NCBI GenBank assembly: GCA_965644265.1
Contig: OZ286469.1
Span: 39,804,001-39,868,000, forward strand
Direction of reading: 5' to 3'
Length of the DNA: 64,000 nucleotides
From: Glycera tridactyla
Taxonomy: Eukaryota
Shown: positions 1-64,000 of the stretch, in pieces
Numbering within the stretch: the stretch's first letter is position 1
Layout: each line of letters begins with the position of its first letter
Notes under the pieces: generated by a model
The model's database searches: none
Told to the model about the DNA's origin: nothing
What the model saw: only the letters and a program-made list of their open reading frames with translations
Translations under genes and position numbers: made by a program

Positions 1-85
1 GAGACTAATGATCAGCCAATCAATCCTGGACATGACTGGCCTTAAATTGCCCACGGAAATAATGGATTTCATTCCCTTCTGACAG

Positions 86-502
86 GTAATGACGGACACA
101 TTGGATGTGAACGAGGGTGGGCCTGCAGGGCTAGTGGAGATTGTCGCTACATTCTCTCCGGAGTATCTCTGTATGAACCGTACAGCCGCAGATGCTCCCG
201 AAGTGTGCGAGTTCGCCGTGTGGGGTGTGATCGAAGCGCTGGACGACGACTACGAGTGTTACGACAGCGGGGTGAAGGTGCCGCAGGCGGTGCTGGGCTA
301 CATCAGCGACTACCCGGTGGAGGACCGCAGAACGTGCGGTCTCCGCGTCCACAAGGACAACTGGCTGGATACGCTCTACATCCCCGTACATGCCGTTACT
401 GATCTACTCTCGGATGGCGATCAGATGCGCAGTCTGCGTATACATCATCAGCTGCAGTACTCCTCCTCACCTGTCTTCACTGAGGAACTGGCGAACATCG
501 AT
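86..502 (+). CDS. Exon A1, pre-VWD beta-sandwich
   Basis: 417 nt, phase 0-0; VMTDTLDVNEGG...ANID. Confidence 0.88.
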
Positions 503-1879
503 GTAAGTTGATCAGCAAAAGCAATCCTTTAGAAACCCCAGATGTCAGTCCCACACTTGTGGACAAGCGGCTTGCGGCATTTGATATTTCTTGATTATTT
601 CTCATACAATTGAACTTCAATGAACATATTTCCATGATGAGCATGGATACATACACTACAACAATAAAAGCATGATGACTAGGTTAGTGGTTTATCTGTG
701 AGAGACCCACGGGTAAGAGAATCAAAGGTACTTGAGGGTTGCTATAGATAATTCTCAACCTGGATATGATTCAAGATATCATCAATGACATTATAGTCTG
801 AAGGTGAACTTTTGTCAACCATCCAGGTTCAACACTTAAATGTGCAGGGGTATACGAATAACCTGGAGCTCTGATTTTCCCCATAGCAAGATATGACGTC
901 TCATTGTAGCCACTTTTTTTTTATTGCAGCTGACTATTCACAATGTCGAGAGTGATGTGATTTGTTCTGCTACTGGGGATCCTCACTACGTCACATATGA
1001 CAAACTGTAAGTTACAAAATTGCTTAGTCACAAACTGATGATTATCTGCTTACTTTCGGCTGAAATTATGTCCATAGGAGACTTGGAAACACCAGTTGTT
1101 AACCACCCCGCATACTGGAGGACTGATAACCAACATAAAGACCAGAGAAAGGATGTAGGCAATATCAATATCACTTTATGAAGTCTATTGCGCAGATGAA
1201 ATGTAGAAAACACTCATTTTCATTATAGCAAATAAAACCGAATCCAACATGATGATTAAATTGTGATTCGGGAATAGCTTCCTGTCAACTTTATTTAGGT
1301 GGCAGGGTTGCAGTTACGTCTTGCTGCAAATTATCTCGGCGGTAGATTTCACCACCATCATAATTCTCAACTTGTTTGTTTGCAGTGGATTCGATAATTA
1401 CAACGAGGGCGAGTTCATCCTGTACCGTCATAAGACCCTGCCATATGAGGTGACTTGACTGATTTATACTGCCATTCTTCTGTCGCGTACTGTGGAAATG
1501 ATTGCTTGAGTGTCGCAATCATGCGAGTTCTGGTTGCATGACATTTGACTGCTTTGTCCATTGCATTGAGTGACCTGAATACTATCGACGGGGAATACGA
1601 GTGTGTGTTGATGACATGTCTTAAGGGACACGGTTGAATGACTGGGTAGTTTCCGATGTTCACGTTTCCAGTTCACGTGCTTGAGATGCATCGAAGATCA
1701 GATGCTTCCATCAGGGAATAGTGCAAGTGAAAAGATTCATCATAATGATGGCACTGATATGGCAGCCATGGATTGTCAGTGTGATCTTCACACACAGAGA
1801 TGGTGGTGCTGATGCCCATAGTGGTGATGCTTGTCGTGGTGGCGGTGCTGCTTCTACTGCTGCTGCTGCCTGCTGATGC

Positions 1880-1921
<42 letters not shown>

Positions 1922-4900
1922 ATACGACGACGACGAATCACAACGGATAAGTTCTAGATTGCACAAGTCTGTCATCATGATGGTCTTACCCATGATCTGC
2001 AATATATATATATATATATATTGAATTTCAGGTTCGCACATTCTTGAAGAATTGTAACGGCGCTGCAGCGTGTAACTGCGCAGTAGCTGTACGCTCGGGT
2101 GATGACGTCATCCTCATCAACTCCTGTGATAATAACGGCAATCTCATCGTCACCACTTTCCTCAACGGCGAACTGACGCCAGGAACTAGGATCCTCCAAT
2201 ATAACGGTGGAGCTGGATACCAGGTAATAGCAACGATGACAGTCTGTCTGTCCTCCTGTCCGCCCTTTCATCCATTTGTCCATTCATCCATCTATCCATC
2301 TGTCCATCCGTCTGTCTTCCTGTCAAAGTCCATCCGTCCGTCGATCGGTTTGTCTGTCTGTCCGTCCATTCCTCTATTCGTCCATTGTTCAATCTATCCG
2401 ACTCTGTCCCTATGTCTTCTATGTGTATCTATCTTTGTGTTTATCTGTCTGTCGGAATGTCTGCCATATGCCCATCTATGCATTTGTTTCTTCTCTTCAC
2501 TCTCCCAGACCCTCTTCCAGGTCCCTTCCCAGATTCTCTCCAAGACCCCAAAGACCCCTAATCAGATCGTACCCACATTTCCCATCTGCTACTGATCAAA
2601 TGTCTTTTAACTGAGGCTGATGATTGATATTCCAGATCTTCTTCCCAAGCGGCGCTAAATTGACGATGGAGTTAGGCTTTCAAGTCTTCATGGATGTTTA
2701 CTTCCAACCTTCTCCACTCGACTGGGAGAACTCTGAAGGTCTCTGTGGAACTTTCGACGGCATTGCCGAGAATGATTACACCTCCATGGATGGAACCATC
2801 GACCCGACCACTGGTCGAAACCCGGCTACCTTCATGCTCAGCTGGAGGTAAGATATATACTGGTTTTGGACATCGATGAAGATGAGCTTGCACTATATAT
2901 GCGGCACCTCTAGTAAGGCTGCCACAAAAGAGCGAGTAGTGATGACTGCCTTCCACATCTGCGGAGGCCCAGTGAGCTGATTCCATGTTCACAGTGTAAC
3001 ACAATTGGAAATTTAGTGGGTCGATCGCATGAGTACGAAGCAACACTGGTAATATTCCTGATACCAAAAATGACATCTTGAATGTCTCAGAATTTCATAA
3101 ATTCTCATCATTCGGTCGGGTCCCAGACCAAGGCGTCCCGCTCTTGCCAATTGCATAGGGATCTCGCTATATCCCAGATAAGATTTTGAGCACTCGACAA
3201 TTATCTGTTCATTTTCAGGGTGGAGGATCCCGATCTGTCGATCTTCAGCGGTTACTGTGGTGACGGTACCGAGATGGACATGGAGTTGGCGGGAGACCTC
3301 TATTGTGAGTGTCCTACGATAGATGGCGGCATCTGTATAGAGGGCGCTAATGTAGTCGGTTGCTCTCTGACGTCAATCACGGCTGGCAGTGTCGACGTAA
3401 CGGATGTATTCACAGCTAACCCAATAGTAGGATGTACGGATGACGTTTTTGAGGCCGATCTCGATTATGTACCAGTAAGTGCATTCATGAATTTTGTTTT
3501 GGAGAGAGCACGTGGGATGGATCAGAGGGTAGTCGGTTAGTTTTGATCGAGAGGAGTTATTACCCGAGGGACTAGGCACTCATTTGCTGCTACTGCGATT
3601 GCAATCCATTCAGTCCCACTTTCCAACCCATGCGGTTGAGTTGAGAGTGAGTGACAGGGGAATAGAAAATGATGTAAATGACGCGAGCCTTATTACTGAA
3701 TGTTGCCAGATCAGCTGTCTGAATGTCCGAGAAATCAAGAGAACTCTTCCTGCCATAGTGCCATCTCGTTTGGACTATCGCTCGTGTCATGATTGGATAG
3801 ATGAAATACAATGGGTGTTGGGGATTGCAATAATGATGTTATCAAATAACAGATCTTTATGGTGAAGTAACATGACAATGTGAGTATGTTGCAAGGTTGC
3901 GAAAAATAGTTTAACTATTTTAACAAATCTGCACATGGATGCTATTAATGATGAGCAGATAAATGAAATGAGCTTAGCAGTACTACTACCAGATATACCA
4001 ACGAAGTTACATCACATCGGTAAAGGTACTGTATTCTGACAGAATGAAAACTGTCAAAGGTAGCGTTTCTCAGTGTAGCATAGTACTTGCCTATCTGCAG
4101 GATACGACCACGTTCGTGGATGAGGAGACGGCCCGCGCAGAGTGTGAGGCAACCATCATGGCATCTGCTGCAGTCACTGCTTGTGCTGGTACTGTCACTC
4201 TCGATCTTGAGGCTCAGATCACCAGCTGTACTTTTGACTACATGGTAAGTCCATCTGTCATCATCTACTATCGATTGCCGTCACATTGTATTTCTAGGCT
4301 TGGGTAGTCATAATCTGAATGAGATGAGATGCATGATGATGGACCCTTCTCATGGTCGGGGATCAGAAACCCCTCTTGGCGGAGGAAGACCTTCCTCTGC
4401 CCCGAATAATATTCCCGTATTTCAAATCTGCCTTTTATTCCATGACTAATTGTGGCATATTATGAGATACTAAGTTGTAAATATATTTGCCTTGGCATGT
4501 CGAAGAGTGTTGATTATTCATCGCAGAATGCAAGTGGGGTGGGGACGGATATCAGTCATCATGGTAAATTTACCCTACATATGTGATTGGTTGGTTAGTT
4601 GGTTGTTTTGTAGGTTGGCTAGTTAGAGGTCAACATCATTCATCAACCTACAGGATCGTATATGTTATGTGTTCAAGATTGACCTATGAAATTGGTGAAT
4701 ATATGACTGCCATCCGTGACTATATGTCTGACCGAGAGTTGAAACTCAAGCATGATAGCAATACTCCTGAGAAAACTGCAGTGATTTAAAAGGAAAAGGA
4801 ATGTTGTCTCTATGGGGAAACACAACCAATATGGCCAGTCAATAACTGTTTGCACCTGCTCTATGATATTGGATGTGTCCTCTCCGATCTTCCTGTACAT

Positions 4901-7900
4901 GCTGAACTTCATGGTTATTTTACAGGCTACCGGTTTGATAGAATGGGCCAACGTGGCTATCAATGCACTGAGACGCCAATGTTTGGATACGTTAGCCACC
5001 AATCCTAACCACTGGGTGGACAATGGTGACGGTAACGTCGGCCCACCCAATGACATCGCCGAGGAACTCTGTGACAACGATTGCAGTGGTCACGGAGACT
5101 GTGTCGGTAAGTGTCAAGCCCACACACTGGCAAAAATTCAATCCTTTCACTGCTGTGTATTTCGAATAGGGAAACTTGAATGGATATGTCATCACGTGTT
5201 CCGAATTACTGACAAATTGTAGGCAGTGTTTTGAATCCCTGGGCATCATATCTGGGTGTATATAACGTAAAACGAATCCTGATCAAGGGTGTACCTGGAT
5301 TCAGAGAAGAGCCTGGGAATGGATGGTCGACGGGTTGCTTTGTTGTTACAAAACTGAAAGGGTAGATGAATAGGTCGATGCAAGACTGGATGGATGGATG
5401 GATGCATCAGTGGATGCCTGAATAGATGGATGCATTGATGGATGAACAAGTAGATTGGCTGGCAAGCTAGCTGGCGAGTAGTCAGTCACACAGGCATACA
5501 GTCAGACAGACGAACAGGTGGAGAGACCGATTGACATATCAAGTGAACTGCCTAGATGGGCCATGTTGATACATCCATGAATATGAATGCCTGTTTGTGT
5601 TTCAGGAGGTACATGTCAGTGTGATGATGGCTGGATGTTGGGAGACTGCTCCCAGGCGACCACCATTCCACCCACCATCCCAGATACACATCCTCTAGTC
5701 CTCTGTGACGGCAGCTGTGTCGATGTCATCATCTCCGGTACTAACTTCGCCCTCCTCGATACGCTCACATGCCGCTTCACTTTCATCACGGTGAGTCATC
5801 TAACAAGAGAGCACAGGTGGGCCGAGATATCTCCGATGAGGCGTAAAAACATAAACAAACCGGATTGGCCTCTACCCTGCCCACCGACCCTCTTTCACTG
5901 TGACCTATTTAGCATATATCAATATGCTGCCTCGCACACTCATACTATTTGTGCGCAGCTATACATATCCGAGCCACTGAAATCTGTGTGCTGCGGTGAT
6001 CAGCACCACAAAAACGAGTGTAGGGAGAATTGGAATTCATCTGAGGGCTATATTTTCTCAGATTGTCATCCATAGATTAATAAACTTGTGTTAGATGACA
6101 TCATTTGTTCTTTCCACACAACTCTGATCAAGATTCATCTAATGATATTAGTCTCAGGAGTTAAGGTAGGTGAAGTTAGTATGTAGTTCGAGCAAAAAGG
6201 TGGTGGCATAGAGATCTCCAGCCACTGGCGGAGATCTCAAAAAGTACCGGAAGTTTGTTTAGACAGAAAGGACAGTAGGGTTCCGGAACAATGGCCGTTG
6301 ATACATAGATGCAGAGAACAAGATAGATAGATGGGATGGGGGGTAGGTGCGCGCGAGAGACAGGGCAAAAGTACGAGCGTATATAGAGATGGGGTGAGGG
6401 GAGTAAGAGGTGATAGATGAAGAGGGAGGGTGATGTTCGTTGTTCTGGTTAAACGTCACATCAGCTCCATCTGTGCTGCTTTGGAACGCCCATACAATGG
6501 ACATGGATACGATCATGTAAGACTCCTCCTTCTGGGTCTCCAATGAACATGCATGGGGGGTGAGAGGAGTGAGGAAGTGTCATGGTGAAAGGGAGAAGTG
6601 GAGGCGCGGGAAGTGGGGGCGAGAGAAAGGAGGGGGGGGGGCGAAAGAGTGAGGAAGACAGAGATAACCTCATTATGACGAATACGAATCATCACTATAG
6701 GGCAACAGTTTGAGGACCTACATGAACTATCTCACTATAGGGCAGTTTTTGTTCGACCTACACCAAGGATCACCACTATAGGGCAATTTGTTTAGGACCT
6801 ACATTGAGTATGATTGATGTGTGTCTAGGTGACGGAGGTGTCGTGGACAGTGACGACAACAACGACGACGTCGGCGGCGGTCTACATGAGCGTCAGTCAG
6901 GTCAAGTGTCCACTGCCCGATGCCACCGCCAGCTATAAGATCGACGTCGCTAACGACGGCGTCACCTTCTCCGAGCACGGCGTCACCGTCATCGTCGTCG
7001 ACGTCACCTGCTTCCTCGTCAACTTCGAGGACGTTACCATCCAGCGCAAGGTGAGCATCGTCATCTCTTGTCTCTTATCATTATCATCATCATTGTCATC
7101 GTCATCATCATTGTCACCGTCGTCTTCATCGTCTTCGTCGCTGCTGTCATCGTCGTCATGTTTATAGTCATCGTCAATGCCATCGTCATCGTCAATGGCA
7201 ACGTCACCGTCATCCTCACTGTCATCGCCATCGTCATCGTCAACATCATCGTCGTCGTCAACGTCTTCATCACCGTCACCATCGTCGTAAGCGCCTCGTC
7301 TCCCTAACACCAGCACCAGCACCAGCACCAATACTATCATCACCATCAACACCACCACCACCACTACCATCACCACCGTCACCACCATCATCACCATCAC
7401 CACGATCACCACCACATTAACAATAACACCACAACCATCATCAGCCTAACCGCCCACCATCATAATCACTATCACCAACCTCAGCAACACCAACAGTATC
7501 ACCACAAAAACCATCACTGATACAAACACCGTAATAGACAACACCAATATCATGATCACATGTCACGTGCAATTCCGTTTAATTTTGCAGAGCGATTCCT
7601 GCATCATTGGTGGCGTATGTTATGGAGATCGGGACCGTAATCCTCTGAATTCAGCAGAGATATGTGATCCAGAAACTGATGATTCCGCATGGACGATCGA
7701 TGGTAAGAAACTACATCTCAGTGTGATACATTCTACCCATGAGAGCATGCACCGAAAGATACGATGCTGTGCCTAGTGATGTGTGGGATCGGAATCAAAT
7801 CTAATGATACAAAAGTATTTTGAGCATGCTCCACAAGGCAGAAGAAATAAGTACTACCTGCATGATATTGCAATAGTCATCAGTGTTCATTTGTTCCAAT

Positions 7901-10789
7901 TTTATCTGTAAAATAATGTGTGGACTGTAGATGCTAGAAGCTGCAATCCTCTCCAGAATATGGTGTTCACCCTGCTTCACTTCTCCTAATCATGATGGAC
8001 CTGCCTTGATCAAGATGTTCCCCCATCGCGTGCCTACCAGTCGGGGATATTATCAATCAAACACAGAGCTTTTCAGCTACAACCCAACGGCACCACTTAT
8101 TAGGATTCATACCTGTCATTTCATTGTTTCATATTGCCTTATTTCACAAAAATCTCCAAATACACTTCTTTCAAAAATGGAGTCCAAAATGGTAGCATGA
8201 GAGAAGAGTAAGAATGTACACTGCTGGGTAACTCCACAATCGTGTGTGTCCAGACTTTTTAATCGTATCGACCAATCCTTTTGAGGTCTTAAGGGTTGCC
8301 ATCTTACAATATCTCGGAAATCCAACCTGAAACCTGTAGCCTGTAGACAATTGTCCCTGACACTTTTCCCCGACCTAGCAATCACTCATTCGCTAGAATG
8401 GTGCCTGGTGTAATGTTTGAATGTTTGATTGTTCTCTTCAGATGAACCTGTGCTCTACTTGCCATTGACTCGATGTGCCATGGATCTGGACTTCTCCATC
8501 TTTGAGCAGGCGACTACATTCCTGGGAGATGTCACATACATCCCAGCACCAAGTGATCTCATCTATGAAGCAGCCCACTTTGACATGGACACATCCCCTC
8601 TCCACGTCTCATCATCAACAGATCTTGACTCATCCGTGACAATCAGTTTCCTCATGAATGTCTATGCAGAGAGCAATGGCACAATCTTCAACTATGGAGA
8701 AGCAAGTGGTGTTGGATTGAGCATCGTCACAAGTGATGCTGGTATGGTTTGCCTCAAGATGCAGATGGTTGCTAGGGATGATGACAGCATCGTTGGTACA
8801 TACGTCCATGACAACTTCCCACTGGAGCAGTGGGTGTATGTTGCCGGCACTTACGACATGACATCGGGACAGATGAGTCTGTATGTGGATGCAGTGTTCA
8901 GTGGCAGCTATACATTCAACCCAGCAATCCAGCTGAAGACCCAAGAGGATATCTATGTTGGTGGTATTGAAGATGAATCATTCACAGGTGGACTGCACTG
9001 TGTACAGGTCTATGATCGAGTCCTTTCATCTGCCGAGATCTCCACCCTAGCCACCTGCCCATATGGTAAGTTGATTATGTTTCTATTCAGCCTGATTAAG
9101 CCTCCAAACATCAGTGTCATAATCGGTACACTTCATGTGGAAGTTTATCATCACGATGTGACGTGCTCATCGCTTAAATCATCCGGTGATATTGTTATAG
9201 GGTTGGTATCATTCCTTTGGGCGTAATAATCTCTTTAGATGGAGGAAAATTGAGTAGCACTGGATACTCACATTGTTGCCAATCATATCGATCTTGTTCT
9301 AGTGGTCCTCATTTCACTCCACATTGCAGATTGGGTGGATGGTCATCAGTTTGGGTGCTACACATACTGTTTTCCTCTCTGGTGATTTGAAATGATTAGG
9401 AATAACAGAAAATATCGTTTCTCTCTTCTTGCAGGAGTAGTGATGAATGTAGGCCAAAAAGGTGAGTACACCAAGAGTCTTACCCTGGGTTTCTGAAATC
9501 TAATGAATTTCTGAAATGAAAAATCTCTCTCTTTTCTGATAATCTGATGATAGTCAGCCTGATGTGCTCTACTGCATCATCATCATTATTGTCCTGGGGC
9601 CATTGCCATTGTCACCACTACGACAGTTGAGAGGACGTCGAATGCCCTATTCTCGTGGTCAAAGTAGTCGAATGTCCCACGGTAGCCGGTATGTTGCTGA
9701 AAGGTCATACGAAAACTCACAAATCAAATCAACTTGATATCAGTTCGTCACCTTCATCATCACAGATATATTCATTGTTGCGTTCATAATTGTCAATATC
9801 AAAGGTCTTAAGTTGTGGTCCGGCTTGAAAACGAAATATATTACACCCACCGTCTTACCTGTTTTGGCACCACTGATATTATCAAATGAACATCAACACC
9901 TCAACTTTTCTCTCTGTTTGCAGTTTATCCCATCATTTCGTCACTGCCTGTGATATCTCTTGAGGTTGTTGAAGCCACCAATGTCACTGAGAAGACATGG
10001 CAGCTGAGCTGCTCAAGTGCTACTATAGATGATGGAGAAATTCAGTATACCACCACCTGGTATGTGAATGATGACATCATCTCCAGCGATATGACTGTAA
10101 TCACTGGCCTGGGGGAAGCAAGCACCTACAGCTACTTGACAGCACAGATGCTTGAGGAAGCTAACATCACCTACATTGAGCAGGTAGGAAGAAAAGTTCA
10201 ATCAGATTATTCTGCAAGAATGAATGATCGTGTGGATGTATGACTGGATAGATTGGAGGGTGAGGGGAGATTGATGGATAAAACGATGGAAAGTTGGACA
10301 TATGGGTGGATAGATTGATAATTGGATTGACAGACACGTGGGCACACAAACTCACAGATGACAGAATATACAAACCATTGAAGTCCTGCCCTATTGTGAT
10401 GGATGCTCAGTTGCTTGGTTGTTCTTCATCTTGCTATATTGAGTTGCTGCTGCAAAGGTTATAGGGAGGATCATCCACGATCACTCTTTTTTTCGATCAA
10501 GTATTTGGATTTTGTTCAAAATATGATAATTTATTCGTATGTAATGTTGTAGGTGACATGTGAAGTCAGCAGTTGCTATGCTGATGACTGTAGCAAGGAG
10601 TGCTCCCTGACAAGCCTACCCTACCTACCTACTGTTGTTGTAAGTACAATGCCTTTTATAGCCATGCCATTGTAATAGTATAATTCTATTTCAGTATGAT
10701 ATGCTTAGAGAAGTATCAACCATTTCACATTCAGCAAAGAGACTCCAGTTCGGCACGGGCTCAAACATATACTTGGCAACTCACACCAT

Positions 10790-10822
<33 letters not shown>

Positions 10823-13800
10823 GAGAGAGAGAGAGAGACTTGGTCTCTGAGAAAAGCTGTCTTGCATTGATAAACCGAACAGATGAACGGTATATCATGG
10901 CCTTGAATGTGCCGTTCCAAGACGTAATATGTGCATTGTGGTAGTGAATGAAACAGGAGATTTGAAACAGGTGCAGTCATGGGAAGTAGTATACTGCTCA
11001 GAGAAATCACCTATCATGCTGACAATCCACTGATTCATTCATTTTCTTCACGTTTGATCAAGGTGACCACCGAAGGACCACTGACAGTAACAGAGGGAGG
11101 TGACCCTGTCTACATTGACATCACTACATCCCTCTCACCTGAGTACTTCTGCGTGAACCGCTCCACTGGCGATAGCTTGGATGTCTGCAAGGTGGCCATC
11201 TGGGGCTATGTGGACATCGTGGATGACGATCTGACATGCTTTGAGACCGGTGTGTCCGTCTCACAGGCTGTATTTGGTTACGATGTGCCAGATGACCTTC
11301 GCCGACCATGTGGTCTCTACATCACTCATGAGAACTGGCTTGAGATGCCACGCATCCCACTTCATGCCATGGTTGATGGTGTTATTGATGGCAACAAACT
11401 TCGTACTGCTCATGTCCACCACAACATTGAGTATGATGCTACCAGTCTCTATGATATGGAGCTCAAAACATTTGATGTAAGTGGGATATTTCTTTTTTCA
11501 TTTGATAAACATTAGTCTCCTCCAGGAGGAAGTTGCAAAATTATTAAAGAATATCATATTCTCATGATGGTGTGAATATTGCCTAACTTGATACTTGATG
11601 GAGATTCTCAAATTCTGTGATCCAAGGGACACAAGTATCTAAATCATCGTGAAGGTTCCTGTGATAACCTCTAGAAATGACAGCATGCCCTCTCTGATAT
11701 TCTTAATGCGATATGATAATGTTGAAGGGTATACAGACAATGGATCACCTAGGTTGAGACTCGTTCTTAAGACAAACTGTTCTTTATTGAATTTAAATGA
11801 GCAAGAGCCTCGTGACGCGAATTCAACATATTTGAATGAAACAGTTAGTTTTCCAGACGTGTCGTGTATTGCTCAGGTGGAAAGAGCTCTCACGGTTCAT
11901 CAAATTTCACATCATATCTGAATACATCTGTGAAGCCTGATATTTGCTGTTTTTTCAGGTGAATGTCAATGATGCCAACAACGATTATGAATGTCACTCG
12001 ACGGGAGATCCTCACTACCTCACCTATGACAAATGGTGAGTAGCAATGGGCCCTGACTCTCAGTCATAGTGAGACGCGAAAACAATATTATCTATGTGGG
12101 ATTTCCGCTTCAGGAAGTCCTGCCTCCCTCTCAAGCATACACACCAGCCTGTACATTCTTCTATCATAAATGGATGCAATTCTCGCTTTGTACAAGAAAG
12201 GCAACACACAAATGAAAAGGCGACAGAGACCTCGCAGAATTCATCCAAAATTACTCAGGTTGGGTCCGAGTGAATGATATGTTATTATATCATATCTTTG
12301 TTTCAGGGAATTCGACAACTACTATGAAGGAGAGTTCATCCTCTACAAGCACACAACACTCCCATATGAGGTAGGTATACTGATATGTACCATAATCTGT
12401 TTTAATAGGAAATACTGTGCGAATTGATTGCTTTCTTAACTTAGCCCTGTTCGCATATGCCAGTCCAGAGACACACGCTGGCAGTACAGTGAGATTGCGA
12501 CAAGAAGACCCCTCAGGGATATGTTACCATGTCTGAAATTTGGAGTCACAGTCACACTGAGATGAATCAGCTCTTTGATGGAGGCTCAGCTTAGGACGTC
12601 TCCGCTGATTTTTTAGATGGATGAATGAGGAATTTATGATGAGAACCGAAATTTTATCATGACCAGTCAGTCACTTAGTTGACAGTTTTTGTGTTCCGCC
12701 GAAATCTACTGGCAATTAGGGTCAGCTGTGGTTGCTGATTGCTGATATTGCTGATGAGCTCATTGATGGGTCCTCAACGATCTGCAAGCAAGCACATGCA
12801 GTTTATCTCAATCCATCTGTTGGTGATGTCATCGCCATCGATTGAGCCATTCAACCCACAGTTGGTCATTGCAACCGATGGACTGCTGATATCTTCACTC
12901 TGAACGTGTTGAGCTAGTGTCTGCATCAAGCATACACAGAAATGATAGATGGCTAATAATGTCGAAGCAGCTCGACATTACCCAGGTATGGATGCTGACC
13001 CTGAAATGCTCTGTTTCTAGGCGCGGCAGTTCACCAGGGCTTGCTTTGCCAATGTGGCATGTAACTGTGCAGCAGCTGCCCGATCCGGGGACGATGTCAT
13101 TGTCTTTGATTCATGCAGCAGTGGAGGAGCCATCACTGTCCAGATGTATGTCCACGGGGAACTCACACCAGGAACTCAGCTTCTACAGTTTAACGGTGGC
13201 ACCAAATATCAGGTAGGATTCATACGCAGTTCTCCTTCAACCCTCTTTTCCCTCATATCCATACCTGCCATTCATACGCTTTTCTATGAAAATCACCCTT
13301 TGTTGCACCAGAAAGTGTTTTTGTACAGAATTAGCCTCTGCAATGATATTTCTACTGTAGAAAATAATATCAAGAAACCTCCCTCGTTCTCTAAAATCAA
13401 GCTCAGAGATGAGGGTGGCTTTAATGAATTGACTAAGTGAGATACATACCCATTTGAGAATGATCTTCGTCAGCCAGTCAATAATTGTGTGTGTATGTAT
13501 ATGTATGTTAATGTGGGTGTATGTGTGTGTGTGGGGGGGGGGGTATGTGTATGTGTGTGTGTGTATGTGTGTATGTGTATGTGTGTGTGTTAGCCCAACT
13601 CTAAACATCTTATGAATTGGATTCCAGGTTGTCTATCCAACTGGAGCAGTGTTTACGATAGAGTATGGATGGGACATCTATCTCAGTCTTTACTTCCAAC
13701 CATCCCCATATGATTGGGAGCATACTCGTGGTCTTTGTGGTACGTTTGATGGTATTGGAGATAACGAATTCACAGCCCTTGATGAGCAGATTGACCCCAG

Positions 13801-16800
13801 CACCGATCGACATCCTGATACCTTCCTTCTCAGCTGGAGGTTAGTATCCCTCTCAAATAACCTGTGTTGGTTTTTGGGAGAGTTGACAGAAGTTTGTTTT
13901 TTCCCCTCAGGATTTGTATTCCTACAGACCTCAGTGGCAGTGTGTTCAGCGAACAGAGGCTGCGTTATATTTGTGTTATATTTCTCTCACATTTGGAAAC
14001 TGAAGTGGTAAACAACGTACAGCTAGGGAGCGAATGTTAGCGCATGAAAAAGACGAACCGTAGGTTCTGTGTGCTCAACTGAACACGCTGCTGGTGTTGT
14101 GATGATGTTTGTTGGTTGGTCTGGGTTTAATTTGTAGCATGACTATCATGCACCATGCAGTTGCCTAGTACAGCAATACTCTTTTTCTAGGAATATCTGC
14201 AACTAACATTTGTTTTTCTATTTCTCTTGATTCGAGCACAGTAAACCACCTGTGATATGGATGGAATCTTGATAGTTTAGTTGGAATCCGATGTAGGGAT
14301 GATGATGTATATGAATTACATGAACTGTCTTGAATAGGGACTATCGAATCGGATGATGGTGGAATATGTCAGAAGATATGTCGTAGAAGTGCTGTGTTGT
14401 CAATGATTTCCCAACAGGGTCATCAATCGTACACCTGGTTGTGAGGCAATCTTTTGCCAAAGTTCGTTAAATCATATCCAGTTGGTGGTGTCAATCCAGC
14501 ACCAATGATCAGCAAATGTGTCCTTGAATAAGAAGTGAGATATTGGTCCACTGACAAATGCTCTATTTTGATTCACAGAGTGGAAGATCCCGATGCATCC
14601 ATCTACAACGGTTACTGTGGTGATGGAGCCGGTGAGATGGACATGTCTGGTGATGTGTACTGCGACTGTCAAGGACTCGACTCAGCCAGTTGTGGTGGTG
14701 CATTCAACCGTGTCCAGTGCTCACTGTCCAGCATCACTGTAGGTGCTGTTGATGTGACCGCTGCCTTCCTGGACCTGGCCATCACACCAGATGAATGTGA
14801 TGATGCCCAGTTTGAAGCAGATCTCGACTTGGTTCCAGTGAGTACTTTCTATCAGATCAATATTTTGCTTGTGATGTAGGTGAATGAATAGATAATTGTG
14901 CCATTGATATTGACAAATTAGTACATGTGAAATTCATCACGAGTGACTGAGTCATCGATTTGTTTCTACGATGAAGGTTTCTTTTTCATTCAAACTCATT
15001 GCCTATCTGGATCTCCCAGAGGTTTTCGTCATCATTTTTCTCTCTATTGATCTAGAGACCCCGATGGTAGATATTTATGGTTCTTTTGCAGGACACATCT
15101 GTACCCTCGGTTGATGAGGATCAGGCAAGAGCGGAGTGCACAGCTGCCATTGAAGCATCAGCAACGGTTACTGCATGTGGGGCAACTGTCACACTTGACA
15201 TTGAAGCCCAGATCAACAGTTGCACAATTGACTACATGGTATGTTGACAAGCCAAACCATTCAAACACATCCTCAGGCATGGAGAATACAAATGATGATG
15301 AAGTACTTCCAGATTTCAGAAGAGATGCAGTCAGACGGAAGCCATATTGAGTTCTCAACAACCACTATCATCCATCCATAAGAATGATATATTCACCAAT
15401 ACATTTGATAGCATCACAAAGCGAGAAACATGGGAAAGTTCAAACGAAAATTCATTTGACAAGAATAGCACCCGACGTGGATGACATTTGAATATAAATG
15501 TTCAGATCGCACCCCTTTACTTCTGAGTGAATTAGGGATTGAGATTGAAATTTGTCAGACTCCAGCCCGAAATGTTCGACGAGAACTTGTATACCCGACG
15601 AGAACTTGTATAGTCGAAGAACAACATGTAAGAGGAGAAGTAGTGAAATTGAACATCAAGAATAGATGCAAAATGGAGAGCCTTTTCGAAAATCAAATGA
15701 CAACATTGACATGTACAGAAAGCACTGGAATACTGTCCATTTGTTGTTGTTATGAGGCCCTTCTAATACCTAGGGCAAGCTCATTTGGGTAAGATGATAG
15801 TAGCAATTCTTCACTAGGTGACAAAATCAGCAAAAAAGTAGCAACATAATGTACTCAGGTCTCTCCTCCAGTGATCCATCAGACTGCAAACAGGGAGAGC
15901 ATTATTGATAGGTGTTGACATTCTTGTATATTTTTGTCATGTCTGTCATTTCTGTTCGGTGAATAGGCATCTGGAGTAATTGAATGGGCTCAGGCAGCCA
16001 TCAGTGCGCTGACTCGCCAGTGTCTACGTACCCTTGCCACAGACACAAATCGCTGGGTAGTAGATGATGATGGCAATGTTGGTCCTCCCAACGACATCAC
16101 AGAACTGCTCTGTGACAATGACTGCAGTGGGCATGGAACATGTGTTGGTGAGTACCTCATAGATGTTCATTTGGTTGGATAGTATGATCAACGTACATAT
16201 GTGCCTGGGGAAGAACTAGATTAAACACTATATCAGTCAATCACAGCCGAATGAAAGACAATTCCCTCTGCTGAAGAGAAGATGGTACCCAAGGATAGGT
16301 AATGTTCGTGAGATCAGTTTCCTCACATATCACAGGATATAAATCTCTACATCGTCCTATGCCCTAAAATACAGGAACATCTATGACCCCTCTGTAGATA
16401 CATTCATTATTGAATCCCCACTGAAGACATATCTGTATGATGTAATAGAATGTCATGGTAATGGGACCAGCTTCCTTGGCAAAAATTGAAACTTTGCACT
16501 ATGCTGAATGAGTATGAACGATGTTTATCAGAGATGATGATGTGAGCTGGGGTGTTTTAGGTGGAACGTGCCAGTGTGATGAAGGGTGGATGTTGGCTGA
16601 CTGCAGTCAGGAGGAGTCCGACCCTCCAACTATCACACAAACTTGCCTGCCATGTGATGGAGCCTGTAACTCCATGACTATCACAGGAGATGGCTTCGCC
16701 AATATCAACACCCTCTCCTGCAGGTTCACCACAATTACTGTAAGTATCCAGTATTTATTTCACATATTTCACGGGCTTATCCTTATCTCTCAACGAGATG

Positions 16801-19800
16801 TAAGACCATTCCACCAAGCCAAGGTGAGAGGAAGCAGTGGAGATCACCAATCCAAATGAATATATGGAGTGAGAGGGGGATTGAGTCATCATAATATCGA
16901 TTCACTTGTGTATCTGAGATACCGGGGTCTATGTTATTGACTTTCAAGAGCAAGTAATACTGGGAACCAAATGTGAGGCGCGAGTCTATCCCTTGAAAGG
17001 GAAAATATAGATCTGAAATGTGGCAATTCCTTGAGTTCTTGTTTGTTTGAGTAGAATGAGTATAACAAAGGGGTTAGAAGAAGGAACAGGCTGACGGTAC
17101 ATCAAAACTAGGTCAGGTATAAATGTGAATGAGGTGAGGAGAGGATGATAGGCATCAGAATATGGTGAGAGCAGATACAATTTGGATGTCATGTGGGGGT
17201 ACGTAAGCCATGGTATGGTGTTTTGTGTGAGTATCCCCTTTTCATGTGCTGAAATGTATCTGTCTTGGTTTTCAGGTAACAGAGACAACCTGGGAGTTGA
17301 CAAGCACAACAGTAACAGCAGGAGCATCCTATCTGAGTGTGGGCCAGGTATCCTGCCCCCTACCAGAGAGTACTGGAAGTTACCAGATCGAAATCAGCAA
17401 TGATGGGACTACCTACAGTGATACGAGCGCCATTGTCCTCACTGTTGATGCACGTTGCTATACCTGCAACTGCCTCGACAATACATGCACTCAAAACGTG
17501 AGTTACCCCATATCCTGGTTCAAAATAACACTTGATGTTGAGATTGAGATTTTCCATTAGTATTTAGCCAGAAATTCCTGAAGACCGCACTTTCTTCATA
17601 TTGGTACAAATCAACATGAACATGTATACATGAAGAACAACATGTAAGAGAATGGATAGTGAGGTTGGGCATCAAGAATAAATGCAAACTGGACAGACTT
17701 TTAGAAAATCGAATGACACCATGGCCCTGCTCAGACTGCACAACTCGTGTCACTAAAAAGATGATTTGTCGCTGTATCTGTCCAAACTACACAGTGCTAT
17801 GTGGCGACATCGTCATCAGCTACATATTCATGGTGAATATAGCAGATATAGGCAATCAATCTTTTGATTAAGCTCGTTTAAATGGACGGTTTCTTTGAAT
17901 ATATTGATGAATCTTTACTTCTCACTTGTGTTTAAATGGGACGCTTCGGTTTACACACCAGTGAATACTTCCTATCAGCTATCATGCTCCTTTGATGATG
18001 GCGATGTTCCCAGGTATGCATGATGGAAATGTGACTTTCTTGGCTCCTGTTTTAGGCTGATTCATGTGTCATCGATGGAGTGTGTTATGAAGCAGGTGAC
18101 CAAAACCCAGACAACGAAGAAGACTGGTGTGATCCAAGCCAGAGCATGACTGCCTGGTCTCAACTAGGTTCGTATCATCTAGATTGGTACTCTTATCCGT
18201 GTATTTGTTGCAGACAAATACTGAAATTCAAATAACAGAAAGATGAAGAATATTGGTATTTTTCACTCTGAAACATCTAGAGAGTTTGCCATAGATTTAG
18301 GTCTCCATATTCATCATCAGGATGTTGGCATATATCGATGCCAGAATAACAGATGTCATCCTTGTTTTTTGAACATCTGTCACATCCTGTGCTAATGAAC
18401 TGGCAGTCCTTTGCCTGATCTGATATCAACCATGTAAAAAATTAGATCCTGTATGAACCTCTATAATATATCGATGTGACATTACACCATTTGAATTGGA
18501 AAGATCACACCTCATTGCACACTCCTGTATACTTGCTATACCATTTGTGTATTCACTTGCAGATGACCAACCAGTGGTGTTCTTGCCACTGGATCAGTGT
18601 GCACTTGGCATGGACTTCTCCCTGTACTCAGCGGACAGCATCAGCACTTGGGAGAATCTCGATATGTTTGAGCCAGTGGCCGATAGCGTCGTGGATGTTG
18701 TACGCTTCATGCCTGGCTATGGGAGCACAGTTGATGTCGCCCTTCCACCTGACATCTCTATGGATTCAAGTTTCTCAATTTATGCCCGTATTACTGTGCA
18801 GGTTCGTAATCTCTGCCAAACTCATCCACATTGTATTCCATCTATATCTTCCTCTGTTAATTGGTAAGATGTCAACACCATTTCAGAGGTTCGCAAATTC
18901 AACCACCTCAACTTCAAGTCAACAGATTGCTAGCGTTAATGTGATGCTTGGGGATCCTATTGTTTTTCTCAATTTCATGAGTTGAAATCAAGCTCGACAT
19001 CATGTTGCAGAATGTTGCTAGTGGCCATCAGTGTCTCATGCTCTACCAGAGTAAATCATATCCATTTTTAAGATAAACTTCATTCTACGGGCAAGCAGCA
19101 TATGAAGTATTTCACAAGAATAATGTACAAGTGATAATGACCCTTGTTATTGATCTTTTCAGGGTAATGGGACGATTTTAGTCTGGGGTGATGACATTGA
19201 AGAGAACTGCATCCGACTATACACACTGGTTGATGAGTTTGGAGTCTGTTCCCTGTGGTTCGAAACCGTATCCAAAGATGACAATTCCATCAGAGGTAGG
19301 ATTTCATAAGTTCCTTATCACTTGCTACGATGTGAGGCGTTCCCAAACACATTTCTTCCCAGAAAACTATGCCAAATTGTAAGTGGTGCAAATCAAGGCC
19401 AACATGATTCCCATTCTGCTTTGATTTGAACATTCAACAAGAGGGAATTCTCAATGAGCCAGTTTGGTGCTTCGGATCAGGTCGTGTTCAACCAAAGAGA
19501 CATTCATCCGGACTTCACAACAATCTCTGTTCTTATGGAATCTGTGTTTTAGGAAATGTCAAGGGAATGCTTATATGAGCAGAGGTACTATCTCCCCCAC
19601 TAGATTCGAACAATCTGCGAAATGTTAACATGACTGCGACAGTCTTTTGGTTACCACCATATCATGAAATCTGTTCATGTATGGTGGGTCAACACTGATG
19701 TTTTTCTTTGTATTCGAGAAAGATGCAAGTGAAAATCCTGATATAAGGTTATGATCGTCATTGTCATATACACCACCGTTTGTGCATGATTCTTCTAATT

Positions 19801-22800
19801 TCGTTCAGCTGCCTATAATCCCCTGAGGGATGGAGCAGCACTTTCATGATAGGGAATATTTGGTAACATCTGTCCTCTACTAAATGTCTCCAAATACACT
19901 GTCACTCTGACCGTATCCTAACATGATGGCATCATTACTGGTTCAGCTCATGTATTTCTCCTCGATATTTCAACATGCATTGTCAAGAATAGGGTGATTT
20001 AAAATAAATGGTGCATTGTTTATGTTTATCCCAACATGATGGTAAATGTAAGAAGATATACAGTCGAACCTCCCTATAAAGACCGCCTTCGGTCGCATAA
20101 AAAGTGACCTTTATAGGAGGTGGTCTTTATAGAGAGGTAATTTACTGTTGAAATTACTACCACGGTCGCAGTTGAGGGCGGTCTTTATAGGGAGGTGGTC
20201 TTTATAGAGAGGTGGTCTTTAGAGGAGGTTCGACTGTATTGTATTGTTACGATGTCAATGAAAGAAATGTTTCACCCAGTTATCCGACCATAACGGGGTG
20301 TTTGGTACGAGCTGTCACTTTTTTTTCCATTCATCAGGTGCTGTGTCCTACAACAATATCGCAATGGATGAGCCATTGGACATTGCTGCCACATATGATG
20401 CTGATGCTGCGCATATGGGACTGATTGTGATGGGAGATCATGCGCCGTCTTTCATGTATGATACGCCCGTTGCACTCAAAACAGATGGACTTCTCCATGT
20501 GGGTACATCCTTGGATGGAACTATCTACTGTCTGAGGATGTTTGATCGCTTCATCTACAAGTCAGAGTTTGCTGACCATGTCACCTGTCCTCTGGGTAAG
20601 ATATACGATATTGTATGACTAGTATCTTTGTGTGATCGAACATGCCATTCGACCCAAATGATCAATTCAATAAGAAATTATCATCATATTTGGATGCTAC
20701 AATAAGATAAGATGATACTATGATGTATTTTAAAGTGTTTTTGATGATGTCCCTTAACCATCTAACCAGCGCATCTGGATGTTGCTTCTTTTCCCTCCAT
20801 GAAGTACATCGCAAAGAATGCATCGACTGCCTGTGACAAAAGCTTTTCTGCTTTCTTGCAGGTCCAGACTTCAATATTGGCATACGAGGTGAGTAGTTTT
20901 GGCGTCTTTATCCATGTGCACTGTTCAAATTGTTTCATAATATTATCTTGGGGAGTTCAATTCTGTTCAGAAGACGGAGGCCATGTACAGATACAAATAG
21001 TGCACCGAGGGATGGAGGATCATCTCTGTGTACAAGGTTTAGCTGCTCTCAAAAGGCTATATATACTCATTGACTTACACGTGCATCTCAGAAGAGCATG
21101 TGAATAAACATATAACAATTTTACATGCGTGTATGATTTGATGGAATGGATCCTAGTTGTTTCAATCCTTTGTGGAGAAATCCAATGTCTCTTTTGATGA
21201 CTAGTGGAGACAAATCAAATGATGAATTAGTACCATAAATATCTGTATATGCCTATAGTTGGTTGTATGATTGACTCAGTTCTGGTCAAATTAGAATATC
21301 CTTAACTCTAGGTCTCCTCAACATAAATGACTTTCGTATTTTCATAGGTTATCCAATTGTTCCTGCCCGACCGACTATTGCCCTGGAAATTATGGAGGTG
21401 GTGAACACAACAGAGAAGACATGGCAGCTGAGATGTGACAGTCCTCCAGCAACTGATGGCTTGATCCAGTACACTGTCACCTGGTACATAAATGATGATG
21501 ATGACTTGCCATTAAGTGTGAAGAACTTCCTCTACAATGTCAGCGAAGTCGACACCATCACCAGCTACCTCACTCCAGATCAGCTTGAAGCTGCCAACAT
21601 CACCTTCATCAGCAGTGTATGTGTAACTTCTTCATCATAATTCGAATTTATATTCTGTCGAATCAAAAATTCATATCATAATCACTCTACCTCATACTTG
21701 AATTAGGAGAACCCTGGTAATCGTCCTCATGAATCCCTTTGTGTATCACCTGTCACCTGTTTTTTCCACATTGTAACATTTCAAACACCTTACCCTCCTA
21801 GTGTCGAGCTCAAATAAGGGAAATAGGTATGACCCCGGGTCTGAAATGATTGATCCTGGTGTAAAGTTGGTACTGTAAAAAGTGAGCACCAAATGACTCT
21901 CAGTAATAAACACGCATGAATATGCAAGCAGGAGAGCAGGGATACCAACCTCAGTCAATGATGAAGAATTGTGCTTAACAAAGAATAACCGTCCATCTGG
22001 GAATATATAATGACCAAGGGGACTCAACATGGATACTCTTGTTCAGTTCTGATGTAGAGAATGACAATGTTTGACAGACGTGATTTGAGAAAACGTGGTC
22101 CAAGATTATTGACCTATCAAGAGAAGCCGGCGAGCCTTTCCTAGTTCAATCTTTATTTAGGTGCTGTTTTCTGAATTGTCTCAGTCATTGATCCTTCTTA
22201 CTTCCATTCACTTTTTTGTTTGTGTGAAAGATATGGCATCGTGAGTAGGCAGCCTCTGCTAAAAACCTGCACCATCAATCATTATGAAGTATGTGTTCAT
22301 TGCTTGCAGATTGAGTGTGAGGTCACCACATGCTATGCTGACGACTGTGAATACACGTGCCCCTTGATGAGTGAGCCATACATCCCACATGTCACAGTAA
22401 GTCACCATATTTATATCATAACTTACGGTGAAGAAAATTTTGGAATATCAGAATGATGAAATCATAAAATTCCAGCAACATCTATGTCGCATTTCTTGAA
22501 GCTCTGTTATGCTGAAAACGGTGTTTTTGTTTCATTCTGAGATAAGATGCATTGTTAGCGACACAATCATAATGGTTGGAATTCGGAAGACTTAATAATA
22601 TTCACAATGTCTGTAAGGCAATTTCACCAATCTGCTCCTTTCCCAAACTGCCCTGCCATCTCCATGGAATATGACAAGCCTTCCACACTACGAATGGCAT
22701 CTCACGGCGATAATGATTCACAGCACTCGAAATGGATAACCAGGGAATATCTCAAAAAGGATTAATCGTTCTGTAATTCTATATCAAAGACATTTGTTAG

Positions 22801-25800
22801 TATTTTCCATATAAGTGGGATATATTCTTAATTTCAGGTGCTGACTGAGAGCCTGACTGTCATCGAAGGTGGCGTACCTGGGGTAGTGGAGGTCACAACT
22901 AATCTCCCACCTGAGTACTTCTGTGTAAACCGGACAATGGCCGATGGACCTGATGTCTGTCAGATCAGCATCATGGGATACATCGACATCATGGATGACC
23001 TCGATCTGCACTGTTATGATTCTGGAACTGTCGTATCCCAGGCAGTGATTGGATATGACATGGAATATCCTGATGAGTACCGACAGACTTGTGGTCTGTA
23101 TATCACCACAGACAACTGGATGGAAACACTGCGTATTCCGGTGCATGCTATGATTGATGGTGTGGTGGATGGAGAGCAGAGTCGCACATTACATGTCCAC
23201 CATCATGTCCAGTATATGTCTACTAGTCTGTATGATGGGGAACTCAAGTCTCTAGAGGTAAGTTGACTGATGATTGAAATGTCATATGGGATGAACTGTA
23301 GAAAAAGATAGTGGTTGGTTGGTTGGGTCAAGATCGATGGAATGCCTGCGACATATGTGGTATACTTGACGTCCCATTCCTGTATAATGAACTGTCAAAT
23401 AAATAAATAAAATAAATAGATTAATTGTGAAGCCCAAGAAGTGAGCATGGTTGAGATAATCCATGCTTTCTCCTGGGTCCCCATTGGAAGTGAGACTTCA
23501 TGAAATTCTCAGACAGTGGAAAGCCAAGATGGTGGATAAGCCCTAATGATGATCAACCACATTCATCCTGAGATACCAGTTGCCTGATAACTACGCCTTC
23601 CAGAAGTGGTAATCATTGTGAAGCTTGGGAGTGGGGATGATATATGATTTGCCACCTGTGTCCTGCCCATGGTGAAGACTAATTATGTGTTTTCTTGCCA
23701 ATTCATTGAGACAGTGCACAGAATCTTTAAACCAGTCAACAGTCACTGATCAATTTCTCACAATGCAGTTGCTTGTTGGGAAGAGAAGCAAATCATCCTT
23801 TCTACATTCCTCATTATTCTCTCCTTGGAGCTATTCGAGATCCCATTCTCATCATATATCTGTCATTTATTCTCTCTTTCGGCCAATCTCTCTGATCTCT
23901 CACTTCCTGCGTTCCATCGTCTTGTGCACATTCTACTCTTTTGCAGATAGTTATCGCTGTATGGTCACTCTCTTCATTGGCTACTCCCTCATATTTTCCC
24001 AATCTCTCTCTCTCCGATATGAAAGCCTTTTTGTCTGGAACTTTTCTAGTTTATGATGATGACAAGATTCAAATACGACCCACTCGACCGTACCTTCAAT
24101 AAATGATGGCATAGCATGTTCTCTGAAACTCTCTTTTGTGTTGTTGTAGGTTCTGGTTCAGGATCTCAACAACGATGTTGAATGTCATTCAACAGGAGAC
24201 CCTCATTACATCACTTTCGACAAAAAGTGAGTTGATAGGTTTACCTTCATTGAGATTCGCCATGTTGAATTTGTCTCTCCTATTTCTAAATCAGATACCA
24301 TGTTTGGATATTGGAAGCAGAAGAAGGCAAAAGAGGGGGCCAGAACAAGCTGCATATATTGATACCTCTCACTCACTATAGTCATCAATGTAGATTATAT
24401 TACGCAGAATATCTCATATCGGCTATCTCAGAGTGTGATGGATAGTGGACGTTTCTCGCAAAAGAAGTGTTTTCATGAGAAGGGATTCTCTTAGTTGTTG
24501 CAGCATGGAATTGCCAAGGTTTCGACGCAGGCATGACTTGACATCACTTCACTAAGTTTTCATCAGTAAGTCATATAGGAAATGTTTAACATTGCTCATT
24601 TTGTTCTGTTTTTCCAGGGAATTTGATAACTACTTTGAGGGTGAATTTATTCTCTACCGGCACGACACTCTCCCATATGAGGTATGTACAACTTTACCCT
24701 TCTACTTGTGGTGATGGATCATAAAAGAAGAACTGAATAGCTTGTTTTGTCACAGAAAATGACAGGCCTATAAGTTGCGACTAACATTTGCATACGTATG
24801 CTGATATATCAATATGATCGCGTCTCACATGAAGAATGCTTGGTAGGGATTTGGCGAGCATCCATTCCATTCATTGAGCTGAGGAACCTGCTGATGACCC
24901 CTCCCTCTCCTACCCCAAGTCCAAAACCCCAAACCAAGTTTAAGGGCCTCTGCACCCTTGGCACCATATTTCCCAGATCAGCTAATGTTGATATCAGGTT
25001 GCGAAATGCCTGCAAACTCTGGGACAGGGGTCTGTTGCTGCCTTGTTTTCATTGTGGGCACCTGCCTCAAAAATGTGTGTAGCACACATTAGACGATTCT
25101 GAGTGATAAATTATATTTCCATTCGTCATGGATTTTGCATCAATGTATTGTAGAATCAGTGCATCACAGTAGTGTTTTGAGATATTATGATGATACATGT
25201 GATACAGAAAATTGTTTGATCTGTAATTTCAGGCACGTACATACCTCAAGAGTTGCTACAATGCTGTGGCATGCATCTGTGCAGCAGCAGTACGTTTCGG
25301 GGATGATGTCATCGTGATCAACTCATGTGATAATGGTGGCGCTCTGGGTGTTACTATGTATGTACATGGGGATCTCACTGCTGGCGTACAGATCATCCAG
25401 TTCAATGGAGGCACCAAATATCAGGTATGGATAGGAGAGAAATTTCCTATGGGCTTTGATACTCTCTGTTTGAATAATTATGCAATAAATATGTCCGTCA
25501 TTTATACAATGCAATACATTTGTTGTATTGTATTGTATTGTATTGTGGTAATTGCATCTCTTTATTTCGTTTCGTCTTCTGTGTGCATAACTATATATAC
25601 AATCACCCCAAAATATATAATGAAAAAAAAACTTTTTCCAGATTGTGCTGCCTTCTGGTGGTTATCTGACGGTGGAGGATGGTTCGGATCAATATATGAA
25701 TACCTACTTCCAACCATCACCTCTCGACTGGCAACACACAGAGGGCCTGTGTGGAACCTTCGATGGCATGCGAGAAAACGAGTTCATTCGCTTTGACGGC

Positions 25801-27009
25801 TCCATCGACCCTACAGATCTACCCAACAGGCACCCTGACACATTCACGCTCAGCTGGAGGTAATAATATGTCTCTCATACCACACAACACTACTCCAATT
25901 ATCTATGGGGCACCCAGTAAATATTTCATATGAAATGGGTGACCATATTGATCTGACTTGAACATTCTCAATTCTACTTGATCATCCGCTTAATCTGTGA
26001 TTTTCGAAAGAGGTAAACATGTCATCCATCTCATCTAACATGGGTGACATCCTTGGTGGCATCAGTGTATGTTGCTACTTCTAAGGTGCAGCTGGTAATT
26101 TGACATGTCAAATCGTCACTATTCCCCTTCTCTATGCAGTCCAAATGTCCTGTACATGCCAATGTCCTGTACATGCCAATATACGTTCATGCATGCATTC
26201 ATCTATACATCCATGCATACACACACATTAATATACATGATCAACACACAAACTTACATTCACACGTGTATGTATTTAAAGAAATATAGGATATGTGATG
26301 TTTGAAGATTTTCAATGAAATATGACCTGGGTTTCTCTTTGTCTTTCACAGAGTTGAGGACCCTGCAGAGTCGATCTACAATGGTTACTGTGGTGATGGA
26401 GCAGGTGACTTCAGTACTGGAGAGACATACTGTGACTGTCCATCAATGGAAGCAGGCACATGTGGAGATGCTTTCAATGTGGTCCAGTGCTCACTGAGCA
26501 GCATCAGTGCTGGTGGTACCGATGTCACCACCCTCTTCCTTGACTCAGCTATCACCCCAGATGGATGTGACGATGAAGTGTTTGATGCAGATCTTGACTT
26601 CGTACCTGTAAGTTTGCGACCTATTCTGGTCTCCTAATAATCTATTAATTAATAGAATGAAATAAATACATGACAGAATACCATGGCCATGCTAGCTAGA
26701 AATGAGTTACAAGGCTCAGATGGTGTTCTACTGCCAGAGCTGATTTTCTTGTAAGGAGGGGCTTATGCTACTGCAGTTTATGCTATCATCATGCTAATGT
26801 TGATATCACAGCTGCTGTAATCACCTTCATTCAAACTAAAGCTTATACACCCAAATAATGACAATTTTTACCATTGACAGAGGTTGCCATTGCCAAAGCT
26901 AATATCACTTCTACTTTTGCTTTCGCTACTGCTCGTCCTAAGATGCAATTGTGCTACTGATGCCGTGACACTCATCACACTGATACCAGACACATAACTT
27001 ACTCCAGCA

Positions 27010-27072
<63 letters not shown>

Positions 27073-27310
27073 ATACCAGATAGATCATTGTACTCTCCAA
27101 TATCATCTCATCTCATCCTTATCTTCCATTTCACCTGTATTGTCCTGTTTGTCCACCCTGTAAATGTCTTGCCTCAGTTTTGTCCGTGTAATCTTTCTTT
27201 TTTCGTATCCTATCGTTTACCTGGAAATGTGTACCTTTATTACCTAGTGTATTGAATGTATGCAATTGCTGTAACGATGTTAAATAAAGTTTGAAAATCA
27301 AATCAAAATC

Positions 27311-27374
<64 letters not shown>

Positions 27375-30300
27375 AATCAATCGATCAATCGTCATCATCC
27401 TCATTCCATCAATTCTATCACCAATATACAACTAATCGACACCATATTTGCATTGCTGTTTCCAGGCGCCTATAGATAGTGACATCACGGAGGAAGACGC
27501 TCGTGCAGCGTGTGAAGCTGAAATCAGTGCGTCAGCGGCAGTGACAGCATGCGCAGCCACTGTTACACTCGACCTTGAAGCTCAGATCACCAGCTGTGCA
27601 ATCGATTACATGGTAGAGTAGATTTCCATATGTTTTGAATTTGGCGGTCCATTCAGATCAAAGTGAGACATATGAATTGGCTATTCATCGCAATTGTTAG
27701 AATGTTTTGTGTTCTCATATCGTCTGTTGTCTAGGCTCAGTACATACATGAATCAAACATCAACAAAATATTCTAAAATCAGTGTATCTTGATGATAAAT
27801 AGATCCTCATTAGCTGCTCATAATGAAAGTATCATTTCACAATTTACGATTAAGTAGACAATATTTCTTCATGAGCAAGAGTTATCCTCGTATCAGATTG
27901 ATTCATGTATCCTGAATATTAGGCTTGTGAAAACGTGGTAGCTGCTAGGGTTGGGAAAGTACAAAGAATCGCCTAGCAGGAGAAGCTTGCATGGGTATGA
28001 GGCACTCTGATATTGTTATTGGTAAGTAGCCATTCGAATACATATAACTGTTACAAGAAGGCACATATACTGATACTCTATGATAATATGTAACATTTCA
28101 TCATTTGCACCATTGTGTTCTCACCAGGATTTGAGATATATATCACTAATTCATCCTGATGTTGTAATGCTCTATTGTGCTGTAGGCTTCTGGAGTGTTG
28201 GTATGGGCTCAAGCATCTATTCGGGCACTGACTCAGCAGTGTCTACGTACTCTTGCAACTGACACGGACCACTGGGTAGCAGATGATGATGGCAATGTAG
28301 GACCTCCCAATGACATTGCTGGCCAGCTTTGTGATAATGACTGCAGTGCACATGGAACATGTGTTGGTAAGTGAGAACTTATGATGGATCAGGAGCGGGA
28401 GATGAGACATTGGTGATTTGCTGGTCAGCGAAGGATTTCACTTGAATATAGTCCTATTATGAATACAACAAAACCTACCTATCAAGACCATCAACAGAAA
28501 ACTATAGCTAGAAGCATGTTCTATGAAGATGATACTTACAGATGGTGATTGCTCTCTAAGCCCAAAACTACAATGGTGGTCGATAGATAGTGCCATAAAC
28601 ACCATATATCGCCTCGCTGTGCACATTTGATAATCATTATATGATCGTATATGTGAATCATTGGTATGTACACATGTTTATTAGTGAGGAATCATCTATC
28701 ACCGATTGCCATCCATAACTTATTGAAACCTGGGGCTGTGAATGGCCTCTTGGTGTCCGTTGAATGGATCACAAATCAATATTTCGGATCTGAATGCTCA
28801 TTTGTATTATATATGAGTGAACACGAATGCTAGGTGCCGAAAATCAATCTCTGGTAATTGCAAACCTAATGTGCAGCATTTGTTCTGTGATATCTATGTT
28901 CTTTCCAAATTGAGCACATGACAAACATATGAGGGGGCAAAACAAATATCGTCATCCATACCCTCTTATATGACATCAATTGTGGAGAGAGATAAGTATT
29001 TGATTTTTCAACTACTCAAATCATCCGGATCATTCATTTTCTCTGTGTAGGAGGCACATGTCAGTGTGACGAAGGATGGATGCTGGCAGACTGTTCCCTG
29101 GAAACAACCACCCCACCTGACATCACAGAACCAGGCATCATCTGTGATGAATCATGTGAAACGGTCACCGTCCATGGCAACAACTTTGCCAACCTTAACA
29201 CTCTCACATGCAGCTTTACTCTTATCACGGTCAGTAAAACATCACCTATGTTCTATCGGGTACTCTGTCTTCATTTCAGTCAGTTTTCGAAGAAGCATCT
29301 ATTTGTATTGTGCTCCAACATCCTTACAACAAACGCAGAATGACATATTGTTTCGATTCTGAATTTCGATTTTCGATATCACACTGGTTGAATACACGTC
29401 TACCGTTCAGTGATCCTTGGGATTGGGTAGATTTCTTGTTTTGTACTCATACCTACAAGCTAACATAACTGAAGAAGGACCTGACTGCTGCATCAGTTGG
29501 TGGCAGCTTTACATGCGTCAATGCATCACATGCATTTCAGACTGCTCAGAATGTGTTGGTAACTTCCAATTTCCCCCATTGCCATAGGAAAACATGAGAA
29601 TATCTGAAGGATTCTTGTTGTCATTGCATATTTTCTGGACCATAACTATCATTTCATGCAAATTCAATATGCGTGTTTGAAAAAAATCATGAAAAGTTGA
29701 CATTTTGTGTAAAACTAAATATTGCTAGTAGGTTGATGTAGTGAAGCAGCATTTGAATGATATTTTCATCACATGCAGTTTCAAGAGGAGGGAATAACTC
29801 ATTTGATTTTCTTGATCGCTAGATGTTACAAAATTTCTGGTTTGACCCCCCAAGGAAATTATACATGAGCGTATGCATTGGTAATCACATAGCCTTGGGC
29901 AGAACCCAAAAGGTATGACTCGAAATGACTTGAGGCATCTATCACATAGTTTTATTTCGTCCCTCACACCTGAAATTTTCCTGCACTTCTATCTGAGCAA
30001 TTGTATAAGCGGACGTCATTTGCTTTCGGAGAGTAACCTTTCTCATCTATTTCGACGTCCGGCGGATAGGTGACAGAGGTGAGCTGGGAAGTGACAACAA
30101 CGAGCACAACTGTGGCTGCCACCTACTTGAGTGCAAGTCAGGTGAGGTGTATGCTACCAGACCCCACTGCCAGCTACAGTGTACGCATAACCAATGATGG
30201 AACTACATTCTCTGAGACCTTCGTCCATGTCTTCGTGCTGTCTCGCTGCTATGTGTGTGATTTCATCAACCCCATCTGTGAACGCACGGTAAGAACATTG

Positions 30301-33300
30301 ACCATGGGTCACTCTTTCCACAGTATGTTTCAAGTAGCAATAATGTTCAACTTGTTATGTACGCTGAATGGAGCCGATATGTCCGTTTTATTTACCTCTC
30401 CATTCTGAGTTTAAATAAAACTATCTGATCTCATCACAGTAAGTTTTAAGCTGAATGTTCAACACACAAGACTGAGATCATATTCACCGAATTCATCTAT
30501 TCTCTTTTGAAAGGAGTGGGGTACAGTTTGTATGATTTTGTATGATTTTGTGAATGGGCAAAATGGAGTTTGTGATGAAGATATGCAGATCAAGTATTCA
30601 TTCTAACTGAATAGTGAACTCATGCATTCATAATATGTTCGAAGAATTAGCATCCTACGAACCAGTAGCTGCATTAAGGCTACTTCAAGGCCATTCAATT
30701 GCTACTAGTGTCTGATCTAAACTATATAAAAGTCAGCATTCACTATGATTCCGGGCTAACCTAGATGAGTTACATATATGTGTTCTTGGTTCGTAGTGAT
30801 TTCAGGACTTATAATTATTCTATTTCGTTTTTCAGGATGATACATGCTTGATTGATGGAGTCTGTTATGATGCGGATGTTGCAAACCCAGAAGATGCAGC
30901 AGAGGCATGCAAACCACAGCTTGATATGGACAACTGGTCTATGTCTGGTGAGTGCAGACTTATTTGACTGTTTTGATATTGAGATTTTATATCGACTCCA
31001 AGAGAAATCATCATCATACAGATGTTCATGATATTGCTTTTGCGCATTGGACCCGGGGGGTCATATAATATGGAACTTTCAAATCAGAAACAAAACATAC
31101 ACACATACATGCATGAAAGCACATATGCATACAAAAACTATCATGACCATCACATATGGTCAACCCAGTGCATGCCGATTGGGATATCAAAGGCCGGCCG
31201 TGTTCATAGGAGTCTCTTCCTGTACGCACGTAAAAGAACCACCGCTGTCTTTTGCAAAGAGTAGGGAAGGCCCCAGCGGTGGTGCCTATTTTCTTCAGCA
31301 TTTTCGGTTTTTCAGTCTGATATAACCAAAGGTGGTTGTAAGGACGTTAAACATAAACAAACAAACAAACAAACAAACAAAAACAATCAGCATTGTGGCA
31401 CTAGTTGGATCAATGATAAAATCGCCGGCAGCATGTAGCAATCATACTTTCCTTTATTTCAGATATGTGGCCAGTGTTGTACCTGCCTTTGACAAGCTGT
31501 TCGGGCTCCGAGGACTATTCTCACTTCATGCAGTCGATAACAGCTCCTGTAGAGCCGCTATATGTGGATGCTCCAAACGATGGTCTCACAGGAGCAGCAA
31601 GTTTCATGGGCCAGGCCAGCAACCAGATCACTGTAGAAGCATCCCCTAGCCTTGATGTAACCAACTCCATCACCATCCTCATGCACATCAAAGTTGACAT
31701 GAATGGCACCATACTTACCTATGGCACCGACATGGGCGTTAGTATCACTGCTACCGTCACAGATGATGTTACCTCCCTCATCTTCCATGCCAAGGACAGG
31801 ACAAATAATGCTATAGAAGGGATGGTGCAGTATACAGCAATACCGATAGATCAGTGGCTGTATGTAGCTGCATGCTATGATGGCCAGACAGGCACCCTTG
31901 CTATGTATGTTGATGGTACTGCTGCCTCTTCCTACACCTTTGTCGAACCAGTACAGCTGAGAACCGACGGTCCAGTCTATGTGGGTGGAGTCGAAAGTGC
32001 CTGGTACTACGGCGCTGTGCACTGCATACGTATCTACTCTCGGGTGTTGTCCATGGATGAAATCAACAATGGTGTCATCTGTCCTCTTGGTATGTTCACA
32101 TATTTACTCCTTCCCCTCAAGGAACTCAATCGGCTCTCTACTCTATCCAATATCCCTGTATATGCTGATTCTTGGTATGAGGACGCTGCAAAGACAAAAT
32201 AAGATTTACTTTCGAAAACAGATCAGTAATATCTCAAATCTTTTCTGGGTGGGAGAGATGTCAGCAATTTTGGCAGAATATCATGGAATCATCTTTCGAT
32301 GAAGGTCGAACATTTCTTTCGTATTCCCATCAATGCCAAGTTGAGGTCATTGAATGAATATTCTGAATTTTGATGCTTTCTTTCAGGCTAGATTTGATAG
32401 AGCTCTACAATGACTGAATATCGCCTAATCTTTCATATATCTCTATTCCAGGCATTGACGATGAAATTGGTGTACCTGGTGAGTGTTCAAATTCATTTAA
32501 TCTTCATTGACGACTTTCCTATCTTTCTACATGAGAGTGCACTGCTGCTGACTGCCCGCGAAACTACTATCACTTATAGTAGTATTGCAGTATGTCAGTA
32601 CCTCACATTGTGTTTAGATTGTGGGGTGTTCACCGTACAAATATGGTCTTTCGCCTGACAGTTGGATTCTTGAAGATGATCAATTTTTAACCTCAGTCTC
32701 AAATTGCCGATCATTTCCATGTGACCAATCATTATAAAATTGGAAATATAGGGAACATGTTTAGGTGTGTTACTGTATCATACGGAGTCAGATATCTCAG
32801 GAAAGATAAGGACTTTCTCAGGGAAACTGATCTTTATATAGTTGACTAGAACATATCTGTTCTTTTTTTTTCTCCAGTGTACCCAGTCGTGACTTCGTTG
32901 CCAACTGTGAACTTGGAGGTTGTGGATGTGGTGAACTCAACTGAGCAATCTTGGCAGCTTCGCTGTGATAATCCGACCGTGGCGGGTGCCCCAGTACAGT
33001 ACGACTTCACATGGTACATTGATGATGTCATGATTGCCTCAGATACTATGGTCTATAATGGGACTGAAGTGGATGTTGCCTCAGGCTACCTGACTCCGAA
33101 CATGCTCGAAAATATCACCTCCATTGAGCAGGTAAGGTCCAAATACACCTTTGACGGCATGTACCCATTTATGCAACAATTCTATCATTCGTCATCAGAA
33201 GCGTTCAAGCTTAAAACATGTCAGGTGCACACTCATGAGTAATGCAGATATAACTTATTCAGCTACTCATCATGAATACAGATGTGTGTCCTAATCTGCT

Positions 33301-36300
33301 TGTATCAAAAACTCACAACATACGAGTCAATAATCTTTAAGAAATTGATTCAATCGACCAAGCATACCACTGTCAGTAAAATGATATCGTTTGACTTTTG
33401 TCGGAAAGAGTATTCATAGCTAATACCCATATTGTGTTGGTGTAGAGGCTAGAGTAAAATAGGATTTACATATTCATTGCACCTTGTGTGAGGCTCTCAT
33501 ATGCTCAAAGGTAGTTGTGACCTCCCTCGCATTCCACTGATTGTCATATAAGTTGCATCTTACCTAGTCCTTCACTCATATTCTTGTGGTTTTTGCAGGT
33601 GACGTGTGAAGTTAGTGTTTGCTATGCAGACAATTGCCAGCCATCTTGTGCCCTCACCAGTGAGCCTTACTATGCAGCTGTTGTAATGGTAAGTCCTCCC
33701 TGCTATTGAATTATCCAATAAACTAAAATTCAGATGTGACGCCGATACACCATTGCAGTCAGCTGTAGAAATCAGAAGGTGTATGGTTGGATGATTGCAA
33801 CGTCCCATTAGTACTTTTAAAAGTGGTGAGAGTGATCCTCACAGGTAGTGTATATGTAGGATATTAGAATACAAAATTACCCCAGTGATATGATACGTGT
33901 GTGTAATACTAGGATCAGCCGGTACAAGCCTTCATATCAAGGTGTAGCTTGTGTATTTCATCTACTGCTTTCGGGATGAAGTCATCGAGGATGTGGTGGT
34001 CTTTGAGAATCAATGCCTCTGAATACAATAATTCCCGAAGACTCAAAGATTCAAATATGTATGATCCATACCCAGAAGATGAGTAGGAAAATTGTAGGCA
34101 GTTCCTTCTTTCTCATCAAGTTTGACATCCATATGTTCGCTCACAGTGCATTAAGAAATAAACCAAATGAAAATATATAATTAACTAAATTATACTTTTG
34201 AATGTACTCGATGATCATCCTGAACATGCTTTTACAGCTCACCACCGATGCTCTGACTGTGGTTGAGGGTGGAACTCCAGGTTATATCGAACTCTCCACC
34301 ACACTGCCTCCGAAGTACTTCTGTGCAAACCGAACACTGGAAGATGCAGAGGAGAGTTGTGAGATCACCGTCCGGGGCTATGTCGAGATGAATGTTGCCA
34401 CACTTTTACGCACGGCCACCACTGAGCTAGACCTGCAGTGTTATGAGAGTGGGGAGTACGTCTCACAAGCGGTGTTTGGATATGAATCTTCCTATCCAGA
34501 GGATTATCGGCGTACATGCGGTGTTCGTATCAAGGCTGATAACTGGCTGGAGACCCTACGTATCCCTGTCCATGGTATGATTGATGGTGTGGTGGATGGT
34601 GACAGAACTCGCAATGTACATGTGCATCACCAGGTTGAATACAAAGAGACTGCAGTCTATACTGATCTCCTTGGATCCGTTGAGGTAAGAGAATGGAATT
34701 ATGCAGAATGAAAAACTTCCGCTATAATAATGACTAGGTATTGATATTTTCAATATTTTCGCCTATGTCTCCATGGAAGCATAGAATTCGAGAATGGGAG
34801 TTGGCAATTACACATTCGCCTTGGTCTTATTATCCTGGTTGCTGGAAACAAGACCCCCCTCCCACACACACATACATACAAGTCAAGCTTCGATGTCTCC
34901 TTCTGTTTCTCTCACGGGCTGACCCATATTTATTCTGTAGGAGGACTACCTTAGTCCCTTATCTTAAGATACTCGCTGGGTCGTGAAGTATACACTTGAA
35001 GGGTTGATTTGCCTGTCTGAATGGCTTAGAATAAACGCAAATCCGTATAAAAAGCAGCCTTCCAAATTCAGCCACGATATGTACTTTTTGCAATATGCAT
35101 GTTGGTGTCCATACCTCGACGTACATGCTGACCAGGATATCAGTGTTTTCTGGATCTTGAACATTGTGATTGTCTTTTCTGGTCACCTGATGATGCCATT
35201 TCAATTTTGTAGGTAACAATTCAAGATGTGTACAATGATGTGGAATGTCATGCTACTGGTGATCCCCACTACATCACCTACGATAAAAGGTAAGGCTTCA
35301 TCTGGTTTTACAATCCTAAAATTCTCCAATCTCAGTGTCCTATCTTGCTATTTTATGCATGGCTCCATCTCTGTGCAAATTCCACTCTTCATACTCCGAG
35401 AACATATCATACAGCACATATGATAAGCATAGAATGATACCTATACGATCACGTAGCTTGTAGATGCCCTCTCAAGTATCTGAAATTGTAAACATCCGCA
35501 TCAACATAGAAAGAATTCTGTCTTCCGATCATCTCCCATTCTGTATAGTAATCCACATGGTTTGATTTTCAGGGAATTCGACAATTATTTTGAGGGAGAG
35601 TTCATCTTATACCGTAACAAGCTTTTCCCATATGAGGTAGGTGACGTCAATCTTGGGAACAAGGGGCAACTGTGAGAAGACGCGATATGATGTAGCTGGT
35701 GGTCGAGCAAAAGTCGAATGAATTTATATTTCATTCCGCAAATATGAGGATATACTACTACTTTTATTTCGATGTTTTGATATATTACTTATGTACCTCT
35801 ATTTGAGAGCATGCCTTGGTGTTTCAGTGGTAGCATGCATGGTCTGGGGTTCAATCCCCGGTCCTATCATGCAGGAACATTTCACCCTTCACCTTCGCTC
35901 CACCTTGGCAGGTTGTCTGATTTAGCCTACTCAAGTGCAGGAAATGGACCTAAAACCTCAACATTTCCATTTCCATTTCCCTCTATTTGAGTCACTACAA
36001 GACAGGAACAAATGCATCTTAGAAATGTGATTGTTTCCATTCATGCTAATCAAGTTGCTATATCCAGTACTCTGGCTTCTGTCTTCTTTGTCAGTCATGA
36101 AGCAGCAAACATATGTTAGTCTGTATTGATTCCTGTTATGTGTGTATACTTTTCAGGCTCGTACCTTTTTGCGGAAGTGCTACAACACAGTGGCGTGCAC
36201 ATGCGCAGTGGCTGCTCGAAGTGGTGATGATGTCATCGTGATTGACTCATGTGCAAATAATGGTGCTCTTGTGGTGCAGATGTATGTGCATGATGAGCTC

Positions 36301-39300
36301 ACGCCTGGAACTCAATTGCTCCAGTATGGCGGAGGAACAAAGTATCAGGTAATTGTGGAGGATTGCAACACATAGAACAGGGACAGGACTACTGCAGCCA
36401 CCATGATAACTATATAAGATAGAACCTTGAAAACATGATATTCTGTTCCAAATGCCGATCACGCAAGGTGAAATTCGTTGGTGTTACATGGGGAGGCGAG
36501 CGTGCAATATCAAAGCTATCAACCCATCTGCAGCATAGTGAAGAAACTGAACAGTTGATGAATTAGATTGTATCATATCTACTTACGTGTAGCCTTCTTT
36601 TGTGAATGAAGATAAATATATAGATAAACATATATATAGATATATGTCTGAGTATCCTGCAAAACACCTGATCAAAGTCCTGAGACATATTTTGACATAT
36701 ATTGATGGTAAATGAATATGAACACAACTGATTTTTCTTTTTCTCCAGGTTGTCTTCCCATCAGGTGGAATATTGACAGTAGAGTGGGGTTTTGATGTCT
36801 ACATGAATGTGTACTTCCAACCATCAGCCTTGGACTATGGCAATACCGAGGGTCTGTGTGGTACCTATGATGGAGTGGCGGAGAATGAATACACCGCCAG
36901 TGATGACATCATTGACCCAACGACAGATCGTCATCCAGATACATTCATCCTCAGTTGGAGGTAGAAATACCATTTGATTAACTTCTTCACGGAATAACTT
37001 TGATGTATACTCCTCCCAAGCCAACCATAAACCAATGTTTGGAATATGTTGTTTTCTCTATCATTTTTTCTACTGGATAAAACGTGGGCGGTCCAGCAGC
37101 TGCTAACAGTTGCTGATGTTTTGTAAAATTTTGTAACGGATTTTTTTCTTTTGACACACTCGAGATAGATGATATTTGGTGATGGAATTGATTATGTTAG
37201 CCAAACTGTACATTCTGCAGGTCATAATCATTGTTGTGATGAAATCGAACTGATTACATATGTGTCTTAGATGTATGGAATTCTTACCGCACTGAAATAT
37301 CCTGATTGTATATGTAACCCATGTTTTCATTATGTTCTCCAGAGTGGAGGATGCAGCACTATCCATCTATAGTGGATACTGTGGTGATGATGCTGGCGCA
37401 GCTGGCTTCTCCGGGGATGTATACTGTGATTGTCAGGAAGCAGACTCAGGATCATGTGGCGAAGCTTTCAATGTGGCTCAATGCTCACTCACAACCATCA
37501 CTGCTGGTGCCACTGATGTGACTTCTCAGTTTGAAGGCAATGCCATTGTACCAGTGGACTGTGACGATGCTGTCTTTGAAGCAGATCTGGACTTTGTTCC
37601 CGTAAGTTGACTATAAATACATTCTCGACAGTAGGATTCAAGAGTGTTGTCGATTGCCATATTCATCCTATAACTCAACATATTGCAGACCAACATTTGG
37701 GAAGACGCTACTCCGTTTCTAGGAGAGAGGGCGCTACAATCGACCGGCATAATACTCACTTGGACGTTGACAACGACAGGGTACGGACGTGTATACACGA
37801 TCCGAACGTAGGCGCTGACGATTAATTCCAGCTACGTTAAAATATCCCTCAGTAGAGACGGATGTGTGGAGATGGCATGTGTATAAGACCGGCCACACGT
37901 CAATTTAATAATAATTATTCCAAACTGCGAGTTTGATGACATAAAATATCGGACAAAGAAGGACTTCCCCAGGTAGGTATTCAGGTCAATTAGATATTTC
38001 CCGCGATATACGGGCTATAAATAGATTCCTGTGACGTCATGACCGGGTCTCCGGCGATACGCACAGATGATTGGCTTAGAGCAAAGCGGTTTGACCTAAT
38101 TCCGGACACCGCATTGATGACGTCACGACCGGGTTTCCGGCTATACGGACATCTGATTGGTCCAAAATGGTCACATGACTCACTCCGAGCATGTTTGACA
38201 CAGTTTTCAAATCGGCTTCCGCGATCCTGATTGGCCGAGAGACAGGTCACATGACTCATTCGAGCATACTTGACCTAATTCCGGCTTCCTCCTTCACAAC
38301 ATCTTGTGTTTTGTTTACGCAAACATGGCGGACAACGGAGACGATATGCCGAGCTTAGAACCTCAAGTTATGAGTGGGAAAAAGCATACTAGAAGTCAAA
38401 ACAGTGCCGCTTCAATAGCTTCCACCCCGGAACGCACGAATACGAAAGCGATTTCGCCAGATCCCACTACAAGTGGGTCGGAAAAATCGACAAAGTCACG
38501 ACCAAAACATGACAACACCTCCGCTCATCATGCGAGTACATCGAAATCCGGTGAGAACGTTCCTACTACAAAATCCAGTAGTAAAGATTCATCAAAATCG
38601 AAAGGGAAATCATCAGATATGTCTGCCCTTACAGCTGCTATACAACAGCTCACAAATCGATTCGATAATGTAGACAAGGAAATAGTCTCTCTCAAAGACT
38701 CAAATGACAAGCTGACTAAACTATATACAGATAGTCAAGCTACAACATCAGCCCCACCTAAACCTGCTAAAAAACGTCAAAGAGTTGTATCTATTTCCTC
38801 TTCTGATGACCCTGCTTCAGAAGAAGGAGAATGTAGTGATGATGATGAAGAAGATGATGACTCTGGTGACTATTTTGACTGGGATGATGAAGAAGAAGAC
38901 ACTGCTCCAGATGATGGAGATCTTCTCGATGAGATGGTAGATGAACTCAACTCCATGTATAAACTAGTAGCAAAGAAGGGTCCGGACATAGATGATAAAC
39001 TATTCAAAACATTGAAGGAAATGTTCGTTTCACCTCTCAGTGACAAAGATGTAGATACTATTCTGATCAAATACAAAGCGCCAGGCAACTGTGGATTCAT
39101 GTTTGATCCAGAGATAACAAATGAAGAAATGCTGAAAAATGTACCACCACAAGTGAGGAAAATTGATCTAAGATTATGCAGAGTACAACTATACATCCTG
39201 AAAAGCATGATCTCCCAGATAGAGCTGCTCAATGATGCTAGAGCAGATAAAGGAGCATTTGCCAAAAAAGCTGCTACCTCCATCAAAAACAATCTAGCAC

Positions 39301-42300
39301 TGTCAGCTACAGAATACCAAGAAATCTGTTTCCAGAGAAAATACATTCTGAAACCCTATATTAATGCAGACTATCACTCACTCATGAAAAGGACTGACGA
39401 CTACTCTCCTGTAACACAAGAACACCTCTTTGGAAGCAAACTTAACGAGAGGATTGATGCTATAAATGCTGCTAAGGCTCTAGCCTACAAAGTAGGCTAT
39501 AAACCTAAATCCAGAGGATACTCTGGTAAGCACTACGGGCCTAAACAATCAGGATCTGGATCAGGATCAGGGAAGCCTTTTTTAGGCAAAGGCAGAGGAG
39601 GCTATGGAGAAAACAGAGGAGGCAGAGGCAGGGGCAGAGGCCGTGGACAGGGGAAACAAACCCGCAGATCCAACCAGTACCAGCACCAGTACCACAACCA
39701 ATACCAACAGCCTCATTACCCCAACCAGTACTACCAAATGCCTCCACCTCTACCTCCGGCACCGCCGAGAATGTAGATGTAAGTAAACTACCATTACATA
39801 TTCCCTTTGTAGCAGCCTCACTTCCTGAATTCCTACCTTATTGGCATCTCATTACAAAAGATAAAGTTATTTTGAACTATGTGAGCAATGGTATCAACAT
39901 TGAATTTTATGACTGGCCAGAACAATCACATATTCCCAAGACAGTTTTGAACCCTCAAATGTCAGAACTGATGGATATACAAATAACAAAATTGATAGAA
40001 CAAGGAGTAATAATCCCTACTATGCCTGAACCCTATGACTACTACTCTAGAGTAAAAAAGATGGGAGAAATTTTGAATGATTATAAATCTGAGCCCCATC
40101 AAACAAGAAATCATATACAGGCACTTCAAAATGGCCACAGTTGAAACGTGTGCATATCTGTTATATCCTAATGCATTCATGGCATCTCTGGACCTCCAAG
40201 ATGCATATTTCACAGTGAAAGTACAAGAGAAATATCAGAAATGTCTAAAATTTTCTTGGAGGAATTCACATTATAAATTTGTGGGCCTACCACAAGGACT
40301 AGCATGTGCTCCCAGGCTTTTTACCAAAATAATGAAGCCGGTGGTCTCTTACCTACAACAAAATGGCATCACAGCATGTAACTATCTAGATGATTTTTTC
40401 CTAGTCTCTCCATCATATCATAAATGTCTACAAGACATTGAATTCTCTATCACAATCCTTAGAAATTTGGGATTTAGAGTAAACTTGGAAAAATCAAATA
40501 TTATTCCCTCCCAATCCATGGATCACCTGGGTATGCATTTCAATACTCAGAAAATGGAGACCAGTATTACACCTGAAAGAAAACAGAAACTCAAAGATAG
40601 AGCGATACCCCTACTGAATGGTACTATTCGACAATGTATGAGATTTCTAGGCACAGCTGAATCATGCAGACTGGGAGTGAAATACACAGATATCTACAAA
40701 CACATAATAGAATCAGAGAAAAATAAGGCAATAAAATTGAGTGCAGGCAGATTTGATGATACTATGTTCCTATCTGAAGAAGCAATACTAGATGTACAAT
40801 GGTGGATTGTTCCACTAAATCCCATTTCCCATTAGTACTGCCATGGTATATAGCTGCACCCCAACCTTCTTCAGAGGCATCAGTCCAGATATAATCTGTA
40901 ATAGGCATTGTCATTATGGGTTTGGGGCATATATGGGCATTTTCAATCCACCATTGTACATCTAGTATTGCTTCTTCAAACTTACACCTTACCAAGGTAA
41001 GTCTCGTTTAACTTTCCATTTTCGGATGATATGCATGTTTCTTCTTTCACTTGTGGCAATGGTGATTGTATCTGTTGCTTGTATTGAGGTGTGTGGTATC
41101 TGATGTAGCCTGATATGATTTCCTGGGGCCAAGCAACATTTTCTTCATATACTGGTCTGTAATGAGAGCAATTCACATGGTATCCACCTGCCCAGAGTGT
41201 TTAATGCACAACTGCAATATATAGATGATTGATCATAGAATGTGAATTATTATTGTTACCGTTATTGTTATTGGTAAACGGACAGCCAATTTTCCAGCTA
41301 GAATCTACATCACTTCTCATAATGCGATGAAATCTGATTTGATTCAATTCAGATCCGATTCGGTGATACACCATAACTTTAAACGCATAACTTTAAACGC
41401 ATATCGGCTCTTATTATGTATACACACTGTCTTTGCGAAGGAAATATCTTTGCCCACACTCTTGACTTGCAGGACAACACTGTACCAGTGGTAGATGAGG
41501 AGACAGCACATGCGGAATGTGAAGCAACCATCACAGGTTCAGCTACCGTCACTGCCTGTGGAGCAACTGTCACGCTGGATGTCGAGGCCGCTATAACTAG
41601 CTGTACCATCGATTATATGGTAGGCGCAAACTCTTCCAGCCCTCGCTGAATTCACCTGTGGTGGAGCGGATATCACCTGGGACAAGTTCGGCTTACTGAC
41701 AATTGTAGCAGATTGTCATCAATCTTGCGTTCGACTGGTAACATTGTCGACAAATTGTGGACAATTGTCGCCAATATTACGTAGGATTGTCGACAGTTTG
41801 CTACAATTGTCACTGAGCCGAACTTGTCCGCGTAGGGTGTCCAGTTGCAGCTAAGAATTGCTATAACCTTTGGTAACAGAAACACGGTCCCCATCCTTTT
41901 TTGACACACTCATGATGAAGGATATTTGTTAGGGAATTTGGGCAACGTTTTCCTATGTTAGCTCAACTGAACAGCTCGCAGGGTCTTAATGGAACATAAG
42001 TGGAACATTGAGCAATTTCAACCAATTTCAATATATGGTCGAGTTCCTGATTGGAATACCCCACAATAGTTTTTAGATAAGTGCTGAAGAACATCAAATA
42101 ATCAATCCCAAAGGGAAGCGCAAAGTTAATGTACAACCACCTATTAAATGAGCGACCCCTTAGCTGTAAATGCTGTTACTTCAAATATTCTCTATGTATA
42201 AGTTTGTGATCGAGGACAAAAGCAATTGATTGTGTTGTACAACTTGTATTTCCTATATTACTCCATGTCATTTTCTCTGCATTTACAGGCATCTGGTATT

Positions 42301-43727
42301 ATTGACTGGGCTCAATCTGCCGTGAATGCCCTCACACAGCAGTGCCTCCGCACACTTGCAACAGACACGAACCATTGGGTGGATACAGATAATGGAGTTC
42401 CAGGACCCCCTAATGACATAACAGAACTTCTCTGTGATAATGACTGCAGTGCTCATGGAACATGCCAAGGTGAGTCATCGTATCCTCTCTGGCTGATTGA
42501 TTGATTGATAGATTGATTGATTGATCGATCGATCGATTGATTGATTGGCGTTTAACGGCATGTATCAATCCAGGGGGTTATGTAAGTGTTTCTAGTCAAG
42601 AAAAGCTTAATGTTCCCTTCCCGTAGACATCAATCTCACCAACCCAAACAAGAGATGATGCGCAACCTGATACACCTCCACCTACATGGTGAAGGATTCA
42701 GAATTCTGTAGTTTCTCTTCAAAGTCATCCGTCACCTGTTTGAAAGCATCATTATTTCCATCCCTAACTCTGTGATGCATGTCGTTTTTATTTTCCTATT
42801 AGGTGGCACGTGTATATGTGATGAGGGATGGATGCTGGGAGATTGTAGCCAAGAGACTACCACACCGCCAGAGATCACACTGCCTGGTATCACATGTCCA
42901 GGATCATGTGTTACTGTCACCATCAATGGAAACAACTTCGCCGATCTCGAAACGCTCACCTGCCAGTTCATTTCCATCACTGTAAGTTTTATTGATTATA
43001 GGAATGACAATTGGTGATATCTATCACATAAGCTCTGTGGTTACCATAGTTAAGTGAATATGTATATAATCTCAACCCTGGAGAAAAACGCATCGCTTCA
43101 GTAGAATTGAACAGGTTTTGGAGAATATTATGTTTCGATCGGTTGGTTGGTCCTGGTCAAACATCACGTAAGCTCCACTTGTTATAAATTGTGACGCCAG
43201 TGCAATGGACATGGTTGGCATCATTCAAGACTCTCCCACCTGAGTCTATTAAATAGATTTCTCCTAATCTTGGAACACGGAAATCTACCAAGTGTCTTCT
43301 AATAGCCATGTGTTCATCGTCATGAAATCTAGACTGTCTGCTGTCATCCAGTCTTCATGTCTCAGGCAGCTACCTGATTAAAAACAGAATGCACATATCT
43401 GCCTTATTTGAAGCTTTAATTGTTTATATGACAAAAATGACAATCATTACGGTCCAGATGAGTATGATCTAAGCAAAGCTACCTATCGCTTATAGCCTTG
43501 TTATATTTCACAGACCAACCTGTCTGTCCCCCTACCATATGCACTGATATTATTTCTCCTGAATCTGACAAATATATGTCGTCATACTTTTCTTGTTTTG
43601 ATCTTTTTTCAATGCAATATGATTTATATGATTATTATTTTTTGAATCAGAATGGAAATGTACTCCTCGACATATCCACTTCTTGTTTTCCATTGCTATG
43701 AGATGGTGTTGAAAGGACGTTAAACAG

Positions 43728-43766
<39 letters not shown>

Positions 43767-46700
43767 TGCTATGAGATGAGGTATGATCATATCAGTTGCC
43801 TTTTGAAGCTTTGATACTCATTCGCATTGTATTCTAGGTTACTACAAGCACATGGACCCTGACATCAACAACGGTGACCTCTCTGGCAACATTTCTCAGT
43901 ATGAACCAGGTGGTGTGCACCTTACCAGATCCTTCAGGAAGCTATGAGGTCAAGATTGCCAATGATGGAGTGACTTTCAGTGAAGATGGAACTGTCGTAC
44001 TTGTCCTTGATGAGTGCTACGAGTGTGACTATATGGATAATACATGTCAACAAAAGGTGAGTTAGCACTCACATACTCCTCAACTGCCGATTTGATATTG
44101 ATTAATTGCAAAGACAACAACTATTTATTATTGAGTAAGGATTTATGTAGCAATCCATTAAAGTGAGGTGAGGAAGTGAATGTTATGTTCTTCTTTAAAT
44201 CATGGTCTTGAACGCCAGTATTTTCTTTCATGTGGCTTATCCTCACAATGAAAATGAAAATATCATCCCATCCGCCCTATAGATAATGTATATTCTGAAA
44301 GCTTTAGTTACACTAACTATATTACTGATTACATCTGTTATTCTGTGATGTTTTACATCCTACTGTGCTAGGGAGATACCAGGGTGTCCATGCGATCTGG
44401 TCATTATCAAAATGTTTTTGGTTGTTGTTGAAAATAATGATAGTATCCTGCTGGGAGCTGCGGTCTGACTGGGTCGAGCTGTCTGTAACTCCAAAATGTT
44501 CTTCCACAGGTTGGCAAATGTATGATCGATGGTGTGTGTTATGATGATGGGGACAAGAATCCAGATAATGATGCAGAATTCTGCAGTTATGATGATAATC
44601 CTGTAGCATGGACAATCCTAGGTGAGTTGTCATGATTTCTAGGAGGGTTATAACTCTGTCCATCCTTCCATCTGTCCACGCATCCCTATATCCATCTATC
44701 TGTCGGCTGAGCTGTCTTTATGTCACTCTCTTTATGTCTTTCATTATGTCTTTCTAATGCTCTCCCCACCCATCCATCTATCCATTCACCGATTCTTTCA
44801 ACAATGCATCCATCATAAACATCAGTCTTTCTGTCACACTCTCTGTGTCTCTTCTCACTCTTTCTGTCCACTACCTGATTTATTCTTTTCTTGTTTTTTT
44901 CCTCCTTTCTCCCTTCCTCCTTATTGCTGTCTCACTTCCCTGCCGCATGTTCTTCATATTTATTTTACTATTGCGAGCTCGACCATGTTATGAAGCTTCT
45001 GTCTTCGTTAGTTTCCTGGCTTCGACATGATCTGCATCATCATCGCCTGTCTAGTATATGAGTGGAATTCATCTGTTTATTATGTCTATTATGTCTCTCC
45101 AAATCATATCAGTGGAGTGTTCCATATGTGTTTGAGAAACTGATCGCTTGCATGTATGTTTCTTATTTTGCAGACGAGCCGGTGTTGTATCTGCCACTCA
45201 CCTCCTGTGCAGCAGACATCGACTTCTCTATCTATGAACAAGTGACCTCTTCGGACGAACTCACTTATATGGATGCACCCAATGACATGATGGGTGGTGC
45301 TGCTGTGTTCACTGCTTCAGAGATGACATCACTCATTATTAGCAGCTCAGATTCCCTAGATACGTCCAATTCAATCACCATCCTTGCCCATGTTTACGTT
45401 GATGGTAACGGAACTATCCTCAACTATGGAACAGAGGCTGGTGTAGGCTTGGCAGTGAAGACCAATGCTGATGGCACTATGGTGCTTCAGTTCAACACCA
45501 TCCATGTCGCAGATGACTTTTTCCAGGCTACAGTGGAGTTCAACAACTTGCCTCTTCAACAATGGCTGTATATTGCAGCAGTGTACGACTACAACACTGG
45601 TACCATGAGTGTGTCAGTGGACGGAGTGGCAGGTGGAAGTTATACTTATAACCCCATTATTCTGCTACGCACACAGTATGATCTCCACCTAGGTGGCATT
45701 GAAGCAGACTGGTTCTCAGGAGCTCTGTCATGTGTCAGGATATACAACCGACCCCTTTCAACTGCAGAGATCAGCGGTCGGGCTAATTGCCCTCTCGGTA
45801 AGCTTTATGAATCTTTCATTCATCTTCCATTAGATTTAGGACCTGTCCATGTCAGGTGCTGCTCATTGTTTTACTCAAGAAATTTCAATTCGAATTTGGG
45901 TGATCCTATTCTTAGGTGAAAGACCTGGCTCACAGGTGGTGAGAATTGAATTGGAGAGCATTTTCGACACGTTCAACATAAAGAGAATGCTCTCGACACG
46001 TTCAACATAAAGAGACCTTACAGTGATGTGGTGAACGATTCTTCCATTCATGGACCAGGCATCATGCAGATATAGAAAATGCTGTCACCTACTATGAAAC
46101 CATAGCTACTGCAACCCCATCTTTGATCTCCAGTGCTCTCCATGAAAATCATGGCAAACATATATGTTGGAAACCTGATTCTATGGTGTTTTATCATTCC
46201 ATCTGATATACTCTCTTGCAGGTCTGCCAGATGGACCAGGGCGTGATAGAGGTGAGTTGATTATGAGTTATAACAAAGTGATCCTCAGATAAGAGAACCA
46301 GTGTTTTTTGTTCGTATACTGGTGGAGTCCATCTAATTTTTAACCAGGTATCCTTTCAAAAAATCATTGTTTGCTTTCAGTATATCCCATGGTGGATGCG
46401 GTTCCCATGGTAACACTTGAGATCATTGATATTGAGAACTCAACCGAAAAGTCATGGCAGCTGAGATGCAATAGTCCAACTGTGGATGATGGCATGATTA
46501 TGTATGAAGCCACCTGGTATGTGGCAGGATATGCGTATACAGAATCCTTCTCTTATAATGGAACCGAAGTGGCTCAAGTGACCAGCTTCCTCACCCCAGA
46601 AATGCTCGATATGAACAACATTACCTACATCTCAGAGGTGAGTTCTTAGCCTACACACACTTCTGGAATTTCCGACTGCAGTTTCATAGGTTCGAAGAAC

Positions 46701-49700
46701 ACCAGTGCAATGCAGGTGGTCATACCTCAACCTTAACCTCAAGTTCCTTGTTTCAGGTTCTGAATCTTGCTTCGCTTCTATCTCAATATCTGAATAGCTA
46801 TGGTAAGGTTCAGATCAAAAGTCATCTTGATCTGGACATGTAGGTCAGTGTCAAGATTCTTTTGCGTATTTCCGTGTTCTCCTTTGTGATGAAAAATGCC
46901 TGCAGTGTTTCACGTCAGTGAGGTGTGGGAGTGTTTGAATTTCAGCAAATTCAGTGGATCTGTGGAATGGCTGACTTTCGGACTGACCTTTCAAAACGAG
47001 CGTGATATTCCATTTATGGCTTGACCGACAGTACACCATTACTAGATCTCAAATGCTCTGGTTCATGTGAAGAATTCATGGTGACCTTCTCCAAGTACTT
47101 CAGTACTTCGACTGGTTCACATAAGAATTCATTTAATTGCAGATTGTATGCGAGGTGAGCTCATGTTATGCTGATGACTGTGCTGTTATATGCCCTCTGA
47201 AGAGTGAGCCGTACATACCCTCTGTCCAGGTTAGTAACATCTGTTTACATGTCAATTCGGGCGAATATTTCTCTTCTATGGATCACAATATTGATATTGA
47301 TGATATTCAGATTGCTCTCACCATGGTTACCGAAGTATGTTGTATCATTCTCAGTGATGCTTCTATCTCAATCACAAACAATCTTGGTTGATTGTATACG
47401 TTTGGGTACAACACACAAACTGGAGCCAAGATGGTAGTCACTTCATCTCGAAAGCTTTCAATTGATTTTGTTTGTTTGTAAATATTCCATTGTGTGAGTG
47501 TTGGACCAGGATGTGAACTTATTCCATGTCAAACAAGAATGGATAGGGTCGGTATGGTGTGTTCGTGATGAAATGATTGTATTGATTGTGTGCTCTTCAA
47601 AGTATTATTTCTCACCTGTATATCATTTGTTTCATCAGGTGACAACAGTCGGTCCTCTCACGATAACTGAAGGTGGGGAGCCTGCCTATGTGGAAATACA
47701 CACTTCTCTATCTCCAGAGTACTTCTGTATGAACAGAACCTTGGAAGATGACCGCAGTGTCTGTGAGATTCCCATCTGGGCCTACATTGAACTCACTGAT
47801 GATGAGCTCAAGTGTTATGATACCGGCATCTCTGTATCACAGGCGGTCATTGGTTGGGTTGCTGATTACCCAGATGATGTCCGTGAGGATTGTGGTATCC
47901 GTATTACCATCACCAACTGGATGGAGACAATCCGCATCCCCATCTATGCCATGATTGATGGAGTTGTGGATGGCACACAGACACGAACTACTCATGTCCA
48001 TCACCAAGTGGAATACGCCAACAGCCATGTCTTTGATATGGAACTTGGCAGCATTGATGTAAGCATCATTGTAGGCATGATATTTTGCAGCATGATCCTC
48101 GAAGCAACACCGATTTTTTTTAGATGCCAGAAGTAATGATGATGTGGATATGAGGGCAATACACTTTGGAAAGGAGAGAAAAGAAGTGAGATGATGTAAT
48201 TACCTAGCAGATAATCAGTAATCAATCAGATGTCAATTCCATATATAACTGATACTTGAAAAACGTATGTAGTTGGAACTACTGTCCAATCCATCTGACG
48301 TTATGTCGAAAAAGTAAAACGAGAGGGCCTGTATCACGTCGAAATATACGGATTCAACTTTTGAAAGAATCAAGGTGTCATCAGTGCCATGCAGAAGAAA
48401 GAACTTCCCCCATTCAGTACATCTGCCATATAAACTGAAATAGTTGACAAGCTGTCTCATTCTCATATATATATAAGTGACATGAACCCCGTATTCTGTC
48501 CATCCTTTCACTTTTGTACTACATTGTGAGAGGGTCATTCCTGGCTGTAAACTGATTCTACCAAACCTAACCTAGACTTATGTCCCCGAGCCTGCTGATA
48601 AACATGCGTGAAGTAGTGAAGCTGCAAGTAGTGATTATGTACTATCTTTAGTTGGTGGTAAATGTTGGGTGGTTTTGTAACAGTGGAGACCTAGGTGTGG
48701 TGATCGTTGTTCGTGATTGATGCATTGCTGTGAGTATTTAAATTTGCTCATCTTTACTTCTTATTTGACTTTCAGCTAAACATTGAAGATGTGAACAATG
48801 ATGTGGAGTGCCACGCCACGGGAGACCCTCACTACATCACCTATGATAAGTAGTAAGTATATACTAGTGGCTTCGAAGAATCTGAAGTTTCTTGTTGCCT
48901 TCATCGTGCTTCCAATGTGCTTGTGAAGTTTTGATGGGCAGGGAAATCTCGAGTTGGTTTCCAGATTGAATCATGGTGATTTACATATTATTGGACATCA
49001 GGGAGATGATCATCAAGGACTGAAGATTTGGTGGGGAAATATTAGGTTTTATATTCTTGAAAAGTAAGAGCGGAACATTTGAAAACCATCCATTGAGCCA
49101 TTGACGTAATGAGCTCCAAATGATGGAATAGAATACTCCAATGTACAAGTTTGTGATGTACATGAAATATCTGAGGATTGGAATCTTGACGATTGCATCA
49201 TCGCAGGTACTACAAACTAATCAGGGCACATTGTGGACAGGCTTGACTCAATGCATTGTTTTCTTCCTCTTTCAGTCAATTTGACAACTACTTCGAAGGA
49301 GAGTTCATACTCTATAGGCACACATCACTGCCATATGAGGTATGTCTCAGGAGAATTCCATACTTGTTTTACTTTGATAACTCTGTTGCTATCGGTATCG
49401 ACTTTCAGCAGTCAACCATCATCATGGCGAGGAATGACCTTTCATGACAGCTATACCACAGTCAATATCGAGTCATTTGAAATACCAAAAATCATATTTA
49501 TGATCAAAGTTAATCGTTCTACCAGCATGAGGTGAGATTTTGAGAACTCAAGAGGTGTCAAAGAAATCAGTTATCCACATACAGCTGATTCATATTCATC
49601 ACAATGGTCATACGACTGCTGCTACACAAACTAAATGATCATTCATCATGTCCATGTCTATTCCTTGATTTTCAGGCACGCACATTCCTGCAGAAGTGCT

Positions 49701-52700
49701 ATAACACAGTGGCCTGTACTTGTGCAGTAGCTGCTCGCTCTGGAGATGATGTCATCCTCTTTGATACCTGCAACAATGGTGGCACCATTGCTGTGAAGAT
49801 CTATGCACATGGGGACCTTACAGCTGGAACACAGCTTCTACAATATAATGGTGGATCCAAATACCAGGTAAGCATCCCCACATAAAATATTATGACCAAT
49901 GTACATATTCTGAAAGGTAAAGGCGATGTATTACACATGCAACCATCTCTTATTGGGGGCGAATTCATTGTTACTATAGAATTTTCATCAGGTTGATGCG
50001 CCTCAACCTACTATGACCATGTTGTGATGACTATCTTTCTCTTCACCAGGTTGTCTATCCAAGTGGTGGAATATTGACACTTTTTATGTGACTCAACTGA
50101 CTCTCACCATATTGTAATTGCTCTATTTCTCTGCACTAGGTTGTCTATCCAAGTGGTGGAATATTGACAGTAGAATGGGGCTTTGATATCTACATGAATG
50201 TCTACTTCCAACCATCAGCAATGGACTATGGCAATACAGAGGGTCTATGTGGTACTTATGATGGAGTGGCAGAGAATGAGTACACCGCCAGTGATGGCAA
50301 CATCGACCCAACGACAGATCGTCATCCAGATACCTTCATCCTCAGCTGGAGGTAGGTGTCGTTCCAAGAGACTCTAGTCCAGATGGGATTGATGAGAGAG
50401 GCTGGGCTTCGTTTTCAATGAAATTTTCTGCAGGTCTCATATTTCACCAGTATATATCGAGCATGAAGAGATTTTATTTGATACAGCCTCCTCTTCCTCT
50501 GTGTTCTTTCAATTTTTTTTCATCTAAGCATGGACTATGACAATCAAATGACCAAATTGGAGGGGATCATGTCGGATAGACAACAATGAAGGGTCATTTC
50601 TGAGACCTGGGACAGTGGTAAAAAGGATGAAGATAATCGGTGGTGGCACAGGAACCTGGTCGATTGATTCATTGTCTCTCATCTCATTACAAATATCTAG
50701 GCTGATGTGATATGTCCAAGAAGCGGCCATGAATGATATCATTCAATATCCCTTTGCAATCCAGCAATGATGGTGGGGATCCATTGAATGCATGGACTTT
50801 GTGGAAGTTCATCTTGACTTATGGATGATATTGCATATGCCAATGACACTGTCACAGTATATATGTAAGGATTTATTCAGAAATTACATTATGATCATGA
50901 CTTATTATATTATAGAGTGGAGGATCCTGAACAGTCCATTTATAATGGTTACTGTGGCGATGGAGCTGGCAGTATGACTTTTGGCGAGGAGTACTGTGAT
51001 TGCCAGTGGATGGGTTCCACCAACTGTGGAGGGGCCTTCAATCTCGTCCAGTGCTCGCTCTCCACCATCACAGCTGGTGCACTCGATGTCACTGAATCCT
51101 TCTTTGCCATGGCTACGACTCCAGATGAATGCAATGATGAGATATTTGAAGCTGATCTCGACTTTGCTCCTGTGAGTGTTGGAAACTGATACTCCTGTAA
51201 CAAGTGTATTATTAAGTCGATTGAAAATCTGGATGGCCAAATGATAGATGACTGATTCGTGATCAGAGTTGGATTTCTCCACATTTTGTGGTGTCAAGAG
51301 TTTGTAGAGCCTACATCCTCAGAGGAATATATGCATCATTATCCTTATCAATTTCATGTCCAGGCGCGAAATAATACATTTGAACTGCAGGAGTGACCAG
51401 TCATGTGTAGATACTAGATTACCATCCTGTGACACTCACCATGCAAACCAGGGAGATGTCTGGACAATAGTCACTTTCAGTTTGATATAAGTGAAATCGA
51501 AATATTGTAGATGCCCTGGTCCACTGATCTTCTAGAAGTAAAAGCATCGGTGTCTTTTATAAGGGACCTACACCTTTCTCAAAGCACATGTATACCTGCT
51601 GGTAACCCTTCGGCAAGTGTGACTTGACTTCCTTTCTGATACCCCATCATCGTATATCCTGCAGGTTCAGTGAGGGTGATGCACACAGGGGACAGTGCAT
51701 CCAGCTCTCAACATTCTTGAACACGTCTTTGTGTTATATCACTCAAATTCCAACCAATCAAATGTCCAGTCCTATCATTAGGGCTGCGTAGATTCAGGAA
51801 TATTTGTGGCTCACTTGTATGATGTTTGTTGTTTCCAGAGTGGTGATATCAATGGTGTTGTGACAGAAGAAGAGGCTGTGGAAGCATGTGCGACCATGAT
51901 CCAGGCATCAGCAACAGTAACAGCCTGCTCAGCAACCATCACACTAGACATTGAGGCCCAGATATCAAGCTGTGCCATTGACTACCAGGTGAGCATATAT
52001 AGTCATGGGAATATCGCACACATAATCTGACGATGATATCATTCTCTGTTGTACTCTGGAAAATGGACAGTTTGAAAACTCAAGATCATCTTTCATGATT
52101 CTTATCTTGTGCAAGATTGATACAAATTCAAATGATTGCCATCTCCACATTTTTTTTCAAATAGACATCGAATATCAGGTACCCAATCAAGACTTTGGCT
52201 TTTCTACTCTGTCACAGAAATATATTCTGCTTCTTTTGCAAATTGATTATTCTCACCACCTGTAGAGTGACGTGTCCATCTTTCATGAAGGATCCATTAA
52301 GCTGTCTCACATGAGCGAGCTCTACTTCAGCTTAACCTTAGTATATTGATAATGTGCAGGTTCTGTAGGCTTGAACCAATAATATGGTCTTTTGGGAGCA
52401 TTACCCATCCCTACTGAAGTGTCGAGTGAAGTATTCCCTCGTGAGTTTCATAGTGATACCATGCTGGATATATGATCGATCTAACATTAAAATACACATC
52501 CGGTTGCAACTAACACTCGTGTTTCGTCACATTTGTTAATGGCAATTGGGTTCCCATCCTTTCTATGAAACACCCAATTCAGAGAGTATATGATAGGATA
52601 ACAGACTGCAACTTGTGATTCCACAGCTACATCCCAGTAATACCAAGAATGACACCTTCCAGTAATCCCATCACTAATTACATTTTGTTATGTCTCTGAC

Positions 52701-55700
52701 AGGCTTCTGGCATACTGGACTGGGCTGAGGCTGCTATCAATGCCCTAACTCGACAATGTCTGCGATCATTGGCTACAGACACCAATCACTGGGTAGCAGA
52801 TGATGATGGAAATGTGGGGCCACCGAACGACATCACAGAACAACTCTGTGACAATGACTGCAGTGGTCATGGAACATGCACAGGTAAGATTCAAGACAAG
52901 AATGTGAGCAATCATCACCATTCAACTAATGAGATCGACTTATTTCTCTTGCTACTTCTGAAGGCGATGTTGGTGGCCATAGCATTGTTGTCCTTGAATT
53001 GCATTGAACATCATATTTCATGCTTCGGTGGACAGTGGAACATAAACACGAGACAAATAAACAACAACAGATATACAAGTACGGAAAGAAAAAATTCAAG
53101 ACAAATCAGTTCAGTCGGCCACTGATAGGACTATACAAGATTATATATACCAAGAATAGTATTGCATCGATCATTATCAACTCTGACGAGCCAGGCGTGA
53201 TGCAAGGCCCGTGTATGTTTGCCTAGCGAGTTAACATAGGTTGGAGAAATAGAGTATTCAGAGCCACCATAGCCTCTGTAGCCATTATTCAGATGGTGCA
53301 ACAGGGAGCTCACGATTATGAATATGATCTTCATGATGCCGGAGTTGCTTGCTTGTAGTTGCTGATGCTGATGCTGTTGCTGAGGATGAGGATGAGAAGA
53401 ATGAGGATGATCATGATGTTGATCTCCTAGATGATAAAGATTTTGATTACTGTGATAATGTTTGCAGGTGGTACATGTATCTGTGATGAAGGCTGGATGC
53501 TGGGAGACTGTAGCCAAGAAACGAGTACTCCTCCAACCATCCCTGGCACTCCTCAGCACGTCACCTGTGATGAATCATGTGACTCAGTTGTAATCAATGG
53601 GGATAACTTCGCCAACCTGGGAACCCTTACCTGTCAGTTCACCACCATCACGGTATGTGCGATTAGTAGATCTTGAACTGATGATTCTCTGATTGTTTGC
53701 ATGCTCTAGAGTAGAATTAAACTTCTATCGCATAAACCATGAGAGAGTGATCCACTTTCCTTTCTCAGCCTAAGAAAGCAAACATTAGTACTATGATTGA
53801 AGTGTTTTGATGTCATTGGAGTTATTCATAAGAGAATAATGTCAAGCAGTACTTCAATGAGTTCTTCCTAAATGTCAGAAGTCCTCATGAGATCATGGCG
53901 GTTCGAATAATTATATTCATGGCTTTCACCTGAGATCTGACTCTTCACATTTTGATTTTTTTTTAGGTCACCACAACATCGTGGGTGGTCACAGCCGATA
54001 TTGTAACATCAACCGCAACATACCTTAGTGTTAGTCAGGTGATTTGCACATTGCCTGACCCAACCCACAGCTATGAGATCAAGATTGCGAATGATGGTGT
54101 GACTTTCACCGATACTCCGATCCGGGTCTTTGTCATCGACACAGACTGCCTCATGTGTGACTATGAAGATGGAACATGCATGCCAGCAGTAAGTGTACTT
54201 TCTTTGCGGAGATACCGGTTGTGTTAGTATTTGAATTTCATATATTGGTGAGCCTCATGTCCCTAAATGATTCAGGTGGATCAGTCATCAAATGATAATC
54301 TATGATTGTGATTCTTGCTATTAGACAAAAAACATCTTGTGTTCTAGCTTCGGAGCCCATGATGCTGGCTGAAAACATTACTCAGAAGCATCTACACATA
54401 ATTTTGAGTACCTCTTGTATGTTCGACTACCAGAGTTCCTAGCATTTGCAAACCCTGTCTGTCTTCTAAGGAGCATCAGTCTGCCCAGGATTCCAGTCTC
54501 ATACTATACTAGACATTCAGCTAATGTCCATGTCCCGATGTTCGCTGATAGCAGTATTCTAATGTATTCGAACGAAACAAAGACAAGCTGATTTTTATCC
54601 AGTCTGACATTACTGTGGTCGTCTATTTTGATTGTAGACTTCTTTTCTGAAACTTCATATTGAAAGACAAATCTGTAAGAAAGAGTATATCAATCCATCA
54701 AAATGGTTGATAGCATCCAAGGTGAAATGACATACATAGCATGCTCCTATCTTTGTATGCAAGGACACTACTAGATGTGTGAAAAACATACAGAGATTCT
54801 TCAATATGGCATATTATACCCACTGTTAAAATAGAATATCTAACTATTCCTGTGGGAATAACTTGATGCTATGCACATTTTGAAAGCTCTGGTCACGTGC
54901 AATGAATTACTGATTGCATCTGTTTTTATGTGATGTCATACAAGTCCCATTGTGTCATTTAGAACCAGGGTGTCCCTTCAATCCTCACATTATCAGCATG
55001 AATTTTTGTTAATGATTATATCCGCCACCTAAGAGCTGTTGTCTCACTTGATTGAGCTACCTTTCATCCCAACAACGTTCTTCCGCAGGTTGGCGTGTGT
55101 CTGATCGATGGTGTGTGTTATAATGATGGAGACAGGAATCCAGATAATGAGGCTGAAATCTGCAGTTATGATGATGATCCTATTGCATGGACTATCGATG
55201 GTGAGTTGTCAAGATTTCAAAGAGGATAAAACCTGCCTGTCCATCCTTCCATCCATATATATACATATGCCGTTTTTATACTGTCCTTGTGTCTCCCTCC
55301 TTCTTAGTTACTTTTCTATCCCTCTCCCCATCCATCAAGTAATCCTCTCTCTATCCATCAATCCATCTATCCATTTATCCATCCATGCATTAGTCTCTCT
55401 CAATCACTCTCTTGGCATTTTCCTCAATTCTCATACCCTATCCTCTTTTTTCTGGCTATTCTCTCAACCTCCTTATTTCTATATCACTCGCCTGTCCATT
55501 GTTCCGCATTGATGCCTGTGATCTTGATAGTGTGATGGAGCTTCTGTCTCCAAAGTTTTCCTGATTGTAAGCTACACCTTCGCTTGTCTAGCATGCGAGT
55601 GAATTTGAACTATTCTAGATAACTGTTTGATAGGTGTAAAAGATACCGTGCCAAATTATTTTAATGCAGTGCTCCATGTGTGTTTGAGAAACTAATCATT

Positions 55701-58700
55701 TCCATGTATGAATCTCCCCTTGCAGACCAGCCTGTGTTGTATCTGCCACTCACCTCCTGTGCAGCTGATATTGACTTCTCCATCTTCGAACAAGTGACCT
55801 CTTCGGATGAACTCACCTATATGGATGCACCAAATGACATGATGGGTGGTGCTGCAGTGTTCGCTGCTTCAGAGATGAGGTCTCTTACTGTCACCAGTTC
55901 TGCCACCCTGGATACTTCCACTTCAATCACTATTCTTGCCCATATTTATGTTGAGGGTAATGGAACTATCCTCAACTATGGAACGGATGCGGGTGTGGGC
56001 TTGGCAGTGAAGACCAATGCTGATGGCACCATGGTGCTTCAGTTCAACACCATCCATGTCGCAGATGACTTTTTCCAGGCTACAGTGGAGTACAGCAACT
56101 TACCTCTTCAACAGTGGCTGTATGTTGCAGCAGTGTATGACTACAACACTGGTGTCGTGAGTGTGTCAGTGGACGGAGTGGCAGGAGAAAGTTATACTTA
56201 TAATCCTATCATTCTGCTACGCACACAGCATGATCTCCACCTAGGTGGTATTGAAGCAGACTGGTTCTCAGGATCTCTGTCATGTGTCAGGATATACAAC
56301 CGACCACTATCAACTGCAGAGATCAGTGATTGGGCCATCTGCCCTCTTGGTAAGCTTCATGTATCTTTCATAGTATCTTTCACTGAATTTAGAATCTGTC
56401 TCAATCAGTATTTGCTCGTTAAAGTTGATGTATTGTGTATTGATTTTTATTTGTATGATCCATTTCTTAAGGGGTAATCCCCTGACAAAGTTGACTTGAA
56501 GCTAGTGTTTGCCAGCTCTCTGTAATGAAACTGGAATTGCCAAGGATTTCGAACTTTTTTCAAAAAGAATACTTTATAAAGATCCGTTTACCTAACTTTG
56601 TTCATCAGACTGAACTTCTCGCATATTTATAAGTTTGAAAACCATAGGCATGAATATCTCCTATAGTTAATCTGAACTGAGAATCTGATTAACTTGAACA
56701 CAGCCATATTGACAATATCATCTTCAGTGTATAAAGTATTTTGCTTATTTTTTGTGGGGAACATATCTCCCTTTTCGGCATTGATAGGCAAATACAAACT
56801 TTTCGCTGATGCTTCATCATTCCATCTGATACGCTCTCTTGCAGGTCTGCCAGATGGTCCAGGGCGTGATAGAGGTGAGTTGAATATGAGTCATAACAAT
56901 TTAAAATTTGATCTATAACTAATTCTTATCCAACTACCTATCCAGCCACTCGGTCATCCAGTGATATAACCATCCATCTGCCGACTCTTCAAGTCCATCC
57001 ATTCTTTCATTCACACATCCCTCCAGCCATTCACCTATCAATCTATCCATCCATCCATCCATCTATTCATCCATCCATGACAAAGCACATCAGTTCAAAC
57101 ATTTTATCCTATCACATATTCAATGAGATCCCCTGCTACGCCCAATATATAGGTGTCACATTTTTGCACCATTTTGATGTTGCAACCTTAACTTTGTACA
57201 TCCGACAGGTGATACCTTGCAATCTCTGATATACCATGTGTATTGAAATACTTTTGAAAACTTTTGTAATTTACCTTCCCGAACCTTGCTTTCAGTATAT
57301 CCCATGGTGGATGCAGTTCCCACCGTAACACTGGAAATCATTGATGTGGAAAATTCAACTGATATGTCATGGCAGCTGAGATGCGCCAGTCCAACTGTGG
57401 ACGATGGCATGATTATGTATGAAGCCACCTGGTATGTGGCAGGATATGCATTTACAGAGTCCTTCTCTTATAATGGGACCGAAGTGGCTCAAGTGACCAG
57501 CTACCTCACCCCAGGAATGCTGGATTTGAACAACATTACCTACATCCCAGAGGTAAGTTCTCAACAAGTATTGGCTCATTGTTAAACACAGTCATGGAAT
57601 TTTCAACTGCAGTCTCATGGGTTCGAAGAATACAATGTAATGTGGTGAGTATACTTCAACCCTTGAGACTTCAACCTCAAGTCGCTTGTTTCAGCCTGGG
57701 ACTTTGACTTTCTTACCATCTCAATCCCTTTATAGTTGTAGTAATCACTAGATAGAAAATCATCTTGACCCCGAAGCCTGAGTCAGCTTGGGGATTTTTT
57801 GTGTGTATGGTGGTGTTTCCCTCTATGATGAAGAACATATTGGAATATTTAAAAAGATTAATGTGAATTTCCTTCATGGTAGGCGTTCAGCTAGTGAAGA
57901 TCATACAGTACAAAGCGATCAGTCAATCATGACAAGTACATTTAATTGCAGATCGTGTGCGAGGTGAGCACATGTTATGCTGATGACTGTGCTGTTATGT
58001 GCCCCCTGCAGAGTGAGCCGTACATACCCTCTGTTCAGGTTAGTAACGACTATTGACATGCCTTTCTGAAATAGCTTTCTCTTGTGGATGACAACTATAA
58101 TGTTGATGATATTCAGATCACTCTCATCATAAATTATTTCTGTGACATTCTAACCAGAACTTGGGACTTGGTCGCAATCTTGAATACAGTCCATCCATAT
58201 GCATTTGTTGCTTGCGTACAACATGCAAAGTGGAGCCAAGATAGTGGTCTCTTCAACTCGAAAGCTATCCATGATACTTTTTATTAGAGAATATCCTATT
58301 ATGCATGTTGGACCAGAATTGTTGCATAACATACAATCTATTTCAAGGAAAACGCATGCAAATATCTAGAACATAGTCTAGCATGACAAAAAGGAAATCA
58401 GATACGGAATAGTGTGAATGTGGTCGGAATGGTGTATGGGTGCATGATGAGAATGATGATGTTGTATTGTTCTACGAAGTGTTATTCTTTATTTGCTCCA
58501 TCAGGTGACAACAGTTGGTCCGCTGACAACTACAGAAGGTGGGGAGCCTGCATACGTGGAAATACACACTTCTCTATCTCCAGAGTACTTCTGTATGAAT
58601 AGAACCTTGGAAGATGGTCGCACTGTCTGTGAGATTTCCGTCTGGGCCTACATTGAACTCACTGATGATGAGCTCAAGTGTTACGACACCGGTGTCCCTG

Positions 58701-61700
58701 TATCACAGGCAGTCGTTGGTTGGATTACTGACTACCCAGATGATGTCCGCGAGGACTGTGGCATCCGCATTACCATCACTAACTGGATGCAGACACTCCG
58801 CATCCCCATCTATGCCATGATTGATGGAGTTGTGGATGGCACACAAACACGTACTACACACGTCCATCATCAAGTGGAATATTTCAACACCCACGTCTTT
58901 GATATGGAACTCACTAGCATTGATGTAAGAATATTGTGGGCATGTGTGGTAGCAAGTTCATTATTCGGACACGTACACTATTCTTTGGAAATGACACAGA
59001 AGAAAAAGGCTTGTGACTGCGATTGTGGTTCTGATTGTGCTGTATGGCAATGATGTTGGAAGCAGTCAACATAGAGATGGGAGCAATATATCTTCCAGGG
59101 GGAGGGGAGAGAGAAAAGAGTCCCTCGACCTGTGTGTGCAGTCAGGGCCACCACTCACAATATCATGTCAGACTCAAACAGTAGAGGGCGTTCTACCATG
59201 TTAGAAAAAAAGAGTATCTTGTACGAAAGAATCCAGGTTAATCAATATATGGATTGAAGTGAGCTTCTGCTCATTCAGTACATCTGTCATATAAGCTGAA
59301 AGCTGAAAAACATTCCAAAACTGACTGGGTTTTTTGAAATTCATGGCCGTCTTCTGGTTACGCTATCAATTTCTGTACCGCATAGATTGTGGTACATCCA
59401 CAAGTAGACAACTTCTTTTATTTGAGGTTGATTCTATCAGACTCACATGTTTACCTCAGCAAAGCCTGCTGATATTCATGCAGGACCTGGTGAAAATTAT
59501 AATGATGTACTTTCCAATGTAGCAAGTGGATAATTGCTGTATTTGTGATGATGAAGAAGTAGGTGTGATGATGAGTGTTCTTGTTTGATAAATTGTGGTG
59601 AGTACTAAATTTGCTCAACATTGCTTCTCACTTGTTTTTCAGTTGAACATCGAGGATGTGAACAACGATGTGGAGTGTCATGCTACAGGAGACCCACACT
59701 ACATCACTTATGATAAGTAGTAAGTATTCGCCAGTACGTATGATAAACTTGATAGAGTGTCTCGTGGACGTCCTCGAGTTCCTATTTGGATTGCAAGTTT
59801 ACTTGATGGGCAAAAGAAAGTTGGGTACAGGATACAGGATTGAATTGGTTTCCAGACTAAATCATAATGATATACCTGATGTCCTTGAATATTGGAACCA
59901 TAATTGTCAGGGGCAAATAATGTAATGGAGAAATGATGATATTTAGCTCATATTATGGGACAATTGGAACGGAACAAATGAAGACTATCTATTCAACTTT
60001 TGACAAGGGAGATCCATATCAGGATGTTCTTCTTGTGGTGTACGAGCTAGTAATGTGTATGAAATACCTGGTAGTAGAGAGCGTGATTTTCTTATCCTTT
60101 TACGCTCGTCTCCTGAAACACATTGTGGACAGGTTTGATTCAATGTACTATTTTCTTTTGCTTTCAGTGAGTTCGACAATTACTTCGAGGGAGAGTTTAT
60201 ACTCTATAGACACACATCACTGCCATACGAGGTATGTCTCAGGAGAATTCCAAACTCATTTTGCTCCGATCTGTTTGTTGCAATCAGTATCATAATCAAC
60301 AATAATCATCATGATGAGAAATACCCCATCATAACAGCAATACCAATGCAAGTGAATATCAAATCATTTGAAATGACCAAGTTCATGATTCTTCACATAT
60401 GCGATCAAAGCGCAGCAGTTTATCGTCGTTAACCTCACTAGGGAAAACCTCCAAAGGTCGAGAGGGGTGTTTATAGAATCAGTTATTAAGATGCAGCTTA
60501 TCCATATTGATTGCCATTGTGATACGAGTGCTGATACACACATTAAGGGATCATCAATCATATCCACCTATATTCTTTGTTTTTCAGGCACGCACATTCC
60601 TGCAGAAGTGCTATAACACAGTGGCCTGTACGTGTGCAGTAGCTGCTCGCTCTGGGGATGATGTCATCCTCTTTGATACCTGCAACAATGGTGGCACCAT
60701 TGCTGTCAAGATCTATGCACATGGTGACCTCACTGCTGGAACACAGCTCCTACAATATAATGGTGGATCCAAGTACCAGGTGAGCATCCTATCAAAAGAA
60801 TTATCATCATTGCACATATTCTAGAGGGTGACATCTCATATAGGATGTGTATCCGTTGTTGCTTCAAAATGATATTGATAGAAATAATGCTGATGAAAGT
60901 CATATCCATGATAATGATCATGATAAAGACAATAATCTTACCAACAGTGAGAATAGTATTGATTGAACATTATCATCTTTTTTGATATCATCTTTCTCAT
61001 TATCTACTCTAGATCACCACAACTACTTCGATATCAATTTATCCGATCATTGCCATTATCATCGTGATCTTTATTAGTATGACTTTTGTCATTGTTATCA
61101 TCACTATACATAATATAATTTTCATCACTTCACTTTTTATGTGCCTCAACTGACTCTCACTATATTGTAATTGCTCTATTTCTCTGCACTAGGTTGTCTA
61201 TCCAAGTGGTGGAATATTGACAGTAGAATGGGGCTTTGATATCTACATGAATGTGTACTTCCAACCATCAGCTATGGACTATGGGAATACAGAGGGTCTA
61301 TGTGGTACTTATGATGGAGTGGCAGAGAATGAGTACACCGCCAGTGATGGCAACATCGATCCAACGACTGATCGTCATCCAGATACATTCATCCTCAGCT
61401 GGAGGTAGGTGATATACTATGAGTAATCGACTCTAGTCCAAGTGGGAGTGATGTGAGAGACTGGGCGGTGTTTTCGATAATGGTCTTGCAACTCATACAT
61501 CACAATGGCCCATGCCAAACTTTGGTTACCTCGTGCTTAGTAGGAGCAGATTGTGGCTGATATTTTCCCTGTGCATTGCTGCCAAATTTCTGGGGTACTC
61601 TATGGTGTATGTGGACGAAGATGATTACTGGTTGTTGATGAGTTTGGTTGATTGGTTCCTTGTTTCTAATGGCATTGGCGCAACCCCGGCTATTTTGATA

Positions 61701-63743
61701 TACTCATGCAATGGGCATAAGTTGGATCATCCAGTATTCCTCGTGAATGAAGAAAGCATGCTGAAGATTTACAAGATCAACAGACACAATTCAGTTGTTT
61801 AGCATGAGTCATCTGGAGATTTCCTGCTAGGCATCCAGGAACTTTGCTAGAATTACATATCATAAATTGCTGAGACATGACATTATGATCACGATATTCT
61901 ATGTTACAGAGTGGAAGATCCTGATCTGTCCATTTATAATGGTTACTGTGGTGATGGAGCTGGCAGTATGACTTTCGACGGAGAGTACTGTGACTGCCAG
62001 TGGATGGGTTCGGCCAACTGTGGTGGAGCCTTCAATCTCGTCCAGTGCTCGCTCTCGACCATCACTGCTGGTGCACTCGATGTCACTGAATCCTTCTTTG
62101 CCATGGCTATCACTCCTGATGAATGCGATGATGAAATATTCGAAGCTGATCTCAACTTTGCTCCTGTAAGTATCGAAAAGTAATATTTATGTATTGTGTA
62201 TGATTGACAGTCTGTATCCATAATTTACAATGTACACTGACGGAGCTAAATAAAGAAAGATAGATACATACAAGTTTCAACCAGTGGGTTGATCAATTCT
62301 ATCATTAGGGTATTGAAGTTTACAAGAATTTATTCACATAGCAGCTGAATAGGAATAATTCATAGTGCTGCGTGACTTCAAGAATATTTTGTTTCAGTTG
62401 TATCATGTTTGTCTGCTTCATCCAGGATGGTGAAATCAATGGTGTCGTGACAGAGGTAGAGGCTGTGGAAGCATGTACGACCATGATCCAGGCATCAGCA
62501 ACAGTTACAGCTTGCTCTGCAACAATCACACTAGACATTGAGGCTCAAATCTCAAGCTGTGCTATTGACTACCAGGTAAGATATATGGATTGATCATCAT
62601 TGCCATTATCACACCCATAATCCTGTTCATGACATCATTCTCTATTTTACTTGAGAGAATGAACAGTGATGAAAAATTGCAGATTATTTTTAATAGTTCC
62701 ATCTTGTGTGAGGGTGGTCTGGAGCCAAGAGCCTGTCGTGATCACATGTTTTTGTATAGATATATGTGCATTTCAACTAATCTGGGGCAAGATTTTGGCC
62801 TTGCTTCTCTTTCACAAGCCAATCATATCCTGCTCATTCCCACAGAAAATTGTTCTTAGCCTTTTTCTGGCCCAACGCCTGACTATCCTATCAGGACGAT
62901 CCTATATGTCCAGTGACATGTCTATGTCTCGTGAAGGATCTATTCAGTCTTCTCAGCCAAATTCTCCGTTGTTTTTCAAATTGATAGTATCGCTGATGTG
63001 GAGACAGATTTTCTAAGAGAAATGATATGTGGTGAATTGAAATACTATGTGGCTGAATTCGATTAAGACCAGGAGGAGTACCTTACAACAATCATATGAC
63101 TAATTGTATTGTATTGCTGTGTTTCTGACAGGCTTCTGGCATACTGGACTGGGCTGAGGCTGCTATCAATGCTCTAACTCGACAATGTCTGCGATCACTG
63201 GCGACAGACACCAATCATTGGGTGGCAGATGATGATGGAAATGTGGGGCCGCCGAATGACATCACAGAACAACTATGTGACAATGACTGCAGTGGGCATG
63301 GTACATGCACAGGTAAGTCTCACTAATTTACATCATCCAATTGCTGCACTTCATAATAACATAACCCTCACGTTTTGTATGATTATGATTGCTGTTGATG
63401 GCACATACTTCTTGCTATCTATTATCATGTTAATGATGAGTGATTTATTGATTGATTGATTGACCAATTGTTTGTTTGATTGATTGAATGATTGATGATA
63501 GTGGTGGCTGTGATGGATCTGCAGTTAGTGGTGGTTGTGATACTTCTTGCTATCTGTTATGATGTTAATGATGATTGATTGATTGATCGACTGATAGATT
63601 GATTGATTGATTGATTGATCAATTGATTGGTGATAGTGGTAGCCATGGTGGACCGGCATTTACTGGTGAATGTGAGGCCAGTTGCAATGGGAGTGACATT
63701 AGAGGTGGTGTTGATGCTGGTGTTGCTGGTGATGCTGGTGATG

Positions 63744-63814
<71 letters not shown>

Positions 63815-64000
63815 CACTGATAATTTTTGCAGGTGGTACATGCATCTGTGATGATGGTTGGATGCTGGGAGACTGTAGTCAAGAAACAAGTACTCCTCCA
63901 ACCATCCCTGCTACTCCTCAGCACGTCACATGTGATGAATCATGTGACTCAGTTGTAATCAATGGCAATAACTTCGCTAACCTGGCCACTCTCACCTGTC
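86..64000 (+). CDS. Giant multi-exon VWDE-like (von Willebrand factor D and EGF domain) repeat protein with LamG spacers; partial at both ends; 86 exons, about 5,690 aa in window
   Basis: 86 exons with canonical AG/GT ends join in frame; I saw no stop codon. 15 exon classes recur 6 times with conserved lengths and phases. Motifs: TGDPHY, GLCGT(F/Y)DG (VWD); CDNDCS(G/A)HGxCxxGxCxCDxGWML(G/A)DCS (EGF); LamG-like exon. Confidence 0.9.
930..1006 (+). CDS. Exon B1, VWD start with GDPH
   Basis: 77 nt, phase 0-2; LTIHNVESDVICSATGDPHYVTYDK. Confidence 0.9.
1386..1449 (+). CDS. Exon C1, VWD
   Basis: 64 nt, phase 2-0; GFDNYNEGEFILYRHKTLPYE. Confidence 0.9.
1855..1935. repeat. Compound (GCT)n(GAT)n microsatellite
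   Basis: Direct reading. Confidence 0.9.
2032..2223 (+). CDS. Exon D1, VWD
   Basis: 192 nt, phase 0-0; VRTFLKNCNGAAACNCAVAVRSGDDVI...GYQ. Confidence 0.9.
2636..2847 (+). CDS. Exon E1, VWD end
   Basis: 212 nt, phase 0-2; IFFPSG...GLCGTFDG...LSW. Confidence 0.9.
3219..3474 (+). CDS. Exon F1, Cys-rich post-VWD
   Basis: 256 nt, phase 2-0; VEDPDLSIFSGYCGD...DLDYVP. Confidence 0.9.
4101..4244 (+). CDS. Exon G1, C8-like region
   Basis: 144 nt, phase 0-0; DTTTFVDEETARAEC...CTFDYM. Confidence 0.88.
4926..5106 (+). CDS. Exon H1, C8-like region and EGF start
   Basis: 181 nt, phase 0-1; ATGLIEW...CDNDCSGHGDCV. Confidence 0.9.
5606..5790 (+). CDS. Exon I1, EGF end and IPT-like start
   Basis: 185 nt, phase 1-0; GTCQCDDGWMLGDCS...RFTFIT. 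Confidence 0.9.
6690..6803 (+). repeat. Three-copy 40-41 bp minisatellite
   Basis: CACTATAGGGCA....GACCTACA at 6693, 6733, 6774. Confidence 0.85.
6829..7050 (+). CDS. Exon J1, IPT/TIG-like
   Basis: 222 nt, phase 0-0; VTEVSW...QVKCPLP...ANDGVTFS...IQRK. Confidence 0.88.
7055..7550. repeat. Degenerate (CAT/CGT/CAC)n low-complexity tract
   Basis: Direct reading; source of spurious poly-D/poly-V ORFs. Confidence 0.85.
7591..7702 (+). CDS. Exon K1, Cys-rich motif
   Basis: 112 nt, phase 0-1; SDSCIIGGVCYGDRDRNP...WTID. Confidence 0.88.
8442..9065 (+). CDS. Exon L1, LamG/concanavalin A-like domain
   Basis: 624 nt, phase 1-1; EPVLYLPL...WVYVAGTYD...CVQVYDRVLS...CPY. Confidence 0.9.
9435..9461 (+). 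CDS. Micro-exon M1, linker
   Basis: 27 nt, phase 1-1; pyrimidine tract plus AG, GTGAGT donor; VVMNVGQK. Confidence 0.75.
9924..10183 (+). CDS. Exon N1, Ig-like
   Basis: 260 nt, phase 1-0; YPIISSLPVISLEV...WQLSC...YIEQ. Confidence 0.88.
10553..10639 (+). CDS. Exon O1, Cys-rich
   Basis: 87 nt, phase 0-0; VTCEVSSCYADDCSKECPLTSLPYLPTVV. Confidence 0.88.
10790..10838. repeat. (GA)n microsatellite
   Basis: Direct reading. Confidence 0.95.
11063..11476 (+). CDS. Exon A2
   Basis: 414 nt; VTTEGPLTVTEGG...KTFD. Confidence 0.88.
11959..12035 (+). CDS. Exon B2 (GDPH)
   Basis: 77 nt; VNVNDANNDYECHSTGDPHYLTYDK. Confidence 0.9.
12307..12370 (+). CDS. Exon C2
   Basis: 64 nt; EFDNYYEGEFILYKHTTLPYE. Confidence 0.9.
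13021..13212 (+). CDS. Exon D2
   Basis: 192 nt; ARQFTRACFANVACNC...TKYQ. Confidence 0.9.
13485..13590. repeat. (GT)n/(GTAT)n microsatellite
   Basis: Direct reading. Confidence 0.9.
13628..13839 (+). CDS. Exon E2
   Basis: 212 nt; VVYPTG...GLCGTFDG...LSW. Confidence 0.9.
14579..14837 (+). CDS. Exon F2
   Basis: 259 nt; VEDPDASIYNGYCGD...DLDLVP. Confidence 0.9.
15092..15238 (+). CDS. Exon G2
   Basis: 147 nt; DTSVPSVDEDQARAEC...CTIDYM. Confidence 0.88.
15967..16147 (+). CDS. Exon H2
   Basis: 181 nt; ASGVIEW...CDNDCSGHGTCV. Confidence 0.9.
16561..16739 (+). CDS. Exon I2
   Basis: 179 nt; GTCQCDEGWMLADCS...FTTIT. Confidence 0.9.
17276..17497 (+). CDS. Exon J2
   Basis: 222 nt; VTETTW...CYTCNCLDNTCTQN. 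Confidence 0.88.
18056..18167 (+). CDS. Exon K2
   Basis: 112 nt; ADSCVIDGVCYEAGDQNP...WSQL. Confidence 0.88.
18563..18801 (+). CDS. Exon L2a, LamG part 1
   Basis: 239 nt, phase 1-0; DQPVVFLPLDQC...RITVQ. Confidence 0.85.
19163..19295 (+). CDS. Exon L2b, LamG part 2
   Basis: 133 nt, phase 0-1; GNGTILVWG...KDDNSIR; aligns to (G/S)NGTI(F/L) of other L exons. Confidence 0.82.
20061..20236. mobile_element. Tc1/mariner-type MITE (176 bp)
   Basis: TA|CAGTCGAACCTCC ... GGAGGTTCGACTG|TA: 13-bp perfect TIR, about 26-bp imperfect TIR, TA flanks, internal GGTGGTCTTTATAG subrepeats. Confidence 0.85.
20338..20595 (+). CDS. Exon L2c, LamG part 3
   Basis: 258 nt, phase 1-1; AVSYNNIAM...IAATYD...CLRMFDR...TCPL. 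Confidence 0.85.
20862..20888 (+). CDS. Micro-exon M2
   Basis: 27 nt; PDFNIGIR; GTGAGT donor. Confidence 0.75.
21348..21616 (+). CDS. Exon N2
   Basis: 269 nt; YPIVPARPTIALEI...TFISS. Confidence 0.85.
22310..22396 (+). CDS. Exon O2
   Basis: 87 nt; IECEVTTCYADDCEYTCPLMSEPYIPHVT. Confidence 0.88.
22838..23257 (+). CDS. Exon A3
   Basis: 420 nt; VLTESLTVIEGG...KSLE. Confidence 0.88.
24150..24226 (+). CDS. Exon B3 (GDPH)
   Basis: 77 nt; VLVQDLNNDVECHSTGDPHYITFDK. Confidence 0.9.
24618..24681 (+). CDS. Exon C3
   Basis: 64 nt; EFDNYFEGEFILYRHDTLPYE. Confidence 0.9.
25233..25424 (+). CDS. Exon D3
   Basis: 192 nt; ARTYLKSCYNAVACIC...TKYQ. Confidence 0.9.
25642..25859 (+). CDS. Exon E3
   Basis: 218 nt (2-codon insertion); IVLPSG...GLCGTFDG...LSW. 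Confidence 0.9.
26352..26607 (+). CDS. Exon F3
   Basis: 256 nt; VEDPAESIYNGYCGD...DLDFVP. Confidence 0.9.
27010..27072. repeat. (CAT)n microsatellite
   Basis: Direct reading. Confidence 0.95.
27315..27374. repeat. (CAT)n microsatellite
   Basis: Direct reading. Confidence 0.95.
27466..27612 (+). CDS. Exon G3
   Basis: 147 nt; APIDSDITEEDARAAC...CAIDYM. Confidence 0.86.
28186..28366 (+). CDS. Exon H3
   Basis: 181 nt; ASGVLVW...CDNDCSAHGTCV. Confidence 0.9.
29051..29229 (+). CDS. Exon I3
   Basis: 179 nt; GTCQCDEGWMLADCS...FTLIT. Confidence 0.9.
30070..30288 (+). CDS. Exon J3
   Basis: 219 nt; VTEVSW...CYVCDFINPICERT; acceptor context atypical (GGCGGATAG). Confidence 0.83.
30836..30947 (+). 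CDS. Exon K3
   Basis: 112 nt; DDTCLIDGVCYDADVANP...WSMS. Confidence 0.88.
31190..31385 (+). mobile_element. SINE-like 3' portion with (AAAC)n tail
   Basis: CACGTAAAAGAACC core, GGACGTTAAAC end (31342) shared with the 43715 element, AAAC tail; 5' boundary uncertain. Confidence 0.45.
31463..32089 (+). CDS. Exon L3, LamG-like
   Basis: 627 nt, uninterrupted; MWPVLYLPL...ICPL. Confidence 0.9.
32452..32478 (+). CDS. Micro-exon M3
   Basis: 27 nt; IDDEIGVP; GTGAGT donor. Confidence 0.75.
32878..33131 (+). CDS. Exon N3
   Basis: 254 nt; YPVVTSLPTVNLEV...SIEQ. Confidence 0.88.
33599..33688 (+). CDS. Exon O3
   Basis: 90 nt using the GTAAGT donor (an in-frame alternative GT at 33683 is possible); VTCEVSVCYADNC... 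Confidence 0.8.
34238..34684 (+). CDS. Exon A4 (about 9-codon insertion)
   Basis: 447 nt; LTTDALTVVEGG...GSVE. Confidence 0.88.
35213..35289 (+). CDS. Exon B4 (GDPH)
   Basis: 77 nt; VTIQDVYNDVECHATGDPHYITYDK. Confidence 0.9.
35573..35636 (+). CDS. Exon C4
   Basis: 64 nt; EFDNYFEGEFILYRNKLFPYE. Confidence 0.9.
35808..35979 (+). mobile_element. tRNA-derived SINE with target-site duplication
   Basis: A-box-like TGGTGTTTCAGTGGTAG, B box GGTTCAATCCC, (CATTTC)n tail; flanked by CCTCTATTTGAG at 35796-35807 and 35980-35991. Confidence 0.8.
36157..36348 (+). CDS. Exon D4
   Basis: 192 nt; ARTFLRKCYNTVACTC...TKYQ. Confidence 0.9.
36749..36960 (+). CDS. Exon E4
   Basis: 212 nt; VVFPSG...GLCGTYDG...LSW. 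Confidence 0.9.
37343..37601 (+). CDS. Exon F4
   Basis: 259 nt; VEDAALSIYSGYCGD...DLDFVP. Confidence 0.9.
38015..38290 (+). promoter_or_regulatory. Putative retroelement promoter / 5' leader
   Basis: CpG-rich. TATAAATA about 38016; TGACGTCA at 38032 and 38118; ATTGG at 38070, 38156, 38230; GGTCACATGACTCA at 38169 and 38245; TGACCTAATTCCGG at 38092 and 38271. Confidence 0.5.
38325..39776 (+). CDS. DIRS-like Gag/ORF1 (483 aa, intact)
   Basis: ATG at 38325 (AAACATGG). S/K-rich disordered N-terminus, heptad helix, acidic tract, core PGNC..P...NEE...DLRL...R...LKP...LFG..L, RGG-rich and Q/Y/P-rich tail. Confidence 0.75.
   Translation: MADNGDDMPSLEPQVMSGKKHTRSQNSAASIASTPERTNTKAISPDPTTSGSEKSTKSRPKHDNTSAHHASTSKSGENVPTTKSSSKDSSKSKGKSSDMSALTAAIQQLTNRFDNVDKEIVSLKDSNDKLTKLYTDSQATTSAPPKPAKKRQRVVSISSSDDPASEEGECSDDDEEDDDSGDYFDWDDEEEDTAPDDGDLLDEMVDELNSMYKLVAKKGPDIDDKLFKTLKEMFVSPLSDKDVDTILIKYKAPGNCGFMFDPEITNEEMLKNVPPQVRKIDLRLCRVQLYILKSMISQIELLNDARADKGAFAKKAATSIKNNLALSATEYQEICFQRKYILKPYINADYHSLMKRTDDYSPVTQEHLFGSKLNERIDAINAAKALAYKVGYKPKSRGYSGKHYGPKQSGSGSGSGKPFLGKGRGGYGENRGGRGRGRGRGQGKQTRRSNQYQHQYHNQYQQPHYPNQYYQMPPPLPPAPPRM
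39777..40809 (+). pseudogene. DIRS-like reverse transcriptase, frameshifted
   Basis: Frame 1 FVAASLPEFLPYWHLITKD...KLIEQGVI; the KKDG...(R)MIINL motif is broken by indels near 40045-40076; frame 2 carries YLDD at 40383-40394. Confidence 0.8.
40810..40978 (-). pseudogene. Inverted RNase H N-terminal fragment of the same element
   Basis: Minus strand reads EEAILDVQWWIENAHICPKP...IWTDASEEGWGAAIY...GKWDLVE, the direct continuation of the + strand RT. Confidence 0.85.
41473..41619 (+). CDS. Exon G4
   Basis: 147 nt; DNTVPVVDEETAHAEC...CTIDYM. Confidence 0.88.
41680..41829. mobile_element. Palindromic MITE-like element
   Basis: 31-bp imperfect inverted repeats GGACAAGTTCGGCT..TGACAATTGTAGCA at 41680-41710 and 41799-41829; interior rich in ACAATTGT/ATTGTCG palindromes. 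Confidence 0.65.
42289..42469 (+). CDS. Exon H4
   Basis: 181 nt; ASGIIDW...CDNDCSAHGTCQ. Confidence 0.9.
42494..42560 (-). mobile_element. Retroposon tail remnant with (AATC)n on minus strand
   Basis: Minus strand reads GCCGTTAAACGCC-AATCAATC..., the same end motif as the 31342 and 43715 copies. Confidence 0.45.
42803..42981 (+). CDS. Exon I4
   Basis: 179 nt; GTCICDEGWMLGDCS...FISIT. Confidence 0.9.
43706..43766 (+). mobile_element. 5'-truncated retroposon 3' end with (AATC)n tail
   Basis: GGACGTTAAAC plus (AATC)n, flanked by direct repeat TGCTATGAGATG at 43694-43705 and 43767-43778. Confidence 0.75.
43838..44056 (+). CDS. Exon J4
   Basis: 219 nt; VTTSTW...CYECDYMDNTCQQK. Confidence 0.88.
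44510..44621 (+). CDS. Exon K4
   Basis: 112 nt; VGKCMIDGVCYDDGDKNP...WTIL. Confidence 0.88.
45174..45797 (+). CDS. Exon L4, LamG-like
   Basis: 624 nt, uninterrupted; EPVLYLPL...NCPL. Confidence 0.9.
46222..46251 (+). CDS. Micro-exon M4
   Basis: 30 nt; LPDGPGRDR; GTGAGT donor. Confidence 0.8.
46381..46637 (+). CDS. Exon N4
   Basis: 257 nt; YPMVDAVPMVTLEI...YISE. Confidence 0.88.
47143..47229 (+). CDS. Exon O4
   Basis: 87 nt; IVCEVSSCYADDCAVICPLKSEPYIPSVQ. Confidence 0.88.
47639..48058 (+). CDS. Exon A5
   Basis: 420 nt; VTTVGPLTITEGG...GSID. Confidence 0.88.
48776..48852 (+). CDS. Exon B5 (GDPH)
   Basis: 77 nt; LNIEDVNNDVECHATGDPHYITYDK. Confidence 0.9.
49276..49339 (+). CDS. Exon C5
   Basis: 64 nt; QFDNYFEGEFILYRHTSLPYE. 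Confidence 0.9.
49676..49867 (+). CDS. Exon D5
   Basis: 192 nt; ARTFLQKCYNTVACTC...SKYQ. Confidence 0.9.
50050..50079 (+). other. Decoy duplicate of the first 30 nt of exon E5 with its own AG acceptor
   Basis: Identical to 50140-50169, preceded by TCTTTCTCTTCACCAG; in-frame TGA follows at 50089-50091. Confidence 0.9.
50140..50351 (+). CDS. Exon E5
   Basis: 212 nt; VVYPSG...LSW; a decoy acceptor and exon-start copy lies at 50050. Confidence 0.88.
50916..51171 (+). CDS. Exon F5
   Basis: 256 nt; VEDPEQSIYNGYCGD...DLDFAP. Confidence 0.9.
51839..51988 (+). CDS. Exon G5
   Basis: 150 nt; SGDINGVVTEEEAVEAC...CAIDYQ. Confidence 0.88.
52703..52883 (+). CDS. Exon H5
   Basis: 181 nt; ASGILDW...CDNDCSGHGTCT. 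Confidence 0.9.
53468..53652 (+). CDS. Exon I5
   Basis: 185 nt; GTCICDEGWMLGDCS...FTTIT. Confidence 0.9.
53967..54188 (+). CDS. Exon J5
   Basis: 222 nt; VTTTSW...CLMCDYEDGTCMPA. Confidence 0.88.
55089..55200 (+). CDS. Exon K5
   Basis: 112 nt; VGVCLIDGVCYNDGDRNP...WTID. Confidence 0.88.
55726..56349 (+). CDS. Exon L5, LamG-like
   Basis: 624 nt, uninterrupted; QPVLYLPL...ICPL. Confidence 0.9.
56845..56874 (+). CDS. Micro-exon M5
   Basis: 30 nt; LPDGPGRDR, same peptide as M4. Confidence 0.8.
57296..57552 (+). CDS. Exon N5
   Basis: 257 nt; YPMVDAVPTVTLEI...YIPE. Confidence 0.88.
57952..58038 (+). CDS. Exon O5
   Basis: 87 nt; IVCEVSTCYADDCAVMCPLQSEPYIPSVQ. Confidence 0.88.
58505..58924 (+). 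CDS. Exon A6
   Basis: 420 nt; VTTVGPLTTTEGG...TSID. Confidence 0.88.
59643..59719 (+). CDS. Exon B6 (GDPH)
   Basis: 77 nt; LNIEDVNNDVECHATGDPHYITYDK. Confidence 0.9.
60168..60231 (+). CDS. Exon C6
   Basis: 64 nt; EFDNYFEGEFILYRHTSLPYE. Confidence 0.9.
60588..60779 (+). CDS. Exon D6
   Basis: 192 nt; same peptide as D5. Confidence 0.9.
61193..61404 (+). CDS. Exon E6
   Basis: 212 nt; same peptide as E5. Confidence 0.9.
61910..62165 (+). CDS. Exon F6
   Basis: 256 nt; VEDPDLSIYNGYCGD...DLNFAP. Confidence 0.9.
62426..62575 (+). CDS. Exon G6
   Basis: 150 nt; DGEINGVVTEVEAVEAC...CAIDYQ. Confidence 0.88.
63132..63312 (+). CDS. Exon H6
   Basis: 181 nt; ASGILDW...CDNDCSGHGTCT. Confidence 0.9.
63746..63814. 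repeat. (GAT)n microsatellite
   Basis: Direct reading; ends 18 nt upstream of exon I6. Confidence 0.95.
63833..64000 (+). CDS. Exon I6 (runs off window)
   Basis: GTCICDDGWMLGDCSQETSTPP... Confidence 0.9.

What the first reader, a model, noticed from the sequence alone, without database searches (positions are those of the whole stretch)
86..64000. Giant 'poly-VWDE' protein: at least six tandem ~1,020-aa VWD-EGF-IPT-LamG modules in one ORF
Seen: 86 exons join in frame to about 5,690 aa with no start, stop or signal-peptide exon between modules. Apart from the DIRS-bearing intron, every intron is under about 1.1 kb, leaving little room for separate genes. Known: VWDE-type proteins usually carry a single VWD core followed by EGF repeats; multi-VWD proteins (VWF, gel mucins, FCGBP, tectorin, zonadhesin) repeat smaller VWD-C8-TIL units. 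Inference: here a whole VWDE-like core plus a LamG/ConA domain has been polymerised as a kilo-residue cassette, giving a very large extracellular bead-on-string scaffold. I do not recognise this architecture as described.
Basis: partly seen in the sequence, partly recalled or inferred. Interest (0 to 1): 0.82.

Follow-up and report, generated by a model that had tools for sequence, protein, structure and literature searches.

The report
Giant gene of repeated VWD-LamG modules
This 64-kb stretch of a probable annelid genome is an inner slice of one very large gene that strings together at least six copies of a 1,015-residue multi-domain unit (a VWD domain with a self-cleavage motif, an EGF and a lectin-like LamG domain among others); I found this arrangement in no database or paper, but no RNA data exist and its function is untested.

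Summary
I rebuilt the gene model independently. It has 81 plus-strand exons, all GT-AG, joining to 16,930 nt (5,643 codons) with no stop. They form five complete modules (1,011-1,019 aa) and the first 573 aa of a sixth.

Each module has 14 exon types (A-N), with splice positions and phases conserved across all copies. The join from the last exon of one module to the first exon of the next is phase 0/0 in all five cases. Those introns are 409-549 nt, ordinary for this gene. They hold no conserved start codon or signal peptide, and four of five have no poly(A) signal. A contig from a related animal keeps the same last-exon/first-exon adjacency and splice sites.

All modules are under purifying selection (dN/dS 0.08-0.21), and 42 cysteine columns are invariant. 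Pfam confirms VWD and Laminin_G_3, and every module keeps GDPH. The EGF is visible but below Pfam threshold; IPT, VWDE kinship and DIRS identity were not confirmed.

A profile search of 1.84 billion proteins found no protein combining this LamG with a VWD module. No RNA runs were listed, so "one transcript" remains inferred. The same scan noted that the array continues past the window end.

Verdict: real, and a new variant of the multi-VWD giant extracellular proteins.

The parts
86..10639 (+). Module 1: 14 exons (A-N), 1,011 aa. It starts at an AG acceptor, so the gene begins upstream of the window.
11063..22396 (+). Module 2: 16 exons, 1,015 aa. The LamG exon is split into 18563-18801, 19163-19295 and 20338-20595.
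22838..33688 (+). Module 3: 14 exons, 1,012 aa.
34238..47229 (+). Module 4: 14 exons, 1,019 aa. Its F/G intron (37602-41472) carries a retroelement fragment.
47639..58038 (+). Module 5: 14 exons, 1,013 aa.
58505..64000 (+). Module 6, partial: exons A to I, 573 aa. It runs off the window end and is 94% aa identical to module 5.
10640..11062 (+). Inter-module intron 1>2, 423 nt, GTAAGT...AAG, phase 0/0.
22397..22837 (+). Inter-module intron 2>3, 441 nt, GTAAGT...CAG, phase 0/0.
33689..34237 (+). Inter-module intron 3>4, 549 nt, GTAAGT...CAG, phase 0/0.
47230..47638 (+). Inter-module intron 4>5, 409 nt, GTTAGT...CAG, phase 0/0.
58039..58504 (+). Inter-module intron 5>6, 466 nt, GTTAGT...CAG, phase 0/0.
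975..986 (+). GDPH codons of module 1, in exon B at the start of the VWD domain. The same motif lies at 12004-12015, 24195-24206, 35258-35269, 48821-48832 and 59688-59699.
50140..50351 (+). Exon E of module 5: C-terminal third of the VWD domain (GLCG motif). Homologous exons are 2636-2847, 13628-13839, 25642-25859, 36749-36960 and 61193-61404.
55726..56349 (+). Exon L of module 5: a complete Laminin_G_3 / ConA-like domain in one exon. Homologous exons are 8442-9065, 31463-32089 and 45174-45797.
52703..53652 (+). Exons H and I of module 5. The single six-Cys EGF of the module is split by the phase-1 H/I intron.
38274..40835 (+). Retroelement fragment inside the F/G intron of module 4: a 490-500 aa coiled-coil ORF followed by an ORF with RVT_1. 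It is not part of the gene product.

Best explanation
The window is an internal slice of one very large plus-strand gene of a probable annelid.

Shown from sequence: the coding part is a head-to-tail array of a repeat unit of about 3,040 nt (14 exons, about 1,015 aa). Each unit is spliced in frame (phase 0/0) to the next.

Shown or partly shown for each unit, in order:
- a 140-aa four-Cys domain of unknown fold;
- a VWD domain whose first strand carries C-x3-GDPH;
- a Cys-rich region of about 190 aa;
- one EGF;
- a beta-rich stretch (IPT-like by eye only);
- a short Cys-rich linker;
- a ConA-like Laminin_G_3 domain;
- a probable Ig-like domain with a small Cys-rich tail.

Inferred: the product is a huge, very acidic, disulfide-rich extracellular protein, more than 5,600 aa in this window alone. 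According to an untested note of this scan, it is about twice that length and membrane-anchored.

Inferred by analogy with FCGBP: each VWD cuts its own Asp-Pro bond at GDPH during secretion. The cysteine four residues before the motif would keep the pieces disulfide-linked, so the mature protein would be a nicked but continuous chain. The repeated lectin-like LamG domains and other modules would give many binding sites along a long scaffold, as in a mucus, cuticle, tube or cell-surface coat.
For: One frame, no stops: 81 exons, 5,643 codons, 80/80 GT and 80/80 AG.

Conserved gene structure: the splice position and phase of every exon type are conserved in all copies, and exon borders are crisp.

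Inter-module junctions: all five are phase 0/0 with GTAAGT or GTTAGT donors and pyrimidine-rich acceptors (YAG in four, AAG in one). Their introns (409-549 nt) match the gene's median of about 520 nt. They have no conserved ATG or signal peptide; modules 3 and 6 have no ATG that reads into exon A. AATAAA or ATTAAA occurs in only one of five.

Second organism: metagenome contig L003 has an 87-nt N-type exon (AG...GTGAGA, phase 0) 680 nt upstream of an A-type exon with a CAG acceptor. Fragment P0153 is 78% identical to exon A of module 4 but at most 52% to the other modules, so individual modules have orthologues.

Selection: dN/dS is 0.08-0.21, with 42 invariant Cys columns and 324 invariant columns in all.

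Recent duplication: the latest copy is offset from the module frame (K4-N4 plus A5-J5 against K5-N5 plus A6-I6 at 83-97% nt identity). That is what unequal exchange inside a single repeat gene would give.

Domains: VWD; Laminin_G_3 with an AlphaFold pLDDT of 95 and a ConA-like fold; GDPH in all six modules.

Literature: the D and H of GDPH are required for autocleavage (PMC10880436). FCGBP is secreted with all its GDPH sites cleaved and held together by disulfides (PMC8267560).

Composition: no membrane-like segment and no furin-type site; D+E is 15.3% against K+R 3.2%.
Against: - No RNA evidence of any kind: no RNA run could be listed, and the protein libraries hold only exon-sized genomic fragments.
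- Neither end of the gene is in the window, so signal peptide, membrane anchor and total module number are unseen.
- In-frame compatibility is inherited by duplication, so the five junctions are not five independent tests.
- Introns before modules 2, 4 and 5 contain an in-frame ATG that reads into exon A. The one before module 5 is followed by a hydrophobic stretch, though this is not conserved.
- GDPH cleavage, disulfide tethering, ligand binding and location are all inferred by analogy.
Confidence: 0.72

Rival explanations
1. It is one gene, but the modules are optional cassettes. Every module starts and ends in phase 0, so whole modules could be skipped or chosen. Transcripts would then carry variable subsets rather than all modules at once.
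For: All module boundaries are phase 0/0, so any module can be left out without breaking the frame. Other notes of this scan report many alternative-exon arrays in this genome (these are untested leads). Modules are old, individually conserved and distinct (48-74% aa identity, with module-specific orthologues). That fits modules that are not interchangeable.
Against: Nothing marks the modules as mutually exclusive: I saw no competing RNA structures, no incompatible splice-site types and no docking-type conserved intron elements. The inter-module introns evolve like the other introns (71-82% identity in the recent duplicate). Skipping 14 exons at a time has no known precedent.
Confidence: 0.15
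2. It is a tandem array of separate paralogous genes, each encoding one secreted protein of about 1,015 aa. Their short first and last exons would have been missed.
For: Tandem gene arrays are common. In-frame ATGs read into exon A before modules 2, 4 and 5, and the one before module 5 is followed by a hydrophobic stretch. If the exon N donor is not used, exon N runs into a stop after 5-53 further codons.
Against: The exon N donor and exon A acceptor are canonical and conserved in every copy and in a second organism. The spacers are only 409-549 nt and would have to hold a 3' UTR, poly(A) site, promoter, 5' UTR and signal-peptide exon. Four of five have no AATAAA or ATTAAA. Modules 3 and 6 have a stop within 2-15 codons upstream of exon A with no ATG. 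No candidate leader is conserved between copies. The spacer diverges like a neutral intron.
Confidence: 0.08
3. It is a non-functional relic or an assembly artefact: a dead repeat array, or a collapsed or expanded mis-assembly of fewer modules.
For: Modules 5 and 6 are 94% aa identical, and repeats are hard to assemble. No expression data exist.
Against: There is not a single stop or frameshift in 5,643 codons, and all 160 splice dinucleotides are intact. dN/dS is 0.08 even for the youngest pair, with dS 0.34, so these are distinct, selected copies rather than duplicated reads. The other modules differ by 26-52% in protein sequence and have barely alignable introns.
Confidence: 0.03

Closest known systems
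FCGBP (IgGFc-binding protein) and the gel-forming mucin / VWF / zonadhesin / tectorin group of multi-VWD proteins
   Same: It is a giant, cysteine-rich extracellular-type protein built by tandem repetition of a unit that contains a VWD domain. As in FCGBP, every repeat here keeps the GDPH autocleavage motif, with a cysteine four residues upstream. In FCGBP all such sites are cleaved and the pieces stay disulfide-linked (PMC8267560; the D and H are required, PMC10880436). Exon E matches the VWD domains of VWF D3, MUC2, MUC5AC and FCGBP in the PDB.
   Different: The repeat unit here is about 1,015 aa with at least six different domains, including a ConA-like LamG, an EGF and an unknown 140-aa head. 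In those proteins the unit is a VWD-C8-TIL(-E) assembly of about 400 aa. No C8 or TIL was detected in the post-VWD exons. I saw no mucin-like Pro/Thr/Ser region and no CK knot in the window.
[quoted passage not shown]
   Same: It combines a VWD domain with EGF of the teneurin-like kind. The sub-threshold EGF_Teneurin hits lie exactly across the H/I exon junction. VWDE is described as one VWD plus several EGF-like domains (PMC7390686, PMC9117669).
   Different: Here there are many VWDs, one EGF per unit, and a LamG domain in every unit. VWDE has one VWD followed by an EGF array and no LamG. Sequence kinship to VWDE could not be tested with the tools allowed.
MUC4 / SUSD2 type (NIDO-AMOP-VWD with GDPH)
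   Same: A GDPH-bearing VWD sits outside a C8-TIL context, preceded by another extracellular domain and followed by EGF.
   Different: Exon A gives no NIDO or AMOP hit. Those proteins have a single VWD, not a repeated super-module.
Other giant one-gene module arrays noted in this same genome (FN2, PAN/Apple and EB-repeat genes)
   Same: They are very long genes made by internal duplication of extracellular modules with symmetric phases (untested notes).
   Different: Those repeat one small domain per exon. Here the repeated unit is a 14-exon composite of about 11 kb.

Membership tests
VWD domain (Pfam PF00094) | Profile match above the curated cut-off | tested here: met
   Exon E of module 5 scores 31.7 bits against a cut-off of 22.9, matching profile positions 112-155 of 156. 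A profile of the six E exons hits VWF D3, MUC2, MUC5AC, MUC5B and FCGBP in the PDB, down to E = 3.9e-9. The N-terminal two thirds lie on exons B-D and give no hit on their own.
VWD domain (Pfam PF00094) | Canonical first-strand motif C-x3-G-D-P-H-Y-x-T-[FY]-D and the GLCG motif | tested here: met
   Both are present in all six modules (alignment; coordinates).
Self-cleaving GDPH VWD (FCGBP/MUC2/SUSD2 type) | Intact G-D-P-H with the Asp and His needed for Asp-Pro cleavage | tested here: met
   GDPH is intact in 6 of 6 modules. The requirement comes from PMC10880436.
Self-cleaving GDPH VWD (FCGBP/MUC2/SUSD2 type) | Actual cleavage of the Asp-Pro bond, with the pieces held together by disulfides | not testable with these tools
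   This needs protein chemistry (reducing against non-reducing gels, N-terminal peptides).
Mucin/FCGBP-type D assembly | VWD followed by C8 and TIL domains | tested here: not met
   Exons F, G and H of module 5 give no C8 or TIL hit even at E up to 5. Caveat: the exons were scanned one at a time, because a spliced sequence could not be submitted.
VWDE family | A single VWD followed by an array of EGF-like domains | tested here: not met
   The window has at least six VWDs, each followed by only one EGF. The VWDE architecture is taken from PMC7390686 and PMC9117669.
VWDE family | Sequence orthology to vertebrate VWDE outside the VWD and EGF domains | not testable with these tools
   No VWDE reference sequence could be fetched. 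Searches with exon-sized queries see only proteins of 0.55-1.75 times the query length.
Laminin_G_3 / ConA-like lectin-glucanase superfamily (PF13385) | Profile match above the cut-off and a jelly-roll fold | tested here: met
   Four modules score 58.6-63.4 bits against a cut-off of 27.6. The AlphaFold model has pLDDT 95 and pTM 0.92. Foldseek hits are ConA-like jelly rolls with TM 0.66-0.76 at 9-16% identity.
EGF-like domain | Six-Cys pattern and a profile match | tested here: inconclusive
   The pattern C-x3-C-x5-C-x4-C-x-C-x8-C is visible in every module across the H/I junction. Pfam EGF_Teneurin and hEGF hits on the two halves are below threshold, at 12-15 bits against cut-offs of 24-29.
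IPT/TIG domain | Profile match | tested here: inconclusive
   Exon J and the end of exon I give no Pfam hit at E up to 5. The domain would be split between two exons. The label rests only on the look of the sequence.
DIRS retroelement (the insert in the long intron) | Reverse transcriptase plus a tyrosine recombinase and DIRS-type terminal repeats | tested here: inconclusive
   RVT_1 scores 77.7 bits, and the RT resembles eukaryotic retroelement RTs. No recombinase ORF and no terminal repeats were found. Only a 35-nt perfect inverted repeat lies at the end of the RT ORF.

The most novel reading that the evidence does not exclude
The gene encodes a self-nicking 'polyprotein-like' scaffold with no described counterpart. 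It would be a precursor of more than 10,000 residues, with about eleven or more super-modules of about 1,015 aa and a membrane anchor (per scan note s1-349733). It would cut itself at every GDPH. The resulting pieces of about 1,015 aa would each span the C-terminal 85% of one genomic module and the head of the next. They would be held in register only by VWD disulfides. Individually conserved, non-interchangeable modules would present a fixed series of lectin-like LamG sites. The Asp generated at each cut might also cross-link covalently to matrix partners, as has been proposed for MUC2 (from my own knowledge, not checked here). That would make the protein a programmable cross-linker of worm mucus, cuticle or tube.
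Probability: 0.3. Interest if true: 0.72.

Novelty: new variant of a known kind. Interest (0 to 1): 0.56.

Why it matters
Multi-VWD giants such as VWF, the gel-forming mucins and FCGBP are the main builders of animal mucus and clots. All of them repeat the same small VWD-C8-TIL unit. This gene shows a second way to build such a protein. A whole six-domain composite of about 1,015 aa, carrying its own GDPH self-cleavage site and a lectin-like LamG, has been multiplied in frame, and each copy has then been kept distinct over long evolutionary time.

If it is expressed as predicted, it would be among the largest animal extracellular proteins. It would also be a natural test bed for three questions: what GDPH cleavage does in a repeat context, how very large repeat units (11 kb, 14 exons) duplicate and stay in frame, and what annelid surface coats are made of.

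It is also a practical warning for annotation. Public protein libraries hold this family only as single-exon fragments.

Tried and rejected
- RNA evidence: the look-up of sequencing runs listed no RNA run, so read laying could not be used.
- Profile search of 1.84 billion representatives with the LamG exon. The 150 best were unrelated multi-LamG_3 proteins (with F5/8C, pentraxin, fn3, kelch and similar domains) plus exon-sized fragments. BLASTP of whole modules against all 150 matched only the LamG part, and none has a VWD.
- Word search with exon A: only three exon-sized fragments, all from one ENA metagenome.
- Two JGI metagenome scans: the first found nothing, the second two distant VWD pieces with no other module exon.
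- AlphaFold on exon A with a 9-sequence alignment gave pLDDT 46, which is unusable. The ESM Atlas feature search for exon A gave only weak Calx-beta/adhesin-like leads with low recognition. A PDB profile search for exon A found nothing meaningful, and one for exon D found nothing.
- Pfam could only be run exon by exon, because spliced sequences may not be typed into tools. Domains split by introns (IPT, EGF, the front of VWD, a possible Ig) therefore stay unconfirmed.
- A 15th conserved exon per module: none found. The apparent conservation beyond exon C is just the translated pyrimidine tract.
- Furin-type sites between modules, as in a polyprotein cut by convertases: none.
- Rfam: no hits.
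- The Foldseek top list is dominated by the lectin-like N-terminal half of clostridial neurotoxin binding domains. I read this as PDB redundancy for a generic ConA-like jelly roll at 9-16% identity, not as kinship to a toxin.

Full report
WHAT IS THERE

The window is eukaryotic DNA of about 42% GC. A self-comparison of all stop-free plus-strand segments shows that almost every long segment has five homologues spaced about 11 kb apart. Protein identity between them is 40-100%. The first exons of the six copies start at 86, 11063, 22838, 34238, 47639 and 58505.

GENE MODEL

For each of 14 exon types (A-N) I aligned the homologous segments. I then looked for the donor and acceptor positions shared by all copies. 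One position and phase stood out clearly for every exon end, and all adjacent phases are compatible. Two corrections were needed:
- The donor of exon N in module 1 is the GTAAGT at 10639/10640.
- The LamG exon of module 2 is split by two extra introns.

The assembled model has 81 exons, 80/80 GT donors and 80/80 AG acceptors. It is 16,930 nt long, which is 5,643 codons, with no stop. The donor consensus is a normal metazoan (A/C)AG|GTAAGT. Acceptors have C or T at position -3 in 79 of 80 cases and 72% pyrimidines upstream. Exon borders are crisp: similarity between copies ends exactly at the splice sites.

Exon coordinates:
- Module 1: 86-502, 930-1006, 1386-1449, 2032-2223, 2636-2847, 3219-3474, 4101-4244, 4926-5106, 5606-5790, 6829-7050, 7591-7702, 8442-9065, 9924-10183, 10553-10639.
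- Module 2: 11063-11476, 11959-12035, 12307-12370, 13021-13212, 13628-13839, 14579-14837, 15092-15238, 15967-16147, 16561-16739, 17276-17497, 18056-18167, 18563-18801, 19163-19295, 20338-20595, 21348-21616, 22310-22396.
- Module 3: 22838-23257, 24150-24226, 24618-24681, 25233-25424, 25642-25859, 26352-26607, 27466-27612, 28186-28366, 29051-29229, 30070-30288, 30836-30947, 31463-32089, 32878-33131, 33599-33688.
- Module 4: 34238-34684, 35213-35289, 35573-35636, 36157-36348, 36749-36960, 37343-37601, 41473-41619, 42289-42469, 42803-42981, 43838-44056, 44510-44621, 45174-45797, 46381-46637, 47143-47229.
- Module 5: 47639-48058, 48776-48852, 49276-49339, 49676-49867, 50140-50351, 50916-51171, 51839-51988, 52703-52883, 53468-53652, 53967-54188, 55089-55200, 55726-56349, 57296-57552, 57952-58038.
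- Module 6 (partial): 58505-58924, 59643-59719, 60168-60231, 60588-60779, 61193-61404, 61910-62165, 62426-62575, 63132-63312, 63833-64000.

Introns are 217-1,042 nt, plus one of 3,871 nt. I found no 15th conserved exon type.

ARE THE COPIES ALIVE?

Protein identity between modules is 48-74%, and 94% for modules 5 and 6. dN/dS is 0.08-0.21, and synonymous sites are saturated between the older copies. Across the five full modules, 324 alignment columns are invariant, 42 of them cysteines, and four N-glycosylation sequons are conserved. These are old, separately maintained coding copies. They are not pseudogenes and not assembly duplicates.

ONE GENE OR MANY?

This is the crux, and no RNA data could be obtained: no run was listed. 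The sequence evidence is as follows.
1. All five N-to-A joins are phase 0/0. Donors are GTAAGT or GTTAGT. Four acceptors are CAG and the one before module 2 is AAG, all with a pyrimidine-rich tract upstream.
2. The spacers are 423, 441, 549, 409 and 466 nt, against a gene-wide intron median of about 520 nt.
3. No ATG-plus-hydrophobic leader is conserved in the spacers. Modules 3 and 6 have a stop 2-15 codons upstream of exon A with no ATG in between. AATAAA or ATTAAA occurs in only one spacer. Module 5 does have an in-frame ATG followed by a hydrophobic stretch. I read that as a translated pyrimidine tract, because module 6 lacks the ATG although its spacer is about 82% identical over the aligned part.
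4. In the recently duplicated pair, the N/A spacer is 82% identical over the aligned part. The other introns are 71-80% and the exons 83-97%. So no conserved promoter-like block stands out.
5. The latest duplication is offset from the module frame. K4-N4 matches K5-N5 at 85-92% nt and A5-I5 matches A6-I6 at 83-97%, while A4-J4 against A5-J5 is only 61-78%, apart from exon E. That is what unequal exchange inside one repeat gene would produce.
6. There is independent comparative support. Exon-sized fragments from one ENA metagenome (ERZ23486739) come from a related animal. Contig L003 carries an 87-nt N-type exon bounded by AG and GTGAGA in phase 0. An A-type exon with a CAG acceptor lies 680 nt downstream, with no poly(A) signal between them. 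Fragment P0153 is 78% identical to exon A of module 4 but at most 52% to any other module. So the array, and the identity of single modules, predate the split of the two animals.

I put about 0.85 on a single transcription unit across the window. Part of that is shared with the possibility that some modules are optional.

DOMAINS

- Exon E is the C-terminal third of a VWD domain (Pfam 31.7 bits against 22.9). A profile of the six E exons hits the VWD domains of VWF, MUC2, MUC5AC, MUC5B and FCGBP in the PDB.
- Exon B carries the canonical start of a VWD, C-x3-GDPH-Y-x-T-[FY]-D, in all six modules.
- Exon L is a complete Laminin_G_3 domain (58.6-63.4 bits). With 21 aligned sequences, AlphaFold gives pLDDT 95. 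Foldseek returns ConA-like jelly rolls with TM 0.66-0.76 at 9-16% identity. The top of the list is the lectin-like half of clostridial neurotoxin binding domains and a carbohydrate-binding domain of an arabinanase. This is a fold-level match only.
- One six-Cys EGF per module straddles the H/I intron and gives only sub-threshold teneurin-type EGF hits.
- Exon A (140 aa, four invariant Cys, a conserved NRT sequon) has no Pfam or PDB match, and its AlphaFold model is poor.
- No C8, TIL, NIDO, AMOP or IPT hit was obtained exon by exon. The IPT-like stretch (exons I/J) and an Ig-like pattern in exons M/N (LRC...W-Y...C-E-V) rest on inspection only.
- The window part of the product has no membrane-like segment and no furin-type site. 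It is strikingly acidic: D+E is 15.3%, K+R 3.2% and Lys 1.0%.

HOW IT PROBABLY WORKS

The domain types and the 4.5% cysteine content point to a secreted or cell-surface protein. By analogy with FCGBP, each module should nick itself at Asp-Pro and remain disulfide-tethered. FCGBP is secreted with all its GDPH sites cleaved and held together by inter-fragment disulfides (PMC8267560). The Asp and His of the motif are required for that cleavage (PMC10880436). The repeated lectin-like LamG domains suggest multivalent glycan or matrix binding along a very long scaffold. All of this is inference and nothing here tests it.

NOVELTY

A profile of the LamG exon was searched against 1.84 billion representative proteins. 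It returned no protein that also matches any other part of the module, and none with a VWD. The only close hits are exon-sized metagenomic fragments. Literature searches for the domain combination found nothing. VWDE is described as one VWD plus several EGF domains (PMC7390686, PMC9117669). FCGBP and the mucins repeat VWD-C8-TIL.

The limits of this negative are real. Exon-sized queries cannot reach full-length relatives in the word-index search. Only the best 150 hits of the profile search are listed. Giant genes are often mis-annotated.

I therefore rate it a new variant of the multi-VWD giant extracellular proteins, not a new kind.

EARLIER NOTES OF THIS SCAN

These are AI notes and I treated them as leads only.
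- The array is said to continue for more than 5,290 aa in the next window and to end in a membrane anchor (s1-349733). I could not check this.
- GDPH in every module (s1-340468, s1-349757): I confirmed this for my window.
- The two extra introns in the LamG exon of module 2 (s1-340481): confirmed.
- Exon homogenisation between modules (s1-349773): consistent with exon E of module 4 being 90% identical to E5 and E6 while its neighbours D and F are 67-71%.

Noticed in passing
window 18563-20595: Only module 2 has its LamG exon split by two extra introns (18802-19162 and 19296-20337). This LamG is also the most divergent copy. It has lost the otherwise invariant Q-W and part of the GG-x-E region, and it is 23-35% identical to the metagenomic relatives, against 29-43% for the other modules.
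   Followed up: yes
window 44510-64000: The youngest duplication is offset from the module frame. Exons K-N of module 4 match K-N of module 5 at 85-92% nt, and A-I of module 5 match A-I of module 6 at 83-97%. So the breakpoint lies in the J/K intron, not at the module boundary.
   Followed up: partly
window 36749-36960 vs 50140-50351 and 61193-61404: Exon E (VWD C-terminal part) of module 4 is 90% nt identical to E5 and E6, while the flanking exons D and F are only 67-71%. This looks like exon-limited gene conversion between modules.
   Followed up: partly
window 37602-41472: The long intron holds a retroelement fragment: a 490-500 aa coiled-coil ORF (about 38274-39776) and an RVT_1 ORF (40077-40835). 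A perfect 35-nt inverted repeat (40775-40809 / 40944-40978) sits at the end of the RT ORF. No recombinase or terminal repeats were seen, so the DIRS label is unproven.
   Followed up: partly
L001, L002, L003 (ENA metagenome ERZ23486739, sample SAMN14350216): One environmental metagenome contains short contigs with orthologous exons of this gene family from a related animal. The exon borders are the same, and one exon is 78% identical to exon A of module 4 specifically.
   Followed up: partly
whole predicted product (window 86-64000): The composition is extremely acidic and lysine-poor: D 9.5%, E 5.8%, K 1.0%, R 2.2%. That gives a net charge of roughly -680 over 5,643 residues. This may bear on cation binding or on the material it forms.
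   Followed up: no
window 7084-7415, 10790-10838, 13486-13590, 27010-27404, 63405-63814: Microsatellites and short tandem arrays sit inside introns: hexamer arrays after exon J of module 1, (AG)24 in the 1>2 inter-module intron, (TG)52, and CAT/ATC/TGA runs. None lies in an exon.
   Followed up: no
window 15469-15789 and 17620-17868: Two intronic stop-free segments in module 2 (G/H and J/K introns) resemble each other (56% over 41 aa). This is probably a small dispersed repeat.
   Followed up: no
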